Below are positions 1-64,000 of a stretch of DNA of 64,000 nucleotides, one piece after another. Source of the DNA: Somniosus microcephalus (Eukaryota). The stretch spans positions 30,876,001-30,940,000 of the forward strand of contig JBMRGM010000043.1 in assembly GCA_052327205.1 (NCBI GenBank), written 5' to 3'. The notes below the pieces were generated by a model, which was not told the origin of the DNA, ran no database searches, and saw nothing but the letters and a program-made list of their open reading frames with translations. The first letter of the stretch is position 1. The number at the start of each line of letters is the position of its first letter. The translations under genes and the position numbers were made by a program.

Positions 1-312
1 TGGCTAAAAGAGAAAAGAGCTATGGGAGGATCCCTGCTGAAATATAAGTCTTGTCCTGGTTGGAATTTCTGTTTCAGCACTTTATATTAAGCAGATTAAG
101 ATCTCCGCAAACAAAGCAGCGAGAGGAATTCCACAACAATATAGTAATGCTTCCTGCTCTAGTGTTCCACAATACAGCTGCTAGTTACCGTTAATTGTAG
201 ACGCCCCTCGTGGCGATTTGCGGTATTGCCTTGCTCCTATTAAAAAGCTCTGCTGTCTGTTTAACTCAGTGATAGGAAATGTTACCTGTCAATCCAGATT
301 CTGCTTTCACAG

Positions 313-588
313 AACTCTTCTCCAAACCTAAACTGAGGACTGACCCTGCAGTTGAAATATTTGAGGGACACCAGTTAGTATTCATCTGTATTATTGAAAC
401 AATGCCGTACAGTAATGGGCTTCAATACTCATTTTACAAAAATGGCAAAGCTCTGATATTGACTTCATACAACACATTTAAGCTCACGGAGACAGCTTCT
501 TTGAAGGACTCGGGGACTTACCTGTGTGAAGCAAATATTTCCTACCGCGTTGTGAAAAAGAGTGATGAGGTTTCCATTGCGGTTAAAG
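313..588 (+). CDS. Gene A Ig exon (type A: ELFSKPKL...FIC...YSFYKNG...DSGTYLC)
   Basis: ttcacAG acceptor, G|GTAAG donor, 276 nt, phase 1-1, both Ig cysteines and DSGxYxC present. Confidence 0.9.
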
Positions 589-3500
589 GTAAGGACAGCC
601 AGCTGTAATTATTGTTGAATGAAAGAATTCTTCAGGGGATTATACTTAAATAAACATACGAGAGGGATCCAGTCTGGTAAAGGATTTACCCACAAGTTTA
701 TGACGTAATAATCAATTTTGAATGCAACCTGCTAAATGACAGCGCCACCTGGTTCTTACACTATCCATACATTTGCTGAAAACCGAAGTTTTAAAAGCTG
801 CTACGTTTGAGGACCAGCGCCCACTCCCAGTGGGTAATAGTAGCTTCCTGAAATAGTGTGGAATTGGGCGATATTGAATTTATCTCCCATTATATGTCCC
901 GACCGTTTTTGCATCCATTGATCTTCAATGGACAGGAATATCGCGCGTAGTGTAGAATTGGTGCAAGATTCGATGCCGTGCATTTTAACCCATAACCCCA
1001 AGGTAAAGTTACCTTCCCTGTTTCTAACTGGCATATTCAGCAGCGAGCAGAACCTGGTCAGGAACAGCAGGGTGATTAATCAGCCAATGCCTTACCACTT
1101 ACTAGCCCCGGAAATCTTCTATAGTTGAAAACTCGGGGGTAAAATTTAACATTGACAGCGCTAAAACTGAACGGCAGAAAATTGAATTGAAATTGGCCTG
1201 TGTTTATAAAGGGTGATCAATCTGCTACCACCGGTTTTTTACCCCAGACAAACTTGAATTTTCACCCCCTCCAATTTCAGTAGCGGTGGATGCAAAATGC
1301 CCGAGGTCACTAACGTCTGTGCCTCTGGTGCCCGGGGATTCCTTCCCAATCTTTTAGATCCGACCAATCATAACTCGAGCTTCGCATTTTCAATGGGGCA
1401 GGCAATCTGAAAACAAGGTGGGAGTTATCAATCCTGTGTCGGCAGTGGATTTCAGAAAAATTGTATTGATAGTAGCTGAGCGTTTAACATGAAGGTCCTA
1501 AAATTTGCAGTTGCTGCCACAACGACCAAGGATATTTCAGTATTTAAGACCCGGGAGTAAAGCATCGCCTGGGCTGAGAGCTGAGTTCAAATGATGGGGT
1601 TGTGGGGTTGGGGTGTTGGGGGATAATCTCACAGGACCCGCAGGATGTTTCTTCCATTCATTTCAATGGAAGGGTTAACTTGTTCCCAAATCTAGCCACG
1701 ACAGGATGTTCAGACCTCAAGTGATAACTGTGTCAAGGTCCCGAACTGCATATTCCCGTAGCAGAGCGCAATCAAGGATTATTGAAAGCCTCTTTCTCTG
1801 AGCTGCTGTCGGCTTTTCATTCTTCTGCTCATTAACGTGAGTTGTCCAAACACATAAATTGTTAAGTCTGTGATGGATGTGGAACCCGGAAAATCCATGC
1901 ATTATTCTATTTTATAGAGGTCTTCTCCATACCTACACTGAGGGCTGAGTCTGGAGCTCAATTATTTGTGGACCAACAGTTAAATCTCGCCTGTTTGGTT
2001 AAAATATTTCGATCCAATACTTCCTTGAGACTCGTATTTTACAAAGATGGACAATCTCTCACTTCAGCGGCAGACAACAACTATTACATCAAGAAGGCAT
2101 CTCGGCCGGACGATTCGGGGAATTACTGGAGCGAAGCAACTACTTTGAACAGTGAGGTGAAGAAACTGAGTAATCAGGTTTCCGTTTCAGTCAGACGTGA
2201 GTACAATTTAAGACAATGTTATAACACTTTTAAAGAGAACATGAAAATCATAGAATACGGGTAGCGCTGATTCAACAGTACACCAGGGAAGTAAAAGTGT
2301 ATTCACCAGGATAGACTTGAGGTATTGGGACTAACACTACCGGGTTAGCCATAGCTAAAGGTTATTTCATTAGTGGTCTTTAAATGCAAATTCCGAAATT
2401 GGGCGATTAGGGAAAGATATTTTCTCTGATTGCGAAGACAGGAAGGAGGGATCAGTAATGTATAATTATCATTAAAGCGGGAGGGTAGCGCTTAGAAGGA
2501 CGTTCCGAGTGCTGGAACATAGAATGATTTGCCAGGTGGAGCGGTGGAGTTAGATAGAATTTTACAGTGAACATGAGGCTAGTGGCAGTGCCCTCGGGCC
2601 TACTGATGTGCGCCTGTCACTGCCCTACAGAAACCAGCGTAAGCCCGTCCCAACATAAGCAGATCTCTTGCTAATGGATGAGAGAGTGTAGCTGAGCCAG
2701 GCATATAGCTGAGGCCAGGAAGGTTTGGCGCACTCTTTCCTTATCGTCACAACGCAACTCGGGCAATGTGTGCCCTCTGGGAGGCTCAGAAATCAAAAGG
2801 AGCTGGATGCACACCTTCCATAATCTGGTCGGAGGGGGGGATGGAATGCACCTCACAGAATCCGGTGGAGTTTCCTTCTGTTGAGATCAATGGAGTACAT
2901 TTACTGTGAGTTCGGTAAGCAATAAGTGATCACTAGTGCTAGATTTTCTAATCCCTTATGTGCTCGGGCGTTGCTTAACCGTCGTTCCCAAAATAGTTTA
3001 TTTTCAGTGTATCAAACTAAGAAGAGCTGGGCCAAATGGTGGGGAGCTGCTGCACGAGGATAGATTATCAATAAACCCCATTTACAACCATCAGTAAATT
3101 CAACACCACCCGACTGCTGTTTCCTTTCTGTTCTTCTTTTTCCCAGACTTGCCTGGAGTTGGGATTGGGGTTTTCTCGTGTCCAATGTATACGGGCTGTT
3201 GTGGAGCAGTTCTCAGTTTGAGTTAAGCATTTGTTAAGCTAAAACCGCCACATTTTGTTCCCAACATTAGATCGCAAAGTGGCCTTCAATGTCGACCCAC
3301 CTTCGGTTTTGGAAGGAGGTGTTCTGAATCTGAATTGTTGGTTCAGAATGCATTATTGGAGGCATAAAGATGTTGGCTTTTACAAGGGCAATATAAGGAT
3401 TCACTCAATGAAGTTGACCGATCGGAGAGCTCTGCATAGCATTAGAGTGAATAGTTCAAAAGACAGCAGATCATACCATTGCACTGTTGGCAATAAGGAA

Positions 3501-6500
3501 TCACGAAGTGTTCATGTTCACGTTCAAGGTACGTCGGCAATATTTCAATTGGCGATATCGCTCTTGGATATTTATCCATATTACAGGTCCGAGAGGTTCT
3601 GAATCTGTCCACATTTATGCATAGCTTTGTGAGCTCGGAAGAATTTGTACGTGTTAGGTCATAGAGGCCTTGAATTTCCGTTCGGCGGTTTCCTGCCGGT
3701 AGATGCCTCCAATCGGAAACAAATCTATGAACTTACCTGCTGGTTTGGAGAGCCCGAGGCTTCCGATCCTGGGCCTCTCCTGTTGGAAATGCGCAGAGGC
3801 CCAGGTATCCCAGGGGCACATACGGTTTGCAAGCGCTCCTGGGATCACGTGAGAAAGGCGAACAAATCAAAGAAGGGAATCCCCCTTCATACATTTGACA
3901 GGTCTGTAGGGACTGAACTGTCAAAAGTATGATTGGGAACCACATTTAAAAACACACTAAAACAGTAAATAAACTATTTATAATTACAAAATTAAAATTC
4001 CATTTAATTAAATATTTTAAACATAATTTATAGAAAAAAAATTAAACATTTTTACTGGGCTATAAATAATTTACCGTTTCAAGAGTATTTCTAACTTATA
4101 AGTGAGTGATCAAATTTGTTATTTCTAACTTTCATCACTCTTATGCCTACTTTTACCAGTCAGACGAATTCTACAGCCTTTCAGCTGCCGGAAGTTGTGC
4201 AAACTCTCCAGCCACAGAGGCTCTTTTCTTGGGCAAGTGGATCATCTGTCAAGAGAATTCTTGACAGATCGCAGGTGCCGGTTTTAAGCGCATACCTGAA
4301 ATCGGTACCTGCAAGGCCCCTATGGGTGAGTACACAGCTCGTATGCACCCGTGGGGGTTGGAAAACTTGGCCCATGATGGCTGTCTAACACCGTGCTACT
4401 TTAGCCAATAATTAACCCAGGGTGGGTCTCCTCCCGTGCTAACGCCGGCAGCTATCTTTCTCCTCCCGCCCCACCTCAGAGGAGAATTTGGCGGCTTCCC
4501 ATTACCAGCCTGTTACATCAAGAGGCTGACGGGGAGTATTCCCCCACTAAACCGAAATATGATGGTGCCTCTCTCCCTAACAACCACGATGATGAGTTGA
4601 CAAAATGCACCAGCAGGTACTCCTGAAAATTCAGTGGCGGGTCCGCTGATGGACTGTGTGGAAGGACACAATAAGCAGTGTGCTCCTCTCCCCTCTCTTT
4701 TGCCCTTTCCACTTACCTGTTTGGCATAAGCTTAATCACAGGCTCCTAATAAAATCTGTACGCTGATGCCGTTGGATGCCCTTATCATCGCAACGGGTGA
4801 GTTATATCATCACTGATCCATCACCCTGGCCGGGAGAATCGGGAGTCTTTTTAATTTCAGATGGTGACAGCTGAGCTGGGGGCTGGCTAGGGACAGAGCA
4901 ATGTAGCTGTGGATATTGGTGGAGTTCACCCTGGTCATACTAGATGGTGAAGACGCAGCAGAGAATGGCTAAAAGAGAAAAGATCTAAGGGAGGATATTC
5001 CTGCTGATAATTAAGCCTTGCCCAGTATGGAATTCCGGTTTCAGCAGAATAAATTAAGCAGGTTAAGTTCTCCGCAAACAAAGCAGCGAGAGGAAATCCA
5101 TAAAAACATAATAATGCTTCCTGCTCTAGTGATCCACAATACAGCTGCTGGTTACCATTAAGTATAGGCGCCCATCGTGGCTATTCTCTAGATGTAATCT
5201 CTCCAAATTTGCAGACAACACAAAGCTTGCTGGGCGTGTGTGCTATGAGGAGGATGCCAAGAAACTCCAGGCTGATTTGGAGAGATTGGGTGATTGGGCA
5301 AAAGCGTGGCAGATGCAATATAACGTGGATAAATGTGAGGTTATCCACTTTGGTGGCAAAAACAGGAAGGCAGATTATTATCTGAATCGCAATAGATTGG
5401 GAGAAGGGGAAGTGCAACGAGACCTGTGTGTCCTTGTGCACCAGTCGCTGAAGGTAAGCATGCAGGTGCAGCAGGTGGTTAAGAAGGGAATTGGCATGTT
5501 GGCCTTCGTAGCGAGATGGTTTGAGTACAGGAACAAGGATGTCTTGCTGCAGTTATACAGGGCCGTGGTGAGACCACACCTTGAGTATTGTGTGCAGTTT
5601 TGGTCAGCTTATCTGAGGAAGGATCACAGATCACAGAAACCCCACAGTGCAGATAGAGGCCATTTCGGCACATATCCCACCCAATCCCCGTAACCCCTAC
5701 ACCAAAACATATCCCCATTTAATCCCCCTAACACTAAGGGTCAATTTATCATAGCCAATCAACCTAACCCGCCATGGAAGGAGTTCAGCGAAGATTCACC
5801 AGGCTGATACCTGGGATGGCAGGAATGACGTATGAGGAGAGATTGGGTCGATTGGGCTTGTCCTTGCTGGAGTTTAGAAGAATGAGAGGGGATCTCATTG
5901 AAACTTATAAAATTCTGACGGGACTGGACAGACTAGATGCAGGAAGAATGTTCCCGATGGTCGGGCAGTCCAGAACCAGGGGTCACATTCTAAGGATAAG
6001 GGGTAAGCCATTTAGGACAGCAATGAGGAGGAATTTCATCACCCAGAGAGTGGTGAACCTGTGGAATTCTCTGCCACAGAAGGCAGTAGAGGCCAATTCA
6101 TTAAATATATTCAAGAAGGAGTTGTATATATTTCTTAAGGCTAAAGGGATCAAGGGGTATGGGGATAAAGCAGTGACCAGGTACTGAATTTGGTTGATCG
6201 GCCATGATCGCATTGAATGGCGGAGAAGGCTCGTGGGGCCGAATGCCAACTCCTGCTCCTATCTTCTATGTTTCTATGATTCTCGGTATTGGCTTGCTCT
6301 TATTATCAATCTCTGCTATTTGTTTAACACAGTGATAGGAACTGTTACCTATCAATCCATATTCTGTTTTCACAGAACTCTTCACCAAACCTAAACTGAG
6401 GTCTGAGCCTGCAGTTGAAATACTTGAGGGAGACCAGTTAAAATTCATCTGTTTTATTGAAAATATACCGTCAAATATTTGCTTAAAATATTCATTTTAC

Positions 6501-9500
6501 AAAAATGGCACAGCTCTGATCTTGACCCCATACTACAAATATATTCTCACTGAGGCAGCTTCATTGAAGGACTCAGGGACTTACCAGTGCGTAGCAAATG
6601 CTTTCGACTTTGGTGTGAAAAAGAAGAGTGATGAGGTTTACATTTCGGTAACAGGTATGGACATCCAGCTTTAATTATTGTTCATCTTTCATTTAAAGAA
6701 TTCTTCAGGGCATTATAGTTAAGTAACCATACGGGAGGGATCCGGTCTGGTAAAGGGTTAACCCTCAAGTTTATCGGGTATAAATCAATTTGAATGCAAT
6801 CTTTTCAAATCTTATCACCACGTGGCTCTTATACAATCCTTACATTTGCTGAAAACCGCATTTGTAGGAGCTGCAAAATTTGAAGTCCAGTGCCCACTCT
6901 CAGTGGGTAACATTAGCTTCCTTCAGTAGTGTGGAAATGGGCGATTATGAAATTGCCTCCCATTATTTGTCCCGCCCGTTTTTGCTTCCCATCATCTTCA
7001 GCAGACAGGAAAATCGTGCGTGGTGTACAATTGGCGCAAGCTTCGATATTGGAAATTTTACCCCATGGCTCCAAGGTAAAGATACTTGCTCTGTTTCTGT
7101 CTGGCTGAATGAGAAACCAGCAGAACCTGGTCAGGAATAGCAGGGTGTTTAATCAGACAAAGCCTTAGCACTTACTAGTCCCGGAAATCTTTGATAGTTG
7201 AATACTCGGGGGTAAAATTTAACTTTGAGAGCGCAGTAGCGGATCAGCAGACAATGGAATTGAAATTTGCCTGTGTTTATAACGGGAGGCCAATCTGCGA
7301 CCACCGGTTTTGCACCCCATCGAAATTTGAAATTTCACCCCGTCCAATTTCAGTAGAGGTGGAAGAGGATGAGGAAAAACGCCCGAGGTCACTAAAGTGT
7401 GAGCCTTTGATGCCCAGGAATTCCGTTTCCACTCCGTTAGATCCGGTCAATCATAACGCTATCTTTGCATTTTCTATGGAGCAGGCAATCTGATGACAAG
7501 GTGGGAGTTATCGATCCTGTGTTGGGAGTGGATTTCCAAAGAATGGCATTGTCAGTTGCTGAGCTTCTAGCATGAATGTCGCAAAGTTTGCAGGCGCTGC
7601 AACAATGACGAAGGAGACTTCAGTATTTAAGGCCTGGGCGCAAAGCATCATCTAGGCAGAGAGCTGAGTTAAAATTCTGGATCAGGGGCGCGTTCTGGTG
7701 TTGTGGGCTAATCTCACAGGACCCGCAGGATGTGTCTTCCACTCAATGTTCCAAAGATTAACATTTGCTGCACAAATCCGAAATTGTAATGTCTGTGATA
7801 GTTGTGGAATCTGTCAAATCCATAATTCGTTCTATTTTATAGAGCTCTTCTCCGAACCTACTTTGCGGGCTGATTCTGGAGCTCAATTATTTGAGGGCCA
7901 ACAGATAAAACTCGCCTGTTTGGTAGAAATATTTCGATCCAATTCTTCCTTGAGACTCGTATTTTACAAAGATGGACAACCTCTCAATTCAGCGGCAGAC
8001 CACAGCTATTACATCAGGGAAGCATCTCGGCCGGAAGATTCGGGGATTTACCGGTGTGAAGCAACTACTTTGAACCGTGAGGTGAAGAAACTGAGTAATC
8101 AGGTTTCAGTTTCAGTCAGACGTGAGTACAATTTAAGATAATTGTTTATCACTTTTAAAGAGAACAGGAAAATCATAGAGAACGAGTAACGCTGATTCAA
8201 CAGATGATGCCAGGGAATGGAAATTTTATTCAACAGGATAGACTTGAGCCACTGGGACTAACACGGGTTTGCCATGCCTAAGAGTTATTTCATCAGTGCT
8301 TAGTACATGCCAATTGCGAGATAGGGCGATTAGGGAAAGCTATTCCCTCTGTTTGCGAAGACAGGAAGGAGGATCAGTAAAGTATAATTATCACTAAAAG
8401 CGAGAGGGTAGCGCTTACGTGAACATTTTATGTGTAGCTGACTGCTGGAAAGTAGAATTATTTGTCAGGTGGAACGGTGAAGTTAGATACCACTGCATTT
8501 AGGTAGAGTAATGTTTATGTTATTGGAATAGTGCAGAGTTCCTGCTTTTCACTAGCAGAGTCAGGAGGAATAAGGACCAGGCCAACATAGTAGGGTGGCC
8601 ATAAGTGGATTGCAGTAGGAATCATTGTCGTTCCAGGATCAGGCTTTCCTCTATTAATTCCACCTACTGCTAAAGTAGGAGAGGGAGACGGGCGCCCAAT
8701 ATTGGTGTGGTAACCTATATGTCGAGCCTTCTTTATTATGATGAGAACCCTATTTCACTTTGAAAGTAATGCTACAAATTCTGCAAAAGCAATGTAATTA
8801 ACAATTTGCAGGAACCCCAGTGTCAAAACCGGAACTGGCAATCAGCCCTGGTAAAGAGTTAATAGAAGGAGACACAGCGTCGTTAACCTGCTCAGTGTTC
8901 AACGGTTCTACCCCGATTACTTACATTTTCTACAAAGACCCGGATAAAGAACTCCTCCGCGAGGAGTCCAACCTAACCGAAATTAATTACCAAATCAGTG
9001 AAATCAACCAAAGCACCCAAGGGGATTATAGTTGCGGTGTTTCAAACAAAGCGACAGGACGTCCTCTGCAAAGCGATGTTGTTACAGTTTCAGTGATAGG
9101 TGAGTTATTATAAGTACCCCTGAGGCAGAACGAAACAAGTGGCTCAAAGTCAGATGAGCCCGGTAATCACTGCTTGTGCCATCAGCTTGGATGGTGTAAC
9201 ATTTTCTTTGACATTCCTCTATGTGAAGTGAGGCACTGCACCATTTACATTAAACAGGTGAATTACTAAAAAGAACTAGAATGTCATCTGATCGCATCAA
9301 GTATTGGTCTATAAACTGCAACAGTTATTTGTAGGTTTAAAAAGGCCGATCAGTATGTTTAATTGACAAATTGAGGGAAGTAATACGGATAATTTAAGGA
9401 CTCAAAACTTAATGCCATAGGTAGTAGTTTCTGGGCTATATGTTTTAGACCACCATTTCTCGACAGTTGTTGCTAATATATTTGTATTCGTTTATGTGAT

Positions 9501-12500
9501 GTGGGTATCTCTGGCAATGCCAGAATTTATTGCCTATCCCTAATTGCCCTTGAGAAGGTAGTGCTGAGCGGCCTTCTTGAACCGTTGCTGTCCGTGTGTT
9601 GACGGTACTCCCGTAGTGCTGTGAGGGAGGGAGTTCCAGGAATTTGACGCAGTGACGATGAAGGATCGGCGATAAACTTTTAAATCAGGATGGTAGATGA
9701 TTTGTAAAGGATCTTACAGGTGCGGTGTCCCCATGCCTCTTCTGCTCTTGTCCTTCTAAATGGAAGAAGTATCGGGTTTGGGAGGTGCTGCCGAAGAAGT
9801 CTTGGCATGTTGCTGCAGTGCATCTTGTAGATGGTGCACACTGCAGCCATGATACGCTGGTGGTGGAGGGAGTGAATTTGTTACTTGTTGGATGATGTGC
9901 CAATCAAGGAGGCTGCTTTGTACTGGCTGGTGTCGAGCTTCTTGAGTGTTGTTGGAGCTGCACTTATCCAGGCAAGTGGAGAGTATTCCGTCACACGACT
10001 TACTTGTGCCTTGTAGATGGTTGAAAGGCTTTGGGGAGTCAGGAGGTGAGACACACGCCGCGGATTACCCAGCCTCTGCCCTATATCGATATCATGGTAC
10101 CAGGTAGAAGTTTCATAAAGCTTGATCTGATTTCATGAAATACTTTTCTTTCGACAACGCAAAAAGTATATTGATTTCGTATGATTTATACGTCATAAAG
10201 GACACATCACACCTCAGGTGAACATTTATAAGTCTAGTTTCTGATTAAGAAATTGATCGTAACTAGATGGAAATAGACCTGAAATAAACTAGCAGAATTT
10301 CCCACAAGCGCTTTAGAATTTGAAATTGATAAGGTCAAAAGCAGAGCCATGGTTATAAAGCGAGAGAGAGGGAGAGATTGGAAGGGGTGAGCAAAAAACT
10401 GGCTGCAAATATGGGTCTTGTAGGAAGTTTGAAGCAGGCTGTAGTAGAGATGTAAATGCGATTAATGAGATGGTTTAAGAGAGCAGAATCAAATTACTTT
10501 CACTAATGGTGTGACAAAGGAAGCGTATATGCCCAATCGGCCACAAATCAATTGACTAAACTGTGTAAAGACAGAGATAAAATTGGAGGAGATTTGTCAG
10601 AGATATAGTGAACAGGAGGACCAGGAGTTTAAGTTTATTACATTGGAGGACAGGGAGCTAGATGAAAACAATGGCGAGTAAGAATTAACGTGGGACAGGG
10701 ACGTTTGGATTAGTTGGAATTAGTGGACAGCGGGGTCAGGAGCCCAGAAAGGAAGTCATTGTAATAATCGAGGCTAGAGCTTGCAAATCCACGGATCAGT
10801 GTTTCAGCGTGCAGGGGTTGAGGTGGGTAGAAAGGGAATCAATTTAGTGCAGATTAAAAAATAAAAATTAATTCTGCGTATGGTGCGAGGTTGAATTTGT
10901 TATGATTGGAACGGTTTTATATGATTCATGGAATAATTTTGTTTGATTCCAGCACAAAGTCACACAACCGCGATCACAGCAGCCGTTCTTCCACTTTTTC
11001 TGATCGCTACCCTGATTGCACTGGTTTCCTTCAAACTTCGGAAAAAGAAACAAGGTGAGCAGTGTCTTACGGGCAGCTGAGTGGCTTGACAGTTACGTGA
11101 GGGGATTCAATCCCCTCCATATTCAGATGCAGCATTCGAAATGTAACAGAATGATTTGAGAGGGAGACCAATAGTGTGGGCTGGAGAACGAAGACTTAAT
11201 TACCAGGATAAGTTCGGATCATGAAGTCAGCTTACTGGTTTGAGGGTATTTTTCCACCTTCTTCCATTTTGAAAAGGTCTGCATCTTGGCGAGGGACAGA
11301 CAAATAACTGGCAGGTGGTTAGTAAGAGAATGTGAAATCTGATAGCGGATGTCTAATGCCTGGTAACATCTTAAAGTTTCCCAGACGCTCTTTGTGCATT
11401 CGTCCTCTGTTTTAGTTAGTGATTCATTTAAATGCACGTTTGCAACAGTTTCTGATTAATAATCAACGAAAAAGTTTACTGTTTGGAGATTACTTAAGGT
11501 AACTCAAGCCAGCTCTAGCCAGGAAGAGCGCAATATTTACTGCACAACTTGCTGAAATATGTCTCTTCCTATTTTATCCAGACAATTCCTCAAGTGTTTC
11601 ACAGCCGCAGGGGTAAGTCTGCAAAATATTTGTATTTGTCAGTCATAACTATATCCATGATTATACTGAAAGGGTGAACATCGTCTTTGGCATGGTTGCA
11701 AATCAGGCGGCATTGCATCTACCACCATTTATACACCCCCGAATTGAACTGAATATTGGATGGACATTGATGGGCGGTAGGGGCACTTCAGTCAGTTATT
11801 CCTCCACGCCCAATTCGAATTCTCCCCGTAGTATCTGATATAGCTCCGCTGGAGACAGTTACAATTTTTAAGAGCTAAATATTACCTTATTTTTGTTTTT
11901 GCTTTTTAGTTTATCAACAGGCCAGTCAGCCTAACATAGTTATTTGGAACCATTATTAGGGAAAAAATAAACTTTTATTTGGAAATCATGGTTTAATCAA
12001 GGAGATCCAACATGGATTTGTTGAAGGCAAATCGTGTCTGACAAACTCGATTGAATTCTTTGATGAGGTAACAGAAACTTTTGATCAAGGTAGTGAAGTA
12101 AATGTTGTATATTATAGACTTTCGGAAGGCAGTCGACCGAGGCTTGTTAAAAAATATGTAAACTCATGGGATTAAGGGAACGTGGCGGTATGGATAGGGA
12201 ATTAGCTCGGTGACAGGATGCAGAGTGTGGTGGTGGATGGATGTTTCTCAGACTGGGAGGCGGTTTTGCAGTTCTGTTCCCCAAGGGTCAGTTTGGGGTC
12301 CATAACTCTTTGCAATTGCAATGAGCGACCGAGATTAAGGTGTAGGGGGCAACATTGTAAACTTGCAGATGACACATAACTTGGCCAGGTAGTAGATAGT
12401 GATGAGGATACTTGTAGTCTTCAGGGTAACATAGACAGGAATGGTTAAATGGGCAGAAGCATGGCACTTGGAGTTCAACCCTGAGAACTGTGAAGTGATG

Positions 12501-15500
12501 TACTTCTGGAGAACTAATCTGGAAAGACAATATACAATAAAGGACTCGATTTTGAAAATGGTGGATGAGCAGAGATGACTTGGTGTGCTTATAAACAAAT
12601 TCTTAAATATGGCAGGACAAGTTGCTAAGTTGGTTAAAGCAGCATAGGGAACACTTGTATTTTTTAAATAGCGGCTTAGAATATAAAAGCAAAGAGAACA
12701 TGCTAGAACTTTTGAAATCAGTAGTTAGACCTCAGCTGGACAATTCTAGGCAGCAACTTGCCAAGGCTCCTTCGACAGCACCTCCGAAACCCGCTATCTC
12801 TTCCACCTAGAAGGACAAGGCGCATCAGAACACCACCTCCGAGTTCCCCTCCAAGTCAAACACCATCCTGCCTTAGAAGTATATCGCCGCTCCTTAATCG
12901 TCGCTTGGGCCAATATCCTGGAACTCCCTCCCTAACAGCACTGTGGGAGTACCTTCACCGCACGGACTGCAGCGGTTCAAGAAGGCAGCTAACCACCACC
13001 TTCTCAAGGGCAATTAGCGATGGGAAGTATATGATGGCGTTGTCAGCGATGCCCACATCCCAAATACGAATAAAATCACACTTCAGGAAACATGTAAGAG
13101 GCAAAGAAAGCATACAGAGGATGTTTACAGGATATTACCAGGGATGAGAGACTTTATTTACGAGGAGTGGTTGGAAAATTAGGAGGTGGAAGAGAGAAGG
13201 TTAAGGGGTGAGTCAATAGTGGTTTTCAAGAGGACGAGAGGTTTTGTTAGAGTAGATAGAGAAACAATATTCCCTCTTGATCAATAACTAGAGTTCGTAG
13301 ATTTAACATCATTGTAAAAAGATCTTGAGGGGAGATGTGGAGAACTATTTTTCATTCAGAGAGTTGTCGGTATCTAGAACACTCCACCTGAAAATTTGGT
13401 GGAAGCTATTTCCATCAATAACTTTAGCAGTTAATTGGACGGATCTTTGAGGATGAGGACCTTACAGGGCTGCAGACAAAAGCCAGGGATATGGGACTAA
13501 GCAGGATTGCTCCTTCAAGGAGTTCTATGTTCTCTGTAGCTACTGCTGAATGTTTCTATGATGCTGTAACATTTCGTTGAAAGTGAACTTTGAGTTGTTG
13601 ATGCATGAATCCTTAATATCTAAGAATATTTTCGTGCAAAGGGTGACAACTGAAAATAGATCTGTACCTCCGAGTGAAGAAACATCTGCGAGCAATTTCG
13701 AGTATGCAGTTGGGGGATCAGCCCCAAATACTGGTAAGCATGAACTGACACTTGAAAAATATGGTAGATTGTTCACGGTAACATTTGTTCTGCTGGTAAC
13801 CCACTGTCACATCAGTGGAAGTTCAGTGAAAACTTTAGGGAGACGGCCGTTTCACATGACTTGCGCCAATATTCCGCCGACATTGCGACGAGACATGGTG
13901 GAAATCGACCATGGACATTGGAGATCTTCATCTGCAAGCATTCAGCATACTCTAGTTAGATTTATAACTTACTGCCTGGACAGGTAGCATCGCATGGGTT
14001 GAGCATACGAAGGGAAATAGTTTGGGGTCTTTGGCACGGTCCATTTGAACCATGTTGATAGAAAGAAATGCAGGTGGTTCAGTAAAGGATGTGCCTGTTG
14101 CCCCAGCAGACTGAGCTGTCTGCGCTCTTTGCAGATGATGCTAACTGCTCCGACGCCAAGACAAAAAGCTACCCCTTATTCCCTTTTCCTTTTGAATTAA
14201 TTATTTCCTCTACTTCTCCTTCTCATCTTTTTCTGAAGTTAGTGGGTCCCAATCGGCCGGGATTGATAGGAAGGCATCTGGGTGCTAGTCCATATGTGTT
14301 AATCTCAGAAACTGATAATCAGACATAATGAGCAATATCTTGAGTACTCAATTGACATTGGGACCTGTCTCCTCACAACCACTACAAATCAAATTTCCAA
14401 GCAAAGAATGATGGAACTGGACCTCTCACCGCTATCTGGGTGAAAGGAATGGAGAGAATGAGAGAATGTGCTGCTCACCGCCACCCTGTTTACAAGCAAG
14501 CGACTCAGCCCAGCCCCATGGCTTGGGACCAAGACACTTCATGACTTTGCTCACGGGACTTTGGATCAGCTTGTATTGATCAGGGTAAATAGTTGCTAGC
14601 TTTTAAAACCAGTGAACACAGCTGTAAATTTCCAATCATGAATTGTAGGATGGGTCTGGTATCGAAGTGCTTCCTTGATTATCATTGATCGCAGTTTCCT
14701 CTTTCTCTCTCTACAGCTTCTAGTTCTGATCAGGTAACCTACAGTTTAGTACAAGGCACGAAGCCCATGGAAGGTAAGGAATCGCTGCGTTACTTTGCTA
14801 GAGGGCTTGTTAACTACTGTAAGTGTAGCGTCTGTCTTCAGTTTGTGAGACGTCATCTGGGAAGAGCCTGAATCGATTGATGCATTATAGGACTGACACC
14901 ACAATACCAGTATTTGTAAAAGAAAAAATCACTATAGGCTCTTTGTAAGTTCCATCTCTCGGGATTAGTATCCTTAGAACCTGCACACAAACTCCCCTGT
15001 TCTGGTTTTTTGATAACATCATAACTGGCCGGACTATTAATGTTGCCATAAACTGCAATGACGATAACAAATGCTTAATATAAGTCGATCGATACATTTG
15101 AAGGCAAATAATGTGTACTTTTGGTGGCAAACATCATCCATTCTTGGACATTTAAATCAATGCTATTCAATTAATGGTTATATATCATCCTTATTAAACT
15201 GATGGAAATGACATGATCTATTCCCATGCACTATATTCATATGGATACTAATACGGTTGTCTCAATTCATTATCGCTATCAATTAATTTATATCAAGTAA
15301 TCAATCAGTCTACCTTTGTAAATGGCTATCCATTTATCCATCAATATGTTTCTATCTATGTATCTATCTATCTTTATATCTATTTTCCAAATATTTATAT
15401 CTTTCTATCTATCTCCCCGTGTCTTCCTCCCTATTTCTCTATATATATCTATCGTCTCTCTATCATCTATATATTAATCCCTCGTTTTTGTCTTGTTTTC

Positions 15501-18500
15501 TCTTTTTGTTTCTGTTTAGATATTACCGGAAATGCTGCCAATTTAGTGTATTCGGAGGTCACGATCAGAAAGTCACGAGACTGTGGTAAATTCTGTGAAT
15601 TGTTCGCTGCTGTTGCTAAGGGAGATGATAATTACAGTTCTAGATAATGTTGGGATATTCCTGTGCTTGGTACAGTGGGAATGAGGCACATGGACTGTAA
15701 ACTAAATAGTGGGGGTTGGGAATCAGGTGAAGGGGAACTTCGAAAGTCAAAGAGAAGGTAGAAGGTAATAGTGCAAGGTAGCGATAGGGTTAATGATAAC
15801 TAGAGAGTGACAGGAGGAGATAGAGCATACAAACATAAACATGCAACTACACATAGATTCAGAGTCGGTAAAAATGGTATAAAATAAATAAAAGTTATTT
15901 ATCTGAATGCACACAGCATTCGTAACAAGATAGATGAGTTGGCGGCATGAAGAGAAATAAATGTGTGTGATCTGAAAGCCATTACAGAGACGGGGTTGCA
16001 AGGTGACCAAGGCTGGGAACTGAATATTCAGGGGTATTTGACATTTCGGAAGAATAGGCAGAAAGCAAAAGGAGTTGGGTAGCTCTTTTAATAAAGGATG
16101 ATATAAGTGCAGTGACGAGAAATGATATTGCCTCAGGAAATCAAGATGTAGATATAGTTTAAACGGAGAGAAGAAATAATAAGTGAAATAAGTCACTAGA
16201 GGGAGCAATCTATAGGCCTCGTAAAAGTACCTACACTGTAGGACAGAGTATAAATCTTGAAATAATATTGGCTTGTAAGAAATATACTGTGATAATCATG
16301 GGCAATTTTAATCTTTATATAGATTGAACAAATCGAATTGACAAGGTTAGCCTTGAGGACGAGTTCATAGAATGGATTCAGGATGTTTTGCTAGAACAAT
16401 ACGCTGTGGAATCAACCAGGGAGAAGGCTATTTTAGACCTGGCAATATGTAATGAGGCAGGATTAATTCATGATCTCATGGTAAAGGATTCTCTAGGGAA
16501 CAGTGATCATAGCATGATGAATTTCTAATTCAGTTTGAGGGTGAGAAACTTGGGTCTGAAACTAGTGTCCTAAACTTAAATAAAGGCAGTTACAAAGGTA
16601 TGAAGGCAGAGTTGGCTAACGTAGACTGGGAAAATAGATTAATGAGTAAGACGGTAGAAAATCAGTGACAGGTATTTAAGGATATTTTTCGTAACTCTCA
16701 GCAAAGATTTATTCCAGCGTCAAAGACAGACTCTACGAGAAGGATGAACATCTGTGGCTAACTAAAGAAGTTAAAGACGGTATCAAATTGAAAGAAAAGG
16801 CAGATAATGTTGCAAAAATTAGTGGTAGGTCAGAGGATTGGGAGATTTTTGGAATTCGGCACAGGATGAATAAAAAACTAATAAAGAGGAAGAAATAGAT
16901 TATGAAAGGAAACTAGCACAAAATATAAAGAAACAGACAGTAAGAGCTTCTACATGTATATAAATGGGAAGAGAATAGCTAAAGTAAACGTTGGTCACTT
17001 AGAGGATGGGACTGGGGAATTAATAATGGGAAACAGGGAAATGGCAGAGACTTTGAATACACTAAAAGCATCACAATAATAATTGGTAATCAAGGGCTAT
17101 GTTCACAATATATATCAGTAATTTAGGTGAGGGTACCAAATGTAATATTTTCAAGTTTGCTGACGTCACGAAACCAGGTGGGATTGTGAGTTGTGAGGAG
17201 GATGCAAAGAGGCTTCAAGGTGATTTGGAGAAGTTGAGTGAATGGGCAAATACATGGCAGATGCAGTATAACGTGGATAAATGTGAAGTTATCCATTTCG
17301 GTACAAAAAACAGAAAGGCTGATTATTATTTAAATGTTGATAGATTGGGAAATGCTGAATTACAGAAGGACCTGGCCGTCCCTGTACACCAGTCACTGAA
17401 AGCAAACATGGAGGTGCAGCAAGCAGTTAGGATGGCAAATTATATGTTGGCCTCCATTGCAAGATGACTTAAGTAGAGGAAAAATGAAACCTTACTACAT
17501 TATACGTGGCCTTGGTGAGACCTTGTGCATTTTTGGTCTCCTCACCTAAGAAAGGATAAACTTGCCACAGAGGGAGTGCAGCGAATGTTCACCAGTCTGA
17601 TTCCTGGGAAAGCAGGACTGTCGGATGAGCAGAGATTTGGTCGACTAGGCCTGTATTCACTAGAGTTTAGAAGAATGAGAGGGGATCTCATTGAAACGTA
17701 TAAAATTCTGACAGTGCTAGACAGACGGGATGCAGGGAGGATGTTTCCCTGGCTGGGCGGGTGGGGTCTAGAACGATGGGTCACAGTCTCAGGATGCGGG
17801 GTAGGACATTTAGGACTGAGATGAGGAGAAATTTCTTCACTCAGAGGGTGGTGAACCTATGTAATTCTCTACCACAGATAGCTGTCGAGGCCAAGTAACT
17901 GAATATATTTTTAGAAGGAGATAGATAGATTTCGAGACACAAAAGGCATCAAGGGGTATGAGTAGAGAGCGCGAATATGATATTGAAATAGATAATCAGC
18001 CATGATCACTTGAATGGCGAGCAGGCTCAAAGGGACGAATGGCCTACTCCTGCTACTAATTTTCAATTCACTATGTTTTCTAAATCAATGACTATCACTA
18101 GAGAAAAACTGCGAGGCAAATTAATGAGACTAAAGACTGACAATTGCCCTGGACCTGATGGCCTACTTTCAAGGGTCTTAAAAGAAGAGGCTCCAGAGAT
18201 ACTGGATGCGTTGTTTGTAATCGACCAAAATTCCATGGATTCTGGTGAGCTCCCAGTGCCTTGGAGAACCGCAAATGTAGCACTTCTATTAAAGAAAGGA
18301 GGGAGGCAAAAAGCAGGAAACTATAGGCCAGTTAGCCTAACATCTGCCATTGGGAAAATGCGGGAATCCATTATTAAGGAAGTAATAGCAGGACATTTAG
18401 AAAATCCTAATGCAAACAAGCAGAGTCAACATGGTTTTATGGAAGGGAAATTGTGCTTGACAAATTTACCAGAGTTCTTTGAGGATGTAATGAGCAGGGT

Positions 18501-21500
18501 GGATAAAGGGGGACCATTAGATGTGGTGTATTTGAATTTCCAGCAGGCATTCGATAAGGTGCCACATAAAAGGTTACTGCACAAGATAAGAGCTCATGGG
18601 GTTGGGAGTAATATATTAGCATGGATAGTGGATAGGATAACTAACAGAAAAATAAAAAGCCGGGATAAATGGGTCATTTTCCAGTTGGCAAACTTTAACT
18701 AGTGGGGTGCCACAAGAATCATTGCTGGGGCCTCAACTATTTACACTCTATAGTAATGACCGGGCCAAATTTGCTGATGATACAAAGATAGGTGGGAAAC
18801 AAATTGTGAGGAGTACACAATTAGTTTGCAAATATAGATATGTTAAGTAAGTGGGCAAAAATATCGCAGATGAAGATTAATGTGGGAAAATGTGAGATTA
18901 TCAACTTTGGTAAGAAAATTAAAACAACAAATTATTATTTAAATGGAGGGAGACTATTTAATCCTGCCATACAGAGGGATCTGGGTGTCCTCGTATTTGA
19001 AACACAAAAGGTTAGCATTCAGGTACAGAAAGTAATTAGGAAGGCAAATAGAATGTTGTCCTTTATTGCCAGGGGGTGGAGCATTAAAGTAGGGAAATCT
19101 TGCTACAACTGGAGTACTGCGTGCAGTTTTGGTCTCCTTATTTCAGGCGGGATATACCTGCATTGGAGATAGTTCAGAGAGGGTTCACTAGGCTAATTCC
19201 TGAGATGAAGCGATTGTCTTCTGAAGAAATGTTGAGCAGGATGGGCCCATACACATTGGAGTTTAGAAGAATGAGAGGTGATCCTATTGAAACATATAAG
19301 ATTCTGAGGGAGCCTGACAGGGTAGATTTAGGGAGGATGTTTCCCCTCGTGGGGGAATCTAGAAGTAGGGGGCACAGTCTCAGGATAAGGGATCGCCCAT
19401 TTAAAATGGCGATGAGGAGTAATTTCTTCTCTGAGGTTCGTGAATCTTTGGAATTCTCTACCCCAGTGAGCTGTGGAGGCGGAGTCATTGATTGTATTCA
19501 AGGCAGAGATAGACATATATGTGAGCTACAGGGGAGTGAAGGTTTTTGAGGAGCGGATGGGAAAGTGGCGTTGAGGGCAATATCAGATGAGACATGATCT
19601 TATTGAATGGTGGTGCAGGTTCGAGGGACCGAATGGCCTACTCTTGCTTCTATTGCTTATGTTTCTTATGAAATATCACGTAGATGTTATTAGCACATGT
19701 AATTTTTACCTTACTCAGCCTGGCCGAAAATGGACAGGGTCTGGTGAAATGCCGGTTTTCAATCGCACCCATTTTTACTCTCCTACTACAATGGAGAGAA
19801 AATCCACTGGGGATAAACCCAGAAATTGTCCCGATCCCTTCAGTTTACCGGCAGGGTAGGTGAGATTAAAATGACCCCGGATTAGGCTGGATTAATCTAA
19901 TTCTGCTCATCAACTTCCCCAGATTGTTTCATTTATAATGCGTCTCCTTTATTTACAGGTAATGATGGTGGCGCCTCAGGAAGGAAACAGGTAAGTTATC
20001 TTTATAGGGGAAAGATGCTGCTGATAAATACCACGACCAATGCGGGTAGATTTCTAACTTACCTTCGCAAAGTAAAGTGTCAGCCATCAGTTATAGCAAT
20101 GGCCCGATTGATACACACACCCTTATTGAAAAGATAGTCGTTTGGACTGTGAACCGAGCAGCACATTCGCTGTCACCCGTTATGGTCCCACACTGCCCAA
20201 AAGCAATTTTAAACCTGATGTCTATTATTCTCTATCATTGGGGCAGATATTCTGCTTGCTTCTTGGGCTTAATAGAGGCAATCAGGATCTTTCACGCAGA
20301 ATAGAAAACGCACACATTTAATTTGCATTGATTTGAATTAAAAGTAGAATCCGGCGGTTCCGATCACTGCAAGTTTTAAGCCTTGACCCAATTTCTAATA
20401 TCCACATCATTCTGTCTGCAAAGGTCATCACTAAACTGAATATATTGTCTCCACCCCACTCAAGTAGCCAGTGAATAGTAATTTAATTCCCGACGATTAT
20501 TTTAAAAATTCAGTTACCAGTTGTTTACAAAATGGTAAAGACAATTGTAGATTCATTCCCCCGAAAGTTCATTGCAATCATGGGTGCAGTAGCTTAGTGG
20601 TGACATAACTGGACTTCGACTAATGATCCGAAGAAATGAATTCAAATCCCACCACCGGCAGCTGGGGAATGTAAACTCAGTTAAATAAATAAATCTGGGA
20701 TAAAAAGCTGATAACAGTAAAGGTGACCACGACACTCTCAGGTTGTTGTAAAACCCAACTAATGTCCTCCAGGAAGGAAATTGGCTGTCCTTACCTGGTC
20801 TACCCTATATGTGACTCCAGACCCACTGCCAATGTGGTTGACAGTTAACTGCCCCTGAAATGGCCGAGCAAGCGGCGCAATTGCAACAAACCATTACGAA
20901 AAGATGTTACCCCTATGGTAACACCTTCCCCTCCAAGTCACACACCATCCTGACTTGGAAGTACATTGCCATTCCTTCATCGTCGCTGGGTCAAACTCCT
21001 GGAACTCCCTGTCTAACAGCACTGTGGCATAACCTTCACCACACAGATGCAGCATTCCAAGAAGGCGGCTCACCACCACCTTCTCCAAGGCAATTAGGGA
21101 GGAGCAATAAATGCGGGCCTTGCCAGTGATGCCCACATCCTGTGAATGAATAAAAAATTATCATCCCTTGTTTAAATTTAGTCATTGGTTTATTCATTGC
21201 TCGTTTCATTCTAACCATTTTCTTTAATTTTTTTGCTATAAAATAAATTCAGAGAGGAATCATAAGTGTATTTTTGTGTGACCTCAGCCAGTTAATTGTC
21301 ATTAGTTTTGAACACACTGAAAATCGGGCGATATTGAATTGGCCATCCATTATCCATCTCTCCCGACTTCCCTTCCACTGAAATAACCACTGATTCTACC
21401 TCGCCAGCTGTGCACCACCGCCTGAGACCAATTTCAGCTTCCTGTTCATTAATTCCAGGCTAACAAGAATGGTCCCAACGACTATTGTGTCACATACGCC

Positions 21501-21587
21501 ATAGTTAACCGTGCAAACACTGAAGCTAGTTTGGAAGGAGGCCCAATGGAAGAAGGCTGTGTCTACGAAAACTTTCCACGGAAATAA
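313..21587 (+). CDS. Gene A: FCRL-like multi-Ig inhibitory receptor, 5'-partial (13 coding exons in window: 313-588, 1918-2196, 3271-3528, 6376-6654, 7843-8121, 8812-9099, 10953-11054, 11582-11612, 13642-13733, 14717-14773, 15520-15585, 19959-19990, 21459-21587)
   Basis: All exons are bounded by AG/GT, with compatible phases and an open joined frame (2168 nt + 1 upstream nt = 723 codons including the stop). Encodes Ig domains starting ELFxxP / PVSKP, a TM, and VTYSLV, LVYSEV, VTYAIV, VYENF motifs. Confidence 0.8.
1918..2196 (+). CDS. Gene A Ig exon (type B: EVFSIPTL...LAC...FYKDG...DSGNYWS); second Ig Cys replaced by Ser
   Basis: tttatAG / C|GTGAG, 279 nt, phase 1-1; paralogous to 7843-8121 and 36355-36633. 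Confidence 0.85.
3271..3528 (+). CDS. Gene A Ig exon (type C: RKVAFNVDPPSVLEGGVLNLNC...FYKG...DSRSYHC)
   Basis: cattAG / G|GTACG, 258 nt, phase 1-1, two cysteines in Ig spacing. Confidence 0.85.
3664..4375. mobile_element. MITE-like non-autonomous DNA element with imperfect TIRs and an AT-rich core
   Basis: Ends GGCCTTGAATTTCC...GGAAAACTTGGCCC; internally similar to 63160-63914 and (inverted) to 24743-25442. Confidence 0.6.
5189..6278 (+). mobile_element. 5'-truncated CR1 LINE with 6-bp TSD ATTCTC
   Basis: RT C-terminus (KFADNTKL...WQMQYNVDKC...RPHLEYCVQFWS...RRMRGDLIE); TTCTATG tail; ATTCTC at 5183-5188 and 6279-6284; absent at the paralogous sites (~215, ~34645). Confidence 0.92.
5625..5770 (-). 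mobile_element. Truncated HE1-like SINE 3' end nested in the CR1
   Basis: Interrupts the CR1 ORF between LRKD and AMEGVQRR; reads as an antisense CR1-type tail plus a SINE core (family assignment from memory). Confidence 0.6.
6376..6654 (+). CDS. Gene A Ig exon (type A copy: ELFTKPKL...FIC...DSGTYQC)
   Basis: Not in the ORF track; translated by hand as an open 279 nt exon, cacAG / G|GTATG, paralogous to 313-588. Confidence 0.9.
7843..8121 (+). CDS. Gene A Ig exon (type B copy: ELFSEPTL...LAC...DSGIYRC)
   Basis: tttatAG / C|GTGAG, 279 nt, both Cys present. Confidence 0.9.
8812..9099 (+). CDS. Gene A Ig exon (type D: PVSKPEL...LTCSVFNGSTPITYIFYK...GDYSC)
   Basis: ttgcAG / G|GTGAG, 288 nt; the GSxPIxYxFY motif resembles FCRL/PECAM-type membrane-proximal domains. 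Confidence 0.9.
9485..10080 (-). mobile_element. L2/CR1-group LINE 3' fragment (paralogue ~38188-38790)
   Basis: Minus strand of the paralogue encodes HSLHHxxTVAAVCTIYKMHC...; same family as 12745-13075 and the tail of 20580-21155. Confidence 0.7.
10082..10103 (+). pseudogene. Remnant (last 22 nt plus donor) of a deleted Ig exon type E in gene A
   Basis: TATATCGATATCATGGTACCAG|GT matches the 3' end of exon 39464-39753; the ~950 bp upstream of it in gene B is absent here. Confidence 0.8.
10953..11054 (+). CDS. Gene A transmembrane exon (AQSHTTAITAAVLPLFLIATLIALVSFKLRKKKQ)
   Basis: ttccAG / G|GTGAG; hydrophobic run without a charged residue followed by a basic stop-transfer segment. Confidence 0.9.
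11582..11612 (+). CDS. Gene A cytoplasmic exon 1 (DNSSSVSQPQG)
   Basis: ttttatccAG / GG|GTAAGT, phase 1-2; identical coding sequence at 41211-41241. Confidence 0.8.
11900..13530 (+). mobile_element. Old degenerate CR1 RT fragment with a nested L2-like piece (12745-13075); paralogue ~41505-43140
   Basis: QHGFV.GKSCLTNLIEFFDEVT..., GVPQGS-like and ADDT-like motifs with many stops and frameshifts. Confidence 0.8.
13642..13733 (+). CDS. Gene A cytoplasmic exon 2 (VTTENRSVPPSEETSASNFEYAVGGSAPNT)
   Basis: phase 2-1, G|GTAAG donor; homologues at 43242 and 61341. Confidence 0.75.
14717..14773 (+). CDS. Gene A cytoplasmic exon 3 with ITIM VTYSLV
   Basis: pyrimidine tract + ctacAG / G|GTAAG, 57 nt, phase 1-1. 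Confidence 0.85.
15520..15585 (+). CDS. Gene A cytoplasmic exon 4 with ITIM LVYSEV
   Basis: long pyrimidine tract + ttAG / G|GTAAA, 66 nt, phase 1-1. Confidence 0.85.
15670..19670 (+). mobile_element. Cluster of three CR1 fragments (endonuclease part ~15670-17090; 3' ends ~17095-18075 and ~18085-19670)
   Basis: YLNAHSIRNK and MGNFN (APE-like), PGPDG, NYRPVSLTS, QHGFMEGK, AFDKVPH and KFADDTK motifs; disrupted. Confidence 0.9.
19959..19990 (+). CDS. Gene A cytoplasmic exon 5 (GNDGGASGRKQ)
   Basis: ttacAG / CAG|GTAAGT, phase 1-0; conserved at 50082-50113. Confidence 0.8.
20580..21155 (+). mobile_element. SINE with a tRNA-like head and L2-like tail (paralogue ~50696-51285)
   Basis: A-box-like TAGCTTAGTGG, B-box-like TTCAAATCCC, 3' end shared with the L2-like fragments and ending in GAATGAATAAAAAA. 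Confidence 0.65.
21459..21587 (+). CDS. Gene A last coding exon (ANKNGPNDYCVTYAIVNR...GCVYENFPRK*)
   Basis: ttccAG phase-0 acceptor, ITIM VTYAIV, terminal YEN, TAA 21585-21587; frame and stop conserved in gene B. Confidence 0.85.
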   Translation, partial: ANKNGPNDYCVTYAIVNRANTEASLEGGPMEEGCVYENFPRK

Positions 21588-22569
21588 GAGCAAAGCAGGA
21601 TTAACAAGCATAGAAACAACAAAGAAAACAGAATGGAGGCAACGGCAATCAACTTGTGCTCTGCACAAATTACCTGCCCTCAGGGACTTTAGTCTGAAGG
21701 CAGGTTAGGCCATTGTTCCTTGTGCAAGGCCTTCTAGGCACAGAGTTCGTGCCCGCCAGCCATTCAATTTATACGTATGTTTTACTCTGACAGGACTTTA
21801 TATCTCTGCAGCTTATATTTTGCAGAGGGCTCCTACCTCTGGCTTTGGTGGTGCTACCTGCAAGACTATACTGTTTGTAAGACCATTACATCAGAATGTA
21901 TACCCATTTTATCCATGTTAAAATGCAATTAACTAACGGGCGTGTTGGGGCTCTTGCTCTAATATTCTGCCAGTGTTCTTGAATGCTTCCGTAACTGCAG
22001 AGGGAGATCAGTAGATCTTCTGGAGAAATTATGCAAATGGCTGAAGGTGGGAGAAAACCTGTAGCAATTTCCAGGGTCAATTTTTTCTTTAATAATGTTG
22101 TAAAATGAATGCTATCAAATTGACCGCTTGTATAACCCCACGGCCTATTTACTTTTCCATTATTTTGAATAAAGGAAAAGCGGGCATGATGTACAATGGG
22201 AGCCTTGATTGATATCATACATTTCCCATCCTCGCCCAAATTCCAATCTATCTGAATGCCACAAATAAACTGTGTATAGAGTAACTGGTTACTGCTTAAT
22301 CTTCATCACCTTGGGGTTTAGCATTCGAGGGGCAGAGCGCAGGATAATACATCTGGCGGGGAGGATGGCTTGTTACTTGCAAAACCCATCGAATTTTGCT
22401 TTCTTTCAGCCTTTAAACATCAGGCCATTCCGTTACCGGTATCCCTCTTGCCAAATCTTCCATCCACATTCTGGCGGTAAAGTCTGAACTCTACCTCACC
22501 ATATATTAGTGCCAAATGCATAAGACATAGCGTTTTGTATTGCTACATGATATGATGGGATTTTAAAAA

Positions 22570-23780
22570 TTACACAGAATTTAAAGCACAGTAACCGGCC
22601 ATTCTGACCAACAGGTCTGTGCTTGTGTTTATGATGCACACGAGACTCTTCTCACCTTCTTTCGTCTAATCCTATCAATATCTCCTTTAATTCCTTTCTC
22701 TCATATGTACTTATCTAGATTACCCTTTAAGATATCTGTGTTGTTAGCCTCCACCACCTAAACTTCTGGAATTTCTATAAGTGGACTCCTCTTCTCTATG
22801 CCTACCCTATCAAACCCCTTCATAATTTAAAATAACTCTACTCGTTCTCCCCTCAGACTTCTGTTTTCTACAGAAAAGAATCCCGATCTATTAGTTATAT
22901 CTTGAGAGTTAAGACGTTTCATTTCTGGTATAATGCTCCTCAATACGTTTTACCTTCTCTTTTTCCTCTATGCATTTTGTAATATATAACAATAAAGAAC
23001 ATAAGAAGTAGGAGCAGGAGTAGACCATATGGAGCCTCGAGGCTGCTCTTGCATTCAATAAGATCATGGCTGATCTTCAAACTTAACTGCACTTGTTTGC
23101 CCGGTCTCCATGTCCCATGTATCCACTAGAATCCAAAAATCGATCTTATCTCAGCCTTGAATGTACTGAACGATTCTGCATGCACAGCTAATTGGGAAAG
23201 ATAATTCCAAAGAGTAACTAACCTCTGAGTGAAGACATTTCTCCTCATCGCTGACCCATATCTTGAGACGATGCCCCCTAGTTATAGACTCTCCAGCCAG
23301 GGGATACAGCCTGTCAGCATATAACCTGCAAATCCCCCTCAGAATCTTATGTTTCAATGAGCTCACCCCTCATTCTTCTAAAATCCAGTGCTTATGGTCT
23401 CAATCTACTCAATCTTTCCTCATCGGACAACCCTCTCATCCCGGGAATCAATCTAGTGGAGCTGCATTGAACCGCCTCTAAAATGGAGACCACAAGTGTA
23501 CACAATACTTTAATGTGGCCCAACTACGTTTCTATACAAATTTAACATGGCTTCTCTGCTTTTCAATGCATTTCCTCTAGAAATGCACTTCAATACTTTG
23601 GTAGCATTTTTAGGGCCTTGTCAAATTGCGTTACTAATTTTAATGATTTGTGAATGTGTACCCCTGGATACCTTTGCTCCTCTGCCACATTTAGATTCTT
23701 ATTTTGCGAGGATAAAGTGCTTCCTCATTCCTTCTACCAAAATTCACAAACTAACTATGTTAAAATTCGCTTGCCATGTA
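22570..23780 (-). mobile_element. Nested antisense CR1 3' fragments (paralogue ~52740-53650)
   Basis: Reverse complement of CR1 tails (AAGAACATAAGAAGTAGGAGCAGGAGTAG...) and a decayed RT C-terminus. Confidence 0.75.
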
Positions 23781-23855
23781 GATGCCCATTCAGCATGATT
23801 ATTACCGTCTTTTTATATTTTATCGTGCTTCGACAATAACTTTTTATCGCTGAAT

Positions 23856-23861
23856 AATAAA
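23856..23861 (+). terminator. Candidate polyadenylation signal for gene A
   Basis: AATAAA conserved in the duplicate (53712-53717) with a GT-rich stretch downstream; the nearer AATAAA sites are not conserved. Confidence 0.3.
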
Positions 23862-24399
23862 TATAATGTTAAGAAATATTCCCTGTTGTTCACAGATTGA
23901 GACATAAGTGTAAGTCTATTCACTAGGATTTCAACCAAACCTTCTGCTAATTCAATGCACAAATAAAGTGGCTTTAGTTTGAAACTGGGCAATGACCATG
24001 CCTTTCTGCCGGTGTTTCACTGGAGACTCTCTCCCAATGATTGGGTAGGACAGGGGAGGAAAAATGTATTTCTGGTGTCTTTCACTCATATTCCGGTGCA
24101 TATTTAAAATATATATATTTATTTTAATCAATAAGTATTCTTGGATGCAGCACAATATGAATATGGTAACAATTAATTCTGAAGATGGCTCCAAAATGAT
24201 TAATTTTTCGGAAAATTAGAGAATGTAATAACAAAAAATTTGTTAGTTTCTTATGGGCATTCCATATATTTATATAGCGCATTCTCAGTCTGTTTTAATC
24301 TACCTATCGAACTAACTCTCTGTGTTTGACTTACGACCTATCTAAATATCTGTCTGTTTCTTCATCCTCAGTCTAACAAATAATCAAAGGCATGCATCA

Positions 24400-25760
24400 A
24401 TAGGACAGTTTTAGTTCCAATGATAGATTTTATCAGTAGAATCGTACAGGTACCAACCATAGAACTCTTTCAGTCGGCAAGTATATGTAATCAACATAGG
24501 CCTGTACGAGTAGGAGTATAAAGTTTGAAAAATGTTCCTGTAACAAAAGGACAGTATACTCACTAATCAAAGATCTGCAGCACTAGGACAATATAAACAG
24601 TCATTAAAATATCTGAGCCAGTATGACAGTTAAGTTATTAATCAAAGGCCTGTACCAATAGGACAGTATAGATAATGATTAGAGACCTGCAGCAGTCGGA
24701 CATTATAGGCACTAGTCATAGACCTGTAGCAAAAGGACAGATATTGGCCCAGAAATTTGGGTCTCCATGGGTGAGTACGCACGGGGTACTCACCAGTAAG
24801 GCCGATGGAAGTGCCGGTTTCCTGCATGCACTGCGCATTCGCGGGAAACCGGCACTTCCTTTCCACTGAAAGCAGGGGTTCAGAGGTCACGTGCGCGGGG
24901 GAGGCTGCGTGTGCGCATCTAACTTACGTTTTTCTTACAGGTTTTTCCGTGAGGGTAAGTCTGCAGAATTTAGAAATACAAAAAGCAGGCGTAAGGTCTG
25001 CTTCTTACAAGGTAAATGGTGAATTAATTAAATTAAAACGTTTTTTTCCACAGGTTTATTATTTTTAAATACATTACAACTAGGTAAGTTGATTATTAGT
25101 CCCGTTAGAATAAAAAAATATTTTTTTCAAAAATTTCTATTATTGTTTAAAATAGTTATTTCTTGTAATTTATAGTTTGTTTAGTGCTATTTTGGGGCCG
25201 TAGCACTTCCTGTCAAGACTTATGAATGGAGCATTCCCTGCTCCGATTGGCTGCTCATGGCCCACGTAATCCCAGGGGACGCTTCAAACTAACTGTGCCC
25301 CTGGGATACGCAAGCACTGTGCGCCGGCAGTTTGACCAGGACCCGGATCGGAATCCCACGACTCAACCGCTGGCACGCTAGGTTAGTGCAGATCAGGGGC
25401 TTACACCCGCAGGAAGCAACCGACCTACAATTCTGGGCCAATGTAATGAGCAATGACCGGCACCTCTAGGGCTATATATGTGCTAATAACGAACGGCACG
25501 GTTAGTAAATTACAGGTTGCTTATCCAGTAGCTCTGTATCGGTCCCAGTCATAGACCAACACCAATGGAACTGTGCAGATTCTAATTAGAGTTTGCCACA
25601 ATATTATAGATTGGGTATTTATCGGAGATCTGTGCAAAGAGGACAGTATAGCTACTAATAGCTGGCCTGTACTAGAAGTCGTGTCTAAGTACTGATCATA
25701 TACATTCTGCAGTAGGACAGTCGAGGCAGCAATCATAGACCTGCACCAGTAGGTGATACC
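24400..25760. repeat. Decayed minisatellite, ~36-bp unit with core CCTGTACCAGTAGGACAGTATA (paralogue ~54240-54860)
   Basis: Variants of the core recur many times (e.g. 24501, 24649, 24685, 24723, 25740). Confidence 0.6.
24743..25442. mobile_element. MITE-like element with perfect 12-bp inverted termini ATTGGCCCAGAA/TTCTGGGCCAAT
   Basis: Inverted repeat seen directly; the element is absent at the paralogous site ~54540. Confidence 0.8.
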
Positions 25761-26039
25761 TACAGTGAGCCCGAGAGAGGAACAATATTGTGTGGCTCAA
25801 GGAGATGCCCCATTTAAGCCTCGTTTTGGGCTTCAGTTATTTGAGAGTCGAATCACCTATTTGCTAAACATTACTGACGGAATTAAGCTCTCGGGACTTA
25901 AATGGTTAATCATGCCAGGGTGTACCACCTCCCTTACCCCTCTACCATTGCACCAGGCCACATACACAGAGCGGGAGTTGACCACTTCCCTAAGCCCGTG
26001 AAAAAAACAAGCCTTCACCCTGGGGCCACAGACCAGGCC

Positions 26040-26349
26040 AGTCTCTCTGTTAACGTTATAAACTGCGGTTAGAATAAATCATATTTGAAACAGTTTGAAC
26101 AGATTACTACGGCCTGGATTCCAACTGTTCGCTTCTGATAAGAATTCAGTTTAAAACCGACAGGGCTCAGGTAACTTTTCAGCGTTAGGGTGGATTCGTC
26201 ATCGTGTCCGGTTTAATTTCCTCTTGGCTCCAATGTGGTCAGACGTCACAGTGATCACAGTGTGCAGTCGGCTGGTGCATGGGCAGCGAGCAATACAGCT
26301 GCAGACTGCTCTCGGGGAACTCGCTCCAGCCGCTGTCTCCTCATTCCCC
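26040..26349 (+). promoter_or_regulatory. Putative promoter and non-coding first exon of gene B
   Basis: CpG-richer island ending in donor C|GTAAGT (26350); RUNX-type TGCGGT 26064 and TGTGGT 26234, Ets/PU.1-type TTTCCTC 26217; block conserved at ~55180-55489. Confidence 0.5.
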
Positions 26350-26531
26350 GTAAGTACCGACTCGGGATCTGCGCGTGCGGGCATTTGGTAATGAAGAAGT
26401 CGAACAGTGTCAGCGGCTGAATGTGATTCTATGATATCAGTTTTCAGGTGAACAGAACTGAAAACAGCTGATCCGAAGCGCGGGTCTTCACAGAGGGAGG
26501 TGGACTGCTTCTCGGATCCCCCGCATTCGAA

Positions 26532-26562
26532 ATGATTCACATCTGTCGCCTTCTGACCTTGT
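26532..26562 (+). CDS. Gene B leader exon S1 (MIHICRLLTL)
   Basis: Exon 26448-26562 with ttttcAG acceptor, ATG in gaaATG context, T|GTAAGT phase-1 donor; duplicate at 55672. Confidence 0.7.
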
Positions 26563-29500
26563 GTAAGTAAATCTCAAATATTTCCAGTGCCTTTGAAAAT
26601 CAACGTCACTCACCCCTGACCGTTAACCAGATTAATAAGACTCATTCAGTGAGAGGGTGCTTCACAGTAAATTAATATTCAGACTTTATTAAGGTCAAAC
26701 ATTCAATTATACTGCATTGAAATGTCATTTCCATGCTTCAGTTTTAATCAGAATTTAGTGGAACAACAGAAATAAGTTTGATTAGTCAGGCAAACAGGAT
26801 CTTTCTGCTCATCTAAGGTTGCAGCCGACCTTAGTCACATCTAAACGGTCCAATATTTATTATTTCACCAATTATTTAGCCTCACCTGCAGAAACTGCTT
26901 GCACGTTTCTTATTGTTGTCGTTTTGTTTATTAGAAAAAAATAAAATTTTTATGCGCTTCATCTCAAGTATCAGCGTTGGCTCAGTTGACTCACTCTTAC
27001 AAATTGCTCTTAATACATGCGGTGAGATTTACAGTGCGTGGGTTCTGTGGCTAGATGTTAAACTTGGTCCATGTCATTGCTTGATGATTTCGTGTGCGGC
27101 AGGCACGCTTCTTGTTAACAACTGCCACAGTGCGAGAGAGAGAGAGAGGGAGAGAGAGAGGCGGAGTGGGAGAGGGAGTCAGTGCGAAAGACAATCAGAT
27201 AGGGACAGAGAGAGACAGATAGACAGAGATTGTAAGAAAGTAACAATTAAGCTGTCCACGAAGGAGAGTGACAGAGAGAGAGAGAGAGAGAGAGGGCAGG
27301 AGTTTTTTTTTCAACTCAGTTTTGCAGATTCACGATGAAGGGCTTCTTTTATTTTCTGTTGTGAGGGAGAAAGTAGACATTAACGGGACGACAACACTTG
27401 AGTTAACAAAGCTGAGGAGAACATATTTACTATGATTATACTTGACCTAAACTGACGGCTTAAGGGTGTTTGGCAAGGAAATTTAAAATGCTGCATCTTT
27501 AAAATTAATTTCTGATGCTGTTTATTGGAATTTAGACAGAAATGACTCTTTATGGCCACAGGACATTGAGGCTGCCTTCCTGTGAGATGCTGACGTCAGC
27601 GCTCTATTGGCTTGTTAACCACTGGATCACAAGCCCAGCAAACAGGAACAAACAACAGGGTTTGCATCTTTAATGTACCACCGACTCTTTCACCAGAATC
27701 TCATCTATTTTAGTAACTTGACATTAGTTGTGGGACCATGTTGGTCACAGCTACTTCCACAGATTAATGAGGTAGAGCTTAAAATATGTGAAGTTAACCT
27801 CAAGTTGTTCATTCTTGAGCATATAATAGGCCCCATGATTTATTTGTTGCACAGCACATGAAACCCACTTTTTGGAAATATTGGCCTAACTGAATGCTTG
27901 AAACATTCACCCTATTGAATCCTAGCTGGACAAAAGTCCCAGGTTCTACATGTTGAACAATGAAATACAGACACATCTGCATTGACCATTGACCCTTTTG
28001 CAATTATATTTGCAAGGTTTGCAGCAGCAGGCATTGCCTTAGTAGTTTGATTCCTGTGGCCTGAGGCGCGACAAAAGCTTCCTGCTGCTTTCTGCTGCTA
28101 GCGGCTGGGTCATGTATTGTCTTCACGAGTATCAGTTGCAACCCAGGTAATACTTGTGATTCTGAATCGATTAAAGATGAGTTAACTGATGATAGGAACA
28201 TACCAACAGGAGTAGGCCATTCAGCCCTTCGACGCTGCTCTGTCATTCAATTATATGATGGTTAATCTGTACCTCCACTCCAATTACCCCACTTTGCTCA
28301 ACATCCATTGTTACGCTTACTCAACTAGTGTCAGCCGTGGCTCAGTGTATAGCATTCTCGCCTCTGAGTCAGAAGGTTCGTGTGATTCCGGTCCCACTAC
28401 AGGGACTTGAGCACAATCAACTAAGCTGATACTCCAGTGCAGTGCTGAGGGAGTGCCGCACTGTCGGATTGGCCGTTTTTTATAATAGACGTTAAAGTGA
28501 GGCCCCTTCCAGGGTGTTTATCCCTGGTGCCCTGGGCAATATTTGTCCCTCAATCAACATGACAAAAACAGATAATCTGGTCATTATCAACATCATTGTG
28601 TGAACATTGGCTGCCACATTTCCTACACTGACTAAACTTTAAAAGTCCTTCATTGGTTTTAAAACGCTTTGGGAAGTTCGGAGGTCTTGAAAGGCGCTAT
28701 AGGAATGCAACTATTTCTTTCATTTTTTAACGAAGATCTATCGATCTCCGTCTTGGAAGTACCAATTTACCCGCAAAATCCACAGCGGTTTTTGTAAAGA
28801 GCGTTGAAATTTCTCACTACACATTGTGTGAAAAAGTGCTTCCTGATTTCCATCCTAAATGGCCTATAAACAATTTTAATGAAATATTCCCTTCTCCTTG
28901 ACAGAACAATCACACTCATTGGCTCTCAGAACAATGATACATTTCAATATTTGTCAGTTTCCTTTCATCCGGCAGCAACTTTTCCATATAGTCCTCAGAC
29001 CATGGGGAACTTCCACAAAATAACAATTTATCTTTGTCCGTGAGAGGGACAATTGGCATCATTCGATATATTAATATTTTACATTTACTTCAACTGAACT
29101 GAATACCTCGTGGCATGTATGGACTGGCAGCAAATGTGTTTCCGCCTGTTTTGTGTCCCTGCCGAAGTCAAATTTCAACCCCTGGGTGTTTCCTCTATTC
29201 AGCTGCCTTACAGCTGAGCAGCTGAGGTCAAACTTGAAGATGGTCTCAGATAATGAAACATATTTTACATTGTCTTCTCTCTTGCAGTGCAAATTACTCA
29301 TCAGGCGACCACACAAGGTATGATGACAATAATGTCCTTTATTGATAATAATCCAGTTGTGGAATGAACGCTTCCAATTTATATCTATAGGACAACAACA
29401 ATCCAGCAATGGAGTAATTATCAGCTGTTCGCCCGTGCGTAAAACTGTGGTTCTGGACTCGCCACCTATGAGAAACTTTCGGTCATCATTTTCATTGATT

Positions 29501-32500
29501 CGGTGGGAATGTAAAGTGGGCGGTTTCTCTCACGGTCGGCCAATCAGAACCCCAGTTTTAAGCCTCGGCGCCAAGTTTAATGTCTACCACAATATATTAA
29601 AGAAAAAGCGACCTAGAAATTTGTCTGTGTAACTGCTAGATCATTTAACTGTGGGTTGGCAGCGAGTAATCATAACTGAGTAAATAAATGGATGGATAGA
29701 TAGACAGTTCTTTGTTGAAGTAACAGGGAATGCTAATCAAATTAGTGCAGTTCACTGTCGTGTATATAGACTTTCAAAAAATGCCTAATGAAGTACCACA
29801 CAACTGATTTGTTCGCAAAAATCGTATTGTTATCATTGCGATTAAGGGGTACGGACAGCGTGGATAAGAAATTGTCTGAGACAAGGAAGCAGAGAATAGT
29901 TTTCAATTTTCGTTTTCTGTGATTGGAAGGGAATATTCAGTGTTATTCATAGTCATAGAGTTATACAGCACAGAAAGAGGCCCTTCGGCCCATCGTGTAC
30001 ACGCCAGCCATCAAGCCCTATCTATTCTAATCCCATTTTCGAGCTCTTGGTCCGTAGCCTTGTATGCTGTTGCGTTTCAAGTGCTCATCTGAATGCTTCT
30101 TGAATGTTGTGAGGGTTCCTGCATCTACCATTTCATGATGATATGGAAATATATGGAAAGCGTACTTATTCTGTGTCGCTTTTATGCTTTCGCTAGTAAA
30201 TCTGATGGGAGAGTGCATGGAGCACACTCCGACCATTCTGTTCTGCAATGACATACGGGGTGGGAGGCGGTGACTAGTGGTGTTTTGCAAGGATCAGTGC
30301 TTGGGCACCAGCTATTCACAATAAATATCAATGATTTGGATGAGGGAACCAAATATAATATTTCCAAGTTTGCTGATGAAATGACACGAGGTGGGATCGT
30401 GAGTTGTTATTAGGAGGCAAAGTGTCTTCAAGGAGATTTAGACAAGTTGAGTGAGTGGGCAAAACCATTGCAGATGCAGCATAACGTGGATAAATGTGAA
30501 GTTATCCACTTCGGTTGGAAAAACAGAAAGGCAGAGTACTAAATAAATGGTGATAGATTGGGAAATGTTCATGTATAAAGGGACCTGTGTGTCCTTGTAC
30601 CCCAAACACTGAAAGCAAATATGCAGGTACAGCAAGCAGTTAGGAAGGCAAGTGGTATGTTGATATTCATTGCAAGAGGATTTGAGTACAGGAGCAAGGA
30701 TGTCTTTCTACAGTTATAGAGGGCCTTGGTGAGACAACACCTGGAGTACTGTGTGCAGTTTTGGTCTCCTTACCTAAGAAAGGATGTACTTGACATAGAG
30801 GGAGTGCAGCGAAGGTTCACCAGACTGGTTGCCGGGATGGCAGGACTGTCGTATGAGGACAGACTGGGTCGACTAGGCCTGTGTTCACTACAGTTTAGAA
30901 GAATGTGTGGATCTCATTGAAACGGTTAAAATTCTGGCAGGGCTACGCAGACTGGATGCAGGGAGGATGTTTCCCCTGGCTGGCGTGTCTAGAACGAGGG
31001 GTCACAGTCTCAGGATACGGGGTAGGAAGTTTAGGACTGAGACGAGGAGAAACGTCTTCACTCATAGGGTGGTGAACCTGTGGAATTCTCTACCACAGAA
31101 GGCTGTGGAGGGCGAGTCACTGAATATATTTAAGAAGGGGATAGATAGATTTCTAGACACAAAAGGCATCAAGGGGCATGGGGAGAGAGCTGGAATATGT
31201 TTGTGAGACGTAGGATCTGCCATGATCATATTGAATGGCAGAGCATGCTCGAAGGGCTGAATGGCCTACTCCTTCTCCTATTTTTCCATGTTTCTGTGTT
31301 TCTAAGCTGGGTCCGGTGTAAATCACAAAATCCTGATTTGCATGGTGACAGAGGAGTACCGCCAGGAAAAGGCAGGTGCTTCTGCCGCCCAAAGGTCGGC
31401 CATTCTAAAAGTTTAAGCAGCCAGGGAGTTTCCGTTTACAACGTGCTGAGGTCGATATCAACGATGTAAAGTCATCACCAACTCAAAAGATCGATCCATG
31501 GGCACCCGATAGGTAGCGCCCATTTTGGACAGCGACTAGAAATTCTCTGTAGTGGATATTGCACAGATTAGTTTCAACAATTCTAATCAGAACATTATTT
31601 TAATTTCATTCTACAGCCCATGTCCCAGAAGTAGTCCTTAGCAATCCGAGCGATGGAATCGTGAAAGAAGGGGAGACATTTTACCTGCAGTGTCGATACA
31701 GAGGCATGAAAACATTGGCTCATTGGTATAAAGATGAGACTTATATTCATTTTAAATATATGTTCTTTGAAAGATATGCAGATAGTCGCATTGGAGCGTC
31801 TTACCAGTGTTCAGTGCCGCTGCCTTGGTCCTCCTCTGAGAAGAGTAAACCTCTGGATTTAGTCACCATTGGTAGGTAAACTTCGACACCAATGATCATA
31901 GCTCAGTTTTAGTCGAGAAATGTGTCGCTTATAAAGGGGCCTCACAGTCAAATATAGTACAGGATATCAAGCACATGCAATACTGGGATAAAATTGGACC
32001 ACTGGGCAGAAGTGTATCTTCATCCCTCCTCCTAACAGGGGGACCTCTCGGTTTCCCCAGAGTTGAAATATATGCCGCTATTTTGTGCGGTAGTATCAGC
32101 CAGTTTCACCTCCCATTTATATCACATTAACTTCAATTGAAATATCGCACAGAGTCTAAATCTACCCAAATTCTTACATGTTGTTAGGTCAATCAAATGT
32201 TATTTATTTCAAGAGAGACCTTAAACCGCTAATTGTGCATGGAACAGCGGCTCTCTAAAACAGCAGATACGAGAAAGCCACCGTTAATATCTCCTAGAGT
32301 AATTTTAAGACTGTGTTGAAAGCTTAAATTCTATTTCCAAAGTTCAAACTACAAAATCTGTGATCTGCAAACTAGTTTATATTAATAATAATGACATCTG
32401 AGAATTGCTGTGTCGCCTTCTGGCTGCGTTGTGTCGCTGGTCTGATATGCAATGACTTCTCCATTTAAACATTACTTCATCCTCTGCGAAGTAGGTTGTA

Positions 32501-35500
32501 GGGTGACCCATCACAGGTTTAAAATCCAACTTTGGTGGAAGCACGTAATGGGCTCTACTCTCTCCAACCCTGTTACAAATCAAATGTAAAAGTCATAAAA
32601 CCGACTGCTGTTTCGTATTCGCTCATTTGCCGCCAATGTGTATTGCAAATTTATACCGGAGTGGGAATAACTTTACCTTTCATCGCAGGGTGAAATAAAC
32701 AGGCGAGGTCCAATCAATCGCCATGTTTTAGATTCAGGTGGAGTCGCATTTCTATTTACTTCAGTGTTAAATAAATCGAGAGTGGTTTGAAACTTATGGC
32801 TGCTCCATTACTGCCCTTTGGCCTCTTGGCGGTAAAAGTGAAAAGTAGCTCAAGTGTATCCTCCCGGCGCTCCCCTGGGATCAGGATTGGTTGGAAGTGC
32901 ATCTGCAGACCCGAGGCATGGTGAGAAGTGGAGTGTACATTTATCTTGTGTCTCTCAGAAAACAAATTATTATGAGGTGCAACGAATGCTTTTATCTAGG
33001 TAATAAGCAATGCTAGAATAATTGTTGATAGGTGACTAACTAGGGGCGCTCCTTGAGCACTGCCACAAGTTTATTGTATGTGCAGTGCAAAAACCCTTTA
33101 CATACATAAATGGGGTTCCCTTCCGCACACCTGGCGAAGTTACAGTGGAGGAGCGAAGGCAGGAAATTGCCCTGTGTTTCCACAAAAGGTAATGGGACAA
33201 TGAGCAGCTAATTTGTTTGGTCTTGCTGGACGAACGAGCAATACCCCAGGACACTGGAACGACTTCTTCGTCTTGGCGTCGTTCAATGGGATTTTTAACT
33301 GATATCAGAAGCACCTGAACAGGTGAAAGCGGCCACGGTTTTAATATCTTGATTCCACAACATTTACAAATACCAGACGTTTATTTAGAGAGGGCTGGGC
33401 ATCTGCCTGGCTGTTGAATCGATCCTCGCCATTGAACTTCGTTGATGAAACCTTGAAGGGCAATATGAGCAGTGATAGCTCAGCATTAGAAAGGGAACGG
33501 TCACTCTCTGAACCAATAAACATTAGTTTGGCTTTTCAGGTCTTAAAATTACTTTTAGTTACTGAGGTGATACCGATTGCTCTGGATATTGAGCTGCACT
33601 TTCAAGCCAATGTTTTTTAACATTGAAGAATGGTGCTTTAACATATTTTAATTTGTATTTCGTTCATATGTTTCACTTTTTTTGCAGCTTCTGATATGAA
33701 TTTAACTCTGGAAGTGAATCCAACATCCGCACTGTCAGGTGACAGTATTATCCTGAAATGTTTGATGCCTTCCTGGAAATGGAGAGAAGGTTTTCCCTTC
33801 CTGTGGTATCGAGATAAACAGTTAATAGCAGAAACTGACGAATCTCAGTACACCATAGAAAACGCAAAAGAGTCAGATACGGCACCATATCGGTGTGAAC
33901 TCAAAATACGTTACAGGAAGTGGATCTCCCCGAATGTAACCATCACCATAAAAAGTTGGTCACTGCTTTTCTTTTTCATTTTCTTTATTTGATCTGGTAA
34001 TGAGCTGTTGAAGGATGTGAAGTATTCTAAGAATCCTTGGCCTATATATGACTGCACAACCACAGAAATGTGGTTGACTCTTAATCCCCTCTGAAATGGC
34101 TTGGCAAGCTACTAAGTTTTATCAAAGCACTAGAAAAAACTGTAAGATTAAAACTTGGAGGAACACCTGGCATTGAACTAGGCATCATATTCGGACACAG
34201 ATAAGACACACAGTCAACCCTGCAAAGCCCTCCTCCCTAACATCTGGGGACTTCTGCAAAAATTGGGACAGCTGTCCCACAGACCAGTCAAGCAATAGCC
34301 TGTCATAGTGATGATCACAGAATCATACCTTCCAACCAATGTGGTGGCTGGGTGGTGACAGAGTGATGTAACTGTGAATATTTGCAGAATTCACAGTGAT
34401 CATAGTAGATGTTGAGACACAGCAGGGAATAGCGAAAAGAGCAAAGTTCTATTGAAGGATTCATACTTGAATAAGTCTTGCACAGCGTGGAGTTCCTGTA
34501 TCAGCAGAATATATTAAGCAGATTAAGTTCTCCGCAAACAAAGCAGCGAGTGGAAATCCATAACAATATAGTAATGCTGCCTACTGGAGTGTTCCACAAT
34601 ACAGCTGCTGGTTACCATTTAGTACAGTCGCACCTCGTGGTGGTTCTTGGTATATCCTTGCTCTTGTTATCAATAATCTCTGCTATTTGTTTAACTATAT
34701 GAGATGAATTCTTACCTCCCAATCCATATTCTGTTTTCACCGAACTCTTCTCCAAACCTAAACTGAGGACTGAGCCTGCAGTTAAAATATTTGAGGTAGA
34801 CCAGTTAAAATTCATTTTTTTATTGAAACAATGCTGTTCAATATTAGGCTTCAATACACATTTCACAAAAATGGCAAAGCTCTGCAGTTGAATTCATACA
34901 TCAACTCTAAGCACATGGGGGCAGCTTCTTTGAAGGGCTCGGTGACTTAGCCTTGTTGAGCAAATGCTTTCTACCACCGTGATAACAACAGAGTGATGAG
35001 GTTTCCATTACGGTAGAAGGTAAATAGAACCAGCTGTAATTACTGTTCATCTTTCATTTAAAGAATTCTTCAGGGGATTATAGATAAATAAATATACGGG
35101 AGGGATCCAATGTGGAAAAAGATTTACTCCCAGCTTTATCACATAATAAATCAATTTTGGATGTGATCTGTTTAAATCAAAGCGCCACCTGGTTCTATAA
35201 AAAATCCATACATTTACTGAAACCCACACTTGTAATAGCTGCAACGTTTGAAGACCAGTGTCCACTCCCAGTGGCTAATATTAGCTTCCTGCAATAGTGT
35301 CGAATGGGCGATACTGAATTTGCCTCCCATTATATGTCCCTCCCGTGTTTGCGTCGCATCATTATCATTGGACAGGAACATCGTGCGTGGTGTACAATTG
35401 GTGCAAGATTCGATACCACGCGTTTTACACCATGGATCCAAGGTCAAGTTACCTCCTCTGTTTCTGTCTGACTGAATCAGCAACGAGCAGAACCTGGTCA

Positions 35501-38500
35501 GGAACAGCACGGTGTTTAATCAGACAGTGCCTTACCACTTACTAGTCCCGGCAATCGTTGCTAGCTGAAATCTCGGTGCTAAAATTTAACTTGGAGAGTG
35601 CAGTAGATAATTGGCAGACAAGGAAATCGAATTTCACCTGTGTGTAGATAGTATGGCCAATGAGCTACTACCGGTTTTGCACCCCAGACAAACTTGAATT
35701 TCCACCCCTCCAATTTCAGTAGAGGGGGATGACGGGGTGGCAAAACGCCGGAGGCTATTGAAGGCTGAGCCTCTGATGTCCGGCCTCTCGATTGCATTCA
35801 GTTAGAATCTGCCAATCATAACTCTATCTTTACATTTTAAAAGGAGCAGGCAATCAGAACACCAAGTGGGTGTTATCGATCCTGTGTCATCAGTGGATTT
35901 TCAAAGAATTGCATTGTCCATAGCTGAGCGTTTAACATGAATGTCCTAAAATGTGAAGGTGCTGCAACAATGACCAATGAGGTTTCAGTATTTAAGACTT
36001 GGGCATAAAGCATCGTCTGGGCGGAGAGCAGAGTCCAAAATCTGAGTGGGGGGAATGGGGTGGGCTGAAGAGGGATAATCTCACAGGACCCGCAGGATGT
36101 TTCCTCCATTCATTTTAACGGAAGGGTTAACTTCTCCCCAAATCTAGCCACGAGAGTATGTTCAGATGTCGGTGTTCCAAAGTGCATCTTCCTATAAACA
36201 GAGTGCAATCAAGGATTATTGAACGGCTCTTTCTTTGAACCGCTGTCAGCATTTCATTGCTCTGATTATTAACTTGTGTTATCCAAACAAATAATTTCAT
36301 AAATCTTTGAGCGATGCTTCAGCTGGTAAATCTATTTTTTACTCTATTTTATAGAGCTCTTCTCCAAACCTACATTGAGGGCTGATTCTGAAGCTCAAAT
36401 ATTTGAGGGCCAACAGTTAAATCTCGCATGTTTGGTTGAAATATTTCGCTCCAGTTCGTCTTTGAGATATGTATTTTTCAAAAATGAACAAGCTCTCAAT
36501 TCAGCGGCAGACCACAACTATTACATCAAGGAGACATCACTGCTGGACGATTCGGGGATTTACCAGTGTGAAGCAAGTACTTTGAACAGTGAGGTGAAGA
36601 AACTGAGTAATCAGGTTTCTGTTTCAGTCAGACGTGAGTACAATTTACTGTTAGAATTTAGCATCTTTCATCCACAAAATTCCCAGCAGGTTCGCACACG
36701 GGGATTGATCCGTGAAGAAAGGGCCTTACCTATATGTTCAACATGCACTGAATACATAAATAACTAAATTATTGTCGCATAGACAACAGGGGAAAGGAAA
36801 TAATAGCATGTTTATACAACACATTCGTGAGGCCACAGATACTGTGTCCAATGTCCTGCCTTCCATTTTAAAGAGAACAGTAAAATCACAGAAAACGGGA
36901 AGCGTTGATTCACCAGATGACGCCAGGGATGGAAAACTTTATTCACCAGAATAGACTTGAGCTACTGGCACGAACACTACCGGAGTAGCCATGGCTAAGA
37001 GTTATTTCATTACTGTTTATTACATGATAAGACCGAGATAGGGTGATAAGGGAATGGTATTTACTCTGATTGCGAAGACAGGAAGGAGGGATCATTGATG
37101 TATAATTATCAATATAAGCGGGAGGATAGCTTAGAAGAACGTTCTTTATTCGAGGATTGCTGGAACAAAGAATGATTGGCCAAGTGGAGCAGTGGAGTTA
37201 GATGCAATTGCATTTAGGTAGATAGTGTTTATGGTACTGGAATAGTGCAGAGTTAGTAGGAATCAGTACCAGGCCAGAGATAGTAGGGTGGCCACTAGTG
37301 GATTGCAATAGGAATCATTGCAGTTCCAGAATCAGTTTTTCCTCTATTAATTCCACTGACTGCTGAAGTAGGAGAGGGGCACGGGCGCCCAAGATTGGAG
37401 TGGTAACCTAAATGACGAGGCTCTTTATTTTGATGAGAGCCCTATTTCACTTTGAAAGTAATACTACAAATTCCACAAAAGCAATGTAATTAACAAATGG
37501 TTATATTTACAGGAATCCCAGTGTCCAAACCGGAACTGGCAATCAGCCCTGGTAAAGAGTTACTGGAAGGCGACACAGCATCGTTAACCTGCTCAGTGTT
37601 CAACGGTTCTACCCCGATTACCTACATATTCTACAAAGGCCCGAATAAAGAACTCTTCCGAGAGGAGTCCAACCTAACCGAAATTACTTACCAAATCGGT
37701 AAAGTCAACCAAAGCACCCAAGGGGATTATATTTGTGGTGTTTCAAATGAAGCGACCAGACGTCCTCTACACAGCGATTTTGTTACGGTTGCAGTGCTAG
37801 GTGAGTTATTATAAATACCTCTGAGGCAGAACGAAACAAGTGACTCAAAGTGAGAACAGTCCGGGAATCATTGCTTTTGCCAATAGCTTGGACGTTGTAA
37901 CATCTTCTTTGACATTCTTCTGTGTGAAGTGAGGCACTGCGCCATTTACATTAAACAGGTGAATGCCTAAAAAGAACAAGAATGTCATCTGATTGCATCA
38001 AATATTGGTCTACAAACTGCAACTGTTAGTTGTAGATTTAAAACGGCCGATCAGTCTGTTTAATTGACAAATTGAGAGAAGTTATACGGAGAGGTTAATG
38101 ACGACTCAAATCTTAATACCATCGGCAGTAATTTTTGGGCTATAAATTTTAGAACATCATCTCTTAACCGTAGCTGCTAATACTTTTGTATTTGTATATG
38201 GGATTGGGCGTCGCTGGCAACATTTGCTTTAATTGGCCATCCCTAATTGCCCTTGAGAAGGTAGTGGTGAGCCACCTTCTTGAACCGCTGCAGTCCACGT
38301 GGTGAAGGTACTCCCACAGTGCTGTGAGGGAGGGAGTTCCAGGATATTGACGCAGGAGCGATGAAGGATCGGCGATATACTTCTAAATCAGGGCAGTGTG
38401 TGGCTTGGAGGGAACCTTGGAGGTGATGGTGTTTCCATGCCCCTGCGGCCCTTGTCCTTCTTGGGGGAAGAGGTCGCGGGTTTGGGAGGTGCTGCCGAAG

Positions 38501-41500
38501 AAGCCTTGGCGAGTTGCTGCAGTGCATCTTGTAGATGGTGCACACTGCAGCCACGGTGTGCCAGTGGTGGAGGGAGTGAATGTTTAAGGTGGTGGATGGG
38601 GTGACAATCAAGGGGGCTGCATTGTCCTGATGGTGTTAAGATTCTTTAGTGTTGTTGGAGCTGCACTCACTAGAAAAGTGGAGAGTATTCCATCACACTC
38701 CTTAATTGTGCCTTGTAGATGGTGGAAAGTCTTTGTGGAGTCAGGAAGTGAGACACGCGCCAGAGATTACCTAGACTCTGACCTGCTCGTGCTGATGATA
38801 TATTTCAAGCTCAGTTGGACAATATAGGTTCCATCCCTATATTATTGGAAGATTGGCAACAGTGGAGCCCTCAGGCTTTCGGCCCGAATTAGGCTTTGCT
38901 CTGAAGCGGGCCATTGTAACTTTAGCCGAAGGTGAAACATGGGTCATATCGTAGAGTTCGCCCATTATAATCAACGTCATATGTTTCCTTCCATTGCCTG
39001 GTGGATTCCCCCCGCATTGTTCTGTATGTAACTCAGCGCAAGTTGTACTGATGGCTCATTGTCACCACCACATTGAGGCCGGTGACAAAGGAAATCTGCA
39101 CATGTTTCAGTGCATTAACGAACCTACCTGAAAACAATCATCTTGTTTGTCCACTCGCTATATTTCCCGTTTCATATACAGTCCTGTTGAAAACTTTCAA
39201 TTTTGGAAGAAAACCTACTATTTGGTGTTATGTGTCGAAACATTAGTTAGAACTAATATTCACTATCACTAATGGAACAGCGCAAGGACAATTCTGAACT
39301 AAATATTTTCGCCAATGCATTTACACCTGATCAACAATTCTTGCACCAGTCTGATTTATTTATCTGATTTAATCTAAGATAGTACTCAAAATAGGTTTCA
39401 ATGTTGAATTGTAACTTGCAGAATTAATTCTCTACATCTTTAATCTGATCTGCTTTCCACTAGTTCCTGCAGCTGGTGCTTCTCTCACTTCCAATGCCAA
39501 CAAAACTGAGATTTCAGCGGGGGACCGTCTCTTTCTCCAGTGCCTGGTGAAGAGAGGCACTGCACTGCTTTTCCGCTGGTACAGTTAGGAAACAACAGCG
39601 AATCTTATCACTTAAGCAGGGACGGGAGTGAACTCATTATCAATTCATTCCAGACAGGCCATGGAGGTCGATATCACTGTGTAGCGACCAACAGAGGGAG
39701 CTTTGAAGGAATAGTAATGACAACCAGCAATTATATCGATGTCACGGTACCATGTAACAGAACATTGTGCTTGATCTAATTTTATGAAATACTTTTCTTC
39801 CGTCAAAGTAAACAGTATATTGAATTTGCATGACTTATATCTCATAAAGAAAACATCGCAGCTCAGGTGAAAATTTATAAGTATAGTTTCTGATTAAGAA
39901 ATTGAACTTAACTAGGTGAAAATCGTGCTGAAATAAACTAGCAAATTTTCACAAGGGTGCTTTTGAAGTTGAAATTGATAAGGATACAAAGCAGAGCCAT
40001 GGTCATAAAGTGACAGAGAGGGGAAGTTTGGGAGGGGTGAGCAAAAACCTGGCTGCAAATATGGTTCCTGTGAGGATGTTTGAAGCAGGCTGTAGTAGAG
40101 GTGGTTTAGGAGAGTAGAGCCAAAGCACTTTCACTAATGGTGTGACACAGGAAGCGCGTGAGCCCAATAGGCCACAAATTAACTGACTGAGGGCTGTAAG
40201 GATGGAGATATAATTGGAGGATATATGTAAGAAATATAGTGAACATGAGGACCAGGTGTTTAAAATTGTTACATTCGAGGACAGGAAGCTAGATTGGAAA
40301 AGTGGCGAGTAGGAATTGGTGTGGGACAGGGATGTCTTGCTTAGTTGTAGTTTGTGGATGGCGGCGTTGGGAGCTCAGAAAGGAAGGCATGGTAATAATC
40401 GACCCTAGAGCTGACAAATCCATGGACCAATGTTCCAGGTTCGTGGGTCTCAGGTGGGTAGAAATGGAATCCATTCAGTGCAGATTTTAAAAACAATTTT
40501 AATTTGGTGTATGGTGCGGTGTTGAATTTGTAATGCTTGGAATGGTTTTATGCTATTCATGTAATAAGTTTGTTTGATTCCAGCACAAAGTCACACAACC
40601 GCGATCACAGCAACAGTTCTTCCACTTTTTCTGATCGCTGCCCTGATTGCACTGGTTTTCTTCAAACTTCGGAAGCAGAAACAAGGTGAGCAGTGTCTTC
40701 CGGGCAGGTGATTGGCTCGACAGACACGGGATGGGATTCATTACCCAACATATTCAGTTGCATCATTCGAAATGTAACAGACTGATTTGAGAGGGAGAGG
40801 CACAGTTTGGGCAGGAGTGCAAAGAGTTATTTACATGGATGAATTCGGTTGATGAACTCAGCTTGCTTAGTTGAGGATATGTTTCCGCTTCTACCATTCT
40901 CAAAAGGAATAAATCTGTGCCAGGGGGAGAATAATAACTGGCACGTGGTTAGGAAGAGAATGTGAAATCTGCTTGATGATTTGTAATGATTGGTGATATC
41001 TTAAATTTTTCCAGAAGTTCTTTGTGCATTCGTGCTCTGTTTTATTTAATTATTGATATAAATGCACGTGTGTAACAGTTTTTAATTATTAACAATGAAA
41101 ATGCTTACTGTCTGACGATTATTTAAGGAAACCAAAACCATCTCTAGGCAGTAGAAGTGCCATATTTATTGCACAACTTGCTGAAATATGTCTCTTTCTA
41201 TTTTATCCAGACAATTCCTCAAGTGTTTCACAGCCGCAGGGGTAAGTCTGCAAAATCTTTATATTAGTCCATCGTAACTATATCCATGATTATACTGAAA
41301 GCTGAAAATCCTCTTTGGCCCGGGTGCAAATTATACGCCCCCAATTGGAACTGAATATTGGACTCGACATAGACGGTCGCTAGTTGCGCCTTTTATGCCT
41401 CCACGTACAAGTGGAATTTCACGCCATAGTCTCTGATATAGCTCCGATGGAGACGGTTGGAATGTTTAAGTGCTAAATACTCTCTTTTTTGGTTCTTGCT

Positions 41501-44500
41501 TTTTAGTTTATCAACAGGTCAGTCAGCCTAACATAGTTATTGGAAACCATTATTAGGGAAAAAATAAACATTAATTTGTAAAGACATTGTTTAATCAAGG
41601 AGATGCAACATGGATTTGTTAAAGGAAATCATGTGTGACTAACTTGATTGAATATTTGATGAGTTAACAGAGACTTTTGATCAAGATGGTGTAGTAGATG
41701 TTGCATATATTGACTTGCAGAAGGCAGTCATCCGAGGCTTGTTAAAAAAGATGTAAACCCATGGGATTAAGGGAAAGTGGCGTTATGGATACAGAATGGG
41801 CTCGGTGACAGGAAGCAGAGAGTGGTGGTGGATGGATATTTCTCAGACGGGGAGGTGGTTTTGCAGTGGTGTTCCCCAACAGTCATTTTGGGGTCCAGTA
41901 CTCTTTGAATTTTAATGACTGACCTAGACAAAGGTGTAAGGAGCAACATTGTAAATCTGCAGATGATACATAACTTGGCCAGGTAGTAGATTGTGATGAG
42001 GATAGTTGTAGTCTTCAGGGTGACATAGACAGGAATGGTTAAATGGGCAGAAGCATGGCAGATGGAGTTCAACCTGGAACTGTGAAGTGATGTACTTTTG
42101 GAGAACTAATCTGGAAAGACAATATACAACAAAAGCCACGATTTTGAAAAGTGTAGATGAGCAGAAATACTTTGGTGTGCATATACACAAATCCTTAAAT
42201 ATGACATGGCAAGTAGATAAGTTGGTTAAAGCAGCATATGGATCATTTGTTTTTTTTAAATAGCGGCTTATAATGTAAAAGCAAAGAGAACAAGCTAGAA
42301 CTTTATGAATCAATGTTTAGGTCTCAGCTGGACAATTCATGGTAGCAACTCATCAAGGCTTCTTCGGCAGCAGCTCCAAAACACGCAAACTCTTCCAACT
42401 AGAAGGACAAGGGCAGCAGGCGCATGGGAACACCACCACCTCCAAGTTCCCCTCCAAGTCACACACCATCCTGACTTAGAAGTATATCGCTGATCCTTCA
42501 TCGCCGCTGGGTCAAAATCCTGGAACTCCCTCCCTAACAGCACTGTGGGATTACCTTCACCACACGGACTGCAGCAGTTCAAGAAGGCGGCTCACCACCA
42601 CCTTCTCAAGGGGCAACTAGGGATGGGCAATAAATGCTGACCTTGCCAGCGACACCCACATCCAAAATACGAATAAAACCACACTTCAGGAAACATAGTA
42701 AGAGGCAAAGAAAGGTTACAGCGGAGGTTTACAGGATATTACAAGGGATGAGGGACTTTATTTACAAGCAGTGGTTGGATAATTAGGACATGGAATAGAG
42801 AAGGTTAAGAGGTGAGCCATTAGAGATTTTCAAGGGGATGAGAAGTTTTGTTAGAGTAGATAGAGAAACAATATTCCCTCTTGGTCAATAACAGAGGTCA
42901 TAGATTTAACATCATTGTATAAAGATCTTGAGGGGAGATGTGGAGAAATATTTTTCAATGAGAGAGTTGTCGGGATGTAGAATGCTCTACCTGAAAATTT
43001 GGTGGAAGCTATTTCCATCAATAACTTTAGCAGTGAGTTGGACGGATCGTTGACCATGAGGACCATTTAGGGCTGCGGACAACAGCCAGGGATATGGGAC
43101 TAAGTACGATTGCTCCTTCAAGGCGTTCTATGTTCTGTATATCTACTTCTGAAATCTATGATTCTGTAACATTTCGTTAAAAGTTAACTTTGCGTTGTTG
43201 ATGCATGAATCCTAAATATCTGAGAACATTTCCGTGCACAGTGTGGCAACTGAAAATAAATCTCTAACCCCGAGTGAAGAAACATCTGCGAACAATTTCG
43301 AGTATGCAGTTGTGGGATCAGCCCGAAATACCGGTAAGCGTGAACTGACACATGTGAAAAATATGGTAGATTGTTCATGGTAACATTGGTTCTGCCGCTA
43401 ACCCATCGTATCTTCGGTGGAATATCGGTAAATATTCAGGGAAACGGCCATATATGCATGGCTTGCGGCAATATTCCACTGACGTTGTGACAGGACATGG
43501 TGGAAATCACCCATGGACATTGGAGTTCTTCATCTGCAAGCATTCAGCATACCCTCGTGTTAGATTCCCATCTTATTGTCTGGGTATTAAGCATCGCGTG
43601 GGTCGAGCATACTCAGGGAAATAGTTGAGGCACTTGGCACGGTTCTATTGAACCATGTTAGTGGAAAGAAAAGCTGGTGGGTTCCGTAAAGGATGTGCCT
43701 GTTGCCCCAGCAGACTGAGCAGTCTGCGCTCTTTGCAGGTGACGCTAACTGTTCCGACGCCAAAACAAAAATCTACCCCCTATTCCCTTTTAATTTTGAA
43801 TTCATTATTTCCTCTACCTCTCATTTTTCTTTTTCTGATGGTAGTGGTTCTCAATCGGCCGGGATTGATAGGTGGACATCTGGGTGCTAGTCCAAAATTT
43901 TAATCTCAGAACCTGATAATCCGACATAAGGAACAATATCTTGAGTACTAAATTGATTTGGGGAACTGTCTCCTCCCCACCATTACAAATCAACTTTCCA
44001 AGCAAAGGATGCTGGAACTGGTCCTCAGCCCGATATCTGGGTGCCTGGAATGGAGTAATCAGAGAATATGCTTCTCACCGTCACCCTGTTTACAAGCAAG
44101 CGACTCAGCCCAGCCCTATGGCTTGGGACCAAAACACTTCATGAATTTGCTCACGGGACGGTGGATCAGCTTGTATTGATCAGGATAATTAGTTGCTTAA
44201 TTTTAATACCAGTAAACACAGCAGTAAATTTCCAATCATGAATTGTAGGTTGTGTCTGGTATCTAAATGCTTCCTTAATTAACTATGTCATTGAGCACAG
44301 TTTCCATTTTTTCTCTCTGCAGCTTCTATTTCCAATCATATAATCTACAGTGTAGTCCAAGGCACGAAACCTATGGAAGGTAAGAATTCGCCTTGTTACT
44401 TGGCTGGAGGGATTTGTATATCTCATAGGGCTTCATAACTACTGTGAGGGTAGCGACTGTCTTCAGACTGTGAGAAGTAATCTGGGAAGGGTCTGAATCG

Positions 44501-47500
44501 ATTGATGCATTATAGGACTGGCACCACAATTACAGTATTTGTAAATGACAAAATCACTATTGGCACTTTGTAAGTTCCATCTCTCGGGAGTAGTATCCTT
44601 AGAACCTGCACACGAACTCCACTGTTCTGGTTTTTAGATAACTATTGTGTGGAATATCGTAATTGGCCAGACTCTTAATGTCACCATAAAATGCAACGAC
44701 GATAACAAATCCTTAATATAACTCGATCGATACAGTTGAAGGCAAGTAACGTGTACATTTGGCAAACATAATCCATTCTTGGACATTTAAATCAATGCTA
44801 TGCAATTAATGGTTATATAACTGAGGGGAATGATATGCTCTAATTCCATGCACTATATACATATTATGGATACTAATACGATTTTCTCAATTCATTATCG
44901 CTGTCAATTAATTTATACCAAGCAATCAGTCAGTCTAGCTCTGTAAATAGGTATCCATGTGTCCATCAATATCTTTCTATCTATGACTTTGCTCACGGGC
45001 CTGTGGAGCAGCTTTTATTGATCAGGTTAATTAGTTGCTTCATTTTAAAACCAGTGAACACAGCAGTAAATTTCCAATCATGAATTGTAGGATGGATCTG
45101 GTATCTAAGTGCTTCCTTGATTATCATTGATCGCAGTTTCCTCTTTCTCGCTCTACAGCTTCTAGTTCTGATCAGATAACCCACAGTTTAGTACAAGGCA
45201 CGAAGCCCATGGAAGGTAAGGATCCGCTGTGTTACTTTGCTGGAGGGCTTGTTAACTACTGTAAGGGTAGTGACTGTCTTCAGATTGTGAGACATCATCT
45301 GGGAAGAGCCTGAATCGATTGATGCATTATAGGACTGAAACCACAATACCAGTATTTGTAAATGAAAAAAATCACTATAGGCACTTTGTAAGTTCCATCT
45401 CTCAGGATTAGTATCCTTAGAACCTGCACACAAATTCCCCTGTTCTGATTCTTAGATAACATCATAATTGGCCGGACAATTAATGTTGCCATAAACTGCA
45501 ATGACGATAACAAATGCTTAATATAAGTCGATCAATAAAGTTGAAGGCAAATAATGTGTACTTTTGGTGGCAAACATCATCCATTCTTGGACATTTAAAA
45601 CAATGCTATTCAATTAATGGTTATATATCATCCTTATTAAACTTATGGAAATGACATCATCTATTCCCATGCACTAAATTCATATTATGGATACTAATAC
45701 GGTTGTCTCAATACATTATCGCTAGCAATTAATTTATATCAAGCAATCAATCAGTCTACCTCTGTAAATAGCTATCCATGTATCCATCAATATCTTTCTA
45801 TCTATGTATCTATCTATCTTTATATCTATCTTCCAAATATCTATGTATCTTTCTATCTATCACTCCATGTCTTCCTCCCTATTTCTCTATATATATCTAT
45901 CGTCCCTCTATCATCTATATATTAATCCATCTTAATGAAGCCTTATTTTTGTCTTGTTTTCTCTTTTTGTTTCTGTTTAGATATTACCGGAAATGCTGCC
46001 AATTTAGTGTATTCGGAGGTCACGATCAGAAAGTCACGAGGCTGTGGTAATTTCTGTCAATTGTTCGCAGCTGTTGCTAAGCAAGATGATAATTACAGTT
46101 CTACATAATGTTGGGTTATTCCTCTGCTTGATATAGTGGGAATGAGGTACATGGACTGTAAACTAAATAGTGGGGAGGGGGGAGGGTTCAGTTGAAGGGG
46201 AATTTAGAAAGTCAAACAGAAAGGAGGAGGTAACAGTGCAAGGTAGCGATAGGGGTAATGATAACCAGAGATTGACAGGAGGAGACAAAGCATACAGACA
46301 TAAACGTGCACTTGCAAACAGATTCAGAGTAGTTAAAAATGGTATAAAAATAAATAAAAGCTCTTTAACTGAATGCATGCAGCATTCATAACAGGATAGA
46401 TGAGTTGCCGGCACAAATCGAAATAAATGGGCATGATCTGATAGTCATTACAGAGACGGGGTTGCAAGGTGACCAATTCTGGGAACTGAATATTCAAGGG
46501 TATTTGATATTTCGGAAGAATAGGCAGAAAGCAAAAGGAGTTGGGTAACTCTTTTAATAAAGGATGTGATCAGTGCAGTGGTGAGAAATGATATTGGCTC
46601 AGAATATCAAAATATAGAATTTGTTTTAACGGAGATAATAAATAGTAAGGGAAATAAATCATTAGCGGGAGCAGTCTATAGCACTCCTAACTGTAGCTAC
46701 ACTGTGTAGGACAGTGTATAAATCAAGAACTAATAGGGGCTTGTAAGTAAGGTACTGCGATAATCATGGGCGATTTTAATATTCATATAGCTAGAACAAA
46801 TCTAATTGACAAGGTTAGCCTTGAGGTCGAGTTCATAGAATGTATTCGGTATGGTTTCTTAGAACAATACGTTGTGGAATCAACCAGGGTGATGGCTATT
46901 TTAAATCTGGTAATATGTAATGGGGCAGGATTAATTAATGATCTCATGGTAAAGGATCCTCTTGTGAAGAGCGATCATAGCATGATGAATTTCTAATTCA
47001 GATTCAGGGTGAGAAACTTGGGTCTGAAACTTAAATAAATTCAATTACAAAAGGTATGAAGAAAGAGTTGGCTAAAGTAGACTGGGAAAATAGATTAAAG
47101 TGTAAGACGGTAGATAGGCAGTGACAGATATTTAATGAGATTTTTCATAACTCTCAGCAAAGATTTATTGCAGCGTGCAAGAAAGACTCTACGAGAAGGA
47201 TGAACATCCGGGGCTAACTGACGAAGTTTAGGATGGTATCAAATTGAAAGAAAATGCATAATATGTTGCAAAGATTCGTAGTAGGTGAGAATTGGGAAAT
47301 TTTTGAAAATCAGCAAAGGATGACTAAAAAATTAATAGAGGTAGAAGATAGATTATGAAAGTAAACTAGCAAAGAATATAAAAAAACAGAGACTAAGAGC
47401 TTCAACAGGTATATAAATGAAAGATAATAGCTAAAGTAAACGTTGGTCCCTTAGATGATGGGACTGGGGAATTAATAATGGGAAACGGGGAAATTGCAGA

Positions 47501-50500
47501 GACATTTAACAAATATTTTGTATTGGTTTTCACGGTAGAAGACACAAAAAGCATCCCAATGATAATTGATAATCAAGGTGCTGTATTCACAATATATATC
47601 TAAAATTTGGGTGAGGGTCCCAAATGTAATATTTCCAAGTTTGCTGACATCACGAAACTAGGTGGGATTGTGAGTTGTGAGGAGGAGGCTAATAGGCTTC
47701 AAGCTAATTTAGACAAGTTGATTGAGTGGGCAAATACATGGCAGATGCAGTATAACATGGATAAATCTGAAGTTATCCATTTCAGTACGAAAAACAGAAA
47801 TGCAGAATATTATTTAAATGTTGATAGATTGGGAAATGTTGATGTACAGACGGACCTGGGCGTCCCTGTACACCAGTCACTGAAAGCAAACATGCAGGTG
47901 CAGCAAGCAGTTAGGAAGGGAAATTGAATGTTGGCCTTCATTGCAAGAGGAGTTGAGTACAGGAGCGAGGATGTACATTTATACAGGGCCTTGATGAGAC
48001 CTTGGGAGTACGGTGTACAGTTTTGTTTTCCTTACCTAAGAAAGGATATACTTACGATAGAGGGAGTGCAGCGAGGGTTCATCAGACTGATTCCTGGGAT
48101 GGCAGGACTGTCGTCTGAGGAGCGATTGGGCCGACTAAGCTTTATTCACGAGAGTTTAAAAGAATGTGAGTGTATCTCATTCAAACGTATAAAATTCTGA
48201 CAGGGCTAGACAGACTGGATGCAGGGAGGATGTTTCCCCCGGCTGGTGGATCTAGAAGGATTGGTTACATTCTCAGGATGGCGTACATTCAAGGTTCTTA
48301 AATGAAGTGGCTGCAAAGATAGTCGATGCATTGGTTGTAATCAACCAAATTTCCCTGGATTCTAGAGAGCTCCCAGCGGCTTGGAAATTCGCAAATTTAA
48401 CGCTCCAATTGAAGAAAGGAAAGAGGCCAAAAGCAGGAAGCTATTGGCCAGTTAGCCTTACATCTGTCATTGGGAAAATGATGGAATCCATTATTAAGGA
48501 ATGAATAGCAGGACATATAGAAAATCATAATGCCATCTACTTGAGTCAACATGGTTTTATGGAAGGGAAATTGTGCTTGACAAATTTATTGGAGTCCTTT
48601 GAGGATGTAACGAGGAGTGTGGATAAAGGGGAACCAGTAGATGTAGTGTATTTGAATTTGCAAAAGTCATTCGCTATGGTGCCAGATAAAAGGTTACTGC
48701 ACAAGATAAGAGCTCTCGGGCTTGGGGGTAATATATTAGCATGGATAGAGGATTGGCTAACTAACAGAAAACAAAGAGTCGGGATAAATGGGTCATTTTC
48801 CGGTTGGCTAACTGTAACTAGTGGGATGCCACAGGTATCAGTTCTGGGGCCTCCACTATTTACAATCTATATTTATGACCTGGCCAAATTTGCTGACGAT
48901 ACAAAGGTACATGAGAAACAAGTTGTGAGGAGGACACAATTAGTTTGCAAAGGGATATAAATATGTTAAGTGAGTGGGCAGAAATTCGGCACATGCAGTA
49001 TAATGTGGGAAAATATGAGATTATCCACTTTGGTAAGAAAACTAATGAAACAAATTATTATTTAAATGGGGAGAGACTACCTAATGCTGCCATACATAGG
49101 GGACTGGGTGTCCTCATACTTGAAACACAAACGGTTAGCATGCAAGTACAGCAAGTAATTAGGAAGGCAAATGGAATGTTGACCTTTATTGCCAGGGGGT
49201 GGAGCATAATAGTAGGGAAGTCTTGCTACAACTGGAGTATTGCGTGTAGTTCTGGTCCCCTTATTTCAGGCGGGATACACTTGCATTGGAGGCAGTTCAG
49301 AGATGGTTCACTAGGTTAATTCCTGAGATGAAGGGGTTGTCTAAAGAAGAAATGTTGAGCAGGGTGGGCATTTACGCATTGGAGTTTAGAAGAATGAGAG
49401 GTGATCTTATTGAAACATATAAGATTCTGAGGGTGCTTGACAGGGTAGATTCAGGGAGGATGTTCCCCCTCGTGGGGGAATCTAGCAGTAGTGGACAAAG
49501 TTACAGGATATGGGATCGCTCTTTTAAAACGATGATGAGGAGGAATTTCTTCTCTGAGGTTGTGAATCTTTGGAATTGTCTAACCCAATGAGCTGTGGAG
49601 GCAGAGTCATTGAGTATATTCAAGGTGGAGATAGACATATATTTGAGCTACAGGGGAGTTAAGGGTTTTGAGGAGCGGATGGGAAAGTGGGGATGAGGCC
49701 AAGTCAGATCAGTCATGGTCGTATTGAATGGTGGTGCAGGTTCGAGGGGCCGAATGGCCTACTCTTGCTCCTATTTATGTTTCTCATGAAATATCACGTA
49801 GATGTTATTAGCAGGTGTAATTTTAACCTAACTCAGCCTGGTCGAAAAGGGACTGGGTCTGGTGAAATCCCTGTTGTCAATCGCACCCAATTTTACTCTC
49901 CTACTACAAGGGAGAGTAAAGTCCATTGGGTGTACACCCACCCTGAAATTGTCCCGATCTCGTCAGTTTACTGCCAGGGTGGGTGATACTAAAATGACCC
50001 CGGATTAGGCTGGATTAATCTGATTCTGTTCATCAACTTCCCCAGATTGTTGCCTTTATAATGCATCTGCTTTATTTACAGATAATGATGATGGCGCCTC
50101 AGGAAGGAAACAGGTAAGTTTTCTTTAGAGGGGAAAGATGCTGGTGAGAAATATCACGACCAATGCGGGTAGATTTCTAACTAACCTTCGCAAAGTAAAC
50201 TGTCGGCCATCAGTTTTAGCAATGGCCCGATTGAAACACACACCCTTATCAATAAGATATTCCTTTGGACTGTGAAACGAGCAGCACATTCGCTGTCCAC
50301 CCGTTATGGTCCCACACTGCCCAAAAGCAATTTTAACCCCGATGTCTATTATTCTCTATCATTGGGACAGATATGCTGCTTGCGACTTGGGCTTAAAGAG
50401 GGCGATGACGGTCTTTCACACAGAATAGAAAACACACATTTTTAATTTGCAATGATTTGAATTAAAAATAGAATCCGGCGGTTCCAGTCGACGCCAGTTT

Positions 50501-51714
50501 TAAGCCTGGGCCGAATTTGTGAAATCTAAATCATTCTGTCTGCAAAGGTCGCTGCTAAACTTGCTCCACACCACTAAAGTAGCCCCTGATTAGTAATTTA
50601 AATCCCGACCATTATTTTAAAATTCAGTTGCCAGTTGTTTACAGAATAATAAAGAACATTGTAGTTTTGTTCCACCGAAAGATCATTGCAAATATGGGTG
50701 CAGTAGCTTCGTGGTTACATAACTGGATCAATAATCCAGAGGTCTCGACTAATGGTCCGAAGACATCAGTTCAAATCCCAGCACTGGCAGCTGGGGAAAG
50801 TAAACTCAGTTAATTAAATACATCTGGAATAAATAGCTCATAACAGTAATGGTGACCATGACACACTCTGGTTGTTGTAAAACCCAACTAATGTCCTCAA
50901 GGAAGGAAATTGGCTGTCCTTACCTGGTCTACCCTGTATGTGACTCCAGACTCACTAGCAATGAGGTTGACCCTTAACTGCCCCTAAAATGGCCGAGCAA
51001 GCCAATCAATTGTACCAAACTGCAAGAAAAGGCATTAACCCTATGGGAACACCTCCCCCTCCAAGTCACACACCATCCTGACTTGGAAGTATATTGCCAT
51101 TCCTTCATCGCTGCAGGGTCAAACTCCTGGAACTCACTCCCTACCAGCACTGTGGGAGCACCATCACAACACAGACTGCAGCGTTTCAAGAAGGCGGCTC
51201 GCCACCATCTTCTCAAGGGCAATTAGGAATGGGCAATAAATGCTGGCCTTGCCAGCGACGCCCACATCCCGTCAATGAATAAAAAATTATCATCGCTTGT
51301 TTAAATTTAGTCGGTGGTTTATTCATTGCTCGTTTCAATCCAACCATTTTATTTTGATTTTTAACTATAAAAGTAAATTAATAGAGGAATTATAAGTGAA
51401 ATTGTGTGAGCTCAGCCAGTTAATTGTCAGTAGTTTTGACCATACTGTAAATCGGGCAATATTGAATTGGCCATCCATTATCCATCTCTCCCGACTTCCC
51501 TTCCACTGAAATCACCACTGATTCTCTCTCGCCAGCTGTGCGCCACCACCTGAGACAATTTCAGCCCCATATTCTTTAATTCCAGGATAACAAGATTGGT
51601 CCCAGCGACTATTGTGTCACGTACGCCACAGTTAACCGCACAAACACTGAAGCTAGTTTGGAAGGACGTCCAATGGAAGAAGGCTGTGTCTACGAAAACC
51701 TTCCACGGAAATAA
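26532..51714 (+). CDS. Gene B: FCRL-like inhibitory receptor, ~576 aa if the two dead Ig exons are skipped (26532-26562, 28102-28146, 31617-31871, 33688-33954, 36355-36633, 37513-37800, 40584-40685, 41211-41241, 43242-43333, 44323-44379, 45159-45215, 45981-46046, 50082-50113, 51586-51714); otherwise a pseudogene
   Basis: The 14 exons join to an open 1731-nt frame: leader MIHICRLLTLSAGSCIVFTSISCNP, 4 Ig domains, TM and ITIM tail. Confidence 0.65.
27133..27295. repeat. Imperfect (GA)n microsatellite (paralogue ~56289-56430)
   Basis: Direct inspection. Confidence 0.85.
28102..28146 (+). CDS. Gene B leader exon S2 (SAGSCIVFTSISCNP)
   Basis: 45 nt, phase 1-1, ctAG / G|GTAAT; completes a plausible signal peptide; near-identical at 57233-57277. 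Confidence 0.65.
28330..28725 (+). mobile_element. tRNA-derived DeuSINE (SacSINE1-like), nested in an antisense CR1 tail; paralogue ~57460-57850
   Basis: GTGGCTCAGTG A-box head, ACTCCAGTGCAGTGCTGAGGGAG, core GGCAATATTTGTCCCTCAATCAACAT, tail GAAAGGCGCTATAGGAATGCAA. Confidence 0.75.
29690..31300 (+). mobile_element. CR1 fragments (decayed RT 29690-29940, antisense 3' end ~29945-30130, 3' fragment ~30250-31300)
   Basis: QGSVLG, KFAD, HLEYCVQFWSPYLRKD and VVNLWNSLP motifs plus tail. Confidence 0.85.
31617..31871 (+). CDS. Gene B N-terminal Ig exon (type F: HVPEVVL...EGETFYLQC...HWYKD...ASYQC)
   Basis: ctacAG / G|GTAGG, 255 nt, C-W-C Ig signature. Confidence 0.85.
33688..33954 (+). CDS. Gene B second Ig exon (type G: LTLEVNP...GDSIILKC...LWYRD...DTAPYRC)
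   Basis: ttttgcAG / A|GTTGG, 267 nt, C-W-C Ig signature. Confidence 0.85.
34743..35019 (+). pseudogene. Gene B dead Ig exon (type A)
   Basis: Homologous to 313-588/6376-6654, but the acceptor is AG>CG (34741-34742), a 1-nt deletion in a T-run removes the first Cys, and TAG/TGA stops lie near the second Cys. Confidence 0.85.
36355..36633 (+). CDS. Gene B Ig exon (type B)
   Basis: tatAG / C|GTGAG, open 279 nt, both Cys present. Confidence 0.88.
37513..37800 (+). CDS. Gene B Ig exon (type D)
   Basis: ttacAG / G|GTGAG, open 288 nt. Confidence 0.88.
39464..39753 (+). pseudogene. Gene B frameshifted membrane-proximal Ig exon (type E: VPAAGASL...LFLQC...FRWY / ...GGRYHCVATN...YIDVTVP)
   Basis: 290 nt (not a multiple of 3); in-frame TAG at 39586-39588 after WYS; the second half of the Ig domain is in another frame; donor T|GTAAC. 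Confidence 0.85.
40584..40685 (+). CDS. Gene B transmembrane exon (AQSHTTAITATVLPLFLIAALIALVFFKLRKQKQ)
   Basis: ttccAG / G|GTGAG, 102 nt. Confidence 0.88.
41211..41241 (+). CDS. Gene B cytoplasmic exon 1
   Basis: Same sequence and phases as 11582-11612. Confidence 0.8.
43242..43333 (+). CDS. Gene B cytoplasmic exon 2 (FEYAVV motif)
   Basis: cacAG / G|GTAAG, 92 nt, phase 2-1. Confidence 0.78.
44323..44379 (+). CDS. Gene B cytoplasmic exon 3a with ITIM IIYSVV
   Basis: ctgcAG / G|GTAAG, 57 nt. Confidence 0.8.
45159..45215 (+). CDS. Gene B cytoplasmic exon 3b, ITIM inactivated (ITHSLV)
   Basis: ctacAG / G|GTAAG, 57 nt; TAC>CAC at 45182-45184. Confidence 0.78.
45981..46046 (+). CDS. Gene B cytoplasmic exon 4 with ITIM LVYSEV
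   Basis: Paralogue of 15520-15585 with intact splice sites. Confidence 0.83.
46130..49790 (+). mobile_element. CR1 fragment cluster, paralogue of 15670-19670 with an internal deletion at ~48285
   Basis: MGDFN, KFADITKL, QHGFMEGK and KFADDTK motifs. Confidence 0.9.
50082..50113 (+). CDS. Gene B cytoplasmic exon 5 (DNDDGASGRKQ)
   Basis: Paralogue of 19959-19990. Confidence 0.8.
51586..51714 (+). CDS. Gene B last coding exon (DNKIGPSDYCVTYATVNR...GCVYENLPRK*)
   Basis: Phase-0 acceptor, ITIM VTYATV, YEN, TAA 51712-51714. Confidence 0.85.
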   Translation, partial: DNKIGPSDYCVTYATVNRTNTEASLEGRPMEEGCVYENLPRK

Positions 51715-54700
51715 GAGTGAAGCAGGATTAAAAAGCATGGATACAACAAGAAAACAGAATGGAGGCAACGACAATCAACTTGTGCTCTGTGCAAACTACC
51801 TGCCCTCAGGGACTTTAGTCTGAAGGCAGGTTAGGCCATTGTTCCTTGTGCAAGGCCTCCTAGGCACAGCGTTCCTGCCCGCCAGCCATTCAATTTATAC
51901 ATATGTTTTACTCTGACAGGACTTTATATCTCGAGGGATATCATGTCGCAAGCTTTGCAGCTGATATTTTGCACAGGGAACCTACGTGTGGCTTTGGTGG
52001 TGCTACGTGCAAGTCTATACAGTGTGTAAGAATATTGCACCGGAACGTACACCCAGGCTAGCCATGTTCTAATGCAATTAGTTAATGGATGCGTTTGGGG
52101 CTCTTGCTCTCTTGTTCCGCCAGTGTACTTGCATTCTTCCAAAACTGCAGAGGGAGATCAGTGGATCCCCTGGAGAAATTATGCAAATGCCCGAAGATGA
52201 TGGGAGAAATCCTGTAGCAATTTCTAGGGTCAATTTTATCTTAAGTCATGTTGTAAAATGAATGTTATCGAACTGACCACCTATGTGACCCCATGACCCC
52301 ATGACATATTTCCTTTTCCATTAACTTCAATGTAAAGTAAAACCGGGCATGCTGTATAATGGGAGCCTTGATTGATATCGTCCATTTGCCACTCTCGCCC
52401 AATATTCAAATTATTCCAATCTATATGAATGCCACAAAAAAACTGTGTATAGAGTAAGTGGTTACTGTTTAATCTTCATCAATTGGGAGTTTAGCATTGC
52501 ATTGGCAGAGCGCAGGGTAGAATATCTGGTGGGAAGGATGGCCCATTACTTGCCAAGCCCATCGAATTTTGCTTTCTTTCAACCTTCAAAAAGCAGGCCG
52601 TTCCGTTACCGGCATCCCTTGTGCCAAACTTTCCTTCCACGTTCCGGCAGTACAGACTGAACTTTACCTCACCACATATTAGTGCCAGATGCATAAGACA
52701 TAGCGTTTTGTAATGCTACATGGATGATGGGATTTTTAAAATTTACACGGAATTTAAAGCACAGTAACTGGCATTCTGCCCAAGTGGCCTGTGCTGGCGT
52801 TTATGTTCCACACGAGACTCTTCTCACCTTCCCTCATCTAATCCTATCAACATATCCATTTTGTAACATATAACATAAAAACATAAGAATTAGGAGCAGG
52901 AGTAGACCATATGGTCCCTCGAGGCTGCTCTGGCGTTCAGTAAGATCGTGGCAGATCTTCGACCTTAACTCCACTTGCCCGCCCGATTTCCATATCCCTT
53001 GTTTGAACTAGAATCCAAAAATCGATTTTATCTCAGCCTTGAATGTACTCAATGATTCTGCATACACACCAAATTGGGGAAGTGCATTACAAAGACTCAC
53101 AACCCTCTGAGTTAAGAAATTCCACCTCATGGCTGACCCCATAACCTCAGACTATGTCCCCGAGTTTTAGAATCTCCAGCCAGGGGAAACTGCCTCTCAA
53201 CATCTATCCTGTAAATCCCCCCAGAATCCTAGATCATCTCTCATTCTTCTAAATCCCAGTGAGTATGGTCCCAATCTACTCAATATGTCCTCTTCGGACA
53301 ACCCTCTCATCCCGGGAATCAATCTAGTGGACCCTCATTGAACCGCCTCTGTGATGGAGACCACAAAAGGACACAATACTCTAATGTGGTCCAACAACAT
53401 TTCTATACAAATTTAACATGGCTTCTCTCCTTTTCCATTCATTTCCTCTAGAAATGGACTCCAATACTTCGGTAGCAACTTGTTTTTCTAATTTTAATGA
53501 TTTGTGAATGTGCACCCCTGGATCCCTTGCTCCTCTACCCCATTTAGATTCTAATTTTTCGAGAATAATGTGGCTTCCTCATTCCTCGGACCAAAATTCA
53601 CAACCTAACTATGTTAAAATTCGCTTGCCATGTACACGCCCATTCAGCATGTTTATTAACGTCTTTTTGTATTTTATCGTGCTTCAACAATAACTGTTTT
53701 AATCGTTGAATAATAAATACAATTTTAAGAAATATTCCCTGTTGTTCACAGATTGACATCAAGTGTAAGTCTATTCAGAACGATTTCAACCAAACCTTCT
53801 GCTAATTCAATGCACAAATACAGTGGCTTTAGTTTGTATTTAGGGAATGACCATACGGTACTGCCTGGAGACTCCCTCCAAATGAGTGGGTAGGACAGGG
53901 GAGGGAAAATATATTTCTGATGTCTTTAACTCATATTCCGCTGCATATTTAAAATATATATATTTATTTTAATCACTAAATATTCTGGGATGCGGCACAA
54001 TACGAAAATGGAAACAATTAATTTTGATGATGGCGCCAAAACGATTAATCTCTTTTTCTAAAAGTTAGAGAAAGGAATAACAAAAATTCTGTTAGTTCCT
54101 TATGGGCATTCCATATATTGTTATAGCGCATTGTCGGTCTGTTTTATCTACCTATCGATCTATCTTTTTGTGTTAGATTTACTAATTATCTAACTATGTG
54201 TCTGTTTATTCATCGTCAGTATCACAAATAATCAAAGGCATGCAACAATAGGACAATTGAAGTTCCAATTATGGATTGTACCAGTAGAATAGTACAGGTA
54301 CTAACCATAGACTCTGTCAGTGGGACAGTATAATTGACAAACAAAGGCCTGTACGAGTAGGACAATAAAGTTTGAAAAAGACCTGCAGCAATAGGACAAT
54401 TTAAACAGTCATCAAAATATCTGATCTAGTATAGGTACTACTCATAGGCATGCACATATAGGACAGTATAACAAATGATTAGAGACATGCAGCAGTCGGA
54501 CATTATAGGCACTATTTATAGAGCTGTACCAGAAGGACAGTGAATGTACTGAGCATTGCCCGCCACCTGTAGGGCTATATATGTACTGATTACTAACTGC
54601 ACGAGTAGTAAATTAAAAATTCCTTATCCAGTGTCTCTTTATCGCTCCCAGTCATAGACAGACACCAATTGAACTGCGCAGATTCTAATTAGAGTTCGCC

Positions 54701-55671
54701 ACAATAGTAAAGAATTGGTATTTATTGGAGATCTGGGCAAAGAGGACAGTATCACTACCAATAGCTGAACTGTACTAGAAGTGCTATCTAAGCACTAATC
54801 ATATACATTCTGCAGTAGGAGAGTCGAGGCAGCAATCATAGACCTGCACCAGTAGGTGATATCTAGAGTGAGCCCGAGAGAGGAGCAATACTGTGCGACT
54901 CAAGGAGATGCCCCATATAAGCCTGGTATTAGGCTTCAGTAATTTGAGGTTCGAATCACCCATTTGCTAAACATTAATGACGAGATTGAACTCACGGGAT
55001 TTAAATGGTTAATTGTGCCAGAGTGTAACAGGTTCAGTGGTCCGATTTTTCGCTGGTATCAGCACTTCGCCTCCCTTCCCCCTCTAAAGTTGTACCAGGC
55101 CACATACACAGAGCTGGGGTGACCGCTTCCCTAAGCCTGTGAAAAAACAAGCCTTCAGCCTGGGGCCACAGAGCAGGCCAGTCTCTCTGTTAACGGTATA
55201 ACTGTGGTTAAAATAAATCATATTTAAAACAGTTTGAAGCGGTGTCTCCAGCATGGATGCCAACTGTTCGCTTCTGATCAGAATTCATTTTAAAACTGAC
55301 AAGGCTCAGTTAACTTTTCAGCGTTAGAGTGGACTCGTCATCACGTCCGGTTTGATTTCCTGTTGTCTCCAAAGTGGTCAGAAGTCAGACTGATCTCAGT
55401 GTGCAGTCGCCTGGTGCATGAACAGTGAGCTCCACAGCTGTAGACTGCTTCTTGGGGAACTCGCTCCAGCCGCTGTCTCCTCATTCCCCGTAAGTACAGA
55501 CTCGGGATCTGTGCGTGCAGGCGTTTGGTACTGAAGAATTAGAACAGTGTCAGCGGCTGAATGTGATTCTATGATATCACTTTTCAGGTGAACAGAACTG
55601 AAAACAGCTGATCCGAAGCGCGCGTCTTCACAGAGGGAGGTGGACTGCTGCTCGGATCCCCCGCATTCGAA

Positions 55672-58600
55672 ATGAAGCACATCTGTCGCCTTCTGATCTT
55701 CAGTAAGTGAATCTCAAATATTTCCAGTGCCTTTGAAAGTCAACGTCACTCACCCCTGACAGTTAATCAGATTAATAAGACTCATTCTGTGAGAGGGATC
55801 ATCACGCTATATTAATATTCAGAGATTATTAAGGTCAAACATTCATTTAAAATGCATTGAAATGTCATTTCTATGCTTCAGTTTTAATCAAAATTGAATG
55901 CAACAACAGAAATATGTTTGCTTAGTCAGGCTAACAGGATCTTTCTGCTCATCTAAGGGGATCCCTCTTTACTATTAAAGGTTGCAGCCCACTTAAGATT
56001 GCTTCTAAACGGTCCAATGTTCATTATTTTACCAATTATTTAGCATCACCTGCAGAATCTGGTTGGACATTTCTTATTGTTCTAGTTTTGCTTATGAGGA
56101 AAAAAAAAATTTATACGCTTCATATCAAGTATCAGCGTTGGCTCAGTTGACTCACTCTTACAAATTGCTATTAATACATGCGGTGAGATTTAAAGTGCCT
56201 GGCTTCTGTAGCTAGATGTTAAAATTAGTCCGTATCATTGCTTGATGATTCGAGATCCACAGGCAAGTTTCTTGTTAACATCTGCCACAGAGAGAGAGAG
56301 AAAGATAGAGAGCAAGAGAACGGCAGAGCGAGAGAGAGATAGGGACAGAGAGAGACAGATAGACAAAGATAGGAAGAAAGTAACAATCTAGATGTGCACG
56401 AGGGAGAGTGACAGAGAGAGTGAGAGCGAGGGCAGGAGTGGTTTTCAACTCAGCTTTTCACATTCACTATGAAGGGCTTATTTTATTTTCAGGTGTGAGG
56501 GACAAAATATATATTAGCGGGACGACATCCCTTGAGTTAACAAAGCTGAGGAGAACACATTTACTATGATTTTACTTGAGCTAAACTGACGGCTTTAGGG
56601 TGTTTGGCAGGGAAATTAAAAATGCTGGATCTTTAAAATTAATTTCTGATGCTGTTTACTGGAATTTAGAGATAATTGACTCTTTATGGCCACATGACTT
56701 TGAGGCTACCTTTGTGAGATGCTGACGTCAGCGCTCTATTGTCTTGTTACCCACTGGACCACAAGACCAGCAAACAGGAACAAATAACAGGGTTTGCATC
56801 TTTAATGTACCACCGACTCTTTCACCAGAATCTCATCTTTTTCAATAACTTGACATTAGTTGTGGGACCATGTTGATTAAATCTAGTTCGACAGATTAAT
56901 GAGGTAGAGCATAAAAGATGTGAAGTTAATCTCAAATTGATCATTCTTAAGCATATAATAGGCCCCATGATTTATTTGTTGCACAGCACATGAAACCCAC
57001 TTTTTGGAAATATTGGCCTAACTGAATGCTTGAAACATTCACCCTATTGAGTCCCAGCTGGACGAAAGTCCCAGCGTTTACATGTTGAACAATGAAATAC
57101 AGACACATCTGCACTGATCATTGACCCGTTTGCAATTATTTTTGCAAAGTTGCAGCGACAGGCATTGCCTTAATAGTGTGATTCCTGTGGTCTGAGGCGT
57201 GATAAAAGCTTTCTGCTGCTTTCTGCTTCTAGCTGCTGGGTCATGTATTGTCTTCACGAGTATCAGTTGCAACCCTGGCAATACTTGTAATTCTGATTAG
57301 GTTAAAGATGAGTTCACTGATAATAGGAACATAACAACAGGAGTAGGCCACTCAGCCCTTCGAGACAGCTCTGTCATTCAATTATATGATGGTTGATCTG
57401 TACCTCCACTCCAGTTAACCTACCTGGCTCAGTATCCATTGTTACCCTTACTCAACTAGTGTCAGCCGAGGCTCAGTGTATAGCATTCTCGCCTCTGAGT
57501 CAGAAGGGTCGTGGATTCCGTTCCTACTACAGGGACCTGAGCACAATCATCTAAGCTGATACTCCAGTGCAGTGCTGAGGGAGTGCTGCACTGTCGGATT
57601 GGCTGTCTTTCGGATGAGACGTTACAGTGAGGCCCCTTCCAGGGTGTTTATCCCTGATGCCCTGGGCAATAGTTGTCCATCAATGACGTAACAAGAACAG
57701 ATAATCTGCTCATTATCAACATCATTGTGTGAACATTGGCTGCCACATTCCTACAGTCACTTAACTTTCAAAGTCTTTCATTGGTTTTAAAACGCTTTCG
57801 GAAGTTCGGAGGTCTTGAAAGGTGCTATAGAAACGCAACTATTTCTTTCATTTTAATAAATAAATGATCGATCTCCATCTTTAAAGCACCAATTTACGTT
57901 CCTCTAAAGTCTCATCATCCTGTAACACATCATGTCCTTCATCCAATTGCCACTATTGTTCAATCTTTCTGAAGGTTCTTCCTTTGGAATTCGTGTCTTA
58001 GCTCTCTTGTCCCTCTCCTCCTTAACCCAGCATGTACAAGGGCCGACACAATCCCTGTTGTTCATGGCCCCAGCCAAAGCTGTCACACATTCACCAGTCA
58101 CTATTTCACCTTCATCTAGCCAACGGCCCATTCTAAGATGGATAATTCAACCTCCTCAAATTCCTTTCATTCTATGTCTTTTCCAAATTAATTTTTAATT
58201 AACTTTGCAAGCAGTTCTGCTAAACAAACTTCAAATTCTATCTGTAGAGATTATAATATGGTTATTAGTAACAATAGTCGAAACAAAGGTTGGGCCTTCA
58301 CTGTCCAAATTAACAAAGTCAAAACCCAAAATTACATACAACAGATATAGCAGGCCTGGCTGGGCGATCCTATGGACCCCTGTGTGGAATGTTTATGCCT
58401 CACCTAATCTAACCGATTAAATTCATTGTCTCAAATTATAATGCACGTTTTCCAGGAAAAGGAAACTTAATCAGTCACTCACTTCTCTCAAGCCGAAACA
58501 TACAGTCATGTAAACACAGTATTATTGGTGTAGCCATATACATTTTTAGCCACCCCTAGTTTCTAAAAGTGCTTTTCAGAATAGGTATGCATCTGGGCAA

Positions 58601-61426
58601 GGGGCAGAACAATAAGTTGCAGCATCACTCGTGGTTAGTGTGAGGAGGTGATGTGGCTTAAAGGATTTGTAATTCACTATATGGGAACAACTTAAAGGTT
58701 TCTGCACGTCTTTTCTGCATTAATGCATTTAATGTACGTTTGTAAATATTTAGAATTGAGATGACTGAATATATTTGCTGTTAAACAAAGCCAACTGTAC
58801 AACAATATTTACTACAACTTGCTGAATTTGGTCTCTTCCTATTTTATCCAGACAATTCTTCAAGAATTTCACAACTGGGGTAAGTCCGAGAATTTTTTAT
58901 ATAAATAAGACATCGTGATACCCCTGAATATTTCTGTATAGCTGAATTAAATGTTGTAAATGTTTGTGCGGTAGATTTTTAACTTGCTTTGAGCTTAAAT
59001 CTGGCATTGGTATCAACTGCCTATTATAGAAATCGTCTCATTGTATTTCATTTGAATTCAATGGGATTGAAAATCATTTGCTTTCTACAACCGGAGCCAG
59101 TTCCGCGATGCCACTTTTAAGCTGGGTGGCAAGTTGAAAATATGTCCCTTTGACTATAGGCATCAATAGTAGCTCGCACTCACACTATTATACTCTCTGC
59201 AGTCTGGAAGAAGTGATCTTTTTTCTAATTTATGTCAGTTGTACCTAAAGTTCCTAGCCTAAACTGAGTGAAATTCGCCCTGCATAGTTCAGTAAAAGGG
59301 ACAATTACAAATCGTTTTACAGTCCACACGAAATTAGATTCCAGTGACTTGTGAACGATTTTGTGAAGAAGACTTTATACCCCAAACTCTCCATCACTCA
59401 GTGAGCTTGGCCATTCTTCAATCCTCACATTTAATCATCATGTAAATCACAGGGAACTGAAGCATTCTCGGATTTAGTGTGCAGGGCGATTGTGCATGTA
59501 TTTAATTTTAGTAACATTCAAAGAGTGACTATCTCAGACAGTGCTCCATTTAACTGAACACGCTTTTCTGGATACAGTTCTAAATTTAGTAGCCTTGAAA
59601 CCTTTTGTTGGGAGCGAATATCTCGTCCCCTTGTGAATCCAGTCACAGATTGTTGGCCGACTCTACTATACTGGAACTCTTTCCACATGTGTTTCAACCT
59701 CTTACTGAAAGTTGCTTGAAATTCCGATATGCTTCCATGGCCCTCAATTTGAAACTGTAGTACAATCTTCTTGAGCTTCGGTATAAACACATATCTGTAT
59801 ACAAAATCACCAATCCACTCATTATCATAAATAGTTTTGCCAAAAACTTCTCACTCTTCTTTCAAGACTGCACTTTATCAAAATACTCTAACTCCTTTCA
59901 AGGCTCTGTCTCACAGGTTTTGGAACCAACCTTCTGACTCAGCTGTAATATTCAGGAAGAGTCTAGTATGTTTTTTTAAATGAAAATGATATAAAAATTG
60001 TACTCCCTGCGCCAGATGTGGGAAATCTGCTGGGCAGAACACAGAAAGGAAGATCTGGTGGGAAGGATCTCTTGCTGAAAGCAGCAATGCTTGATTTCTG
60101 TTCCATTAAGTACCGTGAATGGAAAATCTGGCGTGTTGTGTTAAGGATGTGTGAAACTCTGCACCACATTCTCCTCTTTGCGTTCCTTCAACATGATTCT
60201 TAAAAAAAATGGCAGGAAAAAACATTTTACCCCATGAACTTGCAAAAATACCAACTAACATTTTAAGGTGATCTCTCTTGATTTATAAGTTACACGGTTG
60301 TGATGTATCTCAATATTCTCTACACTTTCCTAATTCCCTTTCAACTCTGCACCCACAGTTTTTCCAAACAGATACCCAAATATCAAAGATACAATCTTCC
60401 ATTTATTCGGTATTGACATCTCCCTTCCATTTAGGACACAATCGTGTGAAGTTCATTTTATGGTGGAGTTGAAAACAGCTGCTAATGGATCGCTGGCCAC
60501 TTTTACCCACCGCCTGATTTTGTTTCCAAATTCAGCTGAAGTGTAAACCGAGTGGTTAATCCTCTACCGCCCGCTTTCTGCTGGACGGTAAAAGTGAATA
60601 CTAACATCAACTTTCCAACTTGCCGCTCCAGAATAAACTGGCATTATTGTCAGCCATCCATTAGAGATAGCGCCCGATTTTCCTTTGAATTAATTTCGAA
60701 TTTAGAATAATGCGGCGAGTGCTGTTACTGGGCTTCGATTCCTCCACCAGATTTTTCAATTCTGTACTTGTCCCAGTTGATTCTTACTGCCCAGGCGGTA
60801 ATGTCGATCATATACACACCTCCAGCTGTCACTCTTAACAGTTAACAATCTTCAACGATGAGCAGTATAACTTCATCTGGGGCCACAGCACACAGCGAGC
60901 ACTAGTGAAAATGTGTCGCTTTTTGGACTCCGCCGATTTGAATTTCCATAAATTATAATGGTTCAAAAATGATCTGGAGGACTTCTAAACGGACATCCAT
61001 TTCGCTACCTCTCGCTTTGAGCTGTCTTCAAGGACCAAATTCAACTCCAGTTAATCAAGTTGAGTGAACACTGGAAAATTTCAGTGAGATCATTCAGGAT
61101 CTGCTGAGACTAGGTCTTCAGACCCCTTGGGAGGAAAGTGCCAGAGCCCGGGCCCCTGTCTACCTTGAGCTTCTTCAACTTATCCAATTGATGTGGCCTT
61201 GCGATTTTAAAGAATTGTCTCTTGTAAACTGCTTGCTGATTTTTGACAATTAATCTACGATTTCATTTTATTTAAAAGTGATAGTTCCGTTGTTGGTGAT
61301 TATTGTTAACTTTAATCTCTGAAAACATATCTGCACCAAGGGAGACAACTAGAAACAGACCTCCAGGTGAAGAGAAGTCTGCAGACAATTCCGAGTATGC
61401 AGCTGTGGAATCAGCGCAAAGCACCG
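55672..61426 (+). pseudogene. Gene C: chimeric/truncated FCRL-like locus (S1 55672-55702, S2 57233-57277 with GC donor, tail exons 58852-58879 and 61341-61426 with ITIM SEYAAV); no Ig or TM exon; probably continues past the window
   Basis: Leader exons duplicate those of gene B; homology to the gene B intron ends at 57897; the next recognisable exons are divergent versions of cytoplasmic exons 1 and 2. Confidence 0.65.
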
Positions 61427-61805
61427 GTAAGCTCGACCTAATCTGCATGTGATGAACCGTAGATTGTTCGGGGTAACATTTCCAGCGGGAGCACTCTCAA
61501 TACTGTTATGGCTTCGGTGGAAGATCGGCGAAATCTCCAGACAGATGAGCCTTTCTGCAAGTTTTCAACCGAAATTCCACAGAAGTTACGACGAGGCTGT
61601 GGGAAAAGCCGCATAGAAATTCTATTTCCTCATCTGCGTACATTCAACACAATATAGCGTTAGATTTTCCCCTTCACCGTCTGGACTTTCAGCATCAATA
61701 TCTCTAACAATTTCTCAAAGTCTATGTCAAGTCTATTTCTATGTCTCTGCCTATGTCTATGTCTCTGTCTATCTCCAGCTCTATGCCGAAATCTATGTCT
61801 ACCTC

Positions 61806-62928
61806 AAAAAGAAAATACTGCAGCTGCTGGAAATCTGAAATAAGAACAGTAAATACTGGAGATACTCAGCAGGTCAGGCAGCATCTGTGAAGAGAGAAAC
61901 AGAGTTAACGTTTCAGGTCGATGACCTTTCATCAGAACTGGAAAAAAGCAGGAAACAGAACAGATTTATAAGCAAATGTAGGAGCTGGGAAAGGGGGGAG
62001 GGTATGAAAGAACAAAAGGGAAGGTCTGTGATAGGATAGAAGGCTGGAGAGGTTAAGAGACATTAAGAGATATTCAAGGCAAAAGGAATTCGTAATGGGG
62101 CAGGTTAAGGAATAAAGGATAGCTCTAGATGAAGTGTAAATTGCGCTGGCAGAATGAAAGACAGTTGCCATGTGTGAGGGAAGAACAGAAGGCACAAACA
62201 AAAAATGTGGATAAATCATATATATCTGATAGAGGCCGAGGTTATGTTCTGAAATTGTTGAACTCGATATTGAGTCCAGAAGGCTGCAAAGTGCCTAATC
62301 GGAAGATGCGGTGCTGTTCCTCGAGCTTACGTTGAGCTTCCATGGAACAATGCAAGAGGCCGAGGATGGTGAGGTCTGAGTGGAAATGGAGCGGTGAATT
62401 AAAGTGACAGGCGGCCGGAAGCTCGGGGTCACCCTTAAGGACTGAACAGAGGTGTTCCCCAAAGCGGTCACCCAATCTGTGTTTGGTCTCCCCAATGTAG
62501 ATGAGACCACATCGTGGGCAGTGAATACAGTATACTAAATTGCAGGAAGTACAAGTAAATCGCTGTTTCACCTGGAAGGGGTGTTTGGGGCCCTGGACAG
62601 TGGGAAGGGAGGAGGTAAAAGGGCATGTGTTGCAAATCCTGCACTTTCATGGGAAGGTGCCGGGTGAAGGGGAAGGGGTGTTGGGGTTGATACAGGAGTG
62701 GACAAGGGAGTCGGGGAGGGAGCCGTCCCTTCAGAATGCTGAAAGTGGAGGTGAGGGGGAAGATGTGTTTGGTGGTGGGATCACGCTGGAGGTGGTGGAC
62801 ATAGTGGAGGATGATCCGTTGAATGTGGAGGCTGGCGGTGAAAGGTGAGGACAAGTGGAACTCTATCGTGGTTCTGGGAGGGAGGGGCAGGGGTGAGGGC
62901 AGGAGTGCGGCAGTTAGAACGGACACGG
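61806..62928 (-). mobile_element. Penelope-like retroelement 3' fragment with a GIY-YIG endonuclease
   Basis: ORF 62242-62571: FTCTSCNLVYCIHCPRCGLIYIGETKHRLGDRFGEH...HFN...E...GLN; possible TSD TCTATGTC(T/A)ACCTC. Confidence 0.88.
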
Positions 62929-63160
62929 TCTATGTCAACCTCCATCACTATGTCTATAACTATCTCCATGCCTATGTCTAGCTCTACCTTTATATCTCTA
63001 TCTCCACGTCCAACTCTCTTATCTATATCTCTCTGTATATCCTAGTCTCTTGCATTCAATCTCACTCTATTGCTCTAACTCTCTATCCTTTGTACCTATC
63101 TATCTCTATCTCTCTATCTGTCTGTATATATCCATTTCTATCTCTATCTCTCCTCTCTCT
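62929..63160. repeat. Low-complexity (CTAT/CTATGT)-rich tract, continuing at 61700-61805 and 63915-64000
   Basis: Direct inspection. Confidence 0.7.
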
Positions 63161-63914
63161 ATGGGCTGGATTTTTCGATCGGAGCCTTCCTGCGGATGGA
63201 GGCCTCCGATCGGAAAATATATAACATATAAGAACTTATCTGCTGGCTGCATAGGTCCCTCGACTTCCGATCCTGGGCCTCTGCTCTACGAAATATGCAG
63301 AGGCCCAGTTATCTCAGGGGTGCAGGCGGTTCGCAAGCGTCCCTGGGATCACGTGGGCCATGGGGAGTGGGCCATGGGGAAACAATCAAAGATGGGAAAC
63401 CCCCTTCACACTTTTGAAAGGTCTCTACTCACAGATCTTTCAAAAGTATGAAAGGGGATCACTTACAAATAAGTTAAACATTATTGTTTTTCAAATCCCT
63501 TTTTAAAAATTAGTTAAAATTACATTAAATTAAATATTTTGAAGAAAAATTTGTTTTTGAAAAAAATATAGTTTTTTAAGGAGGTATTATAAATACCTAC
63601 ATTATAAATGTGAAAAAATAATCATTTTTTGTTTTAATTTCTTATGCTGGTGAAAGCAAGCATTACACCTGTGTTTACCAGGCGTAAGATTTTGAAAGCT
63701 TTTCAGCAGGCAGAAGTTGTGCAGAAAGCGGAATTCTTCACCGGCGGAGGTCCTTTTCCCGGGCAGGTGGAGGATCTGTTAAGAAAATTCTTGACAGATC
63801 GGATGAGCCGGGTTTTAATGCATGCGCTTCACATGCCTGAAACTGGCACTTGCGAGGTCCCTACAGGTGAGTGCACAACTCGTACATACCCGGTGTGGGA
63901 AAACCGGCCCCATA
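63160..63914. mobile_element. MITE-like element, same family as 3664-4375
   Basis: TATGGGCTGGATTTT...AAAACCGGCCCCATA imperfect TIR; shares CTTCCGATCCTGGGCCTCT, CTGGGATCACGTG and ATTCTTGACAGATCG. Confidence 0.7.
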
Positions 63915-64000
63915 TCTCTAACACTATCTCAATGACCAAGTCTATGTCTAGCCGACTTCTGCATATTTGTCCATGTCTATGTCTGTGTCTATCTCGAGCT

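What the first reader, a model, noticed from the sequence alone, without database searches (positions are those of the whole stretch)
313..61426. Tandem cluster of multi-ITIM FCRL-like receptors in a probable cartilaginous fish, remodelled exon by exon
Seen: three co-oriented loci built from phase-1 Ig exons, an uncharged TM and six to seven small tail exons carrying tyrosine motifs. The domain strings differ: A = ...A-B-C-A-B-D-(E deleted)-TM; B = S1-S2-F-G-(dead A)-B-D-(dead E)-TM; C = S1-S2-tail. Known: FcR/FCRL and teleost LITR genes use split leaders, one phase-1 exon per Ig domain and ITIM tails. Inference: this is a fast-evolving inhibitory receptor family in which ectodomain length and ITIM number are tuned by gain or loss of symmetric exons. 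It may be an uncharacterised chondrichthyan leukocyte or Ig-binding receptor system.
Basis: partly seen in the sequence, partly recalled or inferred. Interest (0 to 1): 0.8.

Follow-up and report, generated by a model that had tools for sequence, protein, structure and literature searches.

The report
Shark paired FCRL-like receptor cluster
This is part of a large, rapidly duplicating cluster of shark immune-cell surface receptors related to mammalian Fc-receptor-like proteins, in which braking receptors have near-identical twins built like activating ones, although reviews say sharks lack this family.

Summary
The exons are real. Genes A and B are open, three-ITIM type I Ig receptors. "Locus C" is not S1-S2-tail: it is a deletion relic that lacks S2 and the TM.

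The window is one unit of a cluster on contig C43 with at least 40 TM exons. About 25 are uncharged. Fifteen carry an outer-membrane Arg (TxxR), and in Ig-bearing members that TM is followed by a short tail without tyrosine. Six genes fuse gene B's ectodomain (99% identical) to this Arg module at one shared junction. An FcRγ-like chain exists on another contig. The membrane-distal domain of the B/B′ pair shows 12 nonsynonymous and 0 synonymous changes.

Domains C and E group with FCRL-specific domains, and turtle FCRL's best hits are here. G groups with PECAM1, D is unresolved, and no synteny marker lay on C43. RNA evidence was inconclusive.

Relatives are auto-annotated as FCRL in other sharks and rays, yet reviews state cartilaginous fish lack FCRL. 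Best reading: a Xenopus-XFL-like paired receptor family whose activating TM arose independently. The ligand is unknown; a variable ligand is likelier than Ig Fc.

The parts
313..588 (+). Gene A Ig exon A1 (D3 class)
1918..2196 (+). Gene A Ig exon B1 (D3 class; second Cys lost; identical in two other copies)
3271..3528 (+). Gene A Ig exon C (FCRL D2 clade, 99/97)
6376..6654 (+). Gene A Ig exon A2 (D3 class)
7843..8121 (+). Gene A Ig exon B2 (best PDB hits FCRL5, FcgRI D3)
8812..9099 (+). Gene A Ig exon D (D4/D5/PECAM-d6 superclass, unresolved)
10953..11054 (+). Gene A uncharged TM exon; exon E deleted upstream near 10082
11582..11612 (+). Gene A tail exon t1 (phase 1-2)
13642..13733 (+). Gene A tail exon t2 (phase 2-1; EYAV motif)
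   Evidence: acceptor inferred from phase and paralogs
14717..14773 (+). Gene A tail exon t4 (ITIM VTYSLV)
15520..15585 (+). Gene A tail exon t5 (ITIM LVYSEV)
19959..19990 (+). Gene A tail exon t6 (phase 1-0)
21459..21587 (+). Gene A last coding exon t7 (ITIM VTYAIV, terminal YEN, stop)
26532..26562 (+). Gene B leader exon S1, coding part (31 nt)
29288..29317 (+). Gene B leader mini-exon S2 (30 nt)
   Evidence: resembles the P0007 leader
31617..31871 (+). Gene B Ig exon F, membrane-distal; hypervariable among B/B' copies
33688..33954 (+). Gene B Ig exon G (weak GTTGGT donor; D2 by profile, PECAM d1 by tree)
34743..35019 (+). Gene B dead exon A (acceptor lost, stops; dead in 10 of 10 B-type copies)
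36355..36633 (+). Gene B Ig exon B (D3 class)
37513..37800 (+). Gene B Ig exon D
38300..38310 (.). Point at which six other copies of gene B switch to the Arg-TM, tyrosine-less module (identical junction, 3-nt microhomology)
39473..39753 (+). Gene B exon E, frameshifted here (13-nt deletion, splice sites intact); intact in 3 other copies
40584..40685 (+). Gene B uncharged TM exon
41211..41241 (+). Gene B tail exon t1
43242..43333 (+). Gene B tail exon t2
44323..44379 (+). Gene B tail exon t4a (ITIM IIYSVV)
45159..45215 (+). Gene B duplicated tail exon t4b (Tyr to His, no ITIM)
45981..46046 (+). Gene B tail exon t5 (ITIM LVYSEV)
50082..50113 (+). Gene B tail exon t6
51586..51714 (+). Gene B last coding exon t7 (ITIM VTYATV, terminal YEN, stop)
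55672..55702 (+). Relic C: leader exon S1
57892..57899 (.). Relic C: junction of the ~5-kb deletion that removed S2 and the Arg-TM exon
58852..58879 (+). Relic C: t1 of the Arg-TM lineage
61341..61426 (+). Relic C: t2 of the Arg-TM lineage; read-through ends at two stops 8 codons later

Best explanation
A birth-and-death cluster of paired, FCRL-related leukocyte receptors in a shark. SHOWN: genes A (9 Ig) and B (4-5 Ig) encode type I receptors with an uncharged TM, three ITIMs and a terminal YEN motif. A second class in the same cluster has an Arg near the outer end of the TM and, in Ig-bearing members, a tail of about 50 residues without tyrosine. Six such genes carry gene B's ectodomain through one fusion that was then amplified. 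The genome holds an FcRgamma-like TM exon. INFERRED from FCRL/LILR/XFL biology: on ligand binding the ITIM forms are phosphorylated and recruit SHP-1/SHP-2, and the YEN motif could bind a Grb2-type adaptor (motif role recalled), damping B-cell or myeloid activation (about 0.8). The Arg forms pair with the Asp of an FcRgamma dimer and signal activation for the same ligand (about 0.5). The ligand is variable (microbial surface molecule or polymorphic self) and contacts the distal domain F, which is why F diversifies in the B/B' pair (about 0.5; Ig Fc about 0.25).
For: Open reading frames and splice phases. TM census: 40 matches on one contig, 15 Arg type by score class, 12 of the 15 translated. 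The Arg is kept in divergent paralogs at 21.5, 25.30 and 25.37 Mb and is followed by about 18 hydrophobic residues, the geometry of NxxR TMs that associate with FcRgamma (PMC2413239 passages; PMC4536121 passages). Identical chimera junction in 6 of 6; B and B' are 99.2% identical over 11.9 kb; 4 of 6 chimeras keep an open F-to-TM exon chain. FcRgamma-like exon on C40, the same contig as MPZ and nicastrin. Exon F has 12 nonsynonymous and 0 synonymous changes in 7 equal-length B-type copies, denser than introns (p=1.5e-4) and than G+D nonsynonymous sites (p=4.6e-4); F of unpaired gene A has 4 and 2 in 9 copies. C falls in the FCRL D2 clade (99/97); E falls with sauropsid and paddlefish FCRL membrane-proximal domains (98/92). 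Turtle FCRL3 hits C43 in 57 of 59 matches. Two or more ITIMs in 28 of 33 TM-bearing elasmobranch relatives. Bamboo shark B cells express genes annotated fcrl3, fcrl5 and fcgr1a-like (PMC11372145, one passage).
Against: No exon-exon joint was among those listed, and exon depth was about 0-1 in two RNA runs of unknown tissue. None of six 1q21-23 markers (MPZ, PRCC, nicastrin, FcRgamma, PIGM, Ets) nor CNOT3 lies on C43. G groups with PECAM1 d1 (98/89); D scores higher on PECAM d6 (66 bits) than on FCRL D4/D5 (47/48); the D3 clade also holds PECAM d3/d4. The motif is TxxR, not NxxR. No Arg at that position in 33 TM-bearing elasmobranch relatives (read by eye), and a direct search found no such protein (weak). 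F N-vs-S excess alone is not significant (Fisher p=0.13); between paralog lineages F has dN/dS 0.41, and clustered changes could be gene conversion. Many copies are broken, and some Arg-TM genes lack an ectodomain.
Confidence: 0.62

Rival explanations
1. Inhibitory-only family. The Arg-TM, short-tail genes are decaying or non-signalling decoy copies carried along by segmental duplication.
For: Frequent lesions among copies; relic C recurs at 99.4% identity; an Arg-TM gene with no ectodomain exists; no Arg type among annotated relatives; no transcript shown.
Against: Arg, the altered juxtamembrane segment and the stop position are kept across paralogs about 10 Mb apart and 76-79% identical to the uncharged TM. 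The X gene upstream has open Ig exons with dN/dS about 0.45-0.5 for B and D. F diversifies only in the paired set.
Confidence: 0.25
2. These are true Ig Fc receptors (for IgM, IgW or IgNAR immune complexes), working like human FCRL5, and include the IgM receptor inferred functionally on shark leukocytes.
For: D2- and D3-type domains match FcgRI, FceRI and FCRL5. Human FCRL5 binds two IgG Fc through D1-D3 (PMC12757038 abstract). A shark IgM Fc receptor and IgM-mediated opsonization are cited in PMC6795676 (titles seen in its reference list only). An Arg-TM plus FcRgamma form would supply phagocytic signalling.
Against: Rapid change in the distal loops and a variable domain order fit a variable ligand poorly explained by an invariant Fc (inference). 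Mouse FCRL5 does not bind IgG. PMC2413239 argues Ig binding is derived. No binding data.
Confidence: 0.25
3. Not FCRL proper but a cartilaginous-fish sister family from the common FCRL/PECAM1 stock, with mixed domains and its own chromosome.
For: G with PECAM d1, D unresolved, F on its own long branch; synteny markers absent from C43; many relatives are auto-named PECAM-like; S2 is 30 nt, not 21.
Against: PECAM1-like genes with PECAM domain order sit on C21. Reciprocal best hits with turtle FCRL. A gene with D1-, D2-, D4- and D5-type exons lies on the same contig at 25.63-25.66 Mb. E is shared only with FCRL proteins in the tree.
Confidence: 0.22
4. The high copy number is largely assembly over-expansion.
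For: Ten A and ten B-type copies at 98-100% identity, and an inverted block.
Against: Copies differ by 0.6-1.5% with shared, nested indels, an insertion in one copy, and distinct exon losses. The paralog classes A, B, X and Y differ by 15-30%.
Confidence: 0.1

Closest known systems
Xenopus FcR-like (XFL) paired receptors (PMC2413239)
   Same: Large intermingled cluster; split leader; combinatorial Ig exons with repeated D3; uncharged-TM ITIM forms and Arg-TM short-tail forms; pairs with identical ectodomain and different TM.
   Different: The activating TM is TxxR and about 81% identical in DNA to the cluster's own inhibitory TM, so it is a local derivative, not the ancient NxxR module; the short tail is on separate exons; no SLAM/IGSF9 linkage shown; extra shark-specific domains F and G.
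Sauropsid and paddlefish FCRL (turtle P0108, alligator P0183, kiwi P0193, Polyodon P0132)
   Same: Best hits outside elasmobranchs; shared membrane-proximal domain E (98/92); D2 and D3 types; ITIM tail, often ending near a YEN motif.
   Different: 25-30% identity; order F-G-(C)-D3n-D-E rather than D1-D2-D3-D4-(D5)-E; much larger expansion here.
Mammalian FCRL3/FCRL5 and FcgRI
   Same: Top PDB hits for exons B, C, D and G; 31-nt S1; up to 9 Ig domains; ITIMs plus terminal YEN.
   Different: S2 is 30 nt instead of 21; no clear D1, D4 or D5 in the window genes; not linked to tested 1q21-23 markers; Ig binding untested.
PECAM1
   Same: Shares D3-like and d6-like domain classes; G groups with d1; a VYSE-type ITIM.
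   Different: The shark's PECAM1-like genes are on C21; PECAM1 lacks C- and E-type domains; this family is multi-copy and paired.
Auto-annotated elasmobranch 'FCRL2/3/5' and 'PECAM-like' proteins (Heptranchias P0007, Heterodontus, Scyliorhinus, Narcine and others)
   Same: Same domains, TM and tail exon by exon: clear orthologous family.
   Different: None of the 33 with a TM shows the Arg type; they are database predictions, with no family-level description found in nine paper searches.

Membership tests
FcR/FCRL family | Signal peptide on two exons | tested here: met
   S1 31 nt and S2 30 nt, conserved in paralogs
FcR/FCRL family | 30/21-nt leader rule (mammalian FCRL1-6; only a fraction of XFL genes) | tested here: not met
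   S2 is 30 nt. Not universal in the family, so it lowers but does not exclude membership.
FcR/FCRL family | D2-type Ig domain | tested here: met
   C in a clade of FCRL D2 only, 99/97; best PDB hit FcgRI D2
FcR/FCRL family | D3-type Ig domain | tested here: met
   A and B score best on the D3 profile, 52-64 bits; the clade (97/88) also holds PECAM d3/d4
FcR/FCRL family | D1, D4, D5 types | tested here: inconclusive
   F and G are weak or PECAM-d1-like and D is unresolved; D1/D4/D5-like exons occur in a neighbouring gene on C43
FcR/FCRL family | Reciprocal best hit with an amniote FCRL | tested here: met
   Turtle FCRL3: 57 of 59 matches on C43, in a stricter, incomplete search; gene B's best named non-elasmobranch hits among session proteins are turtle and kiwi FCRL
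FcR/FCRL family | Linkage to 1q21-23 genes | tested here: not met
   MPZ, nicastrin and FcRgamma on C40, PRCC on C41, PIGM on C5, 0 of 43 Ets matches on C43. The choice of markers is recalled. SLAM, IGSF9, DUSP23, TAGLN2 and KIRREL were not tested. I therefore file it as FCRL-related, orthology about 0.7.
FcR/FCRL family | Binding of Ig Fc | not testable with these tools
   Needs a binding assay
Paired immunoreceptor system (XFL/LILR type) | Inhibitory members with ITIMs and uncharged TM | tested here: met
   3 ITIMs each in A and B
Paired immunoreceptor system (XFL/LILR type) | Linked members with a similar ectodomain, charged TM and short tail | tested here: met
   Six B' chimeras and the X genes
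Paired immunoreceptor system (XFL/LILR type) | NxxR motif | tested here: not met
   Motif is TxxR in 12 of 12 translated Arg-type TMs, reading AIR preceded by T
Paired immunoreceptor system (XFL/LILR type) | Association with an ITAM adaptor | not testable with these tools
Paired immunoreceptor system (XFL/LILR type) | Spliced expression in leukocytes | tested here: inconclusive
   Sparse sense-strand reads over some exons and no joints listed, in two runs of unknown tissue
PECAM1 | Single locus with PECAM d1-d6 order | tested here: not met
   PECAM-like exon series is on C21; this cluster has C and E domains and 40 TM exons
LRC (LILR/KIR/CHIR) | Linkage to CNOT3 | tested here: not met
   CNOT3 is on C28, with a different Ig exon 190 kb away
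Teleost LITR, CD22, MILR1 | Domain grouping with verified members | not tested
   No verified LITR or MILR1 sequence was in hand; CD22 d6-d7 scored far below FCRL5 for exon D

The most novel reading that the evidence does not exclude
Cartilaginous fish have a complete FCRL-type paired receptor system (ITIM receptors, Arg-TM partners and FcRgamma), so the family dates to the jawed-vertebrate ancestor. In this shark lineage the activating TM was reinvented from the inhibitory one by a Thr-to-Arg change and loss of tail exons, then grafted onto a hypervariable ectodomain. One of these receptors is the long-unidentified shark IgM Fc receptor.
Probability: 0.2. Interest if true: 0.85.

Novelty: new variant of a known kind. 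Interest (0 to 1): 0.62.

Why it matters
A 2014 survey (PMC4016189) found no FCRL and no FcRgamma in sharks, and a 2026 review (PMC13337447) repeats that cartilaginous fish lack FCRL and asks how they do antibody-dependent phagocytosis. This cluster, its relatives across sharks and rays, and an FcRgamma-like exon argue against that view and give specific genes to test. It also catches a paired receptor at its birth: one fusion joined an inhibitory receptor's ectodomain to an Arg-TM module, and the distal domain then diversified, which points to where the ligand binds.

Tried and rejected
45-nt 'S2' at 28102-28146: rejected, since its GT donor exists only in gene B and a better conserved 30-nt exon exists. 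Candidate tail exon at 14135/43739: rejected, no donor and not needed for phase. 109-nt version of t2: rejected on phase. RNA search: no RNA holder listed. The lay on X5/X6 was swamped by repeats, with 380 joints not shown. Contig depths of X1/X3 could not be normalised for copy number. PDB search with exon E did not separate FCRL5 (2.7e-17) from contactin-1 (6e-17). The FCRL5 score for D is inflated by its repeated D5 domains. Search for Arg-type TMs in other species: 128 candidates, none scored, weak test. Flank scan (110 kb left, 90 kb right) found other Ig genes and a histone H3 but no single-copy marker; 17 ORFs were sent to Pfam. A PECAM1 search of the genome failed technically, so C21 was read directly. 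Earlier-findings look-ups returned nothing. The tree used 100 of about 190 cut domains (bat, Salarias, gundi and tarsier rows, several shark proteins and the fish CEACAM/CD22-like rows were left out) and only 99 columns.

Full report
Observation. The exons are present as described for loci A and B: phase-1 Ig exons of 255-288 nt, an uncharged TM, and six (A) or seven (B) tail exons whose phases close into one frame ending at a stop. Pfam of 11 Ig stretches Ig domains; B1 fails and has lost its second cysteine. ITIM-bearing symmetric mini-exons are called five times on the + strand, never on the - strand, and 0.11 times on average in 100 shuffles. A carries VTYSLV, LVYSEV and VTYAIV; B carries IIYSVV, LVYSEV and VTYATV; both end in a YEN motif. 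B's extra exon has His for Tyr, so both genes have three canonical ITIMs. The true second leader exon is 29288-29317, which resembles the leader of a Heptranchias relative. Locus C lacks it. C aligns at 85-89% with a gene at C43:25.36-25.38 Mb (S1-S2-TM-t1-t2) except for a 5-kb deletion covering S2 and the TM, and it recurs 45 kb downstream at 99.4%. It is a relic.

Setting. The window is G000:C43:30,876,001-30,940,000. Exon D has 36 matches of 67% or more, all on C43, 32 of them at 30.33-31.76 Mb: ten are gene A at 98-100% and ten are B type at 83-84% to A (150 of 338 candidates scored). The TM exon has 40 matches, all on C43 (40 of 46 scored). Upstream sequence completes A as S1-S2-F-G-C-A-B-C-A-B-D; the C-A-B repeat includes introns at about 81%. 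Neighbouring genes differ: Y is F-G-C-A-B-E with an ITIM tail, and X is F-G-C-A-B-D-B. Among ten B-type copies exon B is intact in 4, frameshifted in 3 and deleted in 3; E is intact in 3 of the 4 copies that have it. Exon-level remodelling is therefore real, but it rides on whole-gene duplication.

Fifteen of the 40 TM exons form a second class. Twelve were translated, and all have Arg where the others have Thr (TAIRAS against TAITA), followed by about 18 hydrophobic residues. No ITIM exons were found after t2 in the three such tails scanned, and read-through stops eight codons into the intron. In X and B' the one Tyr of t2 is replaced by Ser. Six genes are gene B up to window position 38,305 and X-type thereafter, with the same junction in 6 of 6 and 99.2% identity to B over 11.9 kb. 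Four of the six keep an open exon chain from F to the TM. The genome has two zeta-family TM exons: a CD247-like one on C14 and an FcRgamma-like one on C40 (names assigned by recalled resemblance and by linkage to MPZ and nicastrin). In Xenopus, pairs with one ectodomain and two TM types exist, and the Arg type needs FcRgamma (PMC2413239, passages and Discussion; PMC4536121, passages).

Selection. Between paralog lineages, mean dN/dS is C 1.01, A 0.89, G 0.76, B 0.54, D 0.44 and F 0.41, so most exons are constrained as coding sequence. Within the B/B' set, exon F has 12 distinct nonsynonymous and no synonymous changes in 7 equal-length copies, plus a two-codon deletion in two more. The changes concentrate in the loop after the first Cys and the loop after the second Cys (BC and FG by standard Ig topology, recalled). 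That density exceeds introns (46 sites in 3,873 nt; p=1.5e-4) and nonsynonymous sites in G+D (p=4.6e-4), but N against S alone gives p=0.13. F of gene A shows 4 and 2 changes in 9 copies. These counts are not phylogenetically independent, and conversion could contribute.

Relationships. Named relatives are elasmobranch proteins auto-annotated FCRL2/3/5 or PECAM-like. Of 39, 33 have a TM, 28 of those have two or more ITIMs, and none shows the Arg. PDB hits are FCRL5, FcgRI and FceRI. Class profiles and a 100-row tree place C in FCRL D2 (99/97) and E with the membrane-proximal domain of turtle, alligator, kiwi and paddlefish FCRL (98/92). A and B fall in a D3 clade that also holds PECAM d3/d4. 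G goes with PECAM d1 (98/89), D is unresolved and scores best on PECAM d6, and F stands alone. Turtle FCRL3 finds C43 in 57 of 59 matches, E exons first. PECAM1-like exon series lie on C21, and a D1/D2/D4/D5-type gene lies on C43 at 25.63-25.66 Mb. No tested 1q21-23 or LRC marker is on C43. The family works like XFL; membership of FCRL proper is likely (about 0.7) but not shown by synteny.

Expression. No RNA holder was listed. Two RNA runs with the same species label gave depth of about 0-1 over exon bins, mostly on the strand expected for sense RNA, and no exon joints among those shown. This is inconclusive. Bamboo shark B cells express genes annotated fcrl3, fcrl5 and fcgr1a-like (PMC11372145, one passage). 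Its supplements, one file cut, gave no 'fcrl' hit; whether those genes belong to this family was not checked.

Literature. PMC4016189 (passages) reports no FCRL or FcRgamma in sharks; PMC13337447 (passages) repeats the FCRL absence. PMC6795676 (passages) cites a 1988 shark IgM Fc receptor paper and a 1997 opsonization paper, seen as titles only. PMC5278576 (passages) mentions only GO terms. Human FCRL5 binds two IgG Fc and mouse FCRL5 does not (PMC12757038, abstract); FCRL3/5 also serve as bacterial attachment receptors (PMC12534707, abstract). Nine searches found no description of a shark FCRL cluster or of paired forms. Most subscription journals are outside that library.

Verdict. A real, FCRL-related paired-receptor cluster. 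The genes are in databases by automatic name, but the paired architecture, the locally derived TxxR module and the FcRgamma-like partner appear undescribed and conflict with current reviews. Function rests on inference. New variant of a known kind; interest 0.62.

Noticed in passing
L040 (G000:C40:10607082-10607165, -): FcRgamma-like TM exon with the Cys and Asp, on the contig that holds MPZ and nicastrin; a separate CD247-like exon is on C14. This conflicts with the reported absence of FcRgamma in sharks. ITAM exons were not checked.
   Followed up: partly
L078-L079 (C43:25.364-25.380 Mb): Gene with S1-S2-Arg TM-t1-t2 and no Ig exon between S2 and TM; keeps a Tyr motif in t2. Could be an adaptor-like receptor without ectodomain or a relic. 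A similar TM-t1-t2 set is at 21.51 Mb.
   Followed up: partly
L073-L075 (C43:25.63-25.66 Mb, -); partial copies near 25.29 and 30.27-30.29 Mb: More canonical FCRL-like gene with D1-, D2-, D4- and two D5-type exons (about 41% to turtle D4/D5). TM and tail not traced.
   Followed up: partly
L064, L067-L070 (C21:69.78-69.93 Mb): Two tandem PECAM1-like exon series, the second with d1-d2-d3 followed by d6-, d5- and D5-like exons.
   Followed up: partly
L037 (C28:42.237 Mb): Ig exon 190 kb from CNOT3: a candidate shark leukocyte receptor complex gene.
   Followed up: no
L041:3228-5719 (C43:30.203-30.206 Mb): Two Ig exons left of the cluster, one with a best Pfam hit to the HIDE1/C19orf38 Ig domain.
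   Followed up: no
L054 (C43:31.89 Mb): Histone H3 gene (Pfam) and an H2A-like frame just right of the cluster; a GPCR-like N-terminus in L058 (label recalled, no Pfam hit).
   Followed up: no
L004 (C43:30.858-30.865 Mb, upstream of gene A): Orphan leader exons (S1 with S2, and S1 alone) with no Ig exons, repeated in other units: more deletion relics.
   Followed up: no
window 1918-2196: Ig exon B1 lacks its second cysteine yet is open and identical in two other copies of gene A.
   Followed up: partly
window 5133-6280, 17090-19670, 30300-31300, 47600-49790: LINE reverse-transcriptase fragments; both fusion partners of the chimera junction lie in repeat fragments.
   Followed up: no
window 62242-62929 (-): Degraded retroelement frame resembling a Penelope-type endonuclease region (label recalled, not tested).
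   Followed up: no
window 24537-24740: 37-nt tandem repeat, 5.5 copies, between genes A and B.
   Followed up: no
C43:30.39-30.64 vs 30.70-30.91 Mb: D and TM matches form an inverted block at the left end of the cluster.
   Followed up: no

Follow-up and report, generated by a model that had tools for sequence, protein, structure and literature searches.

A young, blunt deletion scar in a shark Fc receptor-like gene array is most likely a non-functional remnant

In the genome of Somniosus microcephalus, a promoter region and a leader exon of an Fc receptor-like (FCRL) gene stand ahead of tail exons, and no immunoglobulin (Ig) or transmembrane (TM) exon lies between them. Does this arrangement encode a small signalling peptide, or is it what a deletion has left behind? 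The preliminary description of the locus had offered a decoy or adaptor, a pseudogene and an assembly join as possible readings. Its observations were partly confirmed and its interpretation is partly supported; among the readings that it offered, the pseudogene is the best one. The window, i.e. the whole stretch of 64,000 nucleotides that was analysed (30,876,001-30,940,000 of contig JBMRGM010000043.1, called C43 in the following), contains a deletion product joining leader exon S1 of one paralog, C, to the tail exons T1 and T2 of another, D (Table 1).

The window is part of a large tandem array of shark FcR-like genes. This assignment was made because the Ig exons of gene B, which lies in the same window, match human FCRL5 and FcgRI and seven shark Fc receptor-like proteins. 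FCRL5 and FcgRI were the best PDB matches in all three exons searched, the identity to the shark proteins is 58-75%, and each of the seven homologues is named Fc receptor-like. Judged by the PDB matches and the homologue names, the Ig domains of the cluster are of the FcR D1-D5 type, and the signal peptide is encoded by two short exons, the 31-bp S1 and the 30-bp S2. The Ig exons of the array are phase-1 cassettes. A promoter probe of 401 bases yielded at least 43 matches (40 of 77 candidates were scored), all of which are located on C43, with most of them in the interval 30.3-31.9 Mb. Across the array, about 1.24 Mb of DNA was examined, and the array counts given here are lower bounds that leave out C43:31680001-31720000 and most of the region from 30.3 to 30.75 Mb. 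Two undeleted units show the gene order B-C-D-E-F. On the plus strand of the 1.24 Mb, 21 of 52 S1 units have no Ig exon ahead of the next S1, many of the 21 being tandem copies of one event and one unit spanning a gap in the examined DNA.

Table 1 Features of the chimeric locus (positions refer to the window)
Feature	Positions	Strand	Basis
True leader exon S2 of gene B, 30 bp; reference for the loss in the chimera	29288..29317	+	
5' segment originating from paralog C (promoter region, S1 and ~2.2 kb at the start of the following intron)	55300..57897	+	99.05% and 99.2% identity to undeleted C copies
Coding portion of leader exon S1 (10 codons and 1 base), phase-1 GT donor	55672..55702	+	Sequence; equal length and place in other copies
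Stretch formerly described as S2, 45 bp, likely intron sequence	57233..57277	+	Donor not conserved; stops
Deletion junction C/D, blunt, no microhomology	57897..57898	.	Base-by-base alignment to the two undeleted pairs
3' segment originating from paralog D (starts in the TM-T1 intron; runs past the window into gene E)	57898..64000	+	~99% identity to D
Tail exon T1, TM-arginine class, 28 bp, phase 1 to 2	58852..58879	+	Identical to parent D, both copies
Tail exon T2, TM-arginine class, sole tyrosine (SEYAAV), weak acceptor	61341..61426	+	Identical to D
T2 donor read through for 8 codons to a double TGA, where the frame is predicted to end	61427..61455	+	Class comparison

The preliminary description had derived the promoter and S1 from gene B and had placed the end of the homology with B at the last base before the junction. 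The end point is correct, as an alignment of 25440-28770 with 54543-57897 stops there, but the identity in this alignment is 86.6%. The 5' segment matches two undeleted copies of C with 99.05% and 99.2% identity (window 50001-57897; p-distance 1.1-1.3%), for which the match ends at C43:31494292 and 31784129. With 99% identity to C and 87% to B, gene B was ruled out as the source of the promoter. Beyond the junction, the sequence continues as D, with 99.0-99.7% identity over 26 kb and 99.2-99.3% over 39 kb to the stretches that start at C43:31545920 and 31831698. A deletion between paralogues had been suspected before and could thus be mapped to the base. Compared with one undeleted unit, 51,627 bases are missing, and compared with the other one 47,568; a 4.3-kb LTR element in one of the D copies accounts for most of the difference. 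The two breakpoints lie in the intron following S1 of C and in the TM-T1 intron of D. These unrelated introns have 0 bp in common at the breakpoints, and therefore a hybrid formed by unequal crossover (NAHR) was ruled out; the join was likely made by non-homologous end joining. The deletion removed the true S2 exon, all Ig exons and both TM exons. As stated in the preliminary description for 57278-58851, neither Ig nor TM exons were detected in 55703-58851 by tblastn and blastn, and none of the six stop-to-stop frames of at least 70 amino acids in this interval matches an Ig or TM exon.

The junction could also result from misassembly, by which a section of the tandem array with its near-identical repeats was collapsed. 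Indeed, the array holds many repeats of 99% identity, and a bridging contig is not present among the 16 of 14163 pieces listed. Moreover, sequencing run X1 contains the undeleted continuation of C at 57897 and the parent letters at six sites that are specific for the chimera (55576, 57078, 57769, 60432, 60904 and 61599). However, Logan contigs drop variants, and X1 may show the parent or derive from an animal that lacks the deletion. The matching of run contigs and reads to the locus was also swamped by a high-copy repeat at about 57440-57650. The identical, base-exact junction is found a second time at C43:30978506/7, 44.6 kb downstream and in different surroundings; it is spanned by 2 of the 40 matches listed and occurs twice in the DNA examined. 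The two copies diverge by 0.38% on the left and by 0.74% on the right side, and they have in common seven substitutions on the left and six on the right that are absent from the parent copies compared, which means that both sides evolved together. Furthermore, collapse errors join homologous points, whereas unrelated introns are joined here. An assembly join is unlikely, and the collapse of repeats in particular has a very small probability. The shared substitutions and the low divergence of the two copies indicate one deletion that was followed by a duplication; this single event may afterwards have been copied by unequal exchange within the array. Another deletion interrupts the second copy of the chimera 2.9 kb beyond T2. 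It is very probable that the deletion scar is real, young and non-functional.

What the chimera could encode depends on its leader and on its tail. The translation of S1, which ends in phase 1 as described before, agrees with residues 1-10 of annotated shark FCRL proteins. The preliminary description had added a second leader exon of 45 bp with a GC donor. A GC does follow position 57277, but the 45-bp stretch is not the S2 exon of the family. Across 51 copies, the dinucleotide at its presumed donor is TC in 29, GT in nine (all of the B type), GC in nine and another or unparsed one in four copies. Moreover, 20 of the 48 parsed copies contain an in-frame stop, and the stretch is absent from the N-termini of annotated shark FCRL proteins. 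The GC dinucleotide is common to undeleted copies of C, F and D. Thus, the 45-bp stretch with its GC was ruled out as a lesion of the chimera because undeleted copies have the same dinucleotide and the stretch is not an exon; the GC is not specific for the chimera and in all likelihood not a splice donor. The true S2 exon, 30 bp in length and flanked by AG and GT, is free of stops in all 38 copies found. It matches residues 11-20 of the shark proteins P0001, P0002, P0004 and P0005 as well as the corresponding stretch of P0003. The N-termini of P0001, P0002, P0004 and P0005, like the corresponding stretch of P0003, consist of the 10 residues of S1 followed by 10 S2-like residues, and the N-termini of P0006 and P0007 are unrelated to S1 and S2. 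In C, the true S2 begins 514 bp past the breakpoint, inside the deleted part, and has therefore been lost from the chimera, leaving a leader of 10 residues. The hydrophobic stretch of the chimera is shorter than that of the parent leader (mean hydropathy over 11 residues 0.8 versus 1.75), and targeting of the product to the ER is doubtful.

The tail exons T1 and T2 read as claimed, T2 starting in phase 2. S1, T1 and T2 are open and in frame and their splice sites are kept, the T2 acceptor having a poor pyrimidine tract. If the three exons are spliced in this order and the T2 donor is read through, the open frame comprises 56 residues of low complexity and ends at 61450. Such an early stop after T2 is common to 15 of the 17 T2 exons of the TM-arginine class; the other two have a frameshift and an earlier stop. 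The tail is not the ITIM tail that had been proposed. Using blastn, and tblastn with T3 of gene B and four shark tails as queries, no T3, T4 or T5 exon, which carry the ITIM- and ITSM-like motifs of the family, was detected in the 10 kb from T2 of the chimera to the next gene, and the same was true for parent D. By these searches, divergent T3, T4 and T5 exons downstream of the window were ruled out. Disruption of the downstream tail exons had been named as a finding that would refute the preliminary interpretation, and these exons are absent. Sequences at C43:30942290 and 30942490 were considered as possible terminal exons but dropped, as their donor and acceptor are not conserved across the lineages of the arginine class.

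Among the TM exons of the array, 17 are free of charged residues and 15 have an arginine near their start (15/15 in the arginine class, 0/17 in the other class); the full NxxR motif is present in two of the 15, both of the D type. T3, T4 and T5 follow all 18 T2 exons outside the arginine class and none of the 17 within it, both chimeras included, where two of the 17 windows are only 5.7 kb long and the T2 tails stem from about four and five lineages by tandem copying rather than from independent events. The array thus splits cleanly into genes with an uncharged TM and ITIM/ITSM exons and genes with a TM arginine that lack these exons. One gene of the arginine class, at C43:30806349-30847400, seems to be intact. 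The NxxR motif in the TM has been tied to activating receptors that couple to FcRg, as far as the consulted part of the source goes (PMC2413239). The TM of parent D carries NxxR, and an FcRg-like exon is present in the genome. This paired layout of TM-arginine and ITIM genes is a more interesting side finding than the remnant.

How, then, should the chimera be explained? A blunt deletion of about 50 kb joined S1 of C to T1-T2 of its neighbour D. If transcribed and spliced from S1 via T1 to T2, the product would be an unanchored peptide that carries half of the leader and a single permissive tyrosine motif, and it would not work as an inhibitory receptor. A full FCRL receptor has a complete two-exon leader, Ig domains and a TM, and none of these is found in the chimera. 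In our view, there is a high probability that the remnant is non-functional and represents ordinary debris of a birth-and-death cluster rather than a decoy, because the deletion removed the rest of the signal peptide and brought in no inhibitory exons of the family. The exact match to two parents and the 0-bp microhomology are in line with this explanation, as is the state of the parents. Both undeleted copies of C are already broken, as two of their Ig exons contain stops and the TM donor has become TT, and D is damaged in both copies, in which Ig1 gave no match, Ig3 is frameshifted and Ig5 is reduced to a fragment. However, because Ig exons are phase-1 cassettes, skipping of the broken exons could still yield a shorter receptor from D, which is not necessarily a pseudogene. 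The open frame, the kept splice sites and a promoter region that is about 99% like that of C argue against a mere remnant, and so does the fact that it has been kept and duplicated. With 145 coding bases at a divergence of about 1%, the open-frame argument is powerless either way.

If the chimera were expressed from the C promoter, the 56-residue product might serve as a cytosolic decoy whose phosphorylated SEYAAV motif is predicted to bind SHP-1/2 or SHIP. The permissive ITIM consensus is (S/I/V/L)xYxx(I/V/L), and SEYAAV fits it. The open S1-T1-T2 frame and the existence of two copies are also compatible with a decoy, and SxYxxV is kept in nine of the 17 T2 exons of the arginine class. However, the tyrosine is lost in the other eight, and none of the 18 T2 exons outside this class has the ITIM consensus at the site. 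The decoy or adaptor of the preliminary description has thus lost both grounds on which it rested: with the true S2 exon deleted, 10 residues of the leader remain, and the tail is that of the TM-arginine class, in which the ITIM/ITSM exons of the family are missing. In addition, a peptide without membrane anchor would probably not be brought near a kinase, and the pyrimidine tract at the T2 acceptor is poor. In the RNA runs X5 and X6, of which 24% and 31% were read and for which the tissue is unknown, the depth on the T1 and T2 bins was 0 and no exon-exon joint was observed, the whole family being almost unread. This silence is weak evidence against expression because the family is hardly read in these runs. 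Six X6 reads near 55576 carry a letter that is common to the chimera and the B-type genes, and they can be assigned to neither. We consider the decoy improbable, and its more elaborate form, an anchor-free SxYxxV peptide that is made from two tandem copies and competes for SH2 phosphatases in the cytosol of shark leukocytes within a paired activating/inhibitory FCRL system, very improbable.

The C promoter and S1 might also act as an additional upstream promoter, with S1 being spliced past T1 and T2 to downstream receptor exons and thereby altering the site of expression. For the first copy, the target would be the true S2 of gene E, about 19 kb further on; in the second copy, S1 would be joined to the orphan Ig-Ig-Ig-TM(Arg) exons downstream of the chimera. 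All exons concerned are in phase 1 and open, the deletion moved S1 of C about 50 kb nearer to E, and orphan S1 and S1+S2 units lie upstream of A-type genes throughout the array. However, RNA support is lacking, E has an S1 of its own, the 3' end of D intervenes, and the product of the second copy would be without S2 and thus have half a leader. It is very doubtful that the locus works in this way, and the non-functional remnant remains the preferred explanation.

The remnant itself is of little weight, but it shows how ectodomains are lost from the array through blunt deletion and how the resulting scars are copied. Its surroundings weigh more, namely the clean split between ITIM/ITSM and TM-arginine genes and the FcRg-like exon in the same genome. 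FcR-like genes and molecules have been said to be lacking in cartilaginous fish, at least in the parts considered here of a 2014 paper (PMC4016189) and of a 2026 review (PMC13337447). Despite these statements, NCBI names FcR-like proteins in four sharks, and the consulted portion of another study describes expression of fcrl3 and fcrl5 in B cells of the bamboo shark (PMC11372145). Among the papers listed on FcR-like genes with sharks or Xenopus features, most subscription papers being outside the scope, none deals with a paired FCRL cluster in sharks.

The cluster resembles the known FcR/FCRL genes (human FCRL1-6 and FcgRI, shark 'Fc receptor-like protein 2/3/5') in the matches of the gene B Ig exons, the split leader, the phase-1 Ig cassettes and the multi-exon tails with tyrosines. 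The chimera differs from them, as it has neither Ig domains nor a TM and only half a leader. Moreover, S2 of mammalian FcR/FCRL genes is given as 21 bp in the part of the Xenopus study used here (PMC2413239), in contrast to 30 bp in the shark family. According to the same part of this study, the Xenopus XFL genes also form a large intermingled cluster with an uncharged-TM class bearing tyrosine tails and an Arg-TM class, and birth-and-death, exon recombination and gene fragments are likewise described (PMC2413239). One X. laevis cDNA in this part of the study lacks a TM but has a tail (PMC2413239). The XFL TM1 exon, as presented there, contains NxxR together with a short tail (PMC2413239), whereas in the shark array NxxR is found in two of 15 TMs with arginine and T1 and T2 remain downstream. 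In the shark, the TM with arginine clearly descends from the uncharged one. An NxxR motif near the start of the TM is a feature of XFL, LILRA and NKp46, and here its full form is restricted to the D type.

Deletion-fusion pseudogenes and hybrids are also generated in the KIR, LILR and FCGR clusters by rearrangement within tandem arrays of immune receptors. Such hybrids are usually products of unequal crossover between homologous points, and the full receptor layout is preserved in them. As in these clusters, parts of neighbouring paralogs have been joined within the shark array. In contrast to the KIR, LILR and FCGR hybrids, the chimera is a non-homologous, blunt join by which the ectodomain and the TM were removed.

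Gene B of the window is itself damaged. The ectodomain exon Ig3 is reduced to 76 bases in every B copy that was scored, and no open phase-1 exon was found for Ig6 in the window copy, whereas other B copies have one. The tail exon T3 is duplicated, and the final tail exon, which carries the ITSM-like and the last tyrosine motifs, lies near window position 51590, far 3' of T4.

Positions of the features described in the text (C43, contig JBMRGM010000043.1)
Feature	Position	Strand	Details
Paired-layout FCRL cluster	C43:30.55-31.9 Mb and 25.3-25.4 Mb		Contains the window; TM and tail-exon counts
Gene B, damaged Ig3 and Ig6	Window 34735-34810 and 39455-39760
Gene B, duplicated T3	Window 44324-44379 and 45159-45217		Tyrosine gone from second copy
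Second chimera copy and downstream exons	C43:30976249-30998780 (L024-L026)
LTR retroelement, 4.3 kb	C43:31541614-31545902 (L047)		1107-residue open frame; 5-base target duplication
FcRg-like TM exon	L142:1501-1584 (contig C40, same genome)	-	Compared against PDB

Another deletion of about 51.7 kb is located at C43:30984903, 3' of the second copy of the chimera, and beyond it three open Ig exons are followed by an arginine-containing (Arg) TM exon and a tail, all devoid of a promoter of their own. The promoter and leader exon S1 of gene C in this copy could drive these exons, with the leader exon S2 absent. The LTR retroelement lies 12 bases ahead of the point in gene D that matches the right breakpoint, and it is carried by only one of the two D copies.

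The ectodomain has also been lost independently of the chimera. At C43:25364759-25379630 (L117-L118), S1, the true S2, the Arg TM exon, T1 and T2 are present, and a search of this stretch for Ig exons found none. The predicted product would consist of leader, TM and short tail; paralogs have stronger donors at S2 and T1 than this copy. Orphan S1+S2 and S1-only units are arranged in tandem 5' of the A-type genes (C43:30857973 and 30863572, with repeats upstream of each A-type gene), which are possibly alternative promoters or debris.

An Arg-class gene at C43:30806349-30847400 looks intact, with six open Ig exons. At C43:31058410, 31130008, 31200102 and 31274202, hybrids carry an ectodomain of B type on a G-type Arg TM and short tail; here, an inhibitory-type ectodomain has been transferred onto the Arg class. 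Besides the FcRg-like TM exon, this genome has a TM exon on contig C14 (L141:1501-1587, plus strand) that we take to be CD3zeta-like. The shark FCRL cluster is laid out in the manner of paired receptors, with 17 uncharged TMs accompanied by the tyrosine exons T3, T4 and T5 versus 15 Arg TMs without them, both counts being lower bounds.
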